Positions 1 to 64,000 of a stretch of DNA of 64,000 bases are shown here, piece after piece (positions within the stretch are counted from its first letter, which is position 1; every line of letters starts with the position of its first letter). This stretch comes from an uncultured virus (IMG/VR IMGVR_UViG_3300042988_001938) (Duplodnaviria > Heunggongvirae > Uroviricota > Caudoviricetes), in IMG/VR virus record IMGVR_UViG_3300042988_001938; one strand, written 5' to 3'. The translations under genes were made by a program, and so were the position numbers. The notes below the pieces were generated by a model. The model was not told the origin of the DNA. It saw nothing but the letters and a program-made list of their open reading frames with translations, and made no database searches.

Positions 1-79
1 GCATCTTTTTGAATCTGGCTATCAACCAGAAATTAGAGGATACAATTTAAAAAAGCCAAAATTTACTGGTAGAGCCAAG

Positions 80-382
80 ATGTTTTTCTTAGTGGCAATT
101 GTATCATTTTTACTATTCTCATGTGACAACTCATGCAAGAAGCACATTGACTTCAAGTTTAAGAAAGGCGACCTGGTTCAGGTTAAGTCGTCACGCTGGG
201 CCAAGAAGGGAACAGTCATTGACCGAGAGGTTTCAGAAGATTGTGAAGCTATTTACACCGTTAGCCAGACAACTTGGATTGAGGGAAGACGATTACGAGA
301 ATTTTATGAATATGAGCTTGAAGAGGCTGGCTCAGGAATTGATGTTGATGCCAAGGATGTTCTTGAGTTGATTAAGAAGTAA
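80..382 (+). CDS. putative lipoprotein
   Basis: Hydrophobic N-terminus with LFSC lipobox-like motif. Confidence 0.55.
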   Translation: MFFLVAIVSFLLFSCDNSCKKHIDFKFKKGDLVQVKSSRWAKKGTVIDREVSEDCEAIYTVSQTTWIEGRRLREFYEYELEEAGSGIDVDAKDVLELIKK

Positions 383-386
383 TAAA

Positions 387-1001
387 GTGCTCGAATTCCA
401 AATAAAAAACGAATTATTTAATAGCCCCGTTGTCGAAATATCTGATAACGAGGGCTATCGCTATTTTGAAGGTATTTCTAAATTTGGAAAGAGAGTTGGT
501 CCAGTTAAGAGTCTTGGTGATGGACTATTTCATGAAGTTGCTCACGTAGCTGAGATTCAAGATAACTCAAGACTTCTGCAGAACAACTTCGGACTTCACA
601 TAAAGACACAAATCGTTGTCCTTGGTCAAATATTCTATGAGCCAACGACCTGGAATGCAACCAAGCTTGAGGCTAGAGTTATACTTTGGCAAAACGAGCT
701 TTGCAAGCACTTCGGAATACCATTCGACCCATTTAAGTTTGCGACATCTCTTAAGTATATGGCTGACTGCAGCAGAGTCCCTCCAATGGGATTCAAGTAT
801 GTTGAAAATTTAGGATATTTCAATGTTGATACTGGAGAGAAGCTTAACTATAACTCAATTGATGAACTTAGACATCAAACTATTGTGGAGTACATGAAAG
901 ATGAGTTATCATCTGGGAAATACACATACAACAACTTCCTTGATAAATGGACTGATGTAATCAAGTTTCTTGAGGAAGCAAAAACACAAATATTATGTTA
1001 A
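387..1001 (+). CDS. hypothetical protein with HExxH motif (possible metallopeptidase)
   Basis: FHEVAHVAE. Confidence 0.5.
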   Translation: MLEFQIKNELFNSPVVEISDNEGYRYFEGISKFGKRVGPVKSLGDGLFHEVAHVAEIQDNSRLLQNNFGLHIKTQIVVLGQIFYEPTTWNATKLEARVILWQNELCKHFGIPFDPFKFATSLKYMADCSRVPPMGFKYVENLGYFNVDTGEKLNYNSIDELRHQTIVEYMKDELSSGKYTYNNFLDKWTDVIKFLEEAKTQILC

Positions 1002-1426
1002 AGCTAGAACAAATAGCACCGTATTTACCATACGGTCTTAAGTTATTCTGGAAAGGTAGCCACCCCTCTAATCAGAATGAGAAACAAATCTCAACCTTAA
1101 ATCCTGGTTCAGGAGATTTTAATAAAATTCCTGATGTACTCAGAGGATTCAATAAGCATGCGACTGTTAAGCTAGTTCTTCGACCAATGTCTGAACTGAC
1201 CAATGATGAGTTAAGAACTGCTATGTGGTCTATTGGCCACTCATCACACATAGATTGGACCACAACTGAGAGAGAAGCTGTAATTTCTAGGTATGGTCGT
1301 AAATACTGGATTAAAGATATTCCATACGCAGTTATGGAGTACCTGTTCAAAAATCATTATGATGTATTTGGCTTGATTGACGCTGGAATTGCAGTAGATA
1401 TTAATTCTACAGAAACATTTGATTAA
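995..1426 (+). CDS. conserved Bacteroidota-phage hypothetical protein
   Basis: APYLPYGL...LRPMSEL...HYDVFGLIDAG pattern recalled from Bacteroidota phages. Confidence 0.6.
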   Translation: MLKLEQIAPYLPYGLKLFWKGSHPSNQNEKQISTLNPGSGDFNKIPDVLRGFNKHATVKLVLRPMSELTNDELRTAMWSIGHSSHIDWTTTEREAVISRYGRKYWIKDIPYAVMEYLFKNHYDVFGLIDAGIAVDINSTETFD

Positions 1427-2338
1427 TAGTCCAGTGAAACAACCATGCAACAAGAGGAGGCTAGACAAAATTCTGGCTATGCTAATTGTTGCCAACTCTA
1501 GTAAGGTAACTCAGAAAAACTTTAGCAGGAATGAGAAGCGTTGGTATTTCTGTAAAGAATGCAATTCCTATCACACAAGCAGCAAGAAATAATTTTTTTA
1601 CTTGCCAAAAAGTTTGTATATTTACAACATGAATCCAGACAAAATATACATCGTTATCGGAAGCTTCTCTAGCTGGGACTCCAAGTACACAAGAGTTTTT
1701 AGAGCATTTTACAGCAAGGAAGATGCTGAAAAATACGTAGTCAAGGCTGATAGAGTTCTAGGAGCTATGTCAAAACACATTGAGGAGGCATTTAATAGGA
1801 CAAATCCAGACTTCGATGAAGACCTATCTGGAGATGAACTATCCAAGGCTATGGACGACTACGAGGAAACTGATGAGTACAATAAAGCTCTTGCTATCTG
1901 GGGCGCACATCAAAATCTTGAGGAGTTCAACAGATGCTCTATCGAAGAGCTGAAGATAAGCTAAGTTATGACAAAGGAAGAGAAATACTTTTATAAGGAG
2001 AGAAATAGGAAATACGTGCAGAGATACGCTCCAGATATTTCATCACTTCAGGGACTGTTTATAATATTCGAGCTATATAAGATGCCAAATCAATTTCAAA
2101 TAAGCTATCTTAAAGAGCTACGCAAAGGAAATTATAATAGAGCTACAGCTAAGGAGCTAGAGAATAGAAACAAAAACAAAAACATAGGCATAGGCTTGTA
2201 GTGGAAAATATTTTCCAGAATCAGCTGGGTAGTAGAAAATATTTGAACTCATCAAGCTATTCTACTATTTTATTGGAAAAAATTTGATGTCAAAAATTCA
2301 GCAGACATTAAAAAACTCTACTTTTTAAGGCCAACACT

Positions 2339-2367
2339 TGAAACATTACCCACCAATTTCCGTATAA
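2339..2367 (+). promoter_or_regulatory. ECF-type promoter TGAAAC-N16-CGTATAA
   Basis: Exact motif directly upstream of ATG 2374. Confidence 0.75.
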
Positions 2368-2373
2368 CGTACC

Positions 2374-3156
2374 ATGAACTTATGTGAAGTCAAAATACTC
2401 GCCAGTCATAATCATAGCAGACTTTATCTTCAGACAAGAACTAGAAGAATGGTCTATGATGAGATAGAGTACGCAATATCTGAAGAGATACGGCCACAAA
2501 CTCTGTACGTCTTGCTTAGCAGGGGAATTACTGCTGATGAGAGTGTTTGGTACTTAGATGGTGGAGGTCAGCTTTCACACTCATCTGGAGTGGCTCACGA
2601 GTATGAGCAAGTTATTGTCGCAACAACAGACACTCACCTTATTGAGTCTGGAGTTCAAGAAATCCCTGCCACCATCGTCAATAAATTTCTTAAGCTTAGA
2701 AAGCTCGTTCACAAGGCTCACGTTAAATTTTTGCCTGATGGAACAGTTGATATAAGACTGGAGGAGGAAATTCATAAGGAGTTTGTAACTCACTCAATAG
2801 CTACTCGAATGAGAGCTCTTGGATTTAAAGAAAATTGTTGCGCAGAATATATAGAAATTGATGGGACATTTCAACTTAAGTTGGATTTTTGGTGTTACTT
2901 TTATCCTGTCAACCCAAATAATTTTTTAGCTCCAACATGGCAATCTGCTTTTGCCTGGTTTAGAAAATTCTATGGTTATAATTCATATATCGTAGAAGCT
3001 AAAAAGGATACTTATAGATTTCATATTGAAAAATTTGATGAGAAAAACTATATATCAGATAAGTATGATTCATATGAAGAAGCGCAAGAGAAGTGTCTTG
3101 ATAAGCTTTGTGAAATTGTAGAAAAACATAAAGAAAATGAAAACAAATCTAATTAA
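2374..3156 (+). CDS. hypothetical phage protein
   Basis: 260 aa ORF behind an ECF promoter; APTWQSAFAWFR motif. Confidence 0.75.
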   Translation: MNLCEVKILASHNHSRLYLQTRTRRMVYDEIEYAISEEIRPQTLYVLLSRGITADESVWYLDGGGQLSHSSGVAHEYEQVIVATTDTHLIESGVQEIPATIVNKFLKLRKLVHKAHVKFLPDGTVDIRLEEEIHKEFVTHSIATRMRALGFKENCCAEYIEIDGTFQLKLDFWCYFYPVNPNNFLAPTWQSAFAWFRKFYGYNSYIVEAKKDTYRFHIEKFDEKNYISDKYDSYEEAQEKCLDKLCEIVEKHKENENKSN

Positions 3157-5045
3157 CATCCTACTTGTATTGCTGATTGTTCTCACATCGGCAACAACAA
3201 CCTCTCTGATTACATATAGGCCAGCACAGCCAAAGTATGTTATTGTGAAGCACTTTGATAGCAACATAATTTCAGGTGGAAAGGACGGTGTTCAAAACAT
3301 ACCTATATTCATTAAGAAGAAGAGAAAAGAGGGTTGGATATTGAAGTCTGTTACTGGAGGAGATGGTGACAGCGGAGAAACCTGGTTCGTAGTAATGGAA
3401 AAATATTAAAATCAAGGTAAGATGAAAACAGTACTAGACTATTCTGGAGAGTCAGAGTCTCTTAAGGAGCTTGACCGCCTTATAACATCAACCTCAGCAC
3501 TTGGAGAGGGTTTTATTGAGCCTATTAGGTCAATTTTCTTCTCTTCATTTTATGTTGATAAGCCAGGGGCAAAGGAAGTGGCGAAAGAAAAGCTCAAGGC
3601 CTTTCATGAGACATTCACAAAGAAGATTCAAATATTCTCTCCAGAGTTCGTAAATACAGTTTATGCTCTTCTTGATAAGGGAATTGAGGAGCAATGCAAA
3701 ATTTATCCAATTAAAGAAAAAAATGAAAATAGTGTCAAATAAGCAGGCGGCCCAATATAGAATGGATAAGATTCTTGAGAATATTTTTAAGGATGCACAA
3801 AAATGTGCTGAAATTGGAAAAACACTGTTCTGCACATCCGTTAAAGAATTTGAAGGATTAGATGGAATTGACATAAATTGTCTTAAGGAAAGAATTAAGA
3901 GCGAGTCTGAAGGGACTCTTGAGATTAGGGGTGAAATAAATTCCTATGACAAATACATTCATCTTAAGATTGTTGAATCTTAATTGACTCTGAACAATGA
4001 GAGAAAAGGAAATACACGAGCAGTTTATAGCCGACTGTAAAAGAGATATTGAAGAAAATTCTGAGCAGGACAACCATTGCATAATCCTATACAAGTGCCG
4101 AGGCTTTTTTAATGAGAGAAAGTCTGTATACAAGGTTTACAAGAACCTTGATGAGTACATTAAAAAGGGCTGGAATGACATCGAGTCAATTGACTTATCA
4201 TATGGTGTGTCACCACAGCTCTGGTTTTTCGATTAAAATATGAGTCCAGAAGAATTTATAGAGTTTGCCTCAAGCGCAACAAAGGAGCAGCTCTTTGAGT
4301 TTGCTAACTCGCTTGAGATTGGAGCTGAGTATGACTATTACTCAAAGAGTCACTGGGGACATAACTTCGAGCCAACTGACCGTCACATTGGTGAATATGT
4401 ACATAGAGCATGTGTGTTCAGTCAAAAAGTTCTCAAGGTTGGAGATATTCTTCTTTGCAACTCATCATCTGGAAGAGTTGGGAAGTACCTTATTCTAAAT
4501 TTAGAACAAATGAGAAACCCACGAGACCAATTCTTTGTTTGGATTGTCTGCTGTGGATATAAATAATAAGTTTAGTCTCGTTATTTTTATTCTATTTATA
4601 TAGAAATAATTGTAATGGACCTAAGAGAATTTGTATCAAAGACTATACGTGAGTTTTTAAATGAAAACGAAATAGATTCACTTAAAAACTTAGCTGCTGA
4701 TAAATTCTATGGAAAAATAGAAGGTAGATTTTTAACAGACAAGCAAGCTGAAGACTTACAAAGAGAAATTGAATCCAACTACGTTAATGGCGATATGATG
4801 CAACACTTTAGTCGTGAAAAAAACGACTTAAGAATGGGTGTGTTTAATTATGAAAATCCAATTGCCGAAAAAGATTTAAACGGTGTAAATCTTAAGATTA
4901 CTCCAGGTCTCATCAGAGATAATAAGAAAACTTATTTACTATACGCTAATGGAAAAATAGTTGGTGAATTTTACTCTGTTGACGACATCAAGCTAATTAT
5001 CAGATACATGGAAAGTAATCTGGTATCCTCAGTAAAATCTATTAA

Positions 5046-5744
5046 TTAATATTGTTTGTATAGCTCAGGCTTATTCTTATCAAACTCTTCTTTCTTTTGT
5101 CTGATGTATTCATCTAGTAGCATAATTCCATCTTCTTTGTTTTCTGGGAAAATATGAGAATCTAATTTAGCTCCGATAGACTCTGCAGCACTCTTTAGCC
5201 ATTCCTTATCTTCTGTACTTCTAAACTCGAAAAATCTATACCAAAACTCCTCTCTAATACGCCTTTTTAAGTTATATCTGTATACATACTTATTTGAAAT
5301 CATTTCTGAAATATAAGCAAGAGCATCAGCATCCAAGTCAATACTAAACCTATCACTATTATACCCGTAGTATAATTCTGAAGAATGCATATTAAGCACA
5401 AGATTGAACATAGCGCCATAATTATCATTAATCAAGGATATAAACTCATTGCTATCTATTGACTCCAGAGTTTCAATCTTAATTTCTTCATTAACTTCTT
5501 TTTTGTCAATTTCACGAAATACTCTTGCCAGACAAGGAATAGATAATTTGCTTAGGTCATGCATATAAGCTGAATCTCCAGCCTTTATAATTGTGTATGC
5601 AATATCTTCAGCCTTGAGTGCAAATAAACCTCTTAGGTCTTCACTTATGAACTCTAATATTCCAACATCCTTCCATCTATTGATGATTTCTTCATCAGTA
5701 CCATTTTTGGTCCCAACTCTTCCGCTTTCAAATAATTCAGTCAT
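5046..5744 (-). CDS. hypothetical protein
   Basis: 232 aa ORF; the only long - strand gene in the left arm. Confidence 0.75.
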   Translation of the reverse strand: MTELFESGRVGTKNGTDEEIINRWKDVGILEFISEDLRGLFALKAEDIAYTIIKAGDSAYMHDLSKLSIPCLARVFREIDKKEVNEEIKIETLESIDSNEFISLINDNYGAMFNLVLNMHSSELYYGYNSDRFSIDLDADALAYISEMISNKYVYRYNLKRRIREEFWYRFFEFRSTEDKEWLKSAAESIGAKLDSHIFPENKEDGIMLLDEYIRQKKEEFDKNKPELYKQY

Positions 5745-5799
5745 ATTATAAATTTATAATATAATATATTAAAATTCAGACCAATAATAAATTAAATTC

Positions 5800-5828
5800 T
5801 GAAACATATTCTCTCATTCTGCGTATAA
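5800..5828 (+). promoter_or_regulatory. ECF-type promoter TGAAAC-N16-CGTATAA
   Basis: Upstream of ORF 5848. Confidence 0.75.
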
Positions 5829-6712
5829 TACTCAAACTCACAGAAAAATGAATAAAACCGTTGAAGAATCAACCCTCAAGGAACTAAATAATTTTCCAGG
5901 TCTTCTGGATGCCATCATAAAGTATCTTGACCAGTATTGGGACATCGAGGCAAAGCCGAAGGGATATGATAAATACTTAAAGACTTACCAGGAGCATGAC
6001 ACAGAGGACCATGAATATGAGTTCGATGGACCTCTTGATGAAAGTGCATCTTGTGATGCATTTCCTGAGAGAATCTCTATATCAAACATTGCCTACAGCG
6101 ACACCCAGCAGGGAAGAACGCCTCTTCGTGAGCTAATCGGAGCAGTATTTGCATACGGACTTAATGTCGGTGCTCAGAGAGAAAGAATTGACAAAGATAA
6201 GATGTGGGCAATTCAAAATGCTAGAGATGTTCTTCGCTACATTGCTGAAAATAAGATTTCAGCTGAGGAACTTAATAATGATGCAAAGCGTGCAATTAAA
6301 AGTCTCGATTTCAGGTATCCACTATTAAAAGAAGATAAGTAATTATGGGATTGGAAATTAAGCGAAACAAGAAAGGGCAGTACCGATTGATTTCAACTGT
6401 GTCGGGTGAGTGCTATCATCCAGACCAAAAGTGGGTTGATGAAGAGGAAGCCAAGAAAATTCTAATCTATAGCCAATTCGATAAGTTCGTTGAGAAAGTA
6501 ATTGAGATTGATATGACATTTCCAAATGGATACTTTGTCAATGACAGGTATTTCAACGATAAAGAGAATATAAGTTTCCATGAATGGTTCCTGGCTGCAC
6601 TGAAGTCAGATGACACTGACAAGATTGTCTCTGATAAGTTCGAAGAGGTATATAATAAGCTGAAGCTGGATATTAAGATACCTTGAGACAAAATATTTCT
6701 TAAAATTTTTAT

Positions 6713-8269
6713 ATGAAGAAAACATTAGAAGTAAAACCAATAGTAAGAAAATCAAAACTCGGAAACTCGTATGAAGTTACCGTGGAAGAATTGGTTAATG
6801 AGTTTAACTACATTGTTAGCAAGCATGAGGCTAAAATTGATGGAATGGTAAAGTCTGACAATGAAAAGTTTGAGTGGGATAAGGAGCCAGATATGACCAC
6901 CGATTATGGGTTAGCTAAGTACTTCGTTAAGAACTTATATATAACATTCCATGGAAATCCTTCACAGAATGGAGGAAATTTTATATTTGGAAAGGGCGAT
7001 AAAAGCGGACTAAATAATTATAAGGACATCATAAGAGATACCTTATCCTGCAGCGAATTAAGTAGAAGTTGGGGATATGGACGAAATCAACTTGGATATA
7101 AGTTCGTTGAGGAGGACCTGGAAACATCAAATAAGTTTGTTGACTATTTGATTAACTATAACATAGTTGACCTAAATGATTACATCTTAAACAACGGTGA
7201 CTATGGGAATAAAAAAGGTGAAAAACTGCAAACTTACGGTCACGCTATTTTATTGTACTTGATTAGGTCTGAAAATTATGATAGAGCTAAAGATTTCTTA
7301 AAGTATGCAGATAAAAGCTTTAAGCAAGCTGCTGCAAAAGAAATAAATAGTTTCTATTCATGGGCTGAGAGAGTTGATAGTGGGTTTGTTAAGAGACTAA
7401 GCGAACACCAGCGAGAAAGTTGGACAAATTCATTGGATATAGAAATTACAAAGTTCCTATTTTTATCTAAGTTATATCCTACAGCATTCTTGGATAATTA
7501 TGGTGATAATAGTTATAATCTCAAAGATTACGAAAAATTTAAGTATCACGACTTCAACACAACTTTAAATATTATCAGTGATGATAATGAGCTCACAATT
7601 AGAGATACCTGGAGAGAGGAGCTTAAGGATTTCTTTACAGTTAAGAAAGTTGTTCCAACTGGAACTCCTATTAGAATTAATAGAGAGCTGAATTACTTAG
7701 ACCTTGGTCAAGAAGGTAAATTGATTGTATCATACAAGTCATATGACAACGACAGAACAGAAAAGGAAAACTATCTCAACCCTCAGGTGTATGGAATCCT
7801 AGTGGAGTGCGAGGGAAAAATACATAGCTTTGGCTCAGTTATGTGGTCTCATTATGAATTTAGAAATGCTATTGGAGATTTATGTCTTGAACTAATTAAT
7901 CTGGGCTATCTTCCAATAATTAGCAACCTAGACCCATCTTGCTACGGTGGAAAGACAACCATCAAATATACAAAAAATAGTAAGGTTGCTAAGTTTATCA
8001 AAAAGTTTGAAGGTGAGAAAATAGGTGTTAAGAGAGCCTTCAACTTCAACTGGATATTAATAAAAGAGAAAGGTGGATTCTATGATGTTCTATTATCTTT
8101 CCGTGGGCACTATGTTTCTGGTAGCTATGTTCATGACTATGAGGCCAATTATGAATATGAGCCTTATCTTAATAAAAAGATAGGAACTAAGGTTAAGTGG
8201 CTTGGATATGACAGCTCTGACCACTCATATAAATACTCGCTATCTCTTAATAAGAAAACCTTTAATTGA
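6713..8269 (+). CDS. hypothetical protein (518 aa)
   Basis: Long ORF with no recognised motif. Confidence 0.85.
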   Translation: MKKTLEVKPIVRKSKLGNSYEVTVEELVNEFNYIVSKHEAKIDGMVKSDNEKFEWDKEPDMTTDYGLAKYFVKNLYITFHGNPSQNGGNFIFGKGDKSGLNNYKDIIRDTLSCSELSRSWGYGRNQLGYKFVEEDLETSNKFVDYLINYNIVDLNDYILNNGDYGNKKGEKLQTYGHAILLYLIRSENYDRAKDFLKYADKSFKQAAAKEINSFYSWAERVDSGFVKRLSEHQRESWTNSLDIEITKFLFLSKLYPTAFLDNYGDNSYNLKDYEKFKYHDFNTTLNIISDDNELTIRDTWREELKDFFTVKKVVPTGTPIRINRELNYLDLGQEGKLIVSYKSYDNDRTEKENYLNPQVYGILVECEGKIHSFGSVMWSHYEFRNAIGDLCLELINLGYLPIISNLDPSCYGGKTTIKYTKNSKVAKFIKKFEGEKIGVKRAFNFNWILIKEKGGFYDVLLSFRGHYVSGSYVHDYEANYEYEPYLNKKIGTKVKWLGYDSSDHSYKYSLSLNKKTFN

Positions 8270-9574
8270 TAAGAAATAAATTGAATGGCCATGGAGGATA
8301 ATTGGGTGGTAGATAGCATTAATAACTCCGAGGAGTTTAAAGATATTGACTCAGCTGCAGAGTTGTACGCAACATGGCACTGGGGAAACTTCCCAAGGGA
8401 AATGCTTGTTGAAGACTTTAAGGTCGCAGCTAATTGGCAGCTCAAGAGAGTATTCGACTGGCTTGAGAAGAACAATTATCTATCAGACTCCAGAGAAATT
8501 CTTCAGAAGGAATTTGAAAACCAACAATCAAGATATTAGAAAATGAAAGCAATTTTAACTGAAATAAAGATTGACTATGATGTTAAATTTTCAGAGCAAG
8601 AACTTGAGACCTTAAAAAAGTATTCACCTCAATCAAGATTTAAGACAATAGACGACTTTAGGCCTTGGCAAGGTGATGAAGAAGAAAAGATGGCTATAGC
8701 CAAGCAAAAATTTGAAGAGTATATTGTTGACGAAAGAAAAGCTCTTAAGTCAACTGATACTTTTGTTTGCGACCTTCAACTATTTATGCATGACTTCCCT
8801 CACATGAAGTTTAGCGTTATTGGAAGCAGAGAAACAATTGTTGAACCGAATAACATAGATGCAATCGCACAGCATCAACACTTTATTGATTCAATGGTTC
8901 AGGCTCAGGAGCAGAGAATGAAGACAATGATGGATTCATTTCTCAAGATGTCTGAGAATATTGTTGAGAACTTAAAAGCAGATACTCTTAATCAAAAATG
9001 CGATGTTCACATTGGAGGTGGATTATTGTTAACAGTAAATGAAACAATGCTGTTGGAAGATTCATGCACCGATAGATTGCAAAGCGAACTTAACTCTGGG
9101 TGGAGAATACTAGCAGTATGCGTTCAGCCAGATGGAAGGAGGCCTGATTATGTACTTGGTAGATTTAATCCAGACTTAAATGTTGGAGGTTCTGCAGCTA
9201 GATAATATGAAACCAAAAGAATGCGCTATATTATTTGATTCTCACTTTTGTTCAGATTATTACAGAACAAGCTCTGCAGATTCTATATTTAGAATTAGAT
9301 ACGAAGTGTCAATGTCACAAATAGACCATTGGATTAATTCACTTGAGCTAGAATTGTCTAATGATTTTACCAATGATGGTCAAAAATTTAAAAACAAACT
9401 TTTTTATCATTTAAAAAAGTTGAACTGGAAACCAACAAAAATAAAAGGAAGATGGAGCAAGATAATTTTGGTATGAAGAAAAATTATAATTTTTTTTTGC
9501 CTAAAATTTACCCTTTTAGGTAACGCCTAAAAAAAGTTAATTTGGCTTATTGATATTCTAGTTTTTATTTCTTA

Positions 9575-9870
9575 TTTAGAGTTATAACGAGGAGAATTAC
9601 CTCAACTCTAAAATGGAATAGACACTGAATGGACCATTAACTCAGTGCCAAATTGGAGAGCCTCACACACTCCTGTGATGAGGAGAACGGGTTAAGGCCG
9701 CAAAGATTTTCTGTATATTCTTTTTTATGAGAGGCACCTGAGCATGTGCATAAACTGATGAGCAGGGGTTTTCAAAGGGGTTCCCAGCCAAGCCGATGGA
9801 TTGATAGCACTCAAGCGATAAGCAAGAGATTAAAAAAGGGGTTTGGGGTTTTAGAACCTCAAACTTTCCT
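9575..9870 (+). ncRNA. putative structured ncRNA upstream of the HNH gene
   Basis: GC-richer ORF-free stretch with successive hairpins (TTTAGAGTT/AACTCTAAA, CACTGA/TCAGTG, CCTCA/TGAGG) and a terminal hairpin at 9838-9868; strand is inferred. Confidence 0.4.
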
Positions 9871-9980
9871 GCATCTAATCTCCAAGCAATGATTAATATT
9901 CATACACATAATTTGTTATTAAAATATTTTTTACTATTTTATAAAAGGGATTTTTTGAATCTTTGATAAAAATAGTTAAT

Positions 9981-10586
9981 ATGTATAAAGACAAAGAAAA
10001 GGAAAAAGAAGTAAAAAGAAATTGGTATCAGAATAATAAGGAAAAGGTAATAGAAAAGGCGAAGGAATATTATCAAGAAAATAAAGATAAGATTAAAGAA
10101 AAGGCTAAAAATAACTCTAAAGAATGGAAAGCTAATAATAGAGATAAGGTGTTAGCTCAAAAAAAAAGATACAGAGAAAAAAATAAAGATAAAATAAAGG
10201 CTTACTCTAAATCTTATAATAAGTCTTATCATAAAAATAAAAAATCTACTGACCTACTGTATTCTCTTAAGTGTAAAATATCAAAAATAATTCTTAAAAG
10301 CCTCCAAAAACAAGGATACACAAAGAGGTCACGGTCATATGAAATTTTAGGATGTTATTGGGAGGAATTTAAGCTGCATCTCGAATCTAAATTTGAGCCC
10401 TGGATGAGCTGGGAAAACAGAGGTTTGTTTAATGGAGAAAAGAATTATGGATGGGATATAGACCACATAATCCCACTTAGCTCTGCTACTTCTGAAGAAG
10501 ATATTATTAAGTTAAATCACTACACAAACCTTCAACCACTTTGTGGAGTTGTTAATAGATTTGAAAAAAAAGATAATATTCTTTAA
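9981..10586 (+). CDS. HNH endonuclease-like protein
   Basis: Basic helical repeats followed by WDIDHIIPLS...HYTNLQPLC. Confidence 0.75.
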   Translation: MYKDKEKEKEVKRNWYQNNKEKVIEKAKEYYQENKDKIKEKAKNNSKEWKANNRDKVLAQKKRYREKNKDKIKAYSKSYNKSYHKNKKSTDLLYSLKCKISKIILKSLQKQGYTKRSRSYEILGCYWEEFKLHLESKFEPWMSWENRGLFNGEKNYGWDIDHIIPLSSATSEEDIIKLNHYTNLQPLCGVVNRFEKKDNIL

Positions 10587-10688
10587 TTCTCTTGAGCCTT
10601 TGCTCTTAGTAATGATAAAAAATGAGTCATTAGAAATATTTGCACAATAATAATTATTATAGTAAATTTGTCCTATATTTAAAAAACT

Positions 10689-11261
10689 ATGGACATAAAA
10701 AGAAACAAGTCAGAAGTAACTTGGATAACAATTTGGCTCTCCTTATCTTTAATCTGGATTTCATTCCTTGTATATCTTTCAGCAACTTACGGTCTAACCT
10801 GGTCTAAGGATACATTAGCAATTGCACTTTTAAGCAACATACCAACAGCAATATTTCTAGCTGGCTTATTCACCATGCTAAAGAGCAAGGTCTACATTAG
10901 AACCATTGAATTTTATATCCACAAGTACGATAGATGGAACTATAAGGATAGCAAGTACGAAACTCTCTATATTACCGAGCGAGTTGACCTATACCAAAAT
11001 TTCATTTACTATAAGAACACAGGAACGTCAACAAATAAGTGGTCTCCACTTGAACTTGAAAAACATTGCAATAGTCTACCAAGAGACTATGATGACTTTA
11101 TTGGATACAATACACAAGAAGAAGCTATGAAGAGGATTTTAGAAACAGTTAAGAATATCATAAAGGATGAAAAAGCAGAGGTCAACATTAAAGTTAAGAA
11201 TGTTGGAACTGTAGAAATTTTTACAATCGAAGAACTTAAGAAAATGATTGAAAATGAATAG
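10689..11261 (+). CDS. membrane protein (2 TM)
   Basis: Two hydrophobic N-terminal segments. Confidence 0.7.
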   Translation: MDIKRNKSEVTWITIWLSLSLIWISFLVYLSATYGLTWSKDTLAIALLSNIPTAIFLAGLFTMLKSKVYIRTIEFYIHKYDRWNYKDSKYETLYITERVDLYQNFIYYKNTGTSTNKWSPLELEKHCNSLPRDYDDFIGYNTQEEAMKRILETVKNIIKDEKAEVNIKVKNVGTVEIFTIEELKKMIENE

Positions 11262-11508
11262 GATTACAGAAATATTTCAGTCAATCACTAAAAGCGTTCT
11301 TGCTGAGAAGATGGGTATGACAAATACCACCTTCAATAAGAAACTAAAAAAAGATTCTTTTGCTGATGAAGAGATGATTTAGCTTAAGCGAATTCTGAAT
11401 GAAATGAGTTCGGACATTGATTCTATTGCTGGGATTGATTTTAATGATGCCCTTAAATTTTTGGTACCATTAAAAACACAGATAAGTTTATCTACATTGA
11501 TGGTGTAA
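11254..11508 (+). pseudogene. HTH-like gene interrupted by in-frame TAG (pseudogene or amber read-through)
   Basis: MNRITEIFQSITKSVLAEKMGMTNTTFNKKLKKDSFADEEMI*LKRILNEMSSD...; TAG at 11380-11382, frame stays open to TAA 11508. Confidence 0.55.
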
Positions 11509-11543
11509 AATATTAAAATAAGTTATAAATATTAAAGAAAAAT

Positions 11544-12158
11544 ATGGGATTTTTATTAAATAATTGGGTTTTATTAAGTGTGTTATTATCAATTTTCGTT
11601 TATGGATGGATAACAAACATTATTAAATTAAGAAGGAAACAAGAGGATATTAAATTTATCGAATCATTTAAAAATGACTTTGTTAAATTAATAAACGCAT
11701 TTTCTAAAAAGAAGAAAATAAATGATGTGTTATACAACGATTTGATTGATAAGACTATCAAACTCGATAATATAGCTGGAGACTATACTGTCATTGATTT
11801 AATTTCTAAAATTGATAATTTGAAATATAATAATTTTAGAGTATCTCTTCAGATATTGCCAAGAATTAAAACTTTTGACCTAACTAATCCATATCATTTG
11901 GCTGAGTTGGAGAAATTATCTAATTTTTTTTATGATGGTCTTGGTCTTTGTGTTGGTTCTATTAAAGAGGATATTGTTAATTTGAGAAAAGATAGATTTA
12001 ACCTTATTAAGATATTCTCTAAACCAATAACATTTTTAGTAAGTACGCTTAATTCTTTATTAGGTTTTTCTTTTATAGAAAAGAAATTACATCCTATTTC
12101 TACTATTTTAAGTATAATAGCTTATTCTATGGTTATATACTTTTATTCAACACATTAA
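11544..12158 (+). CDS. membrane protein, very AT-rich
   Basis: N- and C-terminal hydrophobic segments. Confidence 0.7.
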   Translation: MGFLLNNWVLLSVLLSIFVYGWITNIIKLRRKQEDIKFIESFKNDFVKLINAFSKKKKINDVLYNDLIDKTIKLDNIAGDYTVIDLISKIDNLKYNNFRVSLQILPRIKTFDLTNPYHLAELEKLSNFFYDGLGLCVGSIKEDIVNLRKDRFNLIKIFSKPITFLVSTLNSLLGFSFIEKKLHPISTILSIIAYSMVIYFYSTH

Positions 12159-12203
12159 ATAACTTAGGTTAAATATGTATATAGTTACCTAATTTATTAT
12201 CTA

Positions 12204-12875
12204 ATGAATAAAGTATTACAAGTATTTGAACAAATATCCGATGAGGAACTCCGAAGAGCAATTGCTGAAATTAAAATATCAGAGAATTCTGGAATAATTG
12301 AAACAAATAGTGTCGTTAGAAAATACGCCAACACTATATCTGGAATTACAGGAAATCCACCATCAAATGAGCTATTTATGACACAGATGAGCCTATTAAG
12401 GCAAGCTGCGTTCAGATGGGTAGGAGATTCAAAACCCTCTTCAATAAATACCAATTCTCCATCTTTAGACTCTAAAGAAAAACCACAGTTTGGAATATGT
12501 GTTGACGCTGGGACCAATGGAAATCCAGGTCCATGCTTCTACAGAGGTGTTGACATTGAAACAAGAGAAGTCCTCTTCCATGAAGAACTTGGAATTGGAA
12601 CCAACAATATCGCTGAGTTCCTTGCAATATGTCACGCTGTAATGTACTGTGAGAAGAATTCACACCTTAACGGAATTACCACATCTAATATTTGGTCAGA
12701 TAGCGAGACCGCAATAGCCTGGTTCAAACATAAAAAGCATAAGTCAACATTCGAGGGGGAGCTTACACAGAGACTTGATAAGGCTATTGAATTCATCAAG
12801 GACAAAGACATAAAGATAAATAAGTGGCTCACCAAGGAGTGGGGCGAAATCCCAGCTGACTTCGGAAGAAAATAG
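12204..12875 (+). CDS. rnhA: ribonuclease H (Bacteroidota-type)
   Basis: VDAGTNGNPG, TNNIAEFLAI, WSDS and C-terminal WGEIPADFGRK motifs. Confidence 0.88.
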   Translation: MNKVLQVFEQISDEELRRAIAEIKISENSGIIETNSVVRKYANTISGITGNPPSNELFMTQMSLLRQAAFRWVGDSKPSSINTNSPSLDSKEKPQFGICVDAGTNGNPGPCFYRGVDIETREVLFHEELGIGTNNIAEFLAICHAVMYCEKNSHLNGITTSNIWSDSETAIAWFKHKKHKSTFEGELTQRLDKAIEFIKDKDIKINKWLTKEWGEIPADFGRK

Positions 12876-13254
12876 ATTTTATTAAATAAAAACACATTTT
12901 ATGGAAAACAAAATTATAAGAGGAGAAGAATTTGCTTGTGGCGGGTTTATTAATTACGAAGTTACATTAGGAGAGTGTAATGGTAATTCAACAGAAACAA
13001 TAGTTAAATTAAGTTCAGAAATTTTTACTGAGAGTGAAGAGGTAAAAGAAATTGAAATTAAAGTTTTTGGAACGATTGAAAGAGAAGCTCTTTCAAGTGT
13101 TTTTAAAAAAATAAGTGAACAATTAATAAATACATGACACATAATAATTCCTAAAAATAAACTTGCATAGTTAACAAATTATCACTATTTTTGTCAACAA
13201 GCCTAAAGGGTAAAATTTTAGGCAAAAAAATTTTTCTAATTAACAAGGATTATT

Positions 13255-14157
13255 ATGCTAGGATTTTTTAAGAAGAGAAAGGTTGAAGCAGCTCCAGCAG
13301 TTGAAGAGGTGCGAGTTATAACAGTTCAGGAAATACATGACGAAGTTGATGGGCTAGAGGCACAATTCCTTGAGGAGGTTAATGCTATTCTTAATTCAGG
13401 CGCTCTGAAGGAGACCAAGGAGGAGAGGAAGTCAAAGCTTGCCCAGGAACTTGGATTTGTTAATTCATCTATTGTTAAGGAAGCTAAGTCTATTATAGAA
13501 AATAAGAATCAACTTATTAAGAAGGCTGAGGATGCAGAGCTACTTAGAATGTATAAGCAGCACTATCCTCTTGATAAGATTATCACCATATCTATGTTTG
13601 AGGATGTCTGTAATAAGTATGGACTTATCATTGCTCCAGTAGAGAACTACATCAAGGATATTCCTGAGAAGAATCTTCTTGAGCTTAAAAATTCTAAGCC
13701 AACACTTGATGAGCATAAGCCAACTGACTTCTATGTGCTATCCAATGTTACATTTATGCCAGACCATATTAAGGAATATCAGGAGTATATCAATTCATTC
13801 ATTGGTAAGAATATAAGCGAATGTGGAGTTGGTAGGCTAGATGATAATGAACTTGCAATTGGAAAGCTTGCTAATGGATTTGAGGGAGATAGAGGAAGCC
13901 ATTGGTTTTGTCACAACGCTACCATAGAAAAATGCTCAATTAAGGGGCTCTATGTATCCGCTCCACCATCACACTTTAACACCGAGGGACTCAGAAAACT
14001 TGAAAAGCATCATGTTAAGGTTGTTGGAATCATTGAGGAAGACCCAATTGTTTTTGAGTACCTTAAGGGTAACCTTATTAGAATCAAGACAAAGTGGGGA
14101 ACTCCAGATGACCAATCTTACTTGGATGAGAACATAGTTAACGAAAATTTAAACTAA
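13255..14157 (+). CDS. hypothetical phage protein
   Basis: 300 aa ORF; EDPIVF...KWG C-terminal motif. Confidence 0.8.
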   Translation: MLGFFKKRKVEAAPAVEEVRVITVQEIHDEVDGLEAQFLEEVNAILNSGALKETKEERKSKLAQELGFVNSSIVKEAKSIIENKNQLIKKAEDAELLRMYKQHYPLDKIITISMFEDVCNKYGLIIAPVENYIKDIPEKNLLELKNSKPTLDEHKPTDFYVLSNVTFMPDHIKEYQEYINSFIGKNISECGVGRLDDNELAIGKLANGFEGDRGSHWFCHNATIEKCSIKGLYVSAPPSHFNTEGLRKLEKHHVKVVGIIEEDPIVFEYLKGNLIRIKTKWGTPDDQSYLDENIVNENLN

Positions 14158-15792
14158 AAATCATATAAATGACAAAAGTAAGCCTAGAACTTGTAGAGAA
14201 GGCATTCAACGACACTGGAGTTGACTTCCCTACAAGAGAATTCATTCAAATCGTTGAGAGGTACCAAAGGGAAGAAGACGAGGAGAATGAAAGAATAAGA
14301 AAGGAGAAAGAAAATAAAGTACGAGAGGAAGCTAGAATTAAAGAAACTGAATATGTCTTTGATGCAATTCCAGAAGAGCAGACCATTGATGATTTCTTAG
14401 ATGAGTGGGTTGAAGAAGTTCGTGATGGTGACCTTCTTTGGAATTTATTCTATGACCCAAAAGGAATTGATGATGATGGAGAGACAGTTGATGAGCTTTT
14501 CCTTGTTGGAGATAAGCTTTATAGAGTAAGTATTCACTGCGAGGCTGAATGGGTTAGCGATTGGTCTGTAAGAAAGAACCTTCCTGGAGATTATAGCATA
14601 GAAAGTATAGAGGAAATTGAGAACTTCGAGATTATCGAGAGAATAGAAAATTACGCAAAATTTAAAATTTAATTTATGGATATTATTAGTTTTTCAGAAC
14701 AAGAATTTCGTGAACACTTGTTCACAATGTATTGGGTGATAATCATCCCAGCTATATTTGCCTTCCTTCAAGTGGCTGGAATTTGGCCACTCGCACAACT
14801 AAAAAAGCAAGGGTGGGTAAATACCATAGAGAGAAAGATTCTCTTCTATTCCCTTAACATTCCTTTTCACATAGTAGCAATTATAGGTGGAGTATCTTTT
14901 GTTAATATGTTTACTAACTCATTAGTCTTGGTTATATCATCCATTACAATATCATTTGTAATTTTCTCCTGCCTTATAATTGGAATTGCTCTAGCTCTAT
15001 ATAATCACTATCGAGATGTTAACACAGATGGATGGAAGAAGATTGTTGAGATAGATGGTGGAACACAGTATTATGACCACGATGGAAATGTATACACCAT
15101 AATGGATATGAAGTCTAACCCAGGATTTAAAGACACAAAGCTATGAGAATAGAAATAGTTCACATAGAAGGATACCTGCTAATTTTAAGTGATGAGCAGA
15201 TTAGTAGAGGTAATTTTTATTTAGCTAAAAGCTTAAACACTGTTGAGCAATATACTCAAGATGAACTTTTATCTCCTAATGAGCTAAAAGAAAATGGAGA
15301 CTTAAAAATTGATTGGCACCTCCCGCTTGATGGAAAACCTGCCCTAGATGGAGTCCCTCTATTGCCATATTACCAGAATGATTCACATGCTGCTGCATCT
15401 GATTTAGCTGATAAGAAGGCTGAGGTTAATAACACCATTGACCTTTACGCATATAAGAACGGAGCTATGGATGGATATGATAAGGCTCGTGAGAAATACC
15501 TATTCACAGAGGCTGACATGAGAAGAGCAATCATCCTAGCTCAAGACTGGAAAGCAATCGTTAAGACTAGGGATAACCAGTATATTGATTTTAAGCATAC
15601 TCATGCTGAAATCATTAATTCACTGAAGAAACCAGAGTATCCTAAGTACTTTGATTTTGTCATGCATGAAGTTCCTTGCCCAGACGGAATTGAAGACTGC
15701 GAAGTGTACCATGGTGAAATCAAGACGACTGTTAATGCACTTGGCTGGACCGTTGCTGTTGGCTCATATAATTTTTAATTGAGTATATCATC

Positions 15793-16671
15793 ATGAGTGA
15801 ACTAAAATTAAATAAAAAAATAACACAAAAGATTCCTAATATTTTAAAATTAATCAAAAAAGGATTAGGTACAACAGAAATATCCAGAAAATGTAAAACA
15901 ACTCCAGATACAATAAAGAAAATTGCTAATGCAAATGGAATTCAAATTATTGACAAGAGGAAAACAAGTAAAAATACAATAGAAAGAAATAACGAGATAA
16001 TTGCGCTATTAAAACTTGGAAATCATACATTTGGTGAATTATCAAATAAATATGGTGTTTCTAGGCAGAGAATTCAACAAATAGCTATTCAACATGGAAA
16101 CTTAAGCATTCACGCTATTAATCATAATAGAAAAGAAGAAATCGTCAATAAAATAATGATTGACACTTCTATTCTTAGATATGATGAAATAAAGAAAAAA
16201 TATAGCAATTTTGAAGGTTTTAGTTGGTTATCTCTAAAAAAAAAGTTTAAAGAAATATATGGAATAGGTTTATACGATAAGCTATACCAAACTAGAAATA
16301 TAACAATTGTTAATAAATATTCTTCTGGTCAAATAGCAAAAGAAGTTCTCAACGGAAGTGAGCAAGAGCTTAAAAGCCCAAAACAAATGAAGAGTGAAAG
16401 AGATGTGTATAGAATATCTTCTTCTTTTGGATATAAAAAATATCCAAAAGTATATAATAGAGCTGCAGGAGGTATGTTTGAAGATAAGAAAATTCTTAAT
16501 CTTATTGTTAAGCTACGTGACTTGAAAAAAATGTCATTTTCTGAGATAGCAGAAGAGTTAAACAATAAAGGATACAAGACTGTTTCTGGATTCACATTTT
16601 CAACACCAAATGTAGTTGTTAAATATCGTGATTATAAGACCAAAAATAAAAGAGTAAGAAAGGTTAATTAA
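15793..16671 (+). CDS. multi-HTH DNA-binding protein
   Basis: TFGELSNKYGVSRQRIQQI (sigma region-4-like HTH) and SFSEIAEELNNKGYKT (recombinase-type DNA-binding motif); very basic. Confidence 0.6.
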   Translation: MSELKLNKKITQKIPNILKLIKKGLGTTEISRKCKTTPDTIKKIANANGIQIIDKRKTSKNTIERNNEIIALLKLGNHTFGELSNKYGVSRQRIQQIAIQHGNLSIHAINHNRKEEIVNKIMIDTSILRYDEIKKKYSNFEGFSWLSLKKKFKEIYGIGLYDKLYQTRNITIVNKYSSGQIAKEVLNGSEQELKSPKQMKSERDVYRISSSFGYKKYPKVYNRAAGGMFEDKKILNLIVKLRDLKKMSFSEIAEELNNKGYKTVSGFTFSTPNVVVKYRDYKTKNKRVRKVN

Positions 16672-18142
16672 TATAAAAATGAACAAGAAGAAAGTAATTA
16701 GCAAGGGCTATACCCTTGAGGTTAAGTCATGGGAGAATGATGGAGATAGTTCACAGACCAAGCTATACACTGTTGAGTCGGAGAACGAGGCAAAGAGAGT
16801 ATATAAGTTATGCAAGGAGCTGTTCAAATCTGGGAATAAGGGAATAGGCAACTCAATGGATGGAGACTATATGGAGAACATGGTTGCCTATGTTAAGGAT
16901 AACCAAGACTTGTTCTCTGACTTTGGAACTGTTGATAGTTTTGATGACATAGAGGATGAAATTTTGGTTATTGATTACATTGAAGAACTTGAGGGTCATG
17001 AGGTTTTTTCTGAAATAGCAGATTATATTTTTGAAGTATCTTACAAGGTACTGGGTGGTTCTGATTTCTACGACTTCAGAGTTTGTCAGTCTGTGTCTGT
17101 AACATACTCAGAAGAAGATGTGTACCTAGAAGAAATTAAGTTCTAAAATTAGAAGACAAGCAATATGAGCGATGGTTTATACTCAGATATTGAATATGAA
17201 ATAATTGTCTGGAACATTGATGGCGATAAGACCGCTGGCTACCTGACAAGAAAGCTGTTGAGCCTAATTAAGGAGAGCGTTGATGACATCATTGACTCCG
17301 AAAATTCTGGATTATCTCACCAGCAAAGACTTGAGGAAATAAGAAATTTGTTTGAGCAATAAAAATTATAAGACATGGTAACACTCCTGTATATATTGGT
17401 TTTCATTCTTATTATTGGAATATCTATTTATTGTGCTGCACTGGAGATGGAAGGTAAGATTGGTAAGGCAATCCTAACATTCGCTGTTGGAATTGTTGTA
17501 TGCACAACTTTAATACTTATCTTCATGGATGGATGTGAGAAAGCCGATAGACTTATTAATAACGTAGATTGTAATTGCAAATGAGAAAGTGGAATAAGAT
17601 TAGAAGATACCTTAAGGGTTTTCTTATTGGAATGGTATTCGAGTTCAGCTATAGATTTGAATTCGGATGGATACAGTTCCTTCTGTTGGCGGCACTCATA
17701 ACAGAGTTCCTAATTGACATATCTAGCAACGAAGAATAATATGAAAACAAAAGAATTAATCAAGAAACTTCAAGAAATAGACCCAACAGGTGAAATGAAA
17801 ATTGTAGCTAATTGCTCAAGATTTAATTACCCAGTTGGAATTGATAATCCAGAGTTTGGATATATAACTAAGAGTTGGGATTGGGCCATGGATGAGGATG
17901 GAAATGATAACCAAGAAGAAGGCAACATTAAAGTTGTTATGATTGGAGTCGATAACTAAGTGTTTATGTAAATGAGAAAGTGGAACTGGTCAGCATTCTT
18001 CCTTGTAACCTGCGTAGGTTGCATTGGTGGTCTTTCTAATAAGAGCATTCCCAGCACATTGGAGGCTCTCCTATTTGGACTCACTGTGGGTGGATTCTTT
18101 GGACTCCTGTTTGCCTATGTAACTAGAGAAGACTGAGTTGAT

Positions 18143-18171
18143 TGAAACATTTTCTCTTACATAGCGTATAA
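18143..18171 (+). promoter_or_regulatory. ECF-type promoter TGAAAC-N16-CGTATAA
   Basis: Upstream of ORF 18189. Confidence 0.75.
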
Positions 18172-19752
18172 CTTAAATAAATACGTTTATGGATTGGATT
18201 GACTTTGTTGTAGATAATAAAAACTTCTACTTTAGTGGTAAGAAAGTTTATGTAGCATTTATGGGTCAGATTGACTCAATAGCTCCAAGTCAATACCTAC
18301 ATTACCTTTGGTATCACATAAATAACTATGGCGAAGGAATCAATAGCAACTTAGGTGGAGTTAAAACACTTAAGACAATTCCTACACATCTTAAAAAAGA
18401 TGATTCTGGTAATCTTTACTCCACAGACTCACACTTTCACTTAATTAAGCCACTGGATTGGACTCTTGAAGATTGGAAAATGGAACTAGAGTATTGGAAA
18501 ACATTTAGAATACATTAAATAAAAACAATTTTAATATGAATTCAGCAAAACAAATGCTTGATGATATTTTGAAGCTCCCAGATTGTAAACATTCATTTTG
18601 TAGTCCATCAAATTCAAGACTATCTAGTTTTATTAGAAAGTCATTATATGGAACTCCTAAGGGAAAGCGATACTACTTAAATTTGAAAAGACCGCTATTC
18701 AGAGATGCGGTTATCATTGTAGATGTTCCATTAACTTGGACAGATTCAAAAGTTTTCGATATTATTTCTGATAAATATAAAGGTTATATTGTACGTTTAG
18801 AATCAGATAAGTGGGAATACATTTGGCATTGGGATGATTATGAAATTCAAAAATACGGAATTTATAATTATCTTGAGAGCAATAGAAATAGCAACAAGAA
18901 AATCAGTCTTGATTCTTACTATAGATACTTACCGAAAAGCGAAAAAGGAAAACCATCATTATTATTTGGATGGGTTTCGAAACTCAGAAAGAAAGGTGTA
19001 GATAAAAACCCACTTGGTCTTGTTATAGGAAAATCAATCATTACAAGCGAAACAAGTCATTTCCTAGTAACTGGGTTTACTGATGGAAGCAAGACAGTTG
19101 AGCTTAAGCTTCTTAATCCAACTCGTCCTGGTCAAACTATTAGTCATACAATTCCAATGCAAAGCTTAATTAAAAACCAATAGTTTTTTACTTAGCTTGA
19201 ATTAAAATTTTATAAAATGGAAAAAAGAACTGAACTTGAAAATAAGGTGCTACAGCTCGTTAATAAAAAATTAGATAACGTGGATGGTAGTGACGATTTT
19301 TTTATATTACATTCATATAGTTGGTTTGATAATGATAAACCAACGTTTTCTAGGTTATTTTTAGAATCAGAAAATATTGATAAATGTGAAAAGGTAAATA
19401 TTACATTTATGGATTTTGAATTTTCCTTTGAAGATGGTGAGCCAAATATAAGAATTTACACAGATTTTCAAAATTCTGTTGCTAGTTCGGAATTTTATAA
19501 ATCTACACCAAGATTCTTGCTTTTACCATTTATCAAAAAAAAGAATTATACCACCTACTACACCAACTCACATGTTACATCAATAACTTGCGGTGAATTA
19601 AAATTTAAGTTAACAAAAGAAGAGCACGATGATTTATTTGAAAAGGTGAAAGTTGCTTATGAAAAAAACAAATTACTTGCTAAGGAATTAGAGCTAAATA
19701 AAGTCAAGGAAAAAATTGATTTAAGACTTTCTAAATTTGAAGATTAATATTA

Positions 19753-19781
19753 TGAAACATTTTTATGTTTATTTCGTATAA
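19753..19781 (+). promoter_or_regulatory. ECF-type promoter TGAAAC-N16-CGTATAA
   Basis: Upstream of ATG 19807. Confidence 0.75.
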
Positions 19782-19806
19782 TAAATTAATCAAAATTAAT
19801 AAAATT

Positions 19807-20148
19807 ATGAAACGACTAATTTTAATATTATTTTTAGCTTTTTCTTTAAATGCAAATTCCCAAATAAAAACCGACAAAGTTGCTCATTTTGGTGTAGGAT
19901 TCATTTCTGGAGCAGCTGCAACTTCAATTACGTTGAACAATTCTAACGGAAGACATGAATGGATAAAATCAATTTCTGTTGGTTTATTGACTGGGTTTGT
20001 TTTAGGTGTTGGTAAAGAATTTTACGACCTTAAAGATTATGGTGTGTTTAACTGGGGTGATGCTATGTATACAACAGTTGGCGGAGGAGTTGGCGGTGTA
20101 TCATTGAAATTTAGTATTAATCGTTACGAACGAAAACATTTATTATGA
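19807..20148 (+). CDS. YfiM/DUF2279-like membrane protein
   Basis: Signal peptide, DKVAHF...GKEFYD...WGD motifs. Confidence 0.55.
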   Translation: MKRLILILFLAFSLNANSQIKTDKVAHFGVGFISGAAATSITLNNSNGRHEWIKSISVGLLTGFVLGVGKEFYDLKDYGVFNWGDAMYTTVGGGVGGVSLKFSINRYERKHLL

Positions 20149-20570
20149 AATATTTTATTTTCATCTTATTGACATTATCACTTTTGTCTTGTGAAGAACC
20201 AATTAAGAGCTTCAAGTCAAAGCCGATTAAGCTAAGACAATTGGTTACAAATACTGAGAAGCATAGCTATGAGTCTGGCTCATTCTTTCTTATTGGAGGT
20301 AGTTATCATAAGTCAGACTACGAAGAGACAAGTGTAAAGGTCTTTGGTCGTGTTGATGGATACTATAGGCTAATTGAAATGGATATTAATGACATTAGAA
20401 TTAATATTGATAACTCAATTAATAAGCCAAACATTGTTATTCAGTACTACAGCGAAATTAAAGTTTCTGATAGCTACCTATTAAGTCACAAGTGTTATTA
20501 CGACCCAATTTATTTGATTAATTGCCCAGAGAAGTATTTGCCAGAAAAACTGTTACCAATCGAATTGTAA
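20145..20570 (+). CDS. putative lipoprotein
   Basis: LLSC lipobox-like motif. Confidence 0.6.
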   Translation: MKYFIFILLTLSLLSCEEPIKSFKSKPIKLRQLVTNTEKHSYESGSFFLIGGSYHKSDYEETSVKVFGRVDGYYRLIEMDINDIRINIDNSINKPNIVIQYYSEIKVSDSYLLSHKCYYDPIYLINCPEKYLPEKLLPIEL

Positions 20571-20578
20571 TTTTTTTT

Positions 20579-20607
20579 TGAAACAAAATATAATTTATCA
20601 CGTATAA
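20579..20607 (+). promoter_or_regulatory. ECF-type promoter TGAAAC-N16-CGTATAA
   Basis: Upstream of 712-aa ORF at 20624. Confidence 0.75.
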
Positions 20608-20623
20608 TACAAAAATAAAAATT

Positions 20624-22762
20624 ATGTCAAATTTTAGCTCCTTTGCAAAAAAAGTAGAAAATAAGTTCACTGAGATTCAAGGTAACGGTAAATTATTCAA
20701 ATCATCTGTAAGTGGAGACCAATTATGGGAAGCATACATAAATTCTTTCAAGGCTGAAGATAATCCTGTATTTAGAGACCCAGATAGTTCCACACACAAT
20801 TGTAACCTAGATAAGTCTTTCATCAGAAGATATGGAAATATTGTAGCTATTGATTCTTCATTTAACATTGTGACAATGTGGGATGTTGAACTTGATGAGT
20901 CTGATGTTTACTTTAATTCATGCAGGAGCATGTCTAATCTTTTAAAAAGCTCACCAATTAAAGATGTGTTTTTTGAAACTTATGATGAGCTGAATTCATT
21001 GCCTTATGAAAAGTTATCAAGAAGCCAAGAGCTTTTTAGACTTGGATTTGAAAGTAACATTAAAATCTACACCAAGGAAGAAGCTGATAAGTTTGGAGTT
21101 GTAGAAGCAGGGAAAACTTACAAGTTTTACCACTTCTTTGGGAACCTTAAGAAGGAATTTGTAGATTTTTCTGGAAAGTCTCAAGCAACACTTATGTCTG
21201 AGTTCAGAGATTCTAAGAATGTATTTATGCGAGGTCTCGAAGAAATATCTATTGATACTCTTGACCTTGTAAAAGATTTAATTATCCAAGGCTCTCTACT
21301 TGATGGACAATCTCATTTGTTCAAAATAGAGCAAATCATACCTTTTAAGAAAGAATTCAATAATCTATCTAATTCACAGAAAGATAATTGGTGTTGGGTT
21401 ACTTCATATAAACTCCCTTTTTCTAAGTTTAGAAATGAACTTATTGGTACTTTATGTGTAGAACTAACAGAAGGTGTTGAGTTAAATACCGCTTGTCAAA
21501 CCTGGAATAAGCGTGTTGACCCAGCAAACTTCATGAAAGCAAAGGCACCAATTACTCAAAAACAAATCAATGATGCCAAGACAATTGTTGAGGAAAATGG
21601 GTATTCAGAATCATTTAATAGAAGATTCGCTACAATTGATGATATTAATGTTGAAGAAATTTTACATTCAAATGTAGGGTCTGGAGAAATTAAAAATGCA
21701 TCTATATTTGATGCAGTTAAACCTACCAATTCAACTAGACATAAGAGAAGTCAGTTTGATGGAATTGAAGAAGTGTCAATTGAAAAGTTCATGAAAGAAA
21801 TACTTCCTACTTGTTCATCTATTGAAGCTTTTGTTGAGAACAGAATGGAAGGGAATCTTGTAGCACTTACAACTGCTACAAATAAGGATTCAAAGAAAAT
21901 GTTCAAGTGGAATAATAATTTCTCTTGGACATATAAGGGAAACCTTGCAGGAAAGTCAATGATTAAAGATGCTGTTAAGTCTGCAGGAGGAAAAGTTGAT
22001 GGAGTTCTTAGATTCTCTATTATATGGAATGAGGATGGAAGAGATATACTTGACTTTGATGCCCATGCTCTTGAACCTAATCGAACTGAAATTTATTATA
22101 GTTCTGATTATAGAAAAGACAGAGGAAATAGAAAAACCTCAATGTCTGGACAACTTGATGTTGATATGATTAGACCTTCTGGGCTTGGAGTTGAAAATAT
22201 CACTTGGTCAGATAAATCTATGATGAAGGATGGAGTCTATAAATTATGGATTAAGAATTATGACGGAGGCCCAAATAAAGGATTCAAGGCTGAAATTGAG
22301 TTTGAAGGACAAATATATACCTATGAGCATAAGACTCAAGTTAAGGGAAATGTAGTTATTGCATTGGTTACACTTAAGGATGGGGTATTCTCTATTGAAC
22401 ATAAGATTCCTTCTGAAGAAAGCAATAAGGTCATTTGGGATATTGAGACAAATCAATTCCATAAGGTTAACCTTGTTTGTTTATCTCCAAATCACTGGGG
22501 AGAAAATAACACTGGTAATAAGCACTATCTATTTATGATTGATGGCTGTAAGTCTGACTCTTCTCTTAGAAGTTTTCATAATGAAAATCTATGTGCAGAC
22601 CTTGTTTCTCATAGAAAGGTAATGGAAGTTCTTGGATTAACAACAATGCTTGAGCCTACAGATAAACAACTTTGTGGTCTTGGATTTAATGCTACTGTTA
22701 AAGATGAGATTGTGCTTAAGTTGTCTGGAACATTCAAGAGAACAATTAAGGTTAAATTTTAA
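20624..22762 (+). CDS. conserved large phage protein with YfaP/DUF2135-like domain
   Basis: 712 aa; DFDAHALEP...LDVDM...VENITW segment. Confidence 0.6.
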   Translation: MSNFSSFAKKVENKFTEIQGNGKLFKSSVSGDQLWEAYINSFKAEDNPVFRDPDSSTHNCNLDKSFIRRYGNIVAIDSSFNIVTMWDVELDESDVYFNSCRSMSNLLKSSPIKDVFFETYDELNSLPYEKLSRSQELFRLGFESNIKIYTKEEADKFGVVEAGKTYKFYHFFGNLKKEFVDFSGKSQATLMSEFRDSKNVFMRGLEEISIDTLDLVKDLIIQGSLLDGQSHLFKIEQIIPFKKEFNNLSNSQKDNWCWVTSYKLPFSKFRNELIGTLCVELTEGVELNTACQTWNKRVDPANFMKAKAPITQKQINDAKTIVEENGYSESFNRRFATIDDINVEEILHSNVGSGEIKNASIFDAVKPTNSTRHKRSQFDGIEEVSIEKFMKEILPTCSSIEAFVENRMEGNLVALTTATNKDSKKMFKWNNNFSWTYKGNLAGKSMIKDAVKSAGGKVDGVLRFSIIWNEDGRDILDFDAHALEPNRTEIYYSSDYRKDRGNRKTSMSGQLDVDMIRPSGLGVENITWSDKSMMKDGVYKLWIKNYDGGPNKGFKAEIEFEGQIYTYEHKTQVKGNVVIALVTLKDGVFSIEHKIPSEESNKVIWDIETNQFHKVNLVCLSPNHWGENNTGNKHYLFMIDGCKSDSSLRSFHNENLCADLVSHRKVMEVLGLTTMLEPTDKQLCGLGFNATVKDEIVLKLSGTFKRTIKVKF

Positions 22763-22784
22763 TTAACATAAAAAAATAAAAATT

Positions 22785-23162
22785 ATGAATAATTTCATGG
22801 AAGCATCTCGTATAAAATTGCGAGTACAAACTCCACAAGGACCATTGTCTGTGGAACAATTATGGGGACTTAATCTTTCAAGCTTATCAACTGCTATTAA
22901 AGAAGTCAATAAGTCTCTTAAGAACAACGATGGAGATGAATTATCATTCCTAGATGAAACAAAGACTGTAGACCCAGTGGCTCAACTTACCTTCGATATT
23001 CTTAAGGAAATCTACACAATCAAGAAGAAGGAACAAGATGATGCGAAGAATGCAGCAAGCATTAAGGCTCATAACGAGAAAATTATGCAACTTATTCATG
23101 AAAAGCAAGAAGGAGAGCTTAAGGATAAGAGTATTGACGAACTTAAGGCTATGCTTAAGTAA
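22785..23162 (+). CDS. hypothetical partner protein of the 712-aa ORF
   Basis: LSVEQLWGL motif, coiled-coil C-terminus; followed by a terminator. Confidence 0.75.
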   Translation: MNNFMEASRIKLRVQTPQGPLSVEQLWGLNLSSLSTAIKEVNKSLKNNDGDELSFLDETKTVDPVAQLTFDILKEIYTIKKKEQDDAKNAASIKAHNEKIMQLIHEKQEGELKDKSIDELKAMLK

Positions 23163-23170
23163 TAAAATTT

Positions 23171-23197
23171 AAGGGTCGAATGTTTCGACCCTTTTTT
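23171..23197 (+). terminator. intrinsic terminator
   Basis: AAGGGTCGAA-TGT-TTCGACCCTT followed by a T run. Confidence 0.8.
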
Positions 23198-23225
23198 GAA
23201 ACATTTTTTTAAATTATTCGTATAA
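23197..23225 (+). promoter_or_regulatory. ECF-type promoter TGAAAC-N16-CGTATAA
   Basis: Follows a terminator and precedes a structured non-coding region. Confidence 0.75.
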
Positions 23226-23229
23226 TATA

Positions 23230-23536
23230 TTGAATGCACCATTCCTGATTTGAGTGGATATAAATGCTTATCATTCTCACAGAGCTCTTGGAATAGAGCT
23301 ATGTTATATAAACTATGCTGCAGGGGTTACACGCAGTTGAGGGAATTTTTAAGATATATTAAACCACTTGATTAACCTTCTTCTCAGACGAGAGTTTTGG
23401 TTGGTTTGAATCCAACAGATGGTCAATGTCAGCTCCCAAGGTCAGGACAGTTGTGATAACGATGTGGATGCAAAAAGACTCATGATAGGCTAAGAACCTA
23501 TACGTTTAAATCTTGAGACTATCACAACTGAGTGCA
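23230..23536 (+). ncRNA. putative structured ncRNA containing a tRNA-like element
   Basis: ORF-free, behind an ECF promoter; CAGTTGTGATA/TATCACAACTG stem, T-arm-like GTTGG-TTTGAAT-CCAAC. Confidence 0.45.
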
Positions 23537-23570
23537 AAGGGGGTATGTTAAATAAAACATTAGAATTTGT

Positions 23571-23817
23571 CATGGCTTACTCAAGAGAAACCAATAGAGC
23601 ATCTCAAGATGCATATCACAGCGCAAGAGCAGCTGGTCACACAAAGGAAGAAGCAAGAGGTATCAGAGATAACTGGAAACACTCCAGCTCAAGCAGCAGC
23701 TCAAGCAGCAGCTCATCAAGTGATGATGATGACGATGACATCACATGGGAAACTGTTTGTTCCGATGATGAACGATACGATGAATCATGGGATGATGATG
23801 ACCCAGACTTTGATTGA
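23571..23817 (+). CDS. small Ser/Asp-rich protein
   Basis: Poly-Ser and poly-Asp tracts. Confidence 0.55.
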
Positions 23818-23818
23818 T

Positions 23819-24205
23819 ATGGAAAATAAAACAATAGAAGAAATTCTTGTTAACAACAGTTGTTCAGCTCACGTTCTTAAGAACCTTGTCAGCCCAGACG
23901 GTGTTCCTGGTAATCACTACGAGAGACTTATTAAGTCAATTAAGGAGTATGCGAGCTCTCAAGAACTTAAGGCAATAACATTTTGCTATACACAGGATGG
24001 CATTCCTTGCAATAAGGTTGTTGGGATATTCACCAGAGAACAACTTGATGAGGTGCTTGAAGATATTAGAGATGCAATTGGTAAAGATAAGATTGTAGAG
24101 GATAAGTTTGATGAAACTTGTGACAACTACTTCATTCAGTTTAATGATGATTACCAGTCATACTTTTACTCAAGCAATTACACAGTAGGAGAACTTAATT
24201 TGTAA
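23819..24205 (+). CDS. hypothetical protein
   Basis: Likely start MENKTIEE, right after the upstream stop. Confidence 0.65.
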   Translation: MENKTIEEILVNNSCSAHVLKNLVSPDGVPGNHYERLIKSIKEYASSQELKAITFCYTQDGIPCNKVVGIFTREQLDEVLEDIRDAIGKDKIVEDKFDETCDNYFIQFNDDYQSYFYSSNYTVGELNL

Positions 24206-25333
24206 TCATGATAAAGGTAGGCAGCATTGAGTACTACGCTCTTATTGACTTAAGAGATAATCTTAACAAGCGAAAGTACAATAGTCTTGGACTCTTAAAC
24301 TTAGACAGACTTAAGTTTGAAGTACAACAAAAAATAGACTCTATTCACACAACAAGTTCACAGGGAGAGGTTAAGGGAGACCTTGAGGGAGACACAGCAA
24401 GTCAGATAAGTGATTCCCCAGATTAGTATCTACATAAATTTATTGCACCAATAGAAGGAACGTAGCCACCCAGATGGGACAAGTGCTATGCTCCTTTTTT
24501 TATTACTTTATTTAGCACCCTCATAGACAGGGAGAGAGGGAAAGCTAATAAATATACTTCCTGTTAATTTAATTGTCTTGATGGAGTCTAATTTGCTCCT
24601 GGAGAGAGGATGATTTTGTACCTTGGAGGCTGGGAGTTTTTACCAACGATGGGGTATAAATTTTGCCCTCTATTTTGGGTATATTTTATCTGGGGAGAGA
24701 CAGGGATTTTTGCCTACCTGAGGAGTGCCTAGAATTTGAGAATTTAGGTGATTGTTTTTTAGTGTGATTTTGTGGTAAAAAGTGGGTGATAATAAGTGCC
24801 TAAATTTGGGTTTTTTAGGGGCTCACTCAGGGAGAGATGGGGATATTGAATAGGTTTAAAGTACTGAGGGATAGGCTTTTAGGGATTGTAATTGCCGTTT
24901 TTGATATGTTTTTAATGGAGTGCCGTTCGTCCCACATTTTCCCACCCCCAGAGCCCAAAATTTCTCAACCACCGAAATTTTCAAAATTTAGGCAAAATCA
25001 AATTTTTCTAAAAATAGAAACGCCTAAAAATTGAAAACCTAGGGGCCTGTCTCCACTGGCAAATTATCAGCGCAGCGACAACTTAAAGCCCCCAGTTTCC
25101 CTTAAGTGCTGTCATCAGGAATCATGGGAAAAACCTGGTAAAAAAATCGTCTTGAAAAAATTGCTAATTTTGGCGCATGACAGTGGCCAATCCGAAAGTG
25201 TTTAGGCGTATGGCAGATTGCCTGCTTTTCGGACCACGTAGAGTGGCAGCAATAAATTGTGTGAAGATTATTTTATCTATGTCAGCAATGTCTTTTCATA
25301 TCCTGGTTATTTAATTAGTAACTCCTTATTATA

Positions 25334-25362
25334 TTATACGCATTATGGCCCAAAATGTTACA
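25334..25362 (-). promoter_or_regulatory. ECF-type promoter TGTAAC-N16-CGTATAA
   Basis: Reverse-complement motif; abuts a half copy (TGTGATTTTTGA) of the array repeat. Confidence 0.6.
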
Positions 25363-25661
25363 TTTTCAAAAATCACAAACATAAATAAATTCATTTATAA
25401 TTTAGAATCAGTATAAATAAAAATTTGCCTGCTGCCTGTGGTCCTGGTGCTGGGTTGCTCCTGGGTGGAAGAAAGTTTGGGGCAGGGGTGGATTAACCCT
25501 GCCAGGTCTGTTTCACTCCTGGGGTCGAGATTCTGTCTTCGTCCGTTCTCAATACTCTAACAACTGAAATTTCAAAAATCACAAGAATTGGACATCCTGG
25601 TAAATTTTTTTTTTATTATTGACTTATGGGCAGGTTCACTTGCCCAGCCAAAAGTTATTGG

Positions 25662-25729
25662 GCAGGTTCACTTAGAAGGACCCCTCGCCATTCTGTTTCA
25701 CTTGGAGCCTGTCTCGCTTTCGCATTGAC
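25662..25729 (-). ncRNA. small RNA family A copy 1
   Basis: 65/74 nt identical to 40013-40086; ORF-less; starts at the predicted TSS of a repeat. Confidence 0.5.
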
Positions 25730-25771
25730 AATACTCTAACAACTGAAATTTCAAAAATCACAAACCCCCTA

Positions 25772-28700
25772 TTAAATTTTAGAGGGTCTGTTTTTAAGGG
25801 TCTCAATCATTTCTTTGAACTTTGAAATTCTAACTGAGCTACCATTAACAACTACGTATCCTTTCCGAAATTCAAGTTGCTCTACTTCTTTTCCATTGGT
25901 ACGCAAATATTCTTTTGCGTAATCATCTTTAACCTCGTTAAAGACAGTTTCTGTTTTAGTCATATAAATGAATTTATAACTCTAACAACTGAGATTTCAA
26001 AAATCACAAATTATTTGTTTACGTAGAAGCAACTTAATAATTTGTAAAATGGTTCTTATATTCTGGTTAACATAAGATTGCTTTGTTTCTTGTTGTATAA
26101 GAAACAAAAAACCCTGTAGCTATACTGCAGGGTTTATTTTTATTTCTTTTTCTTATTCTTAATTCTTCCTAGTATTTTTTGACCAGAAAGAGAGTGTCCA
26201 GTAACTTCAATTCCTTCACGAGAATTAATTTCGTTAATGATTCTATCAACTTCCATTGGTTTAACATCATTAAATGAAAAAGTGTTTTTAATGATTTCTT
26301 TCATCACCAATTGTCCTTTGGACTTAACTTCTACTTTTTCTCTGTTTGCGCCTTTTACAAATACAGTTAATCTCATGTGTTTTAAAATTTGTTATTATGT
26401 TTTACAGATTCAAATATAAGAATAAAAAAAGAGACCACCAAATAAATGGAAGTCTCTTATACAATTTTTAATATAAAGTATAATACCTTATCCTTGTCTT
26501 TGAGAATCAGCTAGAGCTTTAAGAAACTCTTCATTAGCTTCATCACGAGACTCAATAATACGCTCAACTTCTTTAAGAAATTCTTCGTTCTCATCTGCAT
26601 CATACCCATTATACTCGCACATAATTTTTATTAAATTTTTGCGTCCTGGGTTGTAGTTAATCATTTCCATTAACTCTCTTAGTTTTGTTAATGCTTCAAA
26701 GTCTAATCTATCTCTTTTATTTAGAGCAGCTTGTACTGGGTGAATTTTATCTTCTGCCATGTATTTAGTTTATTTATCTAACAACTTATTTTTCAAAAAT
26801 CACAATTAAGTTATTTAAGAAAAATAAAAAAGCCCCATTTGGGGCTTTGAATTATTTGTTGTTATTGATGAAATACTTCCAGACAAGTTCTTGAATTTCC
26901 TTATTGAATCCACTTACAACTGAAATATCTTTTCTTGCAGCAATTACTGCATGGTCAAAATATGGAACTCTTGAAAAGTATTTGTTGAATTCTCTGTATT
27001 TATAATCATCGTCTGTAGAGAACTTCATCATTTTGAAGTAAAGACTAGCATCACGCTCAATCACTTTTTCAAACAAAAATCCAAGTACTTCACGTCTTTT
27101 GCTATCTTGAAACCCTTCTCCTAAGTAGGTGTCAAGAACTTTTTGAACAATTGCCTTTTTACCTTTTGTCGAACGATATTTATATTCATCAGTTAATTCG
27201 TGTTTATCTGTGAAATTACCCTTCATCAATGAAGTTAAGAATCGAATCATCATTTCTTCATCAATCTTTGAATCAGGGACAAAATCAATTGCTTGACAGT
27301 TATTATCGACAGCTGAGAGACAAAGTGAGTATGCTTTTTTATCTTCAGGAACGAATTCAAGTTGAAGTGGGTTTTTCTCTACGGCAATTGTACAAAGAAT
27401 ATCTGTCTTATCGTCTTCAGGAATCGAATCAAGACCTTTTCCAGTGCTAACAGCCAATCTATATAGGTCTGGCTTTAACTCTTTAGGAACAAACTTCATC
27501 GTACTTCCATCTTTTTCAACAGCTAATCTACATAAATCAGCGGTTTTTCTTTCTTCAGGAACTTTTTCTAAACGAATTGGTCGTTCTTCAATCAATGCTG
27601 TATACATTTTTTGTGTAATGTATTTATCATCAACACCATCAAAATCGTAAATGCTTTTAGCATTTTTAATTACTTGAATCTCAAATAAATCCAAAATATC
27701 TTCATCTTCCTTAATACCTTGAGGAAAAACAATAAAGTTTTGAATACCTTTATAATCTCGTCCGCTTTCAAGTAAGGCTTTTGTTGCTATTTCTTTTGTA
27801 ACAATATCCTCAATCAAATTTGAAGGAATTTTTCTAATATTAGAAATATTTTCTTTTACTGCATAAGTGTAAATCAACTTTAAAATATCTTTATCAGTTA
27901 CTTTATCTAAGTTGGCAATCTCATGTGACTTTACAAGTTTTACAAAAGAAGCTATTGTTACTCCCCATTCTTTTTTAAGAACTCTGCTTGCATAATCTCT
28001 AATCTCAACTTGACTAGAGTATTTTGGCGTACCATTAAGTACAAGTTCAAAATTCAATTGGTCTTCAGGAATACTAATTACAATTGACGAATGTACTCCA
28101 CTTGCAAGTGCCGCTTTAACAACTGCAGGAGTTCTTAATTCATAAGGCACTTTCATTAAATCAAATGCTCTATTTTCTACAATAGCAATTGCTTCTTTTT
28201 CTGTTGTTGGTTTTTGTGCTGTAGTTGACATATCTCTTTTTTTTAGTTATCTCTTATTACTCTAACAACTGGAATTTCAAAAATCACAGGACTACAATTC
28301 CTGAGTAAACGACTGAAGAATTAGCAATCTCAAGTCTCTTTAATTGTTTCTCTGCATCCTCATCACTACGAGCAATGATGTTCTTATAGTGTTCATTGTC
28401 ATTTACCATGACTTTATATTTTCTCTGACCAATCTTTGACTTGGAAACGAAGTCACCTTCGAATAGTGTGTGCTCATCAGCTCCAATCAACTTAAGGACT
28501 TCATCAGGCTGAGAGTCATGGTTGGTATTCTTTCCAATAAACTCAGCAACCTTTGTGAATTTCTTTAGCTTGGTAACATTGTCTGTTGAAATGTTGAATG
28601 TCATGCCGTACCACTTATCCTCTCCGATTGTTTGCTGGAATGTGATTGTTCCAATTGGTTCAAAGTATTCATTGCCTCCATAGCGAGGAAAAAGAATCTC

Positions 28701-29358
28701 AATATGCATAATCTTATACTTACCTTGAGAGTTGCTGTATGTAATTCGAACTGGAGTCTTCATATCATTCTTGTGTTTGGTTATAAGTCTCTGCTCGCAC
28801 GGTGCATTAATCACTCGTGCTTTATGTTATCCTAACAACTGATTTTTCAAAAATCACAAAACTAAATCTTGTGCTCAATAATCATGAAAGCCTTCTGACC
28901 ATTTACTGTGAATTGGTACTGGTATCGTCCAGGTTCTTTGCCACCTGTCCAAGAACCCAAGCAAGTTAGCTTTGTGAATCTTGAGTACTCCTGAAGAGAA
29001 AAGGCTGTTGACTTAACTCTGGCCTTATCACCCTTAACCTCTACATGGAATTCGTGTCCATTATCCCAAGGAGTATTCATATTGAAGTCCTTGTATAACT
29101 TTATTTTAAATGTATATGTTTCCATTGCTTTTATCTATCTAACAACTGAAATCTCAAAAATCACAAGTCCATCTTGAGTTGTGTTCCAAGTCTTGGCTTC
29201 CCAGTTCCTGAAGTTCCCAGAATCAAATGAAACTCTGTAGCGTCAAAACCTCTTAGGTCAAAGAAGTCGAATGTAGCCTTGGCCTGTTCCTTTGTGACTT
29301 TCTTGCGGTATCCTCCATGGTTTGCCTTGTGCTTGCTGCTATTCGGGTTCCAACTCAT
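25772..29358 (-). other. Small hypothetical cassette genes (25772-25963, 26140-26376, 26488-26760, 28284-28763, 28862-29125, 29161-29358)
   Basis: ORFs lying between array repeats. Confidence 0.65.
26852..28231 (-). CDS. DUF4116-repeat protein
   Basis: Repeated units such as LCRLAVEKDGSTMKFVP and LCTIAVEKNPLQLEFVP. Confidence 0.7.
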   Translation of the reverse strand: MSTTAQKPTTEKEAIAIVENRAFDLMKVPYELRTPAVVKAALASGVHSSIVISIPEDQLNFELVLNGTPKYSSQVEIRDYASRVLKKEWGVTIASFVKLVKSHEIANLDKVTDKDILKLIYTYAVKENISNIRKIPSNLIEDIVTKEIATKALLESGRDYKGIQNFIVFPQGIKEDEDILDLFEIQVIKNAKSIYDFDGVDDKYITQKMYTALIEERPIRLEKVPEERKTADLCRLAVEKDGSTMKFVPKELKPDLYRLAVSTGKGLDSIPEDDKTDILCTIAVEKNPLQLEFVPEDKKAYSLCLSAVDNNCQAIDFVPDSKIDEEMMIRFLTSLMKGNFTDKHELTDEYKYRSTKGKKAIVQKVLDTYLGEGFQDSKRREVLGFLFEKVIERDASLYFKMMKFSTDDDYKYREFNKYFSRVPYFDHAVIAARKDISVVSGFNKEIQELVWKYFINNNK

Positions 29359-29368
29359 GACTTACTTA

Positions 29369-29397
29369 TTATACGTTTAAAACTTACTTTTGTTTCT
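29369..29397 (-). promoter_or_regulatory. ECF-type promoter AGAAAC-N16-CGTATAA
   Basis: Upstream of ORF starting 29358, in tandem with an array repeat. Confidence 0.6.
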
Positions 29398-29578
29398 CTC
29401 TAACAACTGAAATATCAAAAATCACAAAAAGCAAAAAAGCCCAGCTATTAGACTGGGCTCTTTAAGAGAGAGAGACAACTAAACAATGCACAAGGCATCG
29501 TAGAGAATAGAGACAACAAGGAGAAAAACCGAGTTGCTTTATTATCTTTTACGTAAATAAAAATAAAATGTTACAAAT

Positions 29579-30193
29579 TTATTCACTTTTTTCGTTATCC
29601 TCTGATTCTGGGCTATCGAGTTTCTTTATTTGCTGCCTGATTTTCATAGCTGTCTCGAAGTCGTCATTGCTGACGGCTTTCGCTAGTTCCTCCTCAAGCT
29701 GCTCACGAGTTTTATTTACGTTTTTAAATACTGGAGCATCTTCTGACCTTCTTAGAGCAGCATCGGTTATACTCTTAATAATCATCTTAGAGAAATCACT
29801 CATTCCATTAACTTCACCAAGGTCTGTTGTTGAAGTTTCTCCTGTATTCAGGTTGGTGATTGTGATTGAACCGTCTTTGCCCATGTCCTTAATGATGTCC
29901 TTTATTGATGGAGGTAAAGATGGACTCTTCATGTCTCTGTACATCTCTGCCATCTTTTGTTGAAACTCAAGTTGGTTTGTATAGATGTCCTTGAACAACA
30001 TGATGGTTGTTCCGATGTTGTTTGAAATGACAATCACTGATGCCAGGATAATTCCCAGAGAGAAAAGCACTACACCTTCGAACAAGTTTCCTTGAGGTGT
30101 GAATAAGTTGTCAATTGTAAGGTATCCACCAACAAGAGTAAGTGCCAGTGAAGTTAGCAATGATGCTATGAGAACAAGTCCAGATAATTTCAT
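29579..30193 (-). CDS. membrane protein with C-terminal UVR (UvrB/UvrC) coiled-coil motif
   Basis: 2 TM segments; LEEELAKAVSNDDFETAMKIRQQIKKL. Confidence 0.75.
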   Translation of the reverse strand: MKLSGLVLIASLLTSLALTLVGGYLTIDNLFTPQGNLFEGVVLFSLGIILASVIVISNNIGTTIMLFKDIYTNQLEFQQKMAEMYRDMKSPSLPPSIKDIIKDMGKDGSITITNLNTGETSTTDLGEVNGMSDFSKMIIKSITDAALRRSEDAPVFKNVNKTREQLEEELAKAVSNDDFETAMKIRQQIKKLDSPESEDNEKSE

Positions 30194-30255
30194 AAAAAAA
30201 GTCTTTACGGTACAAATTTACGTAAAGACTTTTTATTATGCAAATAAATTTTTAT

Positions 30256-30510
30256 CTATTCTGACAAACTTTCTATAATCTCTTGAATCTCATCTACATA
30301 CTCTTGCTCGGAGTCCAGGAAATCCTCTTCATTCATAACTACCTGGATTTCGGAGCAGGCGTTAATGACATCATTAATGTCTTCGGCCTGTATGGCATCA
30401 TTGTATATAGATTCAGTGACTTCAATTAATCTTGGGTTTTCAGATTCGTAGCAGAGTTCGACAATTCTCTCAAAGTGCTCAAGTGCTTGTTTCAATTTCA
30501 TGTTCGTCAT
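30256..30510 (-). CDS. small acidic protein
   Basis: ORF, Glu/Asp-rich. Confidence 0.65.
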   Translation of the reverse strand: MTNMKLKQALEHFERIVELCYESENPRLIEVTESIYNDAIQAEDINDVINACSEIQVVMNEEDFLDSEQEYVDEIQEIIESLSE

Positions 30511-30554
30511 TTTTTGTTTCTATTACCATTAAATAGAAAAAAAAACAAGAACAC

Positions 30555-31466
30555 TTAATCGTTTCGCTTAAGAATGTGACTTAAATTTTCAATAAGCATC
30601 ATTGTCTCGACACAAATCTTCATGTCGTCATCTGTTGCTTTATAAATCTTATTGTAAGACTTTGAGAACTCCTTCTTGAATTCAGGGTAGTTTCTATTTT
30701 TAGAAACACCAATTAGGTATCTCTGAATAGAATCTGAAATGAAAGAAGGGAGAGACAGGTTTGTATTAATAAGCGCCCACTCATCTGGAGTGAAGAACTC
30801 TATGTGACGGTCATCACTCGTGAACGAATAGAAAATCTTACCAATCGGACCCATACGATTCTTTGTGGTCACCATGTATCTTTCATTGGTGTCTGGGTTG
30901 GCAATCATCTTAATTGGACAGTCAACATCGAACACGGTAGCCGCAGGACCTTCTACTTTACCCTCAGCATTCAGCTGTACAATAAGAATCACAACTCCTT
31001 GCGTCAAGTCCTTCCAGTCATACAAGTCCTTGATGATATTCTTATAGTTATCGTACTTATATTTTCCATTTTCTTTGGACAAAAGTTCTGCAGCGTGCTG
31101 AAGTGAATCGACAATAACTAGGGAGGGTTTGGTTTCGTAAATATTCTTAATGAACTGAGTCCAAAGAGGGAAGTCATCGACATCAGCAATGAGTTCCTTT
31201 TCACCTGTCTTAATTCGAGAGGTTTGACGAGCGACTGAGGACTTACGGCTTTCAAGAGCATAGAACAGGGAGGGCTCTGAGAAGTCACGCTGTAGTTTCT
31301 TACATAGTGTTGTCTTACCTGCACCTGAAGTTCCTGCTAGGGCAATCATGACACCTCTCTCTACTCCACCCTTTGAAGATAGAAATCCATCGAATGTGTC
31401 ATCGCCAAACTTAATTGTTGGCTTGTCAATAATCTTGACCTTATCATATGGAATTGCCTTGCTCAT
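30555..31466 (-). CDS. RadA/Sms-like RecA-family ATPase
   Basis: Walker A GTSGAGKT, Walker B VIVDSLQ, KNRMG motif. Confidence 0.8.
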   Translation of the reverse strand: MSKAIPYDKVKIIDKPTIKFGDDTFDGFLSSKGGVERGVMIALAGTSGAGKTTLCKKLQRDFSEPSLFYALESRKSSVARQTSRIKTGEKELIADVDDFPLWTQFIKNIYETKPSLVIVDSLQHAAELLSKENGKYKYDNYKNIIKDLYDWKDLTQGVVILIVQLNAEGKVEGPAATVFDVDCPIKMIANPDTNERYMVTTKNRMGPIGKIFYSFTSDDRHIEFFTPDEWALINTNLSLPSFISDSIQRYLIGVSKNRNYPEFKKEFSKSYNKIYKATDDDMKICVETMMLIENLSHILKRND

Positions 31467-31473
31467 ATTCTTA

Positions 31474-31503
31474 TTATACGTAATCCTTAATTAAAATGTT
31501 ACA
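31474..31503 (-). promoter_or_regulatory. ECF-type promoter TGTAAC-N17-CGTATAA
   Basis: Immediately upstream of the RadA-like gene start 31466. Confidence 0.65.
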
Positions 31504-31542
31504 ATGGAGGGAGAGCTAGTGAGTTCCCCCTCCATTGAATTC

Positions 31543-32415
31543 TTATGCATTCAACAACTCAAGCCCGTAGTTAAGTCCAATCATGTTCGCTTCTTTCTTT
31601 GCTCCGAACATCATGCTGTAGTCACCAGAACCTGCAGCTTTCAAGACGTGAGTTGTGTAGTGAGTTACACCGTTGAACAATCCCCAAGCGTTGTGACCAA
31701 CCTCATCCATCTCACCACGAACTGAAGCAAGAATCGAGTCAATCTTGTTCAAGCGCTGAGTAGTGAACTGCTCTTCACGCTCTGCAGCGGTAAGCATTCG
31801 CTCTTCCTCGGTCATCTTAACAAGGCGTGCTACACACTCCTGAACCATTTGCTCAGAGACCTTAACACCTTGAAGCTTTTGGAAGTTCTCGTATAACTGC
31901 TTCTCAAAGTCACGGTAAGTTCCAATGCGATTGATAATATCCTCAACACGCACCATGTTGTTCTTTGTGAGGCGGCTAGTGAAGTCCTCTACAATTGCTC
32001 CAAACTGGTTGGTGCAGCGTAGGTAAGTGTTTGTGTGTCCAATGAAGAACGAACGGCTTCCATCGAATCCAACACCAAGTGTTAATAATCCTTCAAGTTT
32101 GCTGCCTGCAATCTCAAGCGGCTCAGAAATTTCAATCTGGCAAGTAATCACAGGACGGGCTTGACCAAGGTTCTTTGCCTTATCAGTTGTATCCCAGTCG
32201 TTGAATGACTTGACAGTTCCACCAATCTTGTGTGCAACTTCGTTGGCAGTATCAGAGAACTGCTGAGTTGTCATCGGGTGGAAGGAGTCCTTCATGACAG
32301 CAATGCTTGCACCATTGTCATCACGGGTAATCTGCTTGTACCCCTTAATTGGGTTTCCGTTAATGTCCAAAATTCCCGTTTGCTGAATGTCCCAGTCGAA
32401 TGCATTTGTTTTCAT
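31543..32415 (-). CDS. DUF932/DUF945 family protein
   Basis: FDGS...RCTNQ...NAWGLFNGVTHYTTH motifs. Confidence 0.8.
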   Translation of the reverse strand: MKTNAFDWDIQQTGILDINGNPIKGYKQITRDDNGASIAVMKDSFHPMTTQQFSDTANEVAHKIGGTVKSFNDWDTTDKAKNLGQARPVITCQIEISEPLEIAGSKLEGLLTLGVGFDGSRSFFIGHTNTYLRCTNQFGAIVEDFTSRLTKNNMVRVEDIINRIGTYRDFEKQLYENFQKLQGVKVSEQMVQECVARLVKMTEEERMLTAAEREEQFTTQRLNKIDSILASVRGEMDEVGHNAWGLFNGVTHYTTHVLKAAGSGDYSMMFGAKKEANMIGLNYGLELLNA

Positions 32416-32504
32416 ACCTTTAATTTTTTTTATTGGTTACACTACTCTAACAACTAAAATTTCAAAAATCACAACTGTCAGAAAAAATAGATTTATTTTT
32501 TTTC

Positions 32505-32533
32505 TTATACGGAATTTAGAAAATTATGTTTCA
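32505..32533 (-). promoter_or_regulatory. ECF-type promoter TGAAAC-N16-CGTATAA
   Basis: Upstream of the DUF932 gene. Confidence 0.7.
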
Positions 32534-32773
32534 ATCTAAATTTAGAAAGGAAAGTATAAGGCAGGCTGGAGTCTACTCTCCCATCACCCTTTCGAGTGTC
32601 GGCCCTTCCTATGTTGGACAATACTCTAACAACTCGATTCTCAAAAATCACAACAAATAAAAAAACCCTTCAGATTTTTCTGAAGGGTCTCAAATAATTA
32701 CGGACTGGAACAATGTTCACAATTCCATCGGTGTGAACTCCGACCACCTGTGCTCAAGCGAGTCCGTGTATCT

Positions 32774-33391
32774 TTATGCTTCTGCAAGTAAGTCTTGTAG
32801 AATCTTTTGTCCACGCATTGCGTTTACACGTAGTGTTGAACAGTTTGCGTCAACTCCTTCACGTTCTGCAATTTCTTCAAAGGACAATCCGTCAATGAAT
32901 CGGTATTGCATTAGTCTGCGAACTTTATCGTTCTTAATGCTACCAATAGCTTTGTTAACGGCTTCTGAAATTTGGTCACGAACCATTTCTTGCTCTGGTG
33001 TCAAGGTATGTCCATTAATTTGGAATTCCATACCCTCGTGTTCATCAGAAGTCTTTGAAGCCAAAGAATCAATTGAAAGAACTTCGAACTTGTCCTTACG
33101 CTTGTGGTCAATCAAAACGTTGTGTGCAATCTTGTAAAGCCAAGTGGAGAACACAGACTGAGAAGAATTGTACTTATCAATGTTCATGTGAACTTTCTCG
33201 AATGTAATCATCTTCAAGTCTTCTGCTGTTTCAGAATCTTTAATGTTCTTACCGAAGAAGAAAGCTATTTGTCTTTGGTGGCGTGAGTAAATTTGCTCAA
33301 AGGCTTTTTGCTTTTCTCTGTCAGTTGATGTATTGCTTTGTAAGACTGCAACTAATAGTAAGTCTTCGTTTGCATTTTTTGAATTGCTCAT
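32774..33391 (-). CDS. ECF-type RNA polymerase sigma factor
   Basis: Region 2 (AEDL...FEKV...FSTWLYKIAHNVLIDHKRK) and region 4 (GLSFEEIAEREG). Confidence 0.9.
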   Translation of the reverse strand: MSNSKNANEDLLLVAVLQSNTSTDREKQKAFEQIYSRHQRQIAFFFGKNIKDSETAEDLKMITFEKVHMNIDKYNSSQSVFSTWLYKIAHNVLIDHKRKDKFEVLSIDSLASKTSDEHEGMEFQINGHTLTPEQEMVRDQISEAVNKAIGSIKNDKVRRLMQYRFIDGLSFEEIAEREGVDANCSTLRVNAMRGQKILQDLLAEA

Positions 33392-33452
33392 GTTATCTCT
33401 CTTTTTATTGGTTCTTATATCTCTCTAACAACTGGTTTCTCAAAAATCACAT

Positions 33453-36303
33453 TTATTTAGAATTTTGACGAATGAATTCAAGCATTTTAAATCCGTTTTT
33501 AAATGTATCACATCCACGGTTAATTTTAAAATCTTTAGCCGTATCAGGAACACCTCCATTTAATTCATAAACAGGGCAACTGTTATCGCAACTAGAATGA
33601 ACTTTATCACAAATCTCATAAAGCTCATTTGCTAAATCTTCATCGGTGATTTTTTCTTCTTTAATTAATTTCATCAACAAATCCATATCTCAGTATTTTA
33701 ATTATAATAACTTAGACTTAAAAAATCACAGACTACACTTTCTGAAAATAGGAAGAGTCAATCCAATCATTGTGCTCTTTAATTTTAACCCATTGTCCAG
33801 AGGTTCCTGCAATGCGGCTAACATCTTTAACGTCTGTAATAACCTTCTCACCTGTTTGAATAAATTCTCCAAGCTGTTCATCCAGTGGGTTTCTTAGCAA
33901 ATTAGCTTTATCTCCTATTGAAAACATAATCTTTTTTCTCTCTAACAACTGATTTCTCAAAAATCACAACAACCCAAGTTTCTTAAGTTCAAGAATCTCA
34001 TCAGTAGTTGCCATTCTGCTATCTTCGAAGTAAAGGTTGACCATTGCCTCCTCAATTAACACTTCTGCAACAACATCCATCGACACATCGAACTTATTAT
34101 AGAAATCCTCCTTTGTGGTTAATTTCTTAATAGCATCAAAGTCTACTCTTCTCTTAATCAACATCTTCTTACACATGACTTTTTTATAAAAAAGCCTTTG
34201 GCGTTGGATTAACCTTAGGTGCAGGCACTGTCCAAGGGTCGTCTTTCCTTGGCTTTGGCTTGACCTCACGCTCAGGCTTGGGTTTCACATCAGGCTTAAC
34301 TGGTGCAACCTCCGTCATCTCTATCATCTTCCTCATAACTTGTTATACGATTTTTTTCGATTTAAGTTTCAAATTACCAATCTCTGGACTCTCGATGCAT
34401 GCAATCATGACATCCGCAAGCTCATCATAGCTTAGCTGTGTCATCCTGGCAATTGCGAGCGGCAGGTCCTGTGTATCCAAGTCTGAAGCACTCAGGAACC
34501 TGGTCCATAGTGTGGGTGACAGCAGGTAGTGCCAGTACTCATTCTCATATGAATCAGCTATGGCGTAGTAGTACCTGAGTTCCTCCTCACTGTAGTGCTT
34601 TGGTATACCATGGCAGATTAAATAATCCAAGGCACCCTTAGCTACTTCGTGTAACAGTACTGGGAAGTTAATAGCATGACAATGAACGTTACATTCTGGT
34701 TCCCCTTCCTCTTCGAATTCAAGCCTATTGAATCCTTGAGTTGTTGCAGCGCCTGAACCAATTGCATTCTGGAATGCGTCTGGCTCCATCTGCCAGATGA
34801 GGTATCCAATGGTTGTTGTATACCTGTCGTACAGTTCCATCAGCATTGGGTCCAACTCATCTATCTTGTCTTTAATGATATAGTGCGCAGACTTCCATAT
34901 GTGCATCGCTGCACCATGGACCAATCCGTTAAGGATGATTCTCTTCTGGATTTCCTGGTACATCTTCCTTTGCTCTTCTGGAGAAAGGGAGAGAACGGGG
35001 TCGGGAGAGTCGTCCTGGCCATCTGGATTAGCATTAAGGCCTGTATCTATATCAGGGAGAATCTTGACGTGTTCAGGGATGTCGAACAGGGAGCGGATGG
35101 TATCCACTGCAATCTGTTTGAGCTCCTCTACGTATCTCATCTCCTTGTTAAAGATGACATTCATCATATCACTCATCCTCATCTGAAGACTAACTATAGA
35201 CTGGGGAGTTGACAGCGCAAACTCCTGGGGTAACCTTCTTTCAAATAACTCCAGACATCTCTTGTATTCTTCAGATGATAATACTTCAGGCTTATAGTGA
35301 TAAACCCGATTCCCATCCAGAGAAAACATCTTGGAATCAATCCTATTGACGATTCCATTGTGAGGTCGATGTCTCAAACCTCTGATTGACTCGGAGAACT
35401 TTTTCTCCTTGATGTCACTTATACTTGGCTTTCTTGGTCTTTGCATGACGCAAAGTTAATTAAAAAAGCCGAGATTTTTGTTTTTTAGGCGAAATTTAAT
35501 TCTTGCTGGACACCAGCCCCTGTGAGCATTGCCAGCTGCTTTTCAAGTGCTGAAGTAATGTAGCCTCCATATTGAGTTGGCATCATGTAGTTGTACAGGC
35601 CTTCTTCACTTCTTGCAATCCAGTATCCTGAAGAAAAGTCTTGTTGAATCTCATCAGCAATCTTTTGAATCGCTTCAGCATTGAACTGGTTATCTGGGCT
35701 GCTGGTTATTTGCTCTTGATGCTTAAGGGAGACTTCCCCAAACTTATCCAGCCATCCATTGAATTCGAAGTGGAACTCTGGGTCATTATTAATCGACTCT
35801 AGCTCAAGTTCGAATAGGTGTGCTGCAAGTGCTACCGCTGCTAATCTTGTTACTTTCATGACCTTCTAATTTTAGAATTTAGGACTTGCTCCATCTGGTG
35901 CACTGTAGTCTACATCTTTCTCGCTGAAATCGTGGTTTCCAGACTCATCAAGTGCGAGTTCAATAGCTTCATCCTCTGAAGACGCAAGAACCTCAATTGT
36001 TCTGAATGCATAACCTGTGCGGCATACTGGTACAATCCAAATCTTTTTCTCTGCAGTCATAGGAGTGACTTGGGGAGAGTCTATCTTGTAGTCCTTACGC
36101 TGCTCTTCAGTAAGGTTCTGAACAACTTGCTGGTAAATGAGTTCCTTCAGGTTCTCCTGAATTGCATCAAGCTTTTCTTGCTGTTCTGGCGTATTGCCAC
36201 CACTCTGGGTTAATGCATACTTGTGTGCACCAATCATTATAACATCACAGGCAGCTTCTACTTGGTTTGCTATGAACGACTTAAAATTATCCTTGAAACT
36301 CAT
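33453..36303 (-). other. Small hypothetical genes (33453-33686, 33733-33927, 33964-34156, 34184-34336 Pro-rich, 35485-35859, 35872-36303)
   Basis: Co-oriented ORFs; starts corrected to lie downstream of the repeats. Confidence 0.6.
34343..35446 (-). CDS. hypothetical phage protein (367 aa)
   Basis: Long ORF, FPVLLHEVAKG motif; TAACTTTG element upstream. Confidence 0.8.
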   Translation of the reverse strand: MQRPRKPSISDIKEKKFSESIRGLRHRPHNGIVNRIDSKMFSLDGNRVYHYKPEVLSSEEYKRCLELFERRLPQEFALSTPQSIVSLQMRMSDMMNVIFNKEMRYVEELKQIAVDTIRSLFDIPEHVKILPDIDTGLNANPDGQDDSPDPVLSLSPEEQRKMYQEIQKRIILNGLVHGAAMHIWKSAHYIIKDKIDELDPMLMELYDRYTTTIGYLIWQMEPDAFQNAIGSGAATTQGFNRLEFEEEGEPECNVHCHAINFPVLLHEVAKGALDYLICHGIPKHYSEEELRYYYAIADSYENEYWHYLLSPTLWTRFLSASDLDTQDLPLAIARMTQLSYDELADVMIACIESPEIGNLKLKSKKIV

Positions 36304-36346
36304 ACTCTTTATTTTTCTAACAACTGATTTCTCAATAATCACAATG

Positions 36347-36419
36347 TCCCCCTGCTGGGATTCGAACCCAGGACCAAAGGTTTTAGAGACCTCTGCTCTG
36401 CCAACTGAGCTACAGGGAG
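36347..36419 (-). tRNA. amber suppressor tRNA (anticodon CUA)
   Basis: CTCCCTG/CAGGGGG acceptor, GCTC/GAGC D arm, GAGGT-CT CTA AA-ACCTT anticodon arm, CTGGG-TTCGAAT-CCCAG T arm. Confidence 0.9.
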
Positions 36420-36451
36420 AGAAAGAGGGAGAACCGAAGTTCTCCTTCTTT

Positions 36452-37252
36452 TTATTTTAACAATGAGGCAATGTCCTCAGCAGAAGCCTTGCTCTTAAGT
36501 TTTCGAACAATCGCCTTAAGCAATGTTGCCTTTGCGCTTGTTGGGTCTGCAAGGGAGAGTGCTTCCTCAAGGACAGCAATTTCGCCCTTTGCTTTCTTTT
36601 GCTTTGGCTGACTAGGTGTTTCCTTCTCAGCTTTTTTTGTCTCAACGAAGTTCTTAGCTGCCTCAACCAATTCTTCATCGGTTGTTGTTTCACGCTGTAA
36701 GGCGTTCACCTTTGCAACGGAAATTTCACCAGCCTCAATCATTTTCTGTACAGCCTTTGGTGCTTCTGCGGCTTTCACAAGGTTGTACTTCTGTGCTTGT
36801 GAATCACCAATTGCAAGTGAGGCAATAATTTCTTTCTTGGTAACTCCAAGTTCAAGCAACTTAGAAATTCCCTTAACCATTTCACTGTTGGTAAGACTGT
36901 GAGAAGCATCACCATCGAGTAACATGGCAGTCACACGCTCCTTCTCATCGCTTGAGCCTGCCATAATGCTCATGTGCGTAATTTTTGCACCATACTTCTC
37001 ATTTGCCAAATTAATGGCAGCTAGTCTACGGTGTCCTGCAGTTAATACATACTGCTCAGTTCCACGGACTTTGTATCCAATCCCTGGGTTTACCTGACCA
37101 GTCTTTGCAAATGACTTTGCGAGTTCGTCAATTCCCTTGAGTTCTTCACGAACGTTGAAGCCTTCCTGAACAATTATGTTTCCGAGTGCTACCTTGATGT
37201 AGTCATTCTTGCTGTTCTTTGGCGTTTCTTGTGCTTCTGCTGTTTTTGACAT
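36452..37252 (-). CDS. ParB/Srx-like N-terminal domain protein
   Basis: GFNVRE...IDELAKS...LTAGHRRLAA. Confidence 0.8.
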   Translation of the reverse strand: MSKTAEAQETPKNSKNDYIKVALGNIIVQEGFNVREELKGIDELAKSFAKTGQVNPGIGYKVRGTEQYVLTAGHRRLAAINLANEKYGAKITHMSIMAGSSDEKERVTAMLLDGDASHSLTNSEMVKGISKLLELGVTKKEIIASLAIGDSQAQKYNLVKAAEAPKAVQKMIEAGEISVAKVNALQRETTTDEELVEAAKNFVETKKAEKETPSQPKQKKAKGEIAVLEEALSLADPTSAKATLLKAIVRKLKSKASAEDIASLLK

Positions 37253-38791
37253 ATTCTTATTTTTTTATTGGTTCACTACTCTAACAATTGATTTCTCAAA
37301 AATCACCAAGCCATATAATTTGACCGAATGAAAATTTTGCCATCATCTAATTTTTTCTCATTTGAGACGCAACCTCCACCCTGAACGTATTCAAGCCAAT
37401 AGGTTACAGCATTGTAGTCCTTTTCCTCACAAATAACGCTCAAGCTCTTGTATGGAAGTAAGTCACCCATTACAGGACATCTTTGAGGAATTGGCTCATC
37501 GTTTGAGTTTTCTTGAATTTTATTCGCTTCATCTGAACCCTCCTTGTAAGGTAGACCTCTGGCTACAATCATTCCGTTTGAAAGTCTCTTATACTCTCCA
37601 CTTGCTGGGTCTGTCATCTTTCCGAAGACATCATCCATTGAAATTCCTAAGTATTTTTCTTCTCTGCTCATGTTACTCTAACAATTGATTTCTCAAAAAT
37701 CACAAGGTTAAATTATCTATAAGAAATTGGGCTATGAGGGTATAATGAATTGAAGGCTCCAAATAATCCAAGGTCAACCTTAACATCAATTGAAATTTGA
37801 ATAAACTCCTTATCGTATTCTTTTTTGTTATTAATCTTAATTCCTTGAACCACCCAGTCACCATAGTGAGTTGTAACAATAATGGAGAGAATAATCCCTT
37901 TGTACGAGTTGTGAAATTTTTCAACCGCATTTTTAACCTCCTCTTCAGTTGGTTTTCCAGCCCCTCTTGACTTTATGCGTTCACGAACTTTAGAATAATT
38001 ACCCTCATAGAATTTTCCATTCTGGTAAAAAAATATCTTTGAGTCCATGAATGGACCATTTGTCATAATGTATACAGGGTCCTTTGTCTGAGGAAGACTT
38101 GCAATTTTTGAATCGAGGTTATAATTTTCTTGTGTCATCTTTCTTAGTGTTTAGTTCACTTCTCTAACAAATGAATTTTCAAAAATCACAAGTTATTGTA
38201 AATTTCTGCTTCCTCCTTAATTTCAATTAGCTCCAACTTAATCTCTTTCATGGAGAGACCTTCACCAGTAGAGAAATATGTTTTATCATTAATTACTTCC
38301 TTAATTTGCTCCTTTGAATATTCTGCATTGAACTCAGAGGTGAATGAGACTTCATGCGTATTCTCATTAACAGTTACATTCTTAATCCAAAACTTGTTTG
38401 CATTAATACTTCTCCATGCGAATGTTCTCTCATGAATCTTTGTATCTGGGGAGAACTTGAGTTTAACAAAAATCTCCTGAACTTCAATTTTATCTCTTGA
38501 TGACATATCTTTCGTGTTTAATCTTCAACTACTTCAAAGACGCAATACCCATAAGTAATCTCTCTTTTTACCTCTTGAATATGAACTGCAGGCTTAATAA
38601 TCCAATCCCTGTCTGAGTATTCGCTCTTAATTTCTTTCAACTTTCCTTTACACTCTTCCTTAGAGGGAGTGAAGGTGTTTTCAATAATGATGTTAAGTTT
38701 CTTGCTCATATTACTCTAACAACTGGAATCTCAAAAATCACAGGGAGAATTTGTTTACAGTTAATTGTTTACTGTAAACAAAAAGGGAGAA

Positions 38792-39553
38792 TCAGGCTGC
38801 AGCAGCAACCTGAATCAACTCACTTTTTCTTAGGGCGAATCCGCTCTTGAATGCTTTGGTGTTATCCGCACCCTTTCCTGTCATTTTCTTGTACTTAAGT
38901 CCGACAACTACGTTTTTCTGGTCTTCGAAGCGCAGGTCTGAAAGGTCTCCGTTAATTACGGTGTAGCCCTTGTATGCTTCTGGTAATTCATCGAACACTA
39001 CCGCTACACTATATCCTTTTGCAAGAATGCGCTCAACGTGTTCTTCATTGCTCTCACTTCGGCTGAATGTAAGGTGGTAGTTAGCAGGAAGAGGTGAATT
39101 GAATCGGAAGTGGTTCTTCGTGTAGTCATAGAATTGAACACTTGGAAACAATTCCATTAAGGACTTGCCGTCAATAACCTTGAACTTCTCCCATGAAAGG
39201 TCACTTGTTCCATTCAGGCGAATGCATACCTTCTCTTCCTTGTTCTCATACTTCTTAACAATTGCGGAAATCTCATTGTACAATTGCATAAGGAATCCTT
39301 TTCTGTCTGCAAGGAAGTAGTTGGTCTTGTTCATGCGAGCCAGTTCTACAGAGTTGAACATGCCTCCGAATCCAGACCCGAATAGGCAAGCCTCAGCGCA
39401 GCCAGCTGTAGCCTGTGGGCAAATGTTAACTCCCTTGTCGTTCTGGTTGAATGGGGACATATATAAAATGAAAGTCTTCCAACCATACTTTTCTCCTTTA
39501 ATTGTCTTAGTATTGTTGGTAGTCAGTAAGTTTTTTGGCTTGTGGTAATTCAT
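38792..39553 (-). CDS. GP88-like phage protein
   Basis: CPQATAGCAEACL, RLNGTSD, QFYDYTK, YHLTFSRSE, GDLSDLRF motifs. Confidence 0.75.
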   Translation of the reverse strand: MNYHKPKNLLTTNNTKTIKGEKYGWKTFILYMSPFNQNDKGVNICPQATAGCAEACLFGSGFGGMFNSVELARMNKTNYFLADRKGFLMQLYNEISAIVKKYENKEEKVCIRLNGTSDLSWEKFKVIDGKSLMELFPSVQFYDYTKNHFRFNSPLPANYHLTFSRSESNEEHVERILAKGYSVAVVFDELPEAYKGYTVINGDLSDLRFEDQKNVVVGLKYKKMTGKGADNTKAFKSGFALRKSELIQVAAAA

Positions 39554-40012
39554 TGCTATACGTTTTGCTTGTTACACTACTCTAACAACCCAAATCTCAA
39601 AAATCACAACAAACAAGTCATACGACTTTCAATGTGTTTAAAGTCTTTTGTAAAACAATTGAAAGCTAATTTTTCAAGTTTGTCAGCCTTGCGTAAACCA
39701 GTAACCATAACATCACAATTAACTCCAAGCACGGCTCTAGGTTGTTCTGTAATTGGACAATATACATATCCAAATATAATTCCAATAATATTCATTGGGC
39801 TTGAATTTGCATGAACTATTTCACCAACCTTGAATTCAAATTCATCTTTATTCAACTCATAAAATCCCTGTTGAACATTGTTGCAAAATTCTAGGTGGTT
39901 TTTTACTATTTCTTGTGCTACTGTTAATTCCATGTTTATTTGTTTGGTTCCAATACTTCTAACAACCCATTTATCAAAAATCACAGAGTGTCTTGACGGG
40001 GTTCACAATAGT

Positions 40013-40080
40013 GCAGGTTCACTTAGAACGACCCTTCGCCCTTCTGTTTCACTGGGAGCCTGTATCGCCTTCGCATCTAC
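40013..40080 (-). ncRNA. small RNA family A copy 2
   Basis: Paralogue of 25662-25735 with a compensatory change in the 5' stem. Confidence 0.5.
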
Positions 40081-43000
40081 ACTACTCTAACAACTAGAAT
40101 TTCAAAAATCACATCAAATCTTTATCAGGTAGTGAGGAACGCTGAAATTCTCAAAGTCATAAACCTTAACAATCTCATTTTCATATTTTCTCTTAAGCCC
40201 TTGAATGGCTTCTCCTACTGTCCAGAACATCTGTCCAGACCACTCACTTTCTGGGTCGAGAACTGTTCGAATCAGTTCCATCTTATCTGGGTGGAACACG
40301 TAGTAATCCATCCCCTCTTCAAGAGGTTTACCGTCCAGAGTAATTTCCCAGTCCATCATTCTGCCGTAGTAGTTAAGCTCTCCATTTTTTGAGTAGGCAC
40401 AAAGGCATAGTTCACTGTCATACATCTCATAGGTTACACTAGGAATATTATCAATGACAATGTTGCCAGAATTGTTTACAGAAACACTTAGTTCAACGTT
40501 TAACACTGCTCTGTATGGTGTTGAAATTTGAATCTTTTTCATACTATTGGGGTTTATAATTTTAGAAAGATGAGGACTTATTCGCCCTCATCCTCATCTT
40601 CTGGGAATTTCTCTTCCTTTTGTTCTTCAGCCCACTCACAAGCGTTGTCATAAACTCTGTGGTTTGCTTGAACGCTGTCTGCGAAGTCATTGAACCAGTC
40701 TAGTTCTTTCATTAGCTGGTAAACTTTCTCGTTATCTGGAAGTAGCAGGAATTCTGTACTGTATTTACTGCAAAGGAAGCATGTAGGTACTTTGCTGGTA
40801 ATTCCGTCTATTTCTCTGTATTCTGGGTGGTTAGCTGGTTTGCCACACCACTTACAATTTGGGGCCTTATTCATGTTCGCCTCCTTCCTCAAACTCAGAG
40901 CCTTCATAGTAGTAGCCCTCACCTTCGACCATAATACTGGCGCTAAACTCGCCTACACCAGAAATCTCCTTTCTCTGGACCAGCTTCTTAAGAAGGGCCA
41001 CGACCTGCTCGACCTGCCATTCTGCATTTTGAACTCTTGGAGAACTTACCTGAAAACACAGCTCCTTATCTCCGACCTCGAAGTCGTATAGCTCATAGTA
41101 GCCGTTTCCTTTCTCTTCTCCCAGAACTTTCTTGAAGCTTTCTTCAACGTTCTCATTTCCTAATAGTTCGTGAACTTTGTTGGCATCCTCTTCATTGTTG
41201 AAGTAAATATTCACATTGCCTTGTGCAAATTGTCCCATGGGGTTTATATTTTTGGGGTTAATAAGATTCAGGAAGGGGTCAAAGCCCCTTCTCTGGTAAG
41301 TAACCCCTAAGCCACCTGTCGTCAACGTGCTTAAGCAATTCGTCAATGGCTGTCAAGTCTCCGCCATTAAAGTCTCTGCGCATCTCTTCAATAACTTGGT
41401 CTACAAGGTCTTGCTTAAGAAACTCATCAACTTCTTCTTGGTCCAGCTCATTGCCATCTTCATCCTCGTAGCAAACGAAGTATAATTCAACATCGCTTAC
41501 AACTTGACCTTCCTTTGCTGTTATGTACTTGGAATTTAGCTGGTCCATCTCGTCCATGTCAAGAATGACATCTTCACCAGCATATCGAATTTCGGAACCT
41601 TCTTCTTCATCAAAGTAGAAACTTGCTTCTGAGAGGACTGGGTTGTCCAGCTCAATTGTTCCGTTAAATTTCTTGTCCTCTTTCTTTGTGAGAACAATGT
41701 CGCTAACACCGTAGCGAACTCTAATGTTTTCTCTTTTCATCTTGTGGGGTTTATATCTATCTAACAACTGGAAGTTCAAAAATCACAAGAACTCACTCTT
41801 CCAATTCAACTTCAACAATAATTTCCTTACCTTCAAAGTCGAATACCAGCTTAACGTCTGGGTTGTCGAAGTCAAAGTCACCTTCTTCCATATCACATCT
41901 GGACAAGAATAGAACTGCCGTTGCTTCCTCTAGGTCTTCAACTGTAAGTTCATAGTTGCAATCCTCATCCTCTGGGAATGTTTCCTCATCTACTTCAAGG
42001 CGTGAGGTAAATGTGAATGCACCACCCTCATCCTCTGGGTTTGTAAAGTCTGTGTGGTATGTATCGAGAATGAAGTTTCTCTTGCCGTCCTTAGAGGTGA
42101 TTGTAACGGCTCCAATGTTAAGGGGGAATCCTTCTGGAATCTGTTCGGTAATTTTGAGTTCTCCGTAGACTCTGGCATACCAGCCATTGGCATCATTTAA
42201 TTTCATAAGAATGGGGTTTTAAAATTTACGACTCTAACAACCCCATTCTCAAAAATCACAACTGTCAGAAAATATCCTCTAGGTCTAATCCTGGGGCTGC
42301 CTGAAAGTCAACTGTTACATGAACTTCTTCACCCTCAAGCCCGTCTACATCTTCTACCTTAACTGGGTACATGTACTCGAACAATGCTTTAAGGTTGTCC
42401 ATATCCATTTCCTTAATGTCAGCAATCATTCGTTGCTCTATGACTTCTTGGCCTACCTGAACTGTCTTGGCCTTAATTTTTAATTCTTCCATGGGGTTTA
42501 TAGGTATTTGTTTAACACTTCGAATTCTTCCTTAGAAATCTCCTTGTAGTCCTCGACCCAAGCGCATATCTCTCCACCGAAGAAGTAAAACTCTTCCTTG
42601 TTCTCGAACCATTGCTCACCTCCGTCATAGAAGTTTTTTGCAATATTTGTGAAGTGCTCATTTGGGTCAACATTACTTGGTAGAGCCTCAACTCTCTTTA
42701 ATTCGAATTCGTACTCACCAGTGCGAACTCCAATAACTCGGAAATAATATTTCATTTGGGGTTTATTTAATGGGTTATTACTCTAACAACTGGAATCTCA
42801 AAAATCACATTCCAATCTCGTCAAGAAGTTCATCAACGGTGAATGACCACTCAACCTTCTCCCACATCATTACAATTTCATCAGCCATGACAGAGCCATC
42901 TATTTTTGCCTGTGCCTCAAGAAGCTGCAAAGCCTCTTCCATGCTGCTGTATAAATCGTCATCATCGCAAATAAGGTGCGACAATCTCTCGCAAGCAATA

Positions 43001-46000
43001 GTACGCTCGTCAGGAATAGTGTCAATAATAGTTTGTAGCTTTTCAGCAAGACTAGAAAAAGCTTGCTTTGGGTCGCTGTTAGACCAATCTGCAGCCGCAT
43101 TGGTGTGCAGCAATTCGTTGAACTCTTTGAGTTCTTTGGCTAAATTTTCCATTTTTTGGGGTTTATTTGGGGTTTAATACTTATCTAACAACTGGAATCT
43201 CAAAAATCACAGGGGTCAGTTTTGCTCCATTTGCTTGTGTATGAGGTCGAGTGCTTGACACTTTAGCTTGAAGTTCAAGGCGTGCAGGTCAAATAGCTCA
43301 TAGAATCTTTGTTCCTCTTGAGGAAGCCAGAAACCTCTCTCGGCTTTAATCCGCTTGAGGTCTCTGAATTCTGTTTGTTCTTCTGGTGTCATCCGAAAAT
43401 GTATTGTTGTGCCTTAACTCTTTGAAGGGGGGTCATTCCTGCTCGCATCATTTTGTTCTTCCAATTCTCCATTGCCTGCGTGTGAGTTATTTCTCCGTCA
43501 CAGTAGAAGTTCTCAGGAGCATGACTTGGCTCAAGAATTAATACAGCTTGCTCAGGGGTTAAGCCTTCTGTTTTAAATCCACCTGCCTTGAGTTCGTCAA
43601 GACATTCTTGACCATACTTCTTGTTGTGTTCCTCAATTTCTTTTTTCCAATCTCTGCCCATTTGTCTAATGTTTTTGTCCACCAATCTAACAACCAGAAT
43701 CTCAAAAATCACAAAGCCCCTTGGCTTATCATCACCAAGAGGCACTTGTAACAACAGCGAACACGTCCTCGCCTCATTCACCGAACTGCTGTTACTTTAG
43801 GGCTTTAATAACTTTGTTAAGAGTCTTATGAAGGTCACTTGTTGGCTCAAGAGACTTGAGAATGACTTTTAATTCATTCATCTCAAGTGGGGTTAATGCA
43901 GGCTCTCTCACCTTATCCCACGCCTTCTCAATTTGCTCTGTCTCTGGTGTTCCAACTCCTGAGCAATCCTCAATATATGCTGTTAGCGCATTGGCAATAA
44001 CTCTCTTTGCTATAATTCTTTTCATGCCTATAAATTTAGAAGTCTGTATCAAGTTGAATATCCTCTTGTCCATCCTCGTATTCAACCTCACATACAAGGA
44101 ATCCAATTCTGTTTACGTAGTGGAATCCTGCACAATAGAACATTGTATCATCATCGCCCTCTACAATTGTCCAAACTCTATTGGTATTTGCAAGACTGAA
44201 AACGTAGTCAAGTTCTTCTCCGAATGTTTCATACATACATCCATTGAAACTTGCGTTGTTGTCAAGGTGGTTGATTTGAGGTTTGAATACCTCATCGAAA
44301 TTATCTTCTGTAACTTTCATCGTGTCGTGTTTTTCTATCTAACAACTGGAATCTCAAAAATCACAAAAGCCCCTTGACTATGAATTTAAAATCTCAATCT
44401 TATAATTTCCTCCTAAGTCTTCCTTGTCCAAGTGTCCTTCTTTTCCTGCTCCGTGCAAGTAAATGTCAACAGCACGCTGCTTGAATTCCTCAATGGTTTC
44501 ACCTTTCTCAAGTCTTACATCAGTTGTAACTTCTGCTGTAATCTTGACTCTTACAAATTCTGGTTCTTCCTCTTCTTCATTGTAGGAGAGAATTTCCTCC
44601 TTTGCTGTTTCAGCGGCATATTCTCCATTAAGAATGTCAGCCATTGTCTGGGCAAGTTCTTCAATGTCGTGTTCGCTCCCGTGCCAGTTCAAAATTTGTT
44701 CTGCTGTAACTTTCATCGTGTTTTATTTTAAAGTTAGATAGTGGGGTTTTAATCCCCCACAGTCATTTGGTCAATTACTTCCCATGAAATCTTTTCAGTA
44801 CAGAACTCTACATCCGAGTATTTGCCATAGGCAACCCACTTAACTCCAAACTCGCTTACATGAATTGTGTCGGCATCCGTTCTAAGAGTTGGAACATCGG
44901 AGAGGTCTACATCCTCAATCTGCCAAACACCCTCGTTGCCCTTTGTGAAATCTTCAAGCTCCTCAACAAGTTCATCAGAAATTTGCTCGTCCTCGAATTC
45001 ATCCTGAGCAAGAAAGTTACATGAGTAGTTGAAGTTGTTCACTTCATAGTTACCCATTGCTTCACGCCCCTTTCTAAGTTTAGAAATTTCCTCTAGTAAA
45101 GTTTTTGTGAATTTGACAACTGCGTAGTTACATCTTGTAAAGTCGTCATCGTTGTCATAGACCTTCAACAGAACAGTTGAAGAGTTCTCCTTGATTTTAA
45201 GTTCCATAATGTGTCGTGTTTTTTTCGTGTTATAACTATCTAACAACTGCAATCTCAAAAATCACAATTAAGAAAGAAGAGGATTTTTTGCGTATTTGTT
45301 ATGGTTTATTTTTGCAAATTCTTCATAGTTGAAGGTTTCAATTCTCCATTCTGCATAGTCTTCAGCAGCTTCATCCCAACAAGAGACATACTTGCCGAAT
45401 TTTTTGTATTTCTCAGAGCGGTATAGGAAAATATCACTTGGGTTTGTTTGTTCTTTACCTTCACTATTAAAGTGAAGTTCTTCCCAATTTGTGTCCTTGT
45501 GTAGGTCAATAAATTCTGAAGCGAACCAAGCCATCGTGTAGGATGTATCGCAAATCCCACCGAAGTCTCCTTCCTCGTTAATAATTTTGTAAAGGCGGTC
45601 AATTCTACCCTCGCATGACATAAGGGCTACAACCATCCCAACCTCTATAGCAACGTCAAGCTGCTCTTTGTTAAGTTTTTTCATCGTGTCGTGTTTTTCT
45701 ATCTAACAACTGATTTTTCAAAAATCACAGAAAACAAAAAAGGGGCTTTCGCCCCTTCATCATTTCTTTGTGTCTATTCTAAAACCAAACGTTCAGAGTA
45801 TAGTGAACATTGCTACATTGATATTCACTTTCCTTAATAACCGTACTGACCAACAAGCCCTCTTGAACGTAGTCAATGCAGTTTTTAGGTTTGGTACTTG
45901 TAGTTAGAAATGTCAAGTAAGTATCTGTTATGGTTTGGTATCCATACAGCGGAATCAAGCTATCCTTGTGTTCCTTTTTGAAGGAATACTTCTCAAACAA

Positions 46001-46646
46001 CTCAGCCTTAAATGTTTTACCGCATCCTACTGGAACTTTCTTGACGAAAACATCATTCTTGAATACATAGACAGAATCTAAACCGCTGTTGAATATATCA
46101 TTGAATGATATAAGAACAAAATCAGTTTCAGGTTTAACCTTATCTTTCTCACAAGAGAAAAGAGAAAAACAAATGGCAAATAAAATAATCAAATTTTTCA
46201 TAATGTGGTTTTTTATAAAATACAAATTTAAAACTTTTATCTCTAACAACTGCAATCTCAAAAATCACAGGCTTAATTTTTTAGTAGGTCGAAGTCAACT
46301 CCAACGCAACCGACAATCTCTGGGTCATCCATATAGTCAAGAGAAATTGTCATACCATCATTAATCATACTGAGGTAAACAAAATGAGCTGCATCAATAA
46401 ATTCTTTTTCTGTTTCAAATCTTTCATGCTCTTCGTAGTTCTTCACCTCAATCACTTGACCAGTGTAAGAGCAAGTTGTAATTACTTGGTTAGCACTTGG
46501 AATATAGGTGAAAATAACTCCTACTCCTATCGGGTGGTAGAACCAGTAATTGCCCTTTTTCGAGAATACCATTGACTTCTTCATGACCCTCTAACAACCT
46601 AAATTTCAAAAATCACGGATATTTTTTAAAAAAAGTCTTGTTTTTT

Positions 46647-46675
46647 TGAAACATCTTTCTTAAATTTGCGTATAC
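46647..46675 (+). promoter_or_regulatory. ECF-type promoter TGAAAC-N16-CGTATAC driving the tRNA cluster
   Basis: Motif precedes + strand RNA genes; overlaps a TAAATTTG host-type element. Confidence 0.65.
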
Positions 46676-46808
46676 AAAAACACTTGGATAGCGAAGAGTA
46701 GAGTTACTTCGAATATTTGGTTCATACCCTGATTAATTCAACACAACACTCTCTCTAATTTTCTTCCGAGTTTTTGTTTTAAAAAAAATATACTATTTAA
46801 AGATACAT

Positions 46809-46881
46809 TGCGGGGTGGAGCAGTTGGCAGCTCGCAAGGCTCATAACCTTGAGGTCGCACGTTCGAGTCGTGCCCCCGCTA
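46809..46881 (+). tRNA. tRNA-Met(CAT), initiator-like
   Basis: TGCGGGG/CCCCGCT with unpaired 1-72; CAAGG-CT CAT AA-CCTTG. Confidence 0.9.
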
Positions 46882-47045
46882 CAAGAAATTAAAAAAATGA
46901 AAAGATTTGTTAACATAGAGGTAGTCGAACGTGAGGAGGAAACTCTTCCGATTGGCTATTCCTTATGTTAACGCCAGATTTCGGGTACGTAAAGTACGCT
47001 TAATCATTGCAAGGGGTAGCCAGTTTGGTTACCCCTTTTTTATTT

Positions 47046-47117
47046 CGCCCATTCGTCTAACGGTTAGGACGTTAGGTTTTCAACCTAAAAACACGAGTTC
47101 GATTCTCGTATGGGTGA
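47046..47117 (+). tRNA. tRNA-Glu(TTC)
   Basis: CGCCCAT/ATGGGTG; TTAGG-TT TTC AA-CCTAA; T arm ACGAG-TTCGATT-CTCGT. Confidence 0.88.
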
Positions 47118-47172
47118 CAAGATGACCATGACAGTTGGTCGGAACCTTACCAGTTCCTTTGGTCATCAAAAT

Positions 47173-47246
47173 GCTATGGTATGCAAATTGGCTAAGCACC
47201 CAGTCCTTCAAACTGGTCTGTGCGGGTTCGAATCCCGTCCATAGTA
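47173..47246 (+). tRNA. atypical tRNA, anticodon TTC (C at position 33)
   Basis: GCTATGG/CCATAGT; CCAGT-CCTTCAA-ACTGG; GCGGG-TTCGAAT-CCCGT. Confidence 0.7.
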
Positions 47247-47255
47247 CAAACATAC

Positions 47256-47329
47256 GTTCCTGTAGAGTAACTGGTTAACTCGTCAGACTTTCAATCTGGA
47301 GATTGCGGGTTCGAACCCCGTCAGGAATG
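47256..47329 (+). tRNA. tRNA-Glu(TTC) with Asp-like body
   Basis: GTTCCTG/CAGGAAT; TCAGA-CT TTC AA-TCTGG; GCGGG-TTCGAAC-CCCGT. Confidence 0.88.
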
Positions 47330-47330
47330 C

Positions 47331-47358
47331 AAAAAGCCCCAGCTGGGGCTTTTTTTTT
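47331..47358. terminator. bidirectional intrinsic terminator
   Basis: AAAAAGCCCCAGCTGGGGCTTTTTT between the convergent tRNA cluster and ORF 47357. Confidence 0.8.
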
Positions 47359-48609
47359 ATATCTTCCAGAACATAATTGTGCCAGGGTCGTTCCACTCTG
47401 CGAACCAACCATGCTTCTCCAGTAGGTTGTAAATCTCCTTGTGAACACCAATGATGTATCGCTTCTCCTTCGGGTCTTCTGCGTAGTACTCGAACAGGGG
47501 CATACCATCCTTTGCAGGAAGTCCATCTTCCCCAGAGGACCAAATGCCGCCCCCATATCCAGCTCTGAATTCTTCAGTAGGTCTCATGAACATATTTGGG
47601 TACTTCTCTCGAAGAATGTTCATTAGTTCGCCTCTCTCTGTTGCCATAACTTGTTTGTTTTCTTCTCTAACAACCAGAATCTCAAAAATCACAAAAACCC
47701 TATTGACAGGGCTTGTTTAGTTTCTCCAGTTCCAATTCTCTTTTCTTAGCCTTATACCTTTCTATTGCATTCTCACGCTCAATCTCCTTGGCTCTCTTTT
47801 TCATTTCTGAAAACCGAATACACTTAATACTGTCTATGTACTTGTAGTCACCGAAGTCATAGACATTCTCGTATTCATAAGAGGTAATAAGTGCGTATGG
47901 TGCTTCCATTTTCCTTTGCCTTTCTTTTACAAGGCTGTCATACTTTTCAGGGTTTATATATGGAAGCGGGAAATCGAACTCATAGCTGTTCTCCACAACC
48001 TTTTGAGTTACCTTTTTTTGTCCATATGGGTTATCTGGCTTAGAGAAAAACCACAACGGTATGCTAAAAATCCCAAAAATTAAAAAAATCCCAAAAATTG
48101 TTAATCTCACTGTTGGCTTCATATTAGTCTGTTTTCTTATCTAACAACTCGTTTCTCAAAAATCACAAAGCCCCCATCTGGGGGCTGTTGTTTATTTCTT
48201 ATTGAACAATTCGTTAAGTGCCTTGCGTTGGTCAATCTTCTGTTGAACCTCTTTCGCTGTTAACAGGTGTGCGAACTGCCAGTCCCAAGCATCACCTAGT
48301 GGTAGGTGGACAAGCATGAGTGGTCGCATGGAAGCTACCATGTACTGTGCATATCCGTCAGCTACTGGGAATTGAATAATTTCACCTGCGTTCTTGCCTG
48401 TGTATCCTCTTTCTGCCAGAAAATTCTTAACCTCCTTAATATAAGTTTCTTCCTGCTCTTCCCATGAACTTACATTCTGGAAATCGTAGTTTGGTTGTTT
48501 AACTTCTTCTGGTGCCGAATAAATTTTTGCTGCCATAATAAAAAAATGTTTTGCGTTATGAAACTCTAACAACCAGAATTTCAAAAATCACAAAACAATT
48601 TTTCTAATG

Positions 48610-48763
48610 TGGGTCATGAAGGAATCGAACCCCCAATTCAAAAGATGGCAATTAGCGCCAAGCCATCTCATATAAATCTGAACGCCTGCCTTCGTGAGAG
48701 CCTATTTCATATCCTTTCTGCAGTGGCTTATGCCTTTGGCTTTCCTTCAGGTGTCAATGACCC
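48610..48763 (-). ncRNA. 154-nt tRNA-like RNA (acceptor stem + T arm, large non-tRNA interior)
   Basis: GGGTCAT/ATGACCC-A closing stem; GGGGG-TTCGATT-CCTTC T arm. Confidence 0.6.
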
Positions 48764-51700
48764 GTTTTTTTCTTTCTTATTCTTAATAAGGACAGTTTCA
48801 GCCTCCTCAAGAGCTTTTCTCCATTCTGGGTTACCATGTTGCTGCTTCAGCTTGTATCCTTCGCTCACAAGCTTCTTAAGGGCTTTTTCCAACTGTTCCA
48901 TTGCACTATTAATCTTTTTTTATAATGTCAAGCAAGACATCTTCCTTTGTTTTTCCAGTAAGTATTGCCAAGACTGAACTTATTGTGAAAATGCTAAAAT
49001 CATCTTCACTTGGTTTCTCTGGGTTCTGACTTTTAATATGCTCCTTAGCATTATTAATCATCATTTTGTAAAGTTCATTTTCCATGACTACTTCTTTTGC
49101 ATGAATTCAACTTCTCCTGTAACCATCTCATGTCCGAAGCGAGCCTGAATTCGCTGTTTCAACTCCTCATCCTTCAGGCGTGTTCCTGTTCTTGCTCGAA
49201 GCGCAGAAAGGTTAACAAAACCAAACATATTGAATGTTGTGTTTCGCTTGAGGTCTTGCTCAATTGACTTTGGTAATTTCTTTTGCTTTTCCATGTTACT
49301 CTAACAATTGGTTTCTCAAAAATCACAGAGGGTTATATCCTCTCTGTACAATTTCCTCTGGGGAGAGTTCATCTCTTGCATCAAGAGTAATCTCAACGCC
49401 ATAAACAACCCACTCACTTCCGCAGGCATCGCAGCAATTCATTGAGTCTGGGGAATCGAAGTCTGGTCGAACGTATTGACTTCTGTTGCACACAGGGCAT
49501 TCTGAAGCATCCTCAACAACACTTCCATAAGGGAGTTCCTCATCGTCCTTAATTGACTCAAGGTTATCACCAAGTTCTCGGTTATCAAGCTTTGCCTGAA
49601 AGCCCTTATACGAGGCAGAAATGATTTCCTCATCGGTTGCGTTCTCATCTACAATGACTCTTGTCATCAAGGAGACCATTACAAGTTTTGCTACTTTTGC
49701 CATGTGTCGTGTTTTTTATAAAGTTAGAAATTTGGCTCTTCAACTGTTAACTCGTGGGTTTCCCAATTATAGTCAACCTTGTAGCCTTGACATTCCTTAT
49801 AAAGCTTGTCAGGGTATGAAACATTTGACTTGCCGAAGTCGGTAACAACAGCAGGACGAATGTCTTCAACTGGTGTCATACCACAAAGGTCAAGACGAAC
49901 CTCGTCAGGAGTAATAACCCCAAGAACCACCGCAAGCTCCTCTTTATCATTACCACCCTCAAGCCAAGTTTTTCTTTTAACAGCCACAACCTGTCCAACA
50001 ACGTAAGGGTTGTTCTCAGGTGTTCCACCTCCAAAGTACTCATCGTACTTGTATGGTGTATAATTTTTGGTATCTACAATTATTTTCATACTTCTCTAAC
50101 AACTCGAATTTCAAAAATCACAAATTAGTGCTTAACAAATCTGTCTTCATCCTCATAGAATGAATACATTGTCATGAACGTCTGAGAAATCGTATTCTCA
50201 ACTCTTGCCTCAATTTCAATTGAATAGCCATTTGGAAGCCATGCACGAAGAGTTGACGCTATTTGTCTAACTTGTGCCTTTAGCTGTTCCTCTCTGGTGA
50301 CTGTGAGTTCAAATTGAATGCTGGGCTTTGGGTTTGTTGTTGACTTATCAACTGAAAGACCCTTAACAATGTGTCCATTTTCATCATGAACCTGAACTTC
50401 TATGTGGTACGTTTGCTTTTCCATAATCATCTAACAACGCAAATCTCAAAAATCACAAACCTAGTTCTTCAACCGACTCACCCATCTCACAAGGGAATAG
50501 TTCCTGAATCTTTTTCATCAGGGAGAGTGTTTCTTCGCTCGACTGCTCTTCTCCACAATGCTGTGTGAACTCAATATGGTTCTTAATGAAATACTTTAGC
50601 TCTGCGCTTTCATTCTCTGTGCAATCAATTCCGCTTTCTTTTCGGGAAACAATCTTAGCTACAAGGTCATTGTTGAATAACTCCTGGTTCATCCCTGGGA
50701 ATCCCCAAATCCAATTCTCTTTCGCTCCGTCAAGGGTCATATAGCCCTCTTTCTCTAGTTGCTTGATAGCATCCTGAACTGCCTTCTTTCCGAATCTGGC
50801 GTGCCATTGACTTCCGTTCTTAACTACTTCCATGTCCTTAACTGGAACAATCCCGTTATAGTGCTTGTGGAAGAACATTTCTCGAATTGCGTTGCAAGCA
50901 ATCTGTGTCTTTGTTGGCTCGTTCATGGCTGTGTTACTTCAATAGCAATTAAACAAATCTCTGCGGCTTTCTCAGGGGTCATGTCAGGTACATTCCCAAT
51001 GTGTGTGTTGTATTTTCCTGAGTGTGGGTTGCAATCGAATTTCTTCTTTGCTTCCTCTACATTGTCAAATCGTGCAAACATGTTGTAGCAATACTGAACA
51101 TCTGTGCTAACATGAATGTCAATGTTTCCAACAACCGTGTCCAAGTGAAATGACCTGTGGCTGTCTATTGTTTTATACTCCTTTGCTCCAAGCTTAACTA
51201 AGCCTGCAACAAGCGTATCAACAAATCTTTGGCTTTTATTTTTTGTTCCCATGATACTCTAACAATTGAATTATCAAAAATCACAAATTAATTCCACAAT
51301 TTGGACAAGTTGTGTGTTCAGAAATTGAATTGATTTTTTGGTCAACAAAAGTTTTCTTATAGCCTATTGTGTGACCCTTCCATTCATAGAAGAAATGTTT
51401 TCCGTTTTCATCCTCGAAAATAGGTGAGGTTGTAAAGTGTCCTTCATGAGCTGGAATTCCTGTTTTCTTGCTGTGTTTATCAAGAGTTGACTTGACAAAT
51501 TTATTCATTTCACCATGGTTTCCATGATAGGCTCTCTGCTCTTTCGCTCCAATTAGTTTGTTTCCAAGAAAAACAGTAATCAGAAAGAAATTTGTGTCTT
51601 TTTTTGCTTCCATGAATCTCTAACAACTGAATTATCAAAAATCACAAAGAGGAACATTACTGTTCCTCTTCCTTGTTTTGTTCATACATAAATGCAATCA

Positions 51701-54700
51701 ATGTGTCCAAGTCCCAATCAGAAATATCAATTTCTTCTTTTCCGAATCCATTAAGCGCTCCAATACTTCCTTGTGGGTATTCCTCAACTTTCTTTTTAGT
51801 TGTTACAACAAGACGAATCAAGTAAGCTTCATTACCATCCCTGTGACCATTTGGTCTAAATTGAATTGAAATCAATGGCTTTAAACCATCTGGTTCATTA
51901 CGAGCATCAAAGTCTTCCTTTGTCTTCCAGAACCAAATACTTGTCTCGCAAGTTAAGCCAAAAGGTCCAAGTATTTCAAAACTATGAAAACCTTCTTTCT
52001 CAACAATTGCCTTAGCAATTGGTACAAGCAAGTTTCCAACCCAGCCGCTCTTATTTTCTAAACGACTTAATGAATTTTTTGCACGTTCTATTTGCTTCTT
52101 TTTTTTAGCAATTTTAATTGAAATTGTATCATTGCTATTATAAAGTTCTTGTATCATATTGTTTGTTTTTATAATACTCTAACAACTGGGTTTTCAAAAA
52201 TCACAGGTATTCTGCAAATTTTTCCTCAAGGAATAAACAAACATCTGTTTCAGGAAGTCTCACGTAGAATTCTTCAATTTCCTCTTCAAGTCTATTGAAG
52301 TTTTGACCATCCTCAGTAAGACATGATGTGTCGCCCTTATGCGAAAGTGCAATGTACTCCTTAACAAGCGGAATAATCTCTTCTTGAATGTACAAGGCAC
52401 GTTCTTTCTTCATGCGTGGTGACATCCAAGTTTCGTTGCCCTCTTGAAATTCTTCCATAATACCAACGAATGCGAAGTAATTGCCAGAGACAAGTTCAAG
52501 GTGGTCTTGTTCTTTTCGGTACATGATTACTTGTCCGTTCTCGTCACTTTCCTCAAAGTTAACGAAGAAGACGAATAATTCTGTTTCCATCGCTCTGAAG
52601 TATTTTCCAATTGAGCGAGTAATCGTCTTCTGTGTGTTCGGTATTTTGTTCTTTGTTCTCATGACTCTCTAACAACTCAAATTTCAAAAATCACAAGGAA
52701 TCAAAAATCGGCTTGATTGCAATGCAGTCTTCACGTCTCTCGACCATAATTTTTAGAGGTGAGAAGTCATTCTCAAAGACTTCGTGTGTGTTAATGCTCT
52801 CGTCAAGAACAACTGGCTTATACGTCTTATTAATACGTTTCCAGTTACTCATAAGGCTGTCAAGACAAATGCTCTCAAACTTAACAAGTGCAATGCTGCT
52901 GTCGAAGTTAAACACACTTGAGACTTGAACCCCTGCTTTTGTAAGGTACTTTACCTGACCGTTTCCAAGGTCTTCACCGTAGTTAATAATTGAGTTGTGG
53001 TGGACAATTTTTTTGCCTTGCTCGTTTTTCTTTACTCCGAAAATCGGCTGAGTAATTAAGTATGTGTTCTTTGTATCCATGCTTATCTAACAACTAGGTT
53101 TTCAAAAATCACAAACTTTCAATCCCAATCACAAAACGGTCTTCATCAAACTTAAATTTAACATTTCGTTTAATTTGACCGTCATTGGTTAGTAGAATGC
53201 CGCCCTTAAACACTAATCCTTCATCAATTCTGGACAACATTGTCTGACATTCATCGAACAATAAAATACCTAGAGGGTCATTCAGGTTCATGAAATTTTC
53301 CTTAAAGTGTTCAGAAATGTAGCTATCTGTCTGCGGACAATAAATGACGCACTCCTCATTTGGATGAGAATTTACAATAGCAACTGCCTCTTCTCTTGAC
53401 TTTCCAGTTGAGTATCCACATTGTCTACTTTTACTCTTAACTTTGTCAAAATATTCCTGAAGGTTTCTGTCACTCTTTTCTGTGACAAAAATTCCTATGT
53501 TGTATGTTCTTTCCATATTACTCTAACAACTGGTTTCTCAAAAATCACAATAGGGAGAATTCTGCAAATAACTCCTTTAGTTTATCTTCAATGTTTTTCT
53601 TGCTAAATGGTAGGGAGAAGCTAAAACTTTGCTCTTCACATCCATTCTCCTGCATGAATTCTAAATTTAGAAGGTCATCACCACCTGTTATTCTAATTCG
53701 CTTTGCTGTGCATCGAATGATAGGGCTATCAAGGTTCTTGTACGGCTCGTAAATTGGAAGGGAGACCCTATAGAATAGAATCCCCTTCCTTGTGTCTTTA
53801 ATCGACATCGTAGCCAATAAAGTTTTCATCGTTAATTAAGAGGTAGTAGTACCCGTTTCCGCAACCCTTGAACTCAAGTGAAAGGTATCCCATAATCCCA
53901 CCATCTCTTTCCTCAACACTTATGGTCATTTCATACCCTGCGAATGGAGCGGTTGAAATAATCGTTCCAACTGCCTGCTTGTTTGCAATTGCTTCACGAA
54001 GTCGCTGAATCGCTAAAGGGTATTTTTTCTCAATTCGACTTAGTGAAATAACCTTTCCGTCAATCTTGTTTCCAGTGGTAATTCTGAAGTTGTACAAAAT
54101 ACCGTACTCATTCTCTTTTTTGAATTCCTTGAACTCCTCAAGGGTTGGCAATTTCTTGCAGTCCTCAATCCAGCTATTTGTAAAAGTCGCCTTCTCAGCC
54201 ATTGTCTTGTACTTGCCAATAAGCTTGTATTCATCCTTTAGCTTTTGCTCTTCGTTTTTCTCCTTTACGGTATTGAATTTTACATACTGGTCGAAAAAAC
54301 TCAGCGGAACAATATATCCTTTTCTGCGACTTCCACGGGCGAAGTAACAAAGGTTATTGCAGCCAGAAATAAAGAAACGGTCAACTTCACCATTCTTTCT
54401 AACTCCTGAAATAATCTTCTTTTCTTTTACTGCCTGAAATAATTCACTTTGTTGCATAATTTCCTGTTTTGGTTACACTATTCTAACAACTGGAATCTCA
54501 AAAATCACAATGGCTTAAACAGTGTACCCTTTGGTGCATAGTTTGTCTTTACGAAACATTTGTTCAGTGCCCACTCAGCAATTCCTCTTTCTCGCAAAAT
54601 ATCCTTAACCAATTCACGGTGTTCAGGGAGAACTCGCATAGCCTTGGTCATGCTTGTGGTGTAGTTGTGTTCAGGGAGAAGCTTATGAATCTTCTCACCA

Positions 54701-56075
54701 GTCTTCGGTTCAAGCCCCTCAATCCAAACAACATAGTATTCAGGGTGAGACTCCACAACAAAGTATTTATGGTTAGACTCCTCCTTATGCTTTTCAAGCC
54801 CATCTGTGTATTCAACGGAGACTGTCTTTGAGTCTCCATCATATTTCCAAGAAAACTTTTCGCATTCTCCGTATGCACCGAAAATTCTAGTACCCTTTGA
54901 AGCGACTCTTGTTGTATATATACCAAGGTGAGGAATTAAGCCTGCAGAAGCCATTACCTTCAATATCAATTTCTTTGCAGCTCTCAGACTGCCCACATAC
55001 TTTGTGAAATCTTTTGATGTATCAATCTTTCCCATGACTCTCTAACAACTGGAATTCCAAAAATCACATGAAGTCTGCAATTCGGTTAACTGCAGGCGCA
55101 GGAACTCGCTTCGCCTTAAGTATAAGCTTGTTATGAACACAAACCAGCTCTGCAATGAACTTTTTGGTTCTTGCATTGGTGTATTCAGCGAACTCAATCG
55201 CATCACGCAAGGCAACTGTCTTGCTGTTCTCCAGTGCATACTGGAACAACTCATCTGTGTAAGCTTGGGCAGACCATCTATCTTCAGTCTCGTCCATCTT
55301 CTCAATGTAAGCTTTAACATCTGGACGCTGGTTGTACGCTTCGTTAATTTCTAACGCTCTGCTACGAGCATCCTCAGAATCAAACTGTTGCCAGTAGCGA
55401 CCTGAGCTAGTTTCCCACTCAACCGCAGGAACATCCCACTTGCCTGTTTCCTTATTGAATGAGTAATCTAGGTCTGAAACGAATTTAACGTACATAGTTC
55501 TTTTTGTTTGGTTACACTACTCTAACAACTGAAATCCCAAAAATCACAAGATAATCTTGCCGAGAAAATAAAAATTTGCGACCAGCAAAGCAGGTCTAAA
55601 CCTGCGGTCAGGCAAAAAGTATAAGGCAAGCTGGAGTCTACCCTCCGCAACAAACAAAGTTGTTGAGCCTGTCTCGGTCTCCCACCGACATAACTCTAAC
55701 AACTCAAATCTCAAAAATCACATGACCATGTAGACTTGGTTAATGTTTTCATTATTGTCTAAGTGAATTTCTAGTATATGGTCTTTGCTAAGGTCTGAAA
55801 ATGAAATAATCTCATCGTCAACCATTCCATGCTCTTCGTCCATTGCGTAGTCCTTAGACAATCGCATAAAGAATTGACCTTGACCTCCTTCGAATTTAAT
55901 TCTTTCAAATTCTTTGAGTTCTTTAATTGGCTTAATACTCTTAAGCAATGCCACTAATGCTCTGTGAAATTCTTTTGTTGCTATTGGTAAGTGTCCTGCC
56001 ATTATATTGTTTTTTGCTACACAGTTCTAACAACTGAATTCTCAAAAATCACAACTTCGTTGTTCGTGCCGAAGC

Positions 56076-56424
56076 AAAACAAAAAAGGGCCAGCTGCTAA
56101 AAACCCCTTAATAGCGCTGGCCCTAATTTCATGGTCCTCAAAACCCCTTAAGAGGACCAATAAATACGCTGCATGTTTGTTGCTTACGTATAGTATACTA
56201 TGCATTTCAGCTGTTTTAACCGCTCTTATAACATGTGCAGCGCTTGTGGACCAAAACCCCTTAAGGTCCGCAGCATAGCATGCATGATTATAATCAGCGC
56301 TGCATGGCCAAAACCCCTTAAGGCCTTTGCTTGCAGCTGTTTGGCCCTTAAGGACCATGCATGTATTAATCTTTCAAAGTACTTGGCCTGCTTAAGGCCG
56401 TAGGTCCATCGTTATGGTCCTTAT
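56076..56424 (-). ncRNA. putative sRNA with four hairpins bearing the identical loop UUAAGGGGUUUU
   Basis: Repeat promoter at 56431; loops at 56100, 56140, 56253, 56310; last hairpin followed by a U tract. Confidence 0.7.
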
Positions 56425-59400
56425 GTTAACCTAACAACTGCAATCTCAAAAATCACAGCGCTCTAAGTTTTATCGGTTCAACCTTGAAATCTCTGCCGTA
56501 CATCGAAACGTACATCACGGACCCGTTGGTCCACATTTCCTGAATCTCTTCATCTGTGTACTTGGACCACTGCTTCTCATAGTCTCGTTCTAGGCGCTTT
56601 TTCTCTCGTTCTGCAGCCTCAGGCGACTCAAACCCTATGTTCATATAGGTATGACGCTTAAAGTCCAATATAGAGAAGTATGTAAGCTTCCAAATTTGTT
56701 TCATTGTAAATTCATAAGGTCCTTAGCAACTGAAATAAAGAAAACATCTTCAAACCATTGCCAAATTTCAAACTTATCAGTACCTTTCTCAAACATAAAT
56801 CCTGTATGAGTATAGAAATTTTCATCTATTTCATCCTCTTCGTTTACTGGAACATCTCCTAGTTCATTCCAAAGACTAACAGCAACCTCCTTGCAATTAA
56901 GGTCATTACCAGCCATTCTCTTGCATAGAACTACAAACCTGCTGTCATCTTTACTCAAGAGTTCGTTCTTCTTATCTTCTTCGAAGTTATAAGAAACGCC
57001 TTTTCCAGTTGTATACTTGGTTAAAATTATGTTCTCCACGTAGTAAGTCGGGTAACCTGCAGAAGTATCCTCACATAGGTTAAAATGACGTACTGAACGA
57101 ATTATCTTATGTCCCTTTCTATTTGTTTCCATATTATTCAAATTCACTCCAATCACCTTTAATTTCAAACTCTGTGGCTATCTTGAAGAGTGTCCAAAAC
57201 TCATCCTTCTCCAGAAGAGAAAGTCTTCCTTGTACATTGTCTGGAGCAACCTCAAGAATGAACTTCTTATTCGTTCTCTCATTGAAGTCCAGAAGGTAAT
57301 AATACGCTCTTGCAGGTACAAGAGTATCATCAAGTAAACTTTTCATTCCGCTTTCTGTTCTCATGTTACTCTAACAACTGAAATCTCAAAAATCACAAAG
57401 CCCACCTCCAATGGAAGCGGGCTTGACCTAGTATCTTATTTAACTTCTTTAGTAGTTGACCACCCTACGGGGCTTTCCGTATCTGTGTACCGAGCTTCAA
57501 CGCTATTGCCTGACTTATTCGTTCGACCTGCATCGGGTTCGGAGCAACTTGTAAAGGTTTCATTATCAATATTCGAAATAGTATAGCTTGACGTTCCTGC
57601 TTGTATTCCGTAGTCAATTGGCACATCTACAAAGGTAATCGAATCATTATCAACACTCACCGTGACCGAGCCGTCCGTGACCAACGTGTCCTCCTGACCA
57701 CTTGTATAATTCACGGGACTGACCGCAACGTTTCCGAACTCAAAAATAACTGGCTGAATTTCCACCGAACTCACGAAAACCACGGGGCTTTCAATTCCAA
57801 TGTCGTAGACGACTTTTGTGGTGGGGCTGTCGTTGGCACTTGCCGTTGTGGTGAAACTCACCGTCAAAATCGCAATCAGCGAAAGTAATCCGAAAATGCT
57901 TTTCATTTTTCTTTTGGTTTTTTTGTTTTTGTGGGACTATTCCCGTTGTGTTCTCTTGTGCTTCGCACTTTGCTTTAGCAAAACTCTAACAACTCGATTC
58001 TCAAAAATCACAAGGTCTTATTTTCCAACCCACCTTTGGGTCTCACTTTAATTATCTGCCTTGTCAATCCTTAAGAAGCCTTGTCGTTACAAGTGCCTTA
58101 TATGTACCTCTAACAACTCGATTCTCAAAAATCACAGAGTTAGTCTTGACATCTTTGCATTGTCTTGAAGTTGTCTGTGTCGTAATCTTCAAGCAAGTAA
58201 AGAATATCGTCAATCACATCTTCCTCCAAGTCCTCGTATGGAAATTCATCCTCTGCAATTTCAGTCTCATTGTTGTATGTAACAACTCTGACATTATTTG
58301 CGTTGAATCCCTCAACAAGAGTGGACACGTTCATTCGGTTCGTTCCAGAACTGCTAATGCAAGGTGAATGGTCTGCTTCAAGCTCTGCAGTTGTAGTTGC
58401 CCCCCACTCTCCAATAATCTCCTTAATTCTGGAAATCTTGGCTGTCTTGGTGTCAACTTCTGGCTCAATTTCTGATAAAATAGAGTTCTTTAAAGTTTCA
58501 AGCAAGTCTCGACTTGTTGTCGTAAGTGTGTTTGCTGGGTTATCTAAAACCAAGCAAATAGTTTTTATTTGAGTTTCTTTATCCATGGTATTCTAACAAT
58601 TATTTTTTTAAAAATCACAGAGTTAGGTCTTTTGTATTACCTTTAGAATCAGTGGCAACTAATTTTGTCTTCCATCCCATTAAAGACGCTTTATCGGAGG
58701 CATCATTTAGACTTTCAGTCTTTAGTGCGCTATTGCCATCCTTATCGAAAACCTCGAAAGTAACTGGCACATTCTTGATTGGGTCAAATTTATTTTCCAT
58801 GACTCTCTAACAACCGATTTCTCAAAAATCACAATTTATTCTTCGTCAACACAATCACCACCACAAAGACTGCACTTTCCATCTTCATCTGGAAGAGCTT
58901 CGCTGTCAACATACTTCTGGCACATTCCAGAAATATGAATGTCGCTGCTGTCCAAGGAATTGGTGAAAATCATTGGCGCTCTGTCTCCGTGTTGCTGGTC
59001 AAGTGTTGCACTCATTTGAGAAAGTACATTATTAACTTCTTCTCGAATTGAATCTCTATCGCTAGAGAAAACATCGAATTGAATCTGGACTGTTACTGTT
59101 ACGTTTTTCATAATGCTCTAACAACTAGATTTTCAAAAATCACGCACCAAGGTCTTCGAGGTATTCACGAACATATTGCTCATCCTCTTTAGACAATTTT
59201 TTTAATTCTTCTTGGAACTGCGCTTTGAGTTCAAGACACTTGTCTTCATTACCATTTCTTAATTCTTCCTCAGCATCAAGAAAAAGTTGTATAATGTCTT
59301 CTCTTTTCATATCCTTTTTTTATCTAACAACTGATTTTTCAAAAATCACAATTAGTAAACAACTGTCTTCATCAATGAAAACTCGTTGTCGTCAACCAAG

Positions 59401-59733
59401 AAGCCATCCTTAACATACTTCGCCTTAACAGGAATTGTCTCACCCCAGTCTCCAATTCGGTCAATTGAAACTTCTAGTTGACCATCTTCTTCTGCAGAAG
59501 CTTCTTCCTGAATTGCTTTGCCCAACTTTGTGGTTAACTCGAAGTCATCTCCTGCGGTAATTACTGCAACTGGGTTGCCTTGGTAACTTACAATGTATGC
59601 TGTTTTTTCCATTTCAGTTTTGTTTGACACTCTAACAACCCAATTCTCAAAAATCACAAAAGCCCGCTAGAAATTCCAACGGGCTCTTGAGTAACTAAAT
59701 AAATAACAAAACAATATGCAATGACATTTGTTG

Positions 59734-59807
59734 TGTAGGGGGCATGGAGTTGAACCAGCGACACATCGGTGTTCAGCCGACTGCTCTACCACCTGAGCTA
59801 CCCCTAC
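59734..59807 (-). tRNA. tRNA-Phe(GAA), atypical (C37, bulged T stem)
   Basis: GTAGGGG/CCCCTAC; GTCGG-CT GAA CA-CCGAT; TATATTTG element just upstream. Confidence 0.8.
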
Positions 59808-59853
59808 ATAACCAAATATATAAAACCAGAATTAAAATATCAAGGGCACCAGC

Positions 59854-60072
59854 AAAAAAAAGTCCCAGGAAACACGACTAACCTGGGACAATTTTTATGG
59901 TTACCAAGAAACACGACTAACCTGGTACCTTTGTGGCACCCTGGAAACACGACTAACCAAGGTGCTCTGAAACTCTTTCTATGTGGGGCACCAAGCTCTT
60001 TTGCCTGGGCGGTTCCTGGTATCGACTTGTCCCTGTTTCCAGGGCTCGTCCTGGTTACCAGGGCTCCTTCCT
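59854..60072 (-). ncRNA. putative sRNA with three hairpins bearing the identical loop UUAGUCGUGUUU
   Basis: Repeat promoter at 60079; loops at 59870, 59909, 59945; stem mismatches are G-U on the - strand; ends in U8. Confidence 0.72.
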
Positions 60073-60168
60073 GGAACTCTAACAACCAGGATTTCAAAAA
60101 TCACATGGTACCAGGAGAAAACAAGAAGCCAGGAACATTGTCCTGGCTCTATTAGTATCTGGGGAGAA

Positions 60169-61209
60169 TTAGGTCGGTCCACACCCCTCTTTAAAGGCTC
60201 CTGCAGGGAGTTTCCATGTTCCCTCTGGCATAATGATGTCGTGAGGGTAAACTCTTGCCATAGCCAACGCTTTTCTCTCTGGGGTGATGTCTGCATAGGG
60301 AGTTCCCTTTGCAACCAATTCCTCAACACTTTCCTTACGCTTGATGGTCACACCAAACTCTTTCTCGTAGTCTGCAATCTCTTGGGTTCCATCTGGGTCA
60401 ATTGCGTATGCGCTTGCGAATTGGTCAGCGTTACCGAATATACACTTCATGCAAGACACTCGGCTGAATCCCATCTCGTATGCAACGTGAGGGCGAATTC
60501 TCCATCGTTCAATAATCGCCCAGACTTCATGCTCTGTCCAGTCACGAATTGGTCGGAAGTGGTCAACATATCGGGGAGACTTTCCATTTCGTAGGTCACT
60601 TCGGTCAGCTTCCAGAATGTTGTACTTCCCTCTGGCACTACTCTCTTCTCCACGTTCTCCTGTGAGGACTAGCGTTCTAAGTCCTTCGAATCTGTTTTGG
60701 TTTCGAATTGCAGAAGCGCAAATGTCAATCTTAAGGTATGCACTGCACCAGCGAGTTGAAAGGTCTGCTGAAACTTGCGGGAACTTTCGTCTGGTGTTGT
60801 TGTATCGCTCACCCTTACGGCTCTCAAGCTTCACAAGGTTGAAGTTCTCGTCTTCGAAGTAAATGTCACCAGTTGACTGGTTATCTCGAAGCATCTCTCT
60901 CTTGAATCCACCCTCTCTCCATGAGAAGTAAATCGGGAAGTTGAATGCACCAGCGAACGCCATGCAATACCCCTTTGTAATCGGCCAGTCCATGAAGTTT
61001 CGCTCGTTGGTGGCTACTTCTCCGTCAATGTCATGGTGCCAGAGTTCAATCTTGCTTGAGTCAACTCCTTGCTCCAGTAGATGCAGAACAAGCGCAATCG
61101 AGTCTTTGCCTCCAGAGAAACACACAATGTACTTGTCATAGTTGTGAATGTCTCCCAGCATAGCCATCGCCTGCTCTTTGGTTTGAATTAGTTTTTCGTT
61201 TTCTTGCAC
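60169..61209 (-). CDS. phosphoadenosine phosphosulfate reductase family protein
   Basis: FSGGKDS PP-loop, RWCSAYLK, GERGEESSAR, RVSCMKC. Confidence 0.85.
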   Translation of the reverse strand: MQENEKLIQTKEQAMAMLGDIHNYDKYIVCFSGGKDSIALVLHLLEQGVDSSKIELWHHDIDGEVATNERNFMDWPITKGYCMAFAGAFNFPIYFSWREGGFKREMLRDNQSTGDIYFEDENFNLVKLESRKGERYNNTRRKFPQVSADLSTRWCSAYLKIDICASAIRNQNRFEGLRTLVLTGERGEESSARGKYNILEADRSDLRNGKSPRYVDHFRPIRDWTEHEVWAIIERWRIRPHVAYEMGFSRVSCMKCIFGNADQFASAYAIDPDGTQEIADYEKEFGVTIKRKESVEELVAKGTPYADITPERKALAMARVYPHDIIMPEGTWKLPAGAFKEGCGPT

Positions 61210-61289
61210 GTCTTATTTCGTTTGGTTACATCTATCTAACAACCAGAATCTCAAAAATCACAAAGGGAGACCTAAGTCTCCCATTGTTT

Positions 61290-62006
61290 TTAGCAATTAT
61301 TTTTTACCAACTTTTCAAGCTCAGCCTTTAATGCTCTTTCATTTTCAGGAAAACCACCCATCAAAATAATGTAATCAGCTACAGCTTTTTTCATTTTTTT
61401 GTGATTATACTTAGGGTTTCTCATAACTCTAACAACAGCACGTCTACAAAAAGCCTTGTCTGGTAAGTATTGGTTCAAGTCAACCATCTGAGAAATAATC
61501 TTGTCAGAGTTTTCCTCATTTGGAAACTTCATTGTTCCTTTTCTGTAGTCAGCTTGGTCAGAAGTCCCCAAGTAAGCTTCAAGAAGTGGTGTAATTTGAA
61601 AACCAGTTTCTTTTTGAATCTGTGTTAACTTTACATACTCTTCAATAGCCATGTCAGACCATACTTGCAAGAAGTTAGAAGTTCCCCAAGACTTTGCGCT
61701 AGTATTTAACTCAGCAATGAATTGTGCAGCTTCCTTTTTTGTATTCAACTCAGTCAATTCAAAACGAATCGGAATACCTAGTTGTTGAGCGGCTGCAAGT
61801 CTGTGCTGTCCATCAACAACATAGTATCTCATCACACCGTCAATGAATTTTGTCTTAATAATCTGAATCACGCCTTTGAAGCCGTTTTTCTTCATACTCT
61901 CAACCAATTTTTTAACATGAGCCTTATCAACTTTACGGTTGAATTTCAACAAGTGAAAAATTGAATAATCAGTTGTTTCGAAATAAGTTACATTTTTAAA
62001 ATTCAT
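61290..62006 (-). CDS. ParB-like N-terminal domain protein
   Basis: NRKVDKAHVKKLVESM...VVDGQHRLAAA. Confidence 0.8.
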   Translation of the reverse strand: MNFKNVTYFETTDYSIFHLLKFNRKVDKAHVKKLVESMKKNGFKGVIQIIKTKFIDGVMRYYVVDGQHRLAAAQQLGIPIRFELTELNTKKEAAQFIAELNTSAKSWGTSNFLQVWSDMAIEEYVKLTQIQKETGFQITPLLEAYLGTSDQADYRKGTMKFPNEENSDKIISQMVDLNQYLPDKAFCRRAVVRVMRNPKYNHKKMKKAVADYIILMGGFPENERALKAELEKLVKNNC

Positions 62007-62307
62007 AGTCTCTCTTTTTATTTGTTTACATCACTCTAACAACTGAAATTTCAAAAATCACAAAAATTATAAATCTATTTGTTTTTTTATTATAAATTTA
62101 GAAAATTGTGCAAACCCAGAGTTTAATGCAGGCTGGAGTCTACTCTTCCGACTGTATTTCAAAGCCAGGCCCCTTTTATATAGCTCTAACAACTGGAATC
62201 TCAAAAATCACAAAACCCCCAGTTGGTAGGCTGGGGGTCTCGCTGGACTAAACAAACAGGGCTAACCAGCCCACCTGCACGCAGCAGGTCTCGACAAACA
62301 AACTTTT

Positions 62308-63758
62308 TTATTTATTTTCAGTTACGCTTTTAATAGCGTCAATGTAATCTTTCTGCAACTTCTCTGCTCCTGCCTCATCTACCGTCTTCAACTTGGCAAT
62401 AAGGTCATTTACACCACAACCCTTAACAGGAAGTGTTTTATTTTTGATGGCTTTCAGTTTTGTCTTGATAGCCTTCTCTAGGTCGTCTGCGTAACTCATC
62501 TTAGTTCTCTTCTTTAATTTCAACTGTCAAAATACCGTCTGTGTTAATATCTTTAGGCAACTCAACCTCTGTGTTGTAGACATTTGAAATTTGAAGTGCT
62601 CGACCAATTTCAATCAGGCGTACCGCTAGTTGGTCTACTGACCCACTTCCTGAAATGTTTATGTTTAAGTTCTTTGCCATTTTACTTTCTTTACTTATCT
62701 AACAACCCGTTTCTCAAAAATCACAGAGTTTATTTTGTTAACTTTTCAATCAACTCATTTGGAGTTCCTTTCCAAGTTTTTCCACCAATAGAAACTTCAA
62801 TTTCGCAGTTTTCTCTTCTTTTATAAGATTCACCAAAACCCTCAAAAGCATCCACAGAAATGTAATCTTCATGTGAGTTGTTTTCAGAGCCGCCCACAAA
62901 AGAAACAACTTGTCCTTTGTTTTCTTGGTAAGAAGGGCTTCCGCCTCTAACACCTGTAACTTTTAAGTTTATTTTTGCGCTCATAAATTCGTTTTTAACT
63001 CTAACCACTCGTTTCTCAAAAATCACAAATCAAATGTTTGACTGTGCAATAATTTCCTTTGCTTCATTGGTGAACTCATCATCACTCAAAGCCAATAGTC
63101 GGTCTTTCTCTTCTTCGTCAAACCAAACTGAAACAGCAACAACGTTGTCAGTTACAAGAGCAAGGTTAAATAATCCCTTTGCCATAAGGTTTCCTTCGTT
63201 AAGGCGAATATCGTTTACTTGTCTTAAAACATTCATGTCTATATCATTTGGTTACAAGACTCTAACAACTCGTTTCTCAAAAATCACAAATTACTTATGA
63301 CTTTTTATATATTCCATTTTTTTAGCCAAGGCTTCTTTCATCATGTCCTCAGTGAACCAAGAAAACATTCTGCTGTCAATTACCATGTGAACGAATGTCT
63401 CCACATGAACAACAAAAAATGAACCAGCTGGCTTAACTTCAATTTTGTACTTGTGAGGAATTCCACCGCTACAACTCCAAGAACCATTTTCTTTAATAAA
63501 GCAAGAAATTGTTTCTAAGTTTTCATTGTAGTCAAGACTTTGAGTGTGGACGTGCCAAGCAAGGTCGTTCTTGCTAATTCTCTCCCATCTGTTCCAATTA
63601 CTTGTATGCTCCGAATAGAACCCGTTAAGGAGGTCTGTAACATATCGTGCAACGTCCTCAAGAGTTGGAAGTGTTATTGAACTTGTTCCCTCTTGCGCAG
63701 AAACATATGAAGTTCCCGTTGCGTGTAAATTGTTTGCTTCAAATTTTATTAGTTCCAT
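62308..63758 (-). other. Small hypothetical genes (62308-62499, 62730-62984, 63030-63236, 63291-63758)
   Basis: ORFs between array repeats. Confidence 0.65.
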
Positions 63759-63847
63759 GTTACTCTAACAACTCAGTTCTCAAAAATCACAAAGGGAGAG
63801 AAAAACTTCCCTCCCCTTGCAACATGAAAACAAACAACAAACTTTAG

Positions 63848-63922
63848 TGGCACATCAGGGATTCGAACCCAATCAACCTATTATTTCAGTTGCGCCTTCA
63901 CTAGGGAAGCCAATCATGTGCC
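63848..63922 (-). tRNA. degenerate tRNA-like element
   Basis: GGCACAT/ATGTGCC acceptor and GGG-TTCGAAT-CCC T arm; D and anticodon arms non-canonical. Confidence 0.5.
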
Positions 63923-64000
63923 GTTTTTTAAGCAGGGAGAATTAACTCCACTGCTTCATTTTTTCTGTGAAGTATGTTACAACTTCGGGAATGTATTTTT

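Follow-up and report, generated by a model that had tools for sequence, protein, structure and literature searches.

What is the function of a repeat that heads some 110 consecutive small genes and RNAs: is it a promoter, a recombination site, or both? The question is raised by an uncultured freshwater giant phage in which one unusual promoter-like repeat of the form TGTGATTTTTGA-N7-GTTGTTAG (hereinafter class 1) recurs 65 times, always on the minus strand, between positions 25557 and 63791 of the 64-kb stretch analyzed here (the window). Exact matches account for 52 of these copies and matches with 1–3 mismatches for the other 13, while positions 1–25,500 have no copy; 20 resampled windows gave 0–1 match each at ≤3 mismatches. 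The initial annotation had recognized this 38-kb array, its absence from the left 25 kb, its spacing of about 600 bp (mean 597, median 477 bp) and its position at gene boundaries, and all of these hold: no minus-strand ORF of ≥60 aa encloses a copy, and short plus-strand ORFs overlap four. The intervals were also rightly described as mostly holding 1–3 ORFs, with 41 of the 64 containing one, 11 two, five three to five and seven none. The extent was correct for the window; a scan of the rest of the 137-kb contig (G000; about 60% complete by CheckV, the record of one relative being 364 kb) shows, however, that the array runs on to 80,424, with 110 copies over 25.6–80.4 kb, of which 108 are on the minus and two on the plus strand. 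Similarly, the spacer length is indeed fixed at seven in every copy but its sequence is not free: there are 54 different 7-mers among 108 copies, with an A at position 14 in 106 and the consensus RAWWYSR. All eight hairpins named initially were recovered, but a strong hairpin ending ≤25 nt upstream is a minority feature (14/65 copies in the window and 21/108 in the genome, compared to 1–8/108 in a random control).

Conservation of the repeat reaches as far as position 34, which is a purine in 107/108 copies and in 75/76, 54/54, 72/72 and 12/12 copies in four relatives. An ATG begins right there in 33/108 copies, which are hence leaderless, as against ≤6 at each neighboring position; the remaining copies have A-rich leaders, and small RNAs start at the same position under two different motifs. 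At the opposite edge, 36–40 upstream genes take their stop codon from the TGA of the motif, and the 40 stops at positions 3–5 as compared to two at 10–12 point to selection for compact junctions. Based on the purine, ATG and small-RNA starts at position 34 and on the TGA stops, the repeat is very probably a promoter and not a recombinase site. Thus, the promoter-like character proposed earlier is borne out, while the start-site signature, the ECF gene, the second promoter class and the non-housekeeping type had all been missed. The motif displays an ECF-type geometry, with two boxes at fixed spacing, a T-tract (known from ECF-sigma promoters; PMC1540707) and a predicted start site 6–7 nt past the −10 box, and has TGTT at −12 to −9. 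It is unlike the −33 TTTG/−7 TAnnTTTG housekeeping promoter of Bacteroidota (PMC7366714), and a sigma-70 promoter scan stayed at chance level (41 vs 45, 33 vs 40). Bacteroidetes also lack a Shine–Dalgarno sequence (PMC7366714).

A site-specific recombination role with a CTnDOT-type overlap was named as an alternative in the initial annotation. The repeat would then be an integron attC or a CTnDOT-type site with a 7-bp overlap, served by a tyrosine recombinase whose gene lies in another part of the phage genome. The fixed 7-bp variable core would suit such a site, but the two arms are not complementary and show no dyad symmetry. Likewise, GTTAG resembles the attC core and GTTRRRY occurs in 18/108 copies, yet RYYYAAC is found upstream in 6/108 as against 10–18 in random sequence, there is no inverse core, and the bottom strand folds like random sequence (−6.7 vs −6.5 kcal/mol), leaving no attC hairpin. 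The stop codons inside the site could also be read in this way, but the start-site signature accounts for the conservation and cassette order is kept rather than shuffled. The lack of an integrase noted for the window extends to the whole of the incomplete G000 contig: no PF00589 or PF00239 match was detected in it or in G002, G003 and G005, and no IntI integrase or attI beside its array on either side. In G001 the gene of a Xer-like recombinase lies 80 kb away from the array; with 152.6 bits its product falls under the integron-integrase cut-off of 265. The site-specific reading is accordingly largely refuted already, and we consider it highly improbable.

Which factor, then, would read this promoter? 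The array itself contains an ECF sigma gene, P0001 (nearest solved structure SigW, E 7e-26), and the genome has a second motif, class 2, whose −35 element corresponds to the SigW consensus TGAAACxTTT (PMC6713349). Outside the array GAAAC-N16-CGTAT was seen eight times versus 0.07 expected, and class-2 sites number 16 in G000, 41 in G001 and 43 in G003. In the ECFs tested in one study, R171 requires C-31 and D84 requires C-13 G-12 (RpoE numbering; bioRxiv 2020.06.23.168245). Both residues are invariant in 57/57 aligned P0001 homologs, and by this code, which is statistical and derived from other ECFs, class 2 carries their bases whereas class 1 of G000 has T-31 and T-13 instead. Residue 172 is V where position −34 is A/T (G000, A48, B42, G002) and T where it is G (G001). 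The early motif is recoded between lineages (TGTGAT/TGTTAG, TGTAAC/CGTTAT, ATATTC/CCCTAT), with class 2 remaining conserved throughout. Since class 1 varies at exactly those bases that the invariant P0001 residues recognize, the class-1 reader is most likely a factor other than the array-encoded ECF sigma; given the rewriting of the motif between lineages, it is probably phage-made, being either virion-delivered or first expressed from a host-type promoter.

Autoregulation, with P0001 reading class 1 itself after priming by packaging or read-through and another sigma serving class 2, was our first reading, abandoned once class 2 appeared, and we now regard it as unlikely. About half of the ECFs autoregulate, and this gene is preceded by class 1 in G000, A48, B42, L025, G001 and G003, lying behind it in 6/6 close-clade records with upstream DNA. 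Class 1 also varies with sigma divergence (51% and 32–39% identity), and the G001 version agrees with the residue code, but the variation falls on the very bases of the invariant R171 and D84, and it is class 2 that is both conserved across lineages and fits the code. Moreover, the two classes of G003 (ATATTC/CCCTA vs TGAAAC/CGTATA) differ too much to be served by a single sigma, and the second sigma of this phage is RpoD-like. In both G001 and G003 the RpoD-like gene is preceded by a class-2 site. In the complete phage G002 and in L034, a related ECF stands behind a host-like TTTG..TTAnTTTG and only a class-2-type motif was found. Two other candidate readers were set aside: G001 encodes another ECF, but its gene follows a class-2 site (with only three more close homologs, then host-like proteins), and an extra ECF cassette of contig C46 (nine clusters) is absent from G000 and A48. 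No further sigma gene or class-1 reader was found in the phage DNA searched, G000 being about 60% complete. Alternatively, a host stress or stationary-phase ECF sigma might read class 1, with no need for a phage factor. Besides its main promoters, Bacteroides thetaiotaomicron is described as having another kind with boxes at −30 and −10 (PMC7366714); these promoters, with TGTT near −10, have been assigned to host ECFs (PMC12596196), and class 1 shares the TGTT. However, genomes from the order of G011 have no excess of class-1-like sites (11 versus 7 in the control across 68 genomes; fewer than in the control for almost every one of 41), and a different motif is found in each of three related phage lineages, so that we rate a host reader as decidedly improbable.

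The comparison of relatives bears on the second half of the question. Between relatives 26/93 and 27/53 cassettes are shared, and their order is almost fully kept (tau 0.96–0.98; 31/34, 30/35 and 27/28 in register), which does not support the integron-like reordering proposed initially; the proposed gain and loss of cassettes at the repeat in the manner of PeSLs, in contrast, finds support. Among pure indels from three genome pairs that are not independent, 12/18 read gene end, single motif, next gene, and the downstream flank fits the expected copy in 7/12 clean ones. A48 and B42 share a 1365-bp block at 97% that ends at motif +28 and within the small-RNA core, and in one relative's assembly a cassette is present in two copies, each bounded by motifs, with 12 others between them, as a 4.7-kb assembly loop (circle or duplication) rather than read evidence. 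The longest perfect match between repeat copies has a median of 29 nt and is ≥30 nt in 52/108. We therefore take the turnover to be PeSL-like homologous exchange and not integron-like reordering.

This has to be weighed against the repeat being a promoter only, with selection trimming the gaps and ordinary or illegitimate recombination moving the genes. In the comparison with G001/G005, 3/42 and 3/29 genes are shared in the repeat-free flanks, 26/104 in the array and 50/63 in the core; as the flanks turn over as fast, the repeat seems not to be needed for turnover. Neighboring pairs with a motif between them are not conserved significantly less often than pairs without one (4/37 vs 4/18, p 0.42; 6/36 vs 6/16, p 0.15; Fisher). 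As almost all gene gaps contain a motif, junctions at motifs are also expected from selection for intact genes, the skew of stops towards positions 3–5 likewise pointing to compact junctions. No excision joint with a long side was found in assembled contigs of four public runs among the 15/71 joints listed, these being short matches between repeat copies with sides of 25–50 nt; of six loose ends checked, two derive from other copies in the same genome and four are absent from it and unplaceable. Conversely, the 97% block and the exact cassette duplication end at a motif within a few bases, copies share ~30 nt of identity, and circles have been shown for the PeSLs of T4-type phages (PMC2839356), making a promoter without any part in exchange somewhat unlikely. 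A block-end test with masked motifs (21/60, 23/52, 18/42 vs 11–12%) was discarded for masking bias. G001 and G005 are apparently the same strain, without any cassette difference in their arrays; G006, G007 and G009 have no array, and isolated single matches in L005, L007 and L029 were put down to chance. The crAss-like G008 has two genes in common only. Neither the exact motif (0 matches, own and very near records possibly being excluded) nor P0001 alone found a match in the viral contig collection.

From the motif with its start-site signature, the two promoter classes, the conserved order with variable content and the motif-bounded junctions, we infer transcription, its timing, the reader and the recombination route as follows. 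The repeat would be the early class-1 promoter of a Bacteroidota jumbo phage, read by a factor other than P0001, with its cassettes exchanged by homologous recombination, a scheme that we consider moderately probable. From position 34 of each copy, which often coincides with the ATG, a short RNA would be transcribed that covers a single small gene, a short operon, a tRNA or a small RNA; the promoter would also often end the preceding gene with its stop codon. The reader would open class 1 (110 cassettes including the ECF), which in turn would open class 2 and thereby a further sigma, class 2 being predicted to drive the RpoD-like sigma in relatives. As in PeSLs, the ~30-bp promoter and the small-RNA core would offer related phages common sites for homologous crossing over, through which cassettes might be gained, lost or replaced in place. 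Tentatively, and as a possibility rather than a likelihood, we posit that in this clade of jumbo phages a phage-made, sigma-like virion factor opens 70–110 private promoters at the start of infection without the host housekeeping sigma, that lineages have re-coded factor and promoter together, insulating the early regulon from hosts and related phages, that the same promoter also provides stop codons and crossover points for an exchangeable library of small proteins and small RNAs, and that the first product of the block, the ECF, opens the next class.

Other array contents are given in Table 1. The RecA-fold ATPase has weak RadA/Sms, Sak4, UvsX and DnaB-like matches, every one below cut-off, and the 367-aa and ParB-like genes are present in G001 and G003 too. 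The small RNAs have no Rfam match (window at the gathering threshold; L001 at E ≤1), and since their 18 sequences show a 4-pair stem only, without compensatory change, we make no claim of structure or antitoxin mimicry. PADLOC on 29 array proteins gave weak PAPS-reductase/ParB-type matches in two only, and Atlas yielded nothing helpful on the conserved proteins of 367 and 193 aa. Genetic code 15 was rejected (coding coverage 0.54 to 0.56 only), as was a read-through candidate at 8285–9205, which is two genes with a TAG spanned by no listed homolog.

Table 1. Features of the array and its surroundings (window coordinates unless stated).
Feature	Position	Strand	Basis or remark
Class-1 promoter array, 65 window copies of TGTGATTTTTGA-N7-GTTGTTAG	25557..63791	-	Runs on to 80,424 in the genome (110 copies in all); start predicted 33 nt downstream of first base
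ECF sigma factor P0001, 205 aa, SigW-like; probable class-2 reader	32774..33391	-	Sequence comparison
Class-1 copy directly upstream of ECF sigma gene	33425..33451	-	33 nt from motif end to ATG
Class-2 promoter TGWAAC-N16-CGTATAA, example	32505..32533	-	Motif match
Class-2 promoters, starts	2339, 5800, 18143, 19753, 20579, 23197, 46647	+	Motif match
Class-2 promoters, starts	34371, 29575, 29397, 25362	-	Motif match
Class-2 promoter with 17-nt spacer	31503	-	Motif match
RecA-fold ATPase; candidate helper for homologous exchange	30555..31466	-	Kept in A48, B42, G001
DUF932/TIGR03299-like protein	31543..32415	-	Conserved in relatives
Conserved array end: ParB-like gene (36452-37252), tRNA-CTA, unknown genes of 143, 124 and 367 aa	34343..37252	-	
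tRNA with CTA anticodon (amber suppressor type), end at motif copy	36346..36419	-	
Four tRNAs (Met, 3 x Glu), opposite strand	46809..47330	+	Behind class-2 promoter at 46647
ORF-less small-RNA cassette, core GRGTAGACTCCRRCCTRCC	55614..55689	-	Starts at motif position 34; near-identical copy behind motif at genome 66,019
Small-RNA cassette, core GRGTAGACTCCRRCCTRCC	62116..62179	-	
Small-RNA cassette, core GRGTAGACTCCRRCCTRCC	32549..32619	-	Right after ECF gene terminator
Small-RNA cassette, variant core	40000..40080	-	3' end approximate
Two small-RNA cassettes closing the array	25470..25729	-	About 25650-25729 and 25470-25550

Among arrays of promoter-bounded gene cassettes this is a very large one, and it points out some 120 small, predicted early proteins along with a small-RNA family as candidates for host takeover or counter-defense. 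With a different early motif in each of three lineages and a second motif that is conserved, nature provides a test of the ECF residue code, and the same set of lineages offers a direct way to fish for the early factor. A program leading from a private early promoter via an ECF to an RpoD-like sigma was not found for any phage in the literature searched.

Integron and IntDOT arrays are rows of one-gene units bounded by a repeat often holding a stop codon, a layout that the present array shares; in contrast to them, it lacks the attC hairpin, inverse core, dyad symmetry and an integrase beside it, its order is conserved and each unit has its own promoter. With ECF group 4 promoters (SigW, E. 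coli RpoE) as described, it shares the two boxes and the T-tract, but class 1 is one base shorter between the boxes, has T for C at the R171/D84 positions and has 110 targets in one block. Sigma factors are reported from group 2 jumbo phages (PMC7824862), and Bacillus phage SPO1 is described as using host sigma-A early and phage sigmas for its middle and late genes (PMC13401047); in both SPO1-type cascades and the present scheme early genes include a sigma opening the next class, while here the first class is not of the host housekeeping type and ECF-type promoters are used. The closest likeness is to the PeSLs of the T4-type phages RB49/phi1, T4/PST and KVP40/nt-1 (PMC2839356, PMC4122927), where, as described, hypervariable regions likewise have a repeated promoter between their small unknown genes, a single copy stays behind after an indel, genes are replaced in place and exchange proceeds by homology. 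PeSL circles have been demonstrated (PMC2839356), while the joints examined here came from assembled contigs. PeSLs, as presented in these sources, combine a host sigma-70-like or Mot-type promoter with a stem-loop and a Shine–Dalgarno sequence; the array motif, in contrast, is ECF-like and non-housekeeping, has a hairpin in 21/108 copies only, is leaderless in 33/108, supplies stop codons and runs nearly unbroken as 110 copies over 55 kb, with cassettes that include small RNAs and a sigma factor.

A motif scan of the window recovered 65 copies of TGTGATTTTTGA-N7-GTTGTTAG (hereinafter class 1), every one on the minus strand and 52 of them exact, as compared to 0–1 matches per resampled window (n = 20). 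The window corresponds to the beginning of a linear virus record of 137,481 bp (G000), across which the array extends to 110 copies: 108 on the minus strand between 25,557 and 80,366, and two on the plus strand at 79,117 and 80,398. The spacer is 7 nt in all of them, in keeping with the initial annotation of a fixed-spacer repeat confined to the minus strand of the window. The hairpins that it named beside the repeat exist, but they are not frequent, being present at only 21 of the 108 copies. The start of the array (genome 79,117–80,424; L001:16117-17424) holds back-to-back copies (80366−/80398+), two tiny ORF-less units, a conserved gene for a 193-aa protein and an inverted small-RNA cassette, a layout shared with the related metagenome contigs A48 and C46. 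At its end (window 25334-25377, minus strand), a class 1 left box overlaps a complete promoter of a second class (25362; see below). Beyond this, 24,900–25,300 is ORF-poor and GC-richer with a sign flip in GC skew, and might be an origin region.

Scanning metagenomes with the array motif returned 26 stretches, including four related contigs with long arrays (A48, B42, C46 and D4; see table) and several short contigs; three lone matches were dropped as isolated. Apart from the possible source run, the two best-matching DNA runs are from freshwater. A profile search with the ECF sigma factor encoded in the array (P0001) extends to more distant phages, with strong ECF-type repeats among 79 loci in G001 and two near-identical records, G003, G002 and L034. 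G001 has a single block of 75 copies of TGTAACTTTTT-N10-CGTTATA and G003, at the end of its contig, at least 12 copies of ATATTCTTTTT-N10-CCCTATA, both with the same start geometry as in G000. A Pfam search of G000, covering 104 ORFs of the array and 113 elsewhere out of 252 called ORFs of ≥60 aa, recovered metabolic and host-like genes, including a Por-secretion tail. Matches to capsid, terminase or polymerase were absent among the ORFs searched. G001 encodes a T4-type terminase, and one of its proteins also occurs on a 364-kb record. We infer that G000 belongs to a jumbo phage of Bacteroidota. A conserved core (L002:16476-L003:6845, genome 96–106 kb) codes for NAPRTase, NAD synthase and NUDIX proteins of NAD salvage, along with adenylate kinase and CCA-adding-type genes.

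Class 1 very probably represents a promoter, as predicted from its sequence signature and as initially annotated. Position 34 of the motif, the predicted start site, is a purine in 107/108 copies of G000 and in 75/76, 54/54, 72/72 and 12/12 copies of the relatives; a pyrimidine precedes it in 96 of the G000 copies. An ATG starts exactly there in 33 of the 108 copies, and the predicted small RNAs of ORF-less intervals begin at the same position. Depending on the ORF caller, the TGA at positions 3–5 serves as the stop of the upstream ORF in 36–40 of the 108 copies, as against two for the next-frame TGA used as a control; two relatives show 28/76 and 20/54, and G001 only 7/72. The succession of hexamer, T-tract, second box and a start 6–7 nt further on resembles ECF promoters (PMC1540707, PMC6713349) and bears no likeness to the housekeeping promoter of Bacteroidota (PMC7366714).

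Pfam, NCBIfam, PDB-profile and fold evidence concordantly identify P0001 as an intact ECF sigma gene. Its identity is 41–97% to about 80 homologs and up to 37%, across most of the protein, to the best matches from cells. A class 1 copy lies directly upstream of the gene in G000, A48, B42, L025, G001 and G003, and our first reading was autoregulation, with P0001 itself reading class 1. However, R171 and D84 (RpoE numbering) are invariant across 57 aligned homologs, and in tested ECFs these select C-31 and C-13 G-12, respectively (bioRxiv 2020.06.23.168245). Class 1 has T at both positions in G000, with a further variant in G003, whereas a second motif found genome-wide in all these phages (class 2, TGWAAC-N16-CGTATAA), which matches the SigW consensus, carries the bases called for in every lineage. 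The base at −34 is selected by residue 172; lineages with A/T there in class 2 have V at this residue, and G001, with G there, has T. Alternatively, a host sigma might read class 1: B. thetaiotaomicron has a −30/−10 promoter type with TGTT (PMC7366714, PMC12596196). Against this, two sets of 68 and 41 genomes from one candidate host order show no enrichment of class 1-like sites, and the motif varies from lineage to lineage. No reader of class 1 was found in the G000 contig or in the available sequence of its relatives. The simplest order would be a cascade running from class 1 via the ECF sigma and class 2 to an RpoD-like sigma, with the assignment of promoters to sigmas drawn from a statistical residue code; class 2 sites lie upstream of RpoD-like genes in G001 and G003. 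The related ECF genes of G002, a complete phage, and of L034 follow a host-like stretch, and only a class 2-type motif was found in these two. The host-like promoter upstream of the ECF gene carries an overlapping TGTAAC half-site in reverse orientation in two distant phages (L034:9800-10000, L035:9800-10000), possibly for feedback repression. Of the 113 upstream regions outside the G000 array, 12 contain CTATTTAT, which might be a late promoter.

About ten ORF-less transcripts of 60–80 nt are predicted to start at the class 1 +1 site and share the core GRGTAGACTCCRRCCTRCC. The family is also present in A48, B42, C46, L012 and G001, has no match in an Rfam search, and shows a 4-pair stem without compensatory change. 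Among the odd cassettes, one of short GC-rich repeats ends in an unusual tRNA-Phe call (59733-59807). PAPS-reductase-family and ParB-like genes, in cassettes next to each other, are a possible DNA-modification or counter-defence module. A tRNA with a CTA anticodon is present though code 11 fits the contig well and TAG stops are still in use; one read-through candidate (8285-9205) was rejected and a second lies at 18536-19747.

Features of the phage genome and its relatives
Feature	Location	Strand	Remark
ECF sigma P0001	window 32774-33391	−	205 aa
Small-RNA family	window 62116-62179, 55614-55689, ~40000-40080, 32549-32619, ~25650-25729, ~25470-25550	−	
Small-RNA family, further genome copies	behind motifs at 66019, 77494, 79117(+), 80366		
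tRNA, CTA anticodon	window 36346-36419	−	
Short GC-rich repeats	window 59659-60105	−	GGTTAGTCGTGTTTC-like units
PAPS-reductase-family and ParB-like genes	window 60169-62006	−	neighboring cassettes; PAPS reductase DndC/BrxP-like, weak
A48	L008, L022, L020		long array, 76 copies
B42	L013-L026		long array, 54 copies
C46	L010		long array, 20 copies
D4	L006		long array, 13 copies
RpoD-like sigma	G001:10385-11320		in G001 part that G000 lacks
Host-like ECF	G001:17677-18309		in G001 part that G000 lacks
Xer-like recombinase	G001:30130-30930		in G001 part that G000 lacks
Second, divergent ECF sigma	L010:15692-16360	+	accessory cassette of C46; 9 clusters

Homologs of G000 coding cassettes were found for 26/93 in A48 and 27/53 in B42. 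Across three genome pairs the shared genes keep their order (31/34, 30/35 and 27/28; tau 0.96–0.98), which speaks against the integron-like reordering initially proposed. Between shared cassettes we observe 7, 15 and 7 replacements and 7, 3 and 7 pure indels, with displacements being rare (4, 3 and 1). Gain and loss at the repeat, as suggested by analogy to the PeSLs (promoter-early stem-loops) of T4-type phages, found support: the shorter genome passes from a gene end through a single motif into the next gene at 12 of the 18 pure indels. Among these 12, the upstream flank corresponds to the first copy in 11 and the downstream flank to the last copy in seven. Moreover, A48 and B42 share a 1365-bp block at 97% identity, as compared to mostly 70–88% in their other blocks; one of its ends falls on the final base of a motif and the other within the small-RNA core. 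In one assembly a single cassette with borders at motifs links C46 to B42 and also opens and closes D4, reflecting either a duplicate around 12 others or a circle. Class 1 copies share a perfect match of median 29 nt, and the array encodes a RecA-fold ATPase. The turnover would fit homologous exchange as described for the PeSLs (PMC2839356, PMC4122927). That the repeat itself causes the turnover is countered by the repeat-free flanks, where the number of genes in common with the G001/G005 lineage is even lower (3/42 and 3/29) than in the array (26/104; conserved core 50/63), and by adjacency tests that were not significant. Likewise, no excision-circle joint with a long side was seen in the assembled contigs of four public runs, among 15 of 71 joints.

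The initial annotation also raised a CTnDOT-type site for site-specific recombination. This and an integron-type site are very unlikely, since neither dyad symmetry, an inverse core nor a bottom-strand hairpin was found at the class 1 copies, and no tyrosine or serine recombinase in the incomplete G000 contig. The Xer-like gene of G001 lies far from the array and scores below the integron-integrase cut-off.

Promoter-bounded cassettes as such are already known from the PeSLs. This array is set apart by its size, its RNA cassettes and an initial promoter class that matches neither the housekeeping promoters of the host nor the sigma encoded in the array, and that is rewritten from one lineage to the next alongside a conserved class 2. 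Our literature search, whose coverage lay largely outside subscription journals, found no such system.

Follow-up and report, generated by a model that had tools for sequence, protein, structure and literature searches.

What might two small, hairpin-rich units be doing in the genome of an uncultured freshwater phage, when each displays several copies of one loop whose exact complement stands directly before the start codons of its own set of genes? To our knowledge, post-transcriptional control in virulent Bacteroidota phages is essentially unmapped. The window analysed here, a stretch of 64,000 nucleotides, shares an identical overlap of 11,586 bases with G001, a virus record of IMG/VR, in keeping with the original prediction that the units are phage-encoded. 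From the sequence alone, two small non-coding RNA genes are predicted in it, RNA1 and RNA2. The reading favored here, at a probability of roughly 0.55, is that both act in trans as antisense RNAs, covering short leaders and thereby blocking the initiation of translation.

RNA1 (56424->56076, or 56076..56424, minus strand) is about 345 nt long, with a GC content of 0.44 against 0.39 in the early region, and its 5′ end was placed by the fixed 6-nt rule of leaderless genes. It contains four hairpins whose loops are one identical 12-mer, UUAAGGGGUUUU. Loop 1 (56310..56321) sits on a 4-bp GGCC stem, loop 2 (56253..56264) on a 5-bp stem with a predicted unpaired probability of 0.98-0.99 for its core, loop 3 (56140..56151) on an 8-bp stem, and loop 4 (56100..56111) on the terminator hairpin, which has 12 bp with one bulge and runs into T6, the 3′ end being a U tract that reads T6GT4 in DNA (56086-56076). 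RNA2 (60072->59854, or 59854..60072, minus strand) is about 219 nt long with a GC content of 0.50. Its 5′ half is occupied by degenerate CCAGG/CCUGG hairpins and its 3′ half by three hairpins with the identical 12-mer loop UUAGUCGUGUUU, at 59945..59956 on a 9-bp stem, at 59909..59920 on a 7-bp stem, and at 59870..59881 on the 8-bp stem of the terminator hairpin, which is followed by T8 (59861-59854). All four occurrences of TTAAGGGGTTTT are on the minus strand (starts 56321, 56264, 56151 and 56111), as are all three of TTAGTCGTGTTT (59956, 59920 and 59881), and every one of them is a hairpin loop. Directly 3′ of RNA2 lies a tRNA-Phe(GAA) gene (59733..59807, minus strand) with its own sigma-70-like hexamers at 59843-59815.

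The two units thus share the plan that had been proposed for them, namely four and three hairpins with identical 12-nt UUA-N6-UUU loops on different stems, a repeat promoter in front, and a last hairpin with a U tract. When the seven hairpins were aligned, TTA...TTT was invariant in all of them while the stem sequences differed. Stem cells were paired in 84% of cases versus 41% in shuffles, and 26 stem cells had changed on both sides, a score that none of 500 shuffles attained. For three of the four RNA1 loops and two of the three RNA2 loops, the predicted probability that the core is unpaired is 0.96-1.00, so that the putative seed would be exposed in a single-stranded region in five of the seven. 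The loops open with UUAA and UUAG, which both fit the 5′-UUAR form of the YUNR motif, and the complementarity to the leader tags begins just after it, at loop position 5 or 4. A YUNR sequence on the 5′ side of a loop is the U-turn motif as defined in section 2.3 of PMC6562991.

Transcription of both units from the minus strand is suggested by several features that agree with one another. An early promoter-like 26-mer, TGTGATTTTTGAnAnnnnnGTTGTTAG, is confined to the minus strand, where it occurs 56 times, and one copy stands in front of each unit, at 56430..56457 before RNA1 (a variant ending in TTAGG; copy at 56455) and at 60078..60105 before RNA2 (copy at 60103), both on the minus strand. Sixteen genes at a fixed distance from this sequence suggest that transcription starts 6 nt after TTGTTAG. 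The U tracts point to the same strand, as do two G.U stem pairs that would become A.C mismatches on the opposite one. A search for sequencing runs turned up 24, none of them registered as RNA. The original prediction had also called the units ORF-less, which does not hold literally, since mechanical ORFs overlap both, for example 56358-56017 (113 aa, ATG), which crosses the RNA1 terminator and the next promoter. The five overlapping ORFs tested match no Pfam or PHROGs family. Of what is generally expected of a base-pairing sRNA, then, the promoter-like 26-mer and the hairpin with its U tract are present, and the overlapping ORFs are without a family match.

The second half of the proposed system is found in the leaders, where exact complements of loop segments stand directly before the start codons of two gene sets. 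The window tags given below are all on the minus strand, and every leader position originally reported is correct, with AAACCCC at eight starts and AAACACGAC at four. AAACCCC occurs at 40549..40555, 6 nt before the ATG at 40542 (142 aa); at 41239..41245, abutting the ATG at 41238 (123 aa), with AACCCC also 14 nt upstream; at 41746..41752, 5 nt before 41740 (153 aa); at 42213..42219, within AAAACCCC, 6 nt before 42206 (137 aa); at 42493..42499, abutting 42492 (75 aa); and at 42758..42764, 2 nt before 42755 (85 aa). The gene at 43152 (115 aa) has two copies 11 nt apart (43158..43175), the proximal one 5 nt before the ATG and the second at 43175. In the leader of 44716 (112 aa) the tag is more distant (44743..44749, 26 nt before the ATG), and a partial second tag, AAACACGA (44716..44723), extends into the ATG and would form a duplex of -10.2 kcal/mol with the RNA2 loop. 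The tag AAACACGAC is found at 44324..44332, 3 nt before the ATG at 44320 (94 aa); at 45213..45221, 5 nt before 45207 (152 aa), with AACACGA also 12 nt upstream; at 45688..45696, 3 nt before 45684 (138 aa); and at 49706..49714, 2 nt before 49703 (126 aa). A partial AAACACGA tag also occurs at 38512..38519, 5 nt before the ATG at 38506 (106 aa). In all, 11 ATGs have an exact 7- or 9-nt loop complement 0-6 nt ahead of them; there are additional sites in other places, and at least 14 starts are tagged in this phage.

These words are enriched before start codons. On the minus strand between 25 and 64 kb, eight of nine AAACCCC copies (binomial P 1.8e-9) and four of four AAACACGAC copies (P 1.4e-5) lie no more than 30 nt before a start, where the space up to 30 nt before any of the 80 called starts makes up 6.2% of the sequence. 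Base composition would yield 1.2 copies of AAACCCC (9 observed) and 0.18 of AAACACGAC (4 observed). In the 193,364 bp of this genome that were searched, the four leaders and the three loops are the only places where AAACACGAC or its complement is found. A count by strand and by distance to start codons, as first suggested, thus bears out the enrichment, and two separate loop/leader pairs are supported by the sequence. The stronger claim that the motifs occur essentially only in leaders holds for the 25-64 kb region and fails at 9771-9851, where three more minus-strand AAACCCC copies occupy a non-coding stretch flanked by plus-strand genes. Pairing energies are -11.3 to -11.9 kcal/mol for seven AAACCCC leaders with the RNA1 loop and -12.5 kcal/mol for the four AAACACGAC leaders with the RNA2 loop, against medians over 80 leaders of -3.7 and -4.9, respectively. 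The pairing is short (7 bp for RNA1 and 9 bp for RNA2), and by energy alone non-leader sequence often does as well, with 146 of 6,494 overlapping 36-nt windows at or below -11 kcal/mol with the RNA1 loop.

The tags follow start codons and not promoters, as supported by three AAACCCC leaders (42492, 41238 and 40542) that have no promoter copy. Nor were they inherited by gene duplication, judging from the 12 target proteins compared, which show no significant similarity to one another (best E 0.037) and so are not paralogues; the same 12 match no Pfam family, and one has a weak PHROG match of unknown function. The tags had been described as addressing blocks of early genes, and early-block leaders are indeed tagged. 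The two longest RNA1-loop matches, though, are at plus-strand gene starts outside the window and far outside the early block, with the full 12-nt complement abutting an ATG at G001:113882 and an 11-nt complement at G001:93896, where the ATG that follows after 10 nt opens a gene for a membrane protein of 84 aa. Some conserved bases beside the tags are not complementary to the loops, such as the A next to CCCC in all nine window copies, which would be opposite a loop A, and the AC that follows GAC in four of four AAACACGAC copies. The tags may therefore have a second reader besides the loops. For a third leader class, GTAACCAA, no complementary RNA was found.

Conservation of the AAACCCC tag is seen in a related 42-kb contig, L005 (JACCDZ011376016.1), which emerged from a metagenome scan for the promoter and of which 15 kb in three pieces were compared. 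AAACCCC-type tags stand before four genes there, three of which are orthologues of genes in this phage at 77%, 32% and 53% identity, with leaders that otherwise differ. Two of the L005 leaders read AAAACCCCC, for which the pairing reading predicts GGGGG in the loop. Architecture, strand, complementarity, restriction to gene starts and this conservation of the tag can all be read from the DNA itself; from them we infer the synthesis of the RNAs, their pairing with the leaders and repression as its result.

Under the antisense reading, each RNA would be made from an early-type promoter, end at its own intrinsic terminator, and display four or three copies of one 12-nt recognition loop on differing stems. 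The YUNR U-turn would stack the bases that follow it, allowing fast pairing of GGGGUUU in RNA1 with AAACCCC and of GUCGUGUUU in RNA2 with AAACACGAC. The leaders are very short and the private tags lie between about -1 and -15 relative to the start codon, which would put the duplex in the landing zone of the ribosome, and shut-off of translation would therefore be the most likely outcome. Such shut-off would be specific to a block of genes, would come after the RNA has accumulated, and might be followed by decay. The several loops on each RNA, together with two tags in some leaders, could also allow multivalent or cooperative binding. How the RNAs could act as a temporal switch is not self-evident, given that they share one type of promoter with their targets. 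If the reading is right, orthogonal multivalent antisense RNAs and private start-codon tags would show how the timing of early-gene groups can be set without proteins. They would also provide a compact switch of translation, open to re-programming, for hosts independent of Shine-Dalgarno (SD) pairing.

Features of the leaders also bear on the host. Bacteroidota initiate translation without the lead of an SD sequence. The tagged leaders are A-rich and without GGAGG, the nearest named phages infect Cellulophaga, and the promoter word is present in Fluviicola and Flavobacterium assemblies, all of which makes a host that largely does not use SD pairing plausible, as had been supposed. The host is probably a strain of Fluviicola or of Flavobacteriales. 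There was no sign of TAG recoding, despite a tRNA with a CTA anticodon.

The same pairing could conceivably have another outcome, such as activation or stabilisation of the tagged mRNAs, for example through protection of the 5′ end of a very short leader, or cleavage by a double-strand-specific RNase. This is unlikely in our judgment, though not without grounds, as the start inferred from the 16 fixed-distance genes, if correct, would place the tags at the very 5′ terminus of the mRNA or close to it, and RoxS reportedly activates a gene through a block of 5′-3′ exonucleolytic decay (PMC5419742). Against it is the position of the duplex, which would span -1 to -15 and, at 44716, also the AU of the ATG, an arrangement classically associated with repression. 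A more distant idea is that the units are CsrB-type sponges whose loops bind an RNA-binding protein or the 30S subunit, with the leader complementarity being secondary. The layout of many hairpins with one repeated loop would suit a sponge. Moreover, AAGGGG is SD-like and, as worked out by hand, could pair with the CUCCUU that a Fluviicola 16S rRNA carries close to its 3′ end, and AAGGAGC forms the loop of the first RNA2 hairpin. The early region, though, has 36 copies of AAGGAG on its minus strand, so its presence in RNA2 is unremarkable and mimicry of an SD sequence was set aside. Mimicry of rRNA was rejected as well, because the one candidate-host 16S inspected, that of Fluviicola, contains neither GGGGUUU nor GUCGUG. 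The loops of CsrB and RsmZ carry GGA for CsrA and RsmA, a motif absent from both UUAAGGGGUUUU and UUAGUCGUGUUU, which share with those sponges only the presentation of one loop motif on many hairpins. No Rfam sponge family was matched, and a sponge does not predict that two unrelated loops should each have an exact complement at gene starts, which leaves this explanation improbable.

Double-stranded operators would be another means of accounting for one word in opposite orientations, since a DNA-binding protein reads both. AAACCCC/GGGGTTT and AAACACGAC/GTCGTGTTT would then be sites for DNA-binding regulators and the apparent RNA genes operator arrays. Operators have no need of hairpins with co-varying stems, in which every array site is embedded. 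The spacing of the tag is fixed relative to the ATG and not to a promoter, and three tagged genes have no promoter nearby; we therefore regard operators as very improbable. Least credible of all are anti-defence decoys unrelated to the leaders, for instance mimics of CRISPR repeats or of a type III antitoxin. The ToxI repeat unit is 36 nt long, and the RNA2 hairpins recur every 36-39 nt. Membership in the ToxI-like type III toxin-antitoxin systems was nevertheless rejected, as Tandem Repeats Finder reports no array in RNA1 or RNA2 and PADLOC matches 0 of 11 neighbouring small proteins. The units share loops and not whole repeats, and decoys would leave the leader complementarity unexplained.

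Among known systems, the original prediction had named no equivalent, which was too strong a statement, as two RNAs resemble these. The first is the c4 RNA of phages P1 and P7 (RF01695), whose loops hold complementary sequences that pair with the ribosome-binding site and its surroundings and thereby prevent translation (PMC12197685). The likeness is one of mechanism only and lies in a phage-encoded, trans-acting RNA with loops complementary to the ribosome-binding region; the RF01695 covariance model gave no match at gathering or E-value thresholds. The phages that carry c4 are temperate, and ant is the one mRNA under its control; the present phage has two orthogonal RNAs for its many tagged starts, and identical loops repeated three to four times. 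The loops of c4 differ from one another. The second is the 6C sRNA of Mycobacterium tuberculosis, a multi-hairpin RNA whose repeated C-rich loops bind many mRNAs through few G-C pairs and without a chaperone (PMC6486639). Alike in its repeated loop motif and many mRNA targets, 6C differs in being chromosomal and in targeting host genes; the present RNAs have a G-rich loop in one case and a mixed one in the other, and the targets are phage genes with a private start-codon tag. No Rfam match to 6C was found in this phage. RoxS and RsaE are analogues of such multi-target loop sRNAs. The T4 protein RegA, which acts at the initiation regions of numerous early mRNAs to stop their translation, is alike in function only, the repressors proposed here being RNAs with programmable loops. 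The literature searched held no report of a phage RNA that directs copies of one loop at the leaders of several genes.

A broader and more tentative proposal, which may well prove wrong, is that the antisense RNAs form part of an RNA addressing system. The UUA-N6-UUU U-turn scaffold would take any 6-nt address, in three to four copies per RNA on unrelated stems, and the private tags would replace the ribosome-binding signal of very short leaders in a non-SD host, so that two orthogonal addresses switch two sets of otherwise unrelated genes independently, including genes outside the early block. If true, it would be an RNA counterpart of T4 RegA, re-programmable by changing six bases.

Homologues of RNA1 and RNA2 were sought widely, and none was found in IMG/VR, in the related 130-kb phage G007, in Cellulophaga phage phi17:2, in LR756500.1 or in the 15 kb of L005, which also had no identical-loop hairpins; this does not count against the antisense reading. 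A filter that recovers both RNAs gave no hairpin clusters in phi17:2 or in G007, whose PAPS-reductase-like protein is 73% identical to that of this phage, and LR756500.1 yielded only AT-rich or repeated-element matches. In IMG/VR, the promoter patterns had no matches and the two-loop pattern had one, L001, an unrelated tandem repeat. The generic scaffold GGTTA-N6-TTTC gave at least 122 stretches, with 13 strand-level matches in repeated frames among those listed; the four loci examined proved to be only coding-type tandem repeats. A scan of genome assembly contigs gave 41 loci, and the contigs with several matches (G002 C8 and C9, G003 C28, G004 C235) are only distant relatives, with no blastn match of at least 120 nt to the window and repeated-loop matches that look like tandem repeats. 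Rfam cmscan, applied to the window as a whole at the gathering threshold and at E<=1-5 to 25-64 kb and to 55.9-60.3 kb, returned only tRNAs and sub-threshold chance matches. Finally, in a strain comparison (run X6) that counts in favor of the antisense reading, the contig piece over RNA1 shows 2 differences in 345 nt, and the other seven listed pieces, which are the longest only, show 9-31 differences in about 330-540 nt.

The DNA derives from a large uncultured freshwater phage, and the window is part of its genome. Its start is identical over 11,586 bases to the end of G001 (a 140,950-bp IMG/VR record), and together these provided 193,364 bp of one genome for examination. A conserved 712-aa protein shares 62% identity with its counterpart in LR756500.1, an uncultured 462-kb phage, and ~50% with those of Cellulophaga phages phi17:2 and phi4:1. 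The phage is of virulent type, and its host is probably a Bacteroidota member that does not depend on SD pairing. All called genes at 25.5–63.8 kb lie on the minus strand, and upstream of them occurs a 26-mer, TGTGATTTTTGAnAnnnnnGTTGTTAG, in 56 minus-strand copies and no plus-strand copies (25581–63789). The 26-mer does not fit the σ70 consensus, nor, by eye, the −33/−7 spacing of Bacteroidota promoters. Slight relaxation of the pattern gives 61 promoter-like sites, and because an ATG follows ...TTGTTAG by exactly 6 nt at 16 of them, the arrangement suggests leaderless early mRNAs with a fixed transcription start point. Eight of the 61 sites have no ORF of at least 35 aa within 120 nt, and two of these precede RNA1 and RNA2.

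The 6-nt rule yields exactly the start points originally proposed for these two putative minus-strand transcripts, RNA1 (56424 to 56076) and RNA2 (60072 to 59854). RNA1 carries the loop TTAAGGGGTTTT four times and RNA2 the loop TTAGTCGTGTTT three times, always on the minus strand and always as the loop of a hairpin, with a T tract directly after the final hairpin of each unit. When the seven hairpins were aligned, 84% of stem cells were paired, versus 41% in shuffles, and pairing fell to 26–49% in slid controls. Twenty-six cells were altered on both sides, giving a covariation score reached by none of 500 shuffles, while the TTA...TTT frame was invariant throughout. Both units fold better than shuffled sequences (z of −4.2 for RNA1 and −3.9 for RNA2), folding predicts unpaired cores for five of the seven loops, and GC content is 0.44 and 0.50, respectively, versus 0.39 in the early region (the minus-strand gene block at ~25–64 kb). 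Transcription from the minus strand would fit the promoters, the T tracts, and the two G·U pairs found in RNA2 stems. The units had been described as ORF-less; overlapping frames do in fact exist, including a 113-aa ATG frame that crosses RNA1, the RNA1 terminator, and the promoter that follows, and the five such frames had no Pfam or PHROGs matches. An Rfam search of both RNAs produced no family match, the only listing being a sub-threshold NsiR1 (25.6 bits versus a gathering score of 39). No other identical-loop hairpin cluster was found in the 193 kb.

The original prediction also held that the loops are complementary to words in gene leaders, and this observation was confirmed and extended: every motif position given before a start codon proved correct, and counting by strand and distance in the 25–64 kb region found both motifs enriched near starts. 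The RNA1 tag, AAACCCC, occurs nine times on the minus strand there, versus 1.2 expected from composition, and eight copies fall in the 30-nt zones preceding the 80 called starts, which occupy 6.2% of the sequence (P = 1.8e-9). The tag keeps step with the ATG, not with the promoter, and three of the AAACCCC leaders lack a promoter copy. The RNA2 tag, AAACACGAC, occurs four times versus 0.18 expected, each time 2–5 nt before an ATG (P = 1.4e-5), and in the 193 kb this word and its complement are found only at the four leaders and three loops. An 8-mer, AAACACGA, has six of its seven copies in leaders and adds those of genes 44716 and 38506 (named by ATG position); the copy at 44716 overlaps the AUG, and this leader contains both tags. 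Gene 43152 has two tag copies, and weaker second copies occur at 41238, 42755, and 45207. The 12 tagged proteins of the window are small, acidic, and without a Pfam family, and since they are mutually dissimilar (best pairwise E of 0.037), gene duplication does not explain their common tags.

These features suggest that RNA1 and RNA2 are antisense regulators whose loops pair with the private tags of very short leaders and block the 30S subunit, a reading to which we assign a probability of roughly 0.55; the loop–tag pairing itself seems likelier than the reading as a whole. With transcription starting 6 nt after TTGTTAG, a tagged mRNA would begin a few bases before its tag, so that the duplex would span almost all of the leader as far as the start codon and could exclude the 30S subunit in the classical geometry. 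Repeated loops and the double tags of some leaders would also allow multivalent binding. Both loops have a U-turn-type opening, UUAA or UUAG (5′-YUNR), and complementarity to the tag starts at loop position 5 or 4; according to one account, YUNR forms a U-turn that presents the following bases for rapid antisense pairing (PMC6562991). Predicted loop–leader duplexes have energies of −11.3 to −11.9 and −12.5 kcal/mol, versus leader medians of −3.7 and −4.9. Counting against the antisense reading are the short seeds, the many other sites with which the RNA1 loop would pair by energy alone, and the single promoter type common to the RNAs and their targets. The guide-loop interpretation originally offered is partly supported, with the direction of effect as the weakest step of antisense repression: that the same pairing instead activates, stabilises, or guides cleavage of tagged mRNAs is conceivable, if rather unlikely.

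Structurally, the main look-alike is a protein or 30S-subunit sponge, which would likewise present repeated hairpins. Under a sponge model there is no reason to expect two unrelated loops, each matched exactly by a complement of its own at gene starts; GGA is absent from the loops, AAGGAG is frequent in the region, and neither loop core occurs in the 16S rRNA of one candidate host. Tags and loops might alternatively be operators in duplex DNA, for which co-varying stems would not be needed, and decoys resembling ToxI or CRISPR repeats are not supported. A further point against the antisense reading lies in the tags themselves. An A follows CCCC in nine of nine AAACCCC copies, and AC follows GAC in four of four AAACACGAC copies; these conserved bases face mismatches in the loops. 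Another factor may also recognise the tags, or the tags may simply reflect an A-rich preference of such leaders.

Among known systems, T4 RegA is the nearest in function. By mechanism, the nearest example from a phage is P1/P7 c4 RNA, described as pairing through loop sequences around the ribosome-binding site (PMC12197685), and the nearest architecture is that of 6C sRNA, whose repeated C-rich loops are reported to bind many mRNAs without a chaperone (PMC6486639). A combination of features sets the present system apart: identical loops, three to four in each RNA, on diverged stems; two orthogonal RNAs that share a single UUA-N6-UUU frame; and private tags marking at least 14 gene starts in one large virulent-type phage. 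A literature search found no description of such a system.

The two longest stretches complementary to the RNA1 loop anywhere in the genome both lie outside the window, in the sense of plus-strand genes. A full 12-nt complement (G001:113882–113893; 13882 in piece L062) abuts the ATG of a 60-aa frame, which an upstream ATG would extend to 79 aa, and an 11-nt complement (G001:93896–93906; 13896 in piece L061) is found 10 nt upstream of the start codon (ATG) of a predicted 84-aa membrane protein. Neither the 84-aa nor the 60/79-aa protein had Pfam or PHROG matches. A hand estimate from base composition puts the chance expectation at ~0.05 (12-nt) and ~0.14 (11-nt) matches. Within the window, a 480-nt non-coding gap flanked by plus-strand genes (9480–9960), without an Rfam match, has three plus-strand copies of GGGGTTT, among them GGGGTTTGGGGTTTT inside a long wobble-rich hairpin; the fold z there is only −1.6.

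The tags can be followed into a related metagenome contig with a variant promoter (..TTTGTTAGA), whose proteins are 32–92% identical to those of the window. AAACCCC-type tags lie upstream of four of its genes: two copies likewise precede its 43152 orthologue (77% identity), and partial orthologues of 42755 (32%) and 41740 (53% over 43 aa) are tagged while the rest of the leader differs. In another metagenome run, the contig piece covering RNA1 shows 2 differences over 345 positions; seven other listed pieces from that run (longest pieces only) show 9–31 differences in ~330–540 nt. Homologues of RNA1 or RNA2 were not found by IMG/VR pattern searches, nor in 15 kb of the related contig, the 130-kb related phage G007, phi17:2, or LR756500.1; the distribution of the system may be limited to one narrow lineage.

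A third leader class, GTAACCAA(A/C), has eight minus-strand copies and none on the plus strand (leaders 63255, 61229, 55515, 54476, 32440, and others); a matching RNA was not found, the complement TTGGTTAC being absent from the window's minus strand. Seven further promoter-driven units without an ORF of at least 35 aa start on the minus strand at 62210, 58134, 55720, 40111, 32650, 25760, and 25581. They form two or three sequence families, by common GTAGACTCCAGCYTGC or GACAGGCTCC..GTGAAACAGAA..GTGAACCTGC, have no Rfam match, and have look-alikes in related contigs L004, L005 (at 1745), L009, L013, and L049. The CTA anticodon of a minus-strand tRNA (36346–36419; labelled tRNA-Pyl by ARAGORN) reads TAG, but there was no sign of recoding, sense TAG lengthening frames no more than the other stops do. 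A plus-strand cluster of tRNA-Met and three tRNA-Glu (46809–47330) sits inside the minus-strand early region. Just upstream of RNA2, on the minus strand, are genes for a PAPS-reductase-like protein (60169–61209; PHROG 424, with PADLOC BrxP/DndC-type matches) and a ParB-like protein (61290–62006), and a second ParB-like gene lies at 36452–37252.
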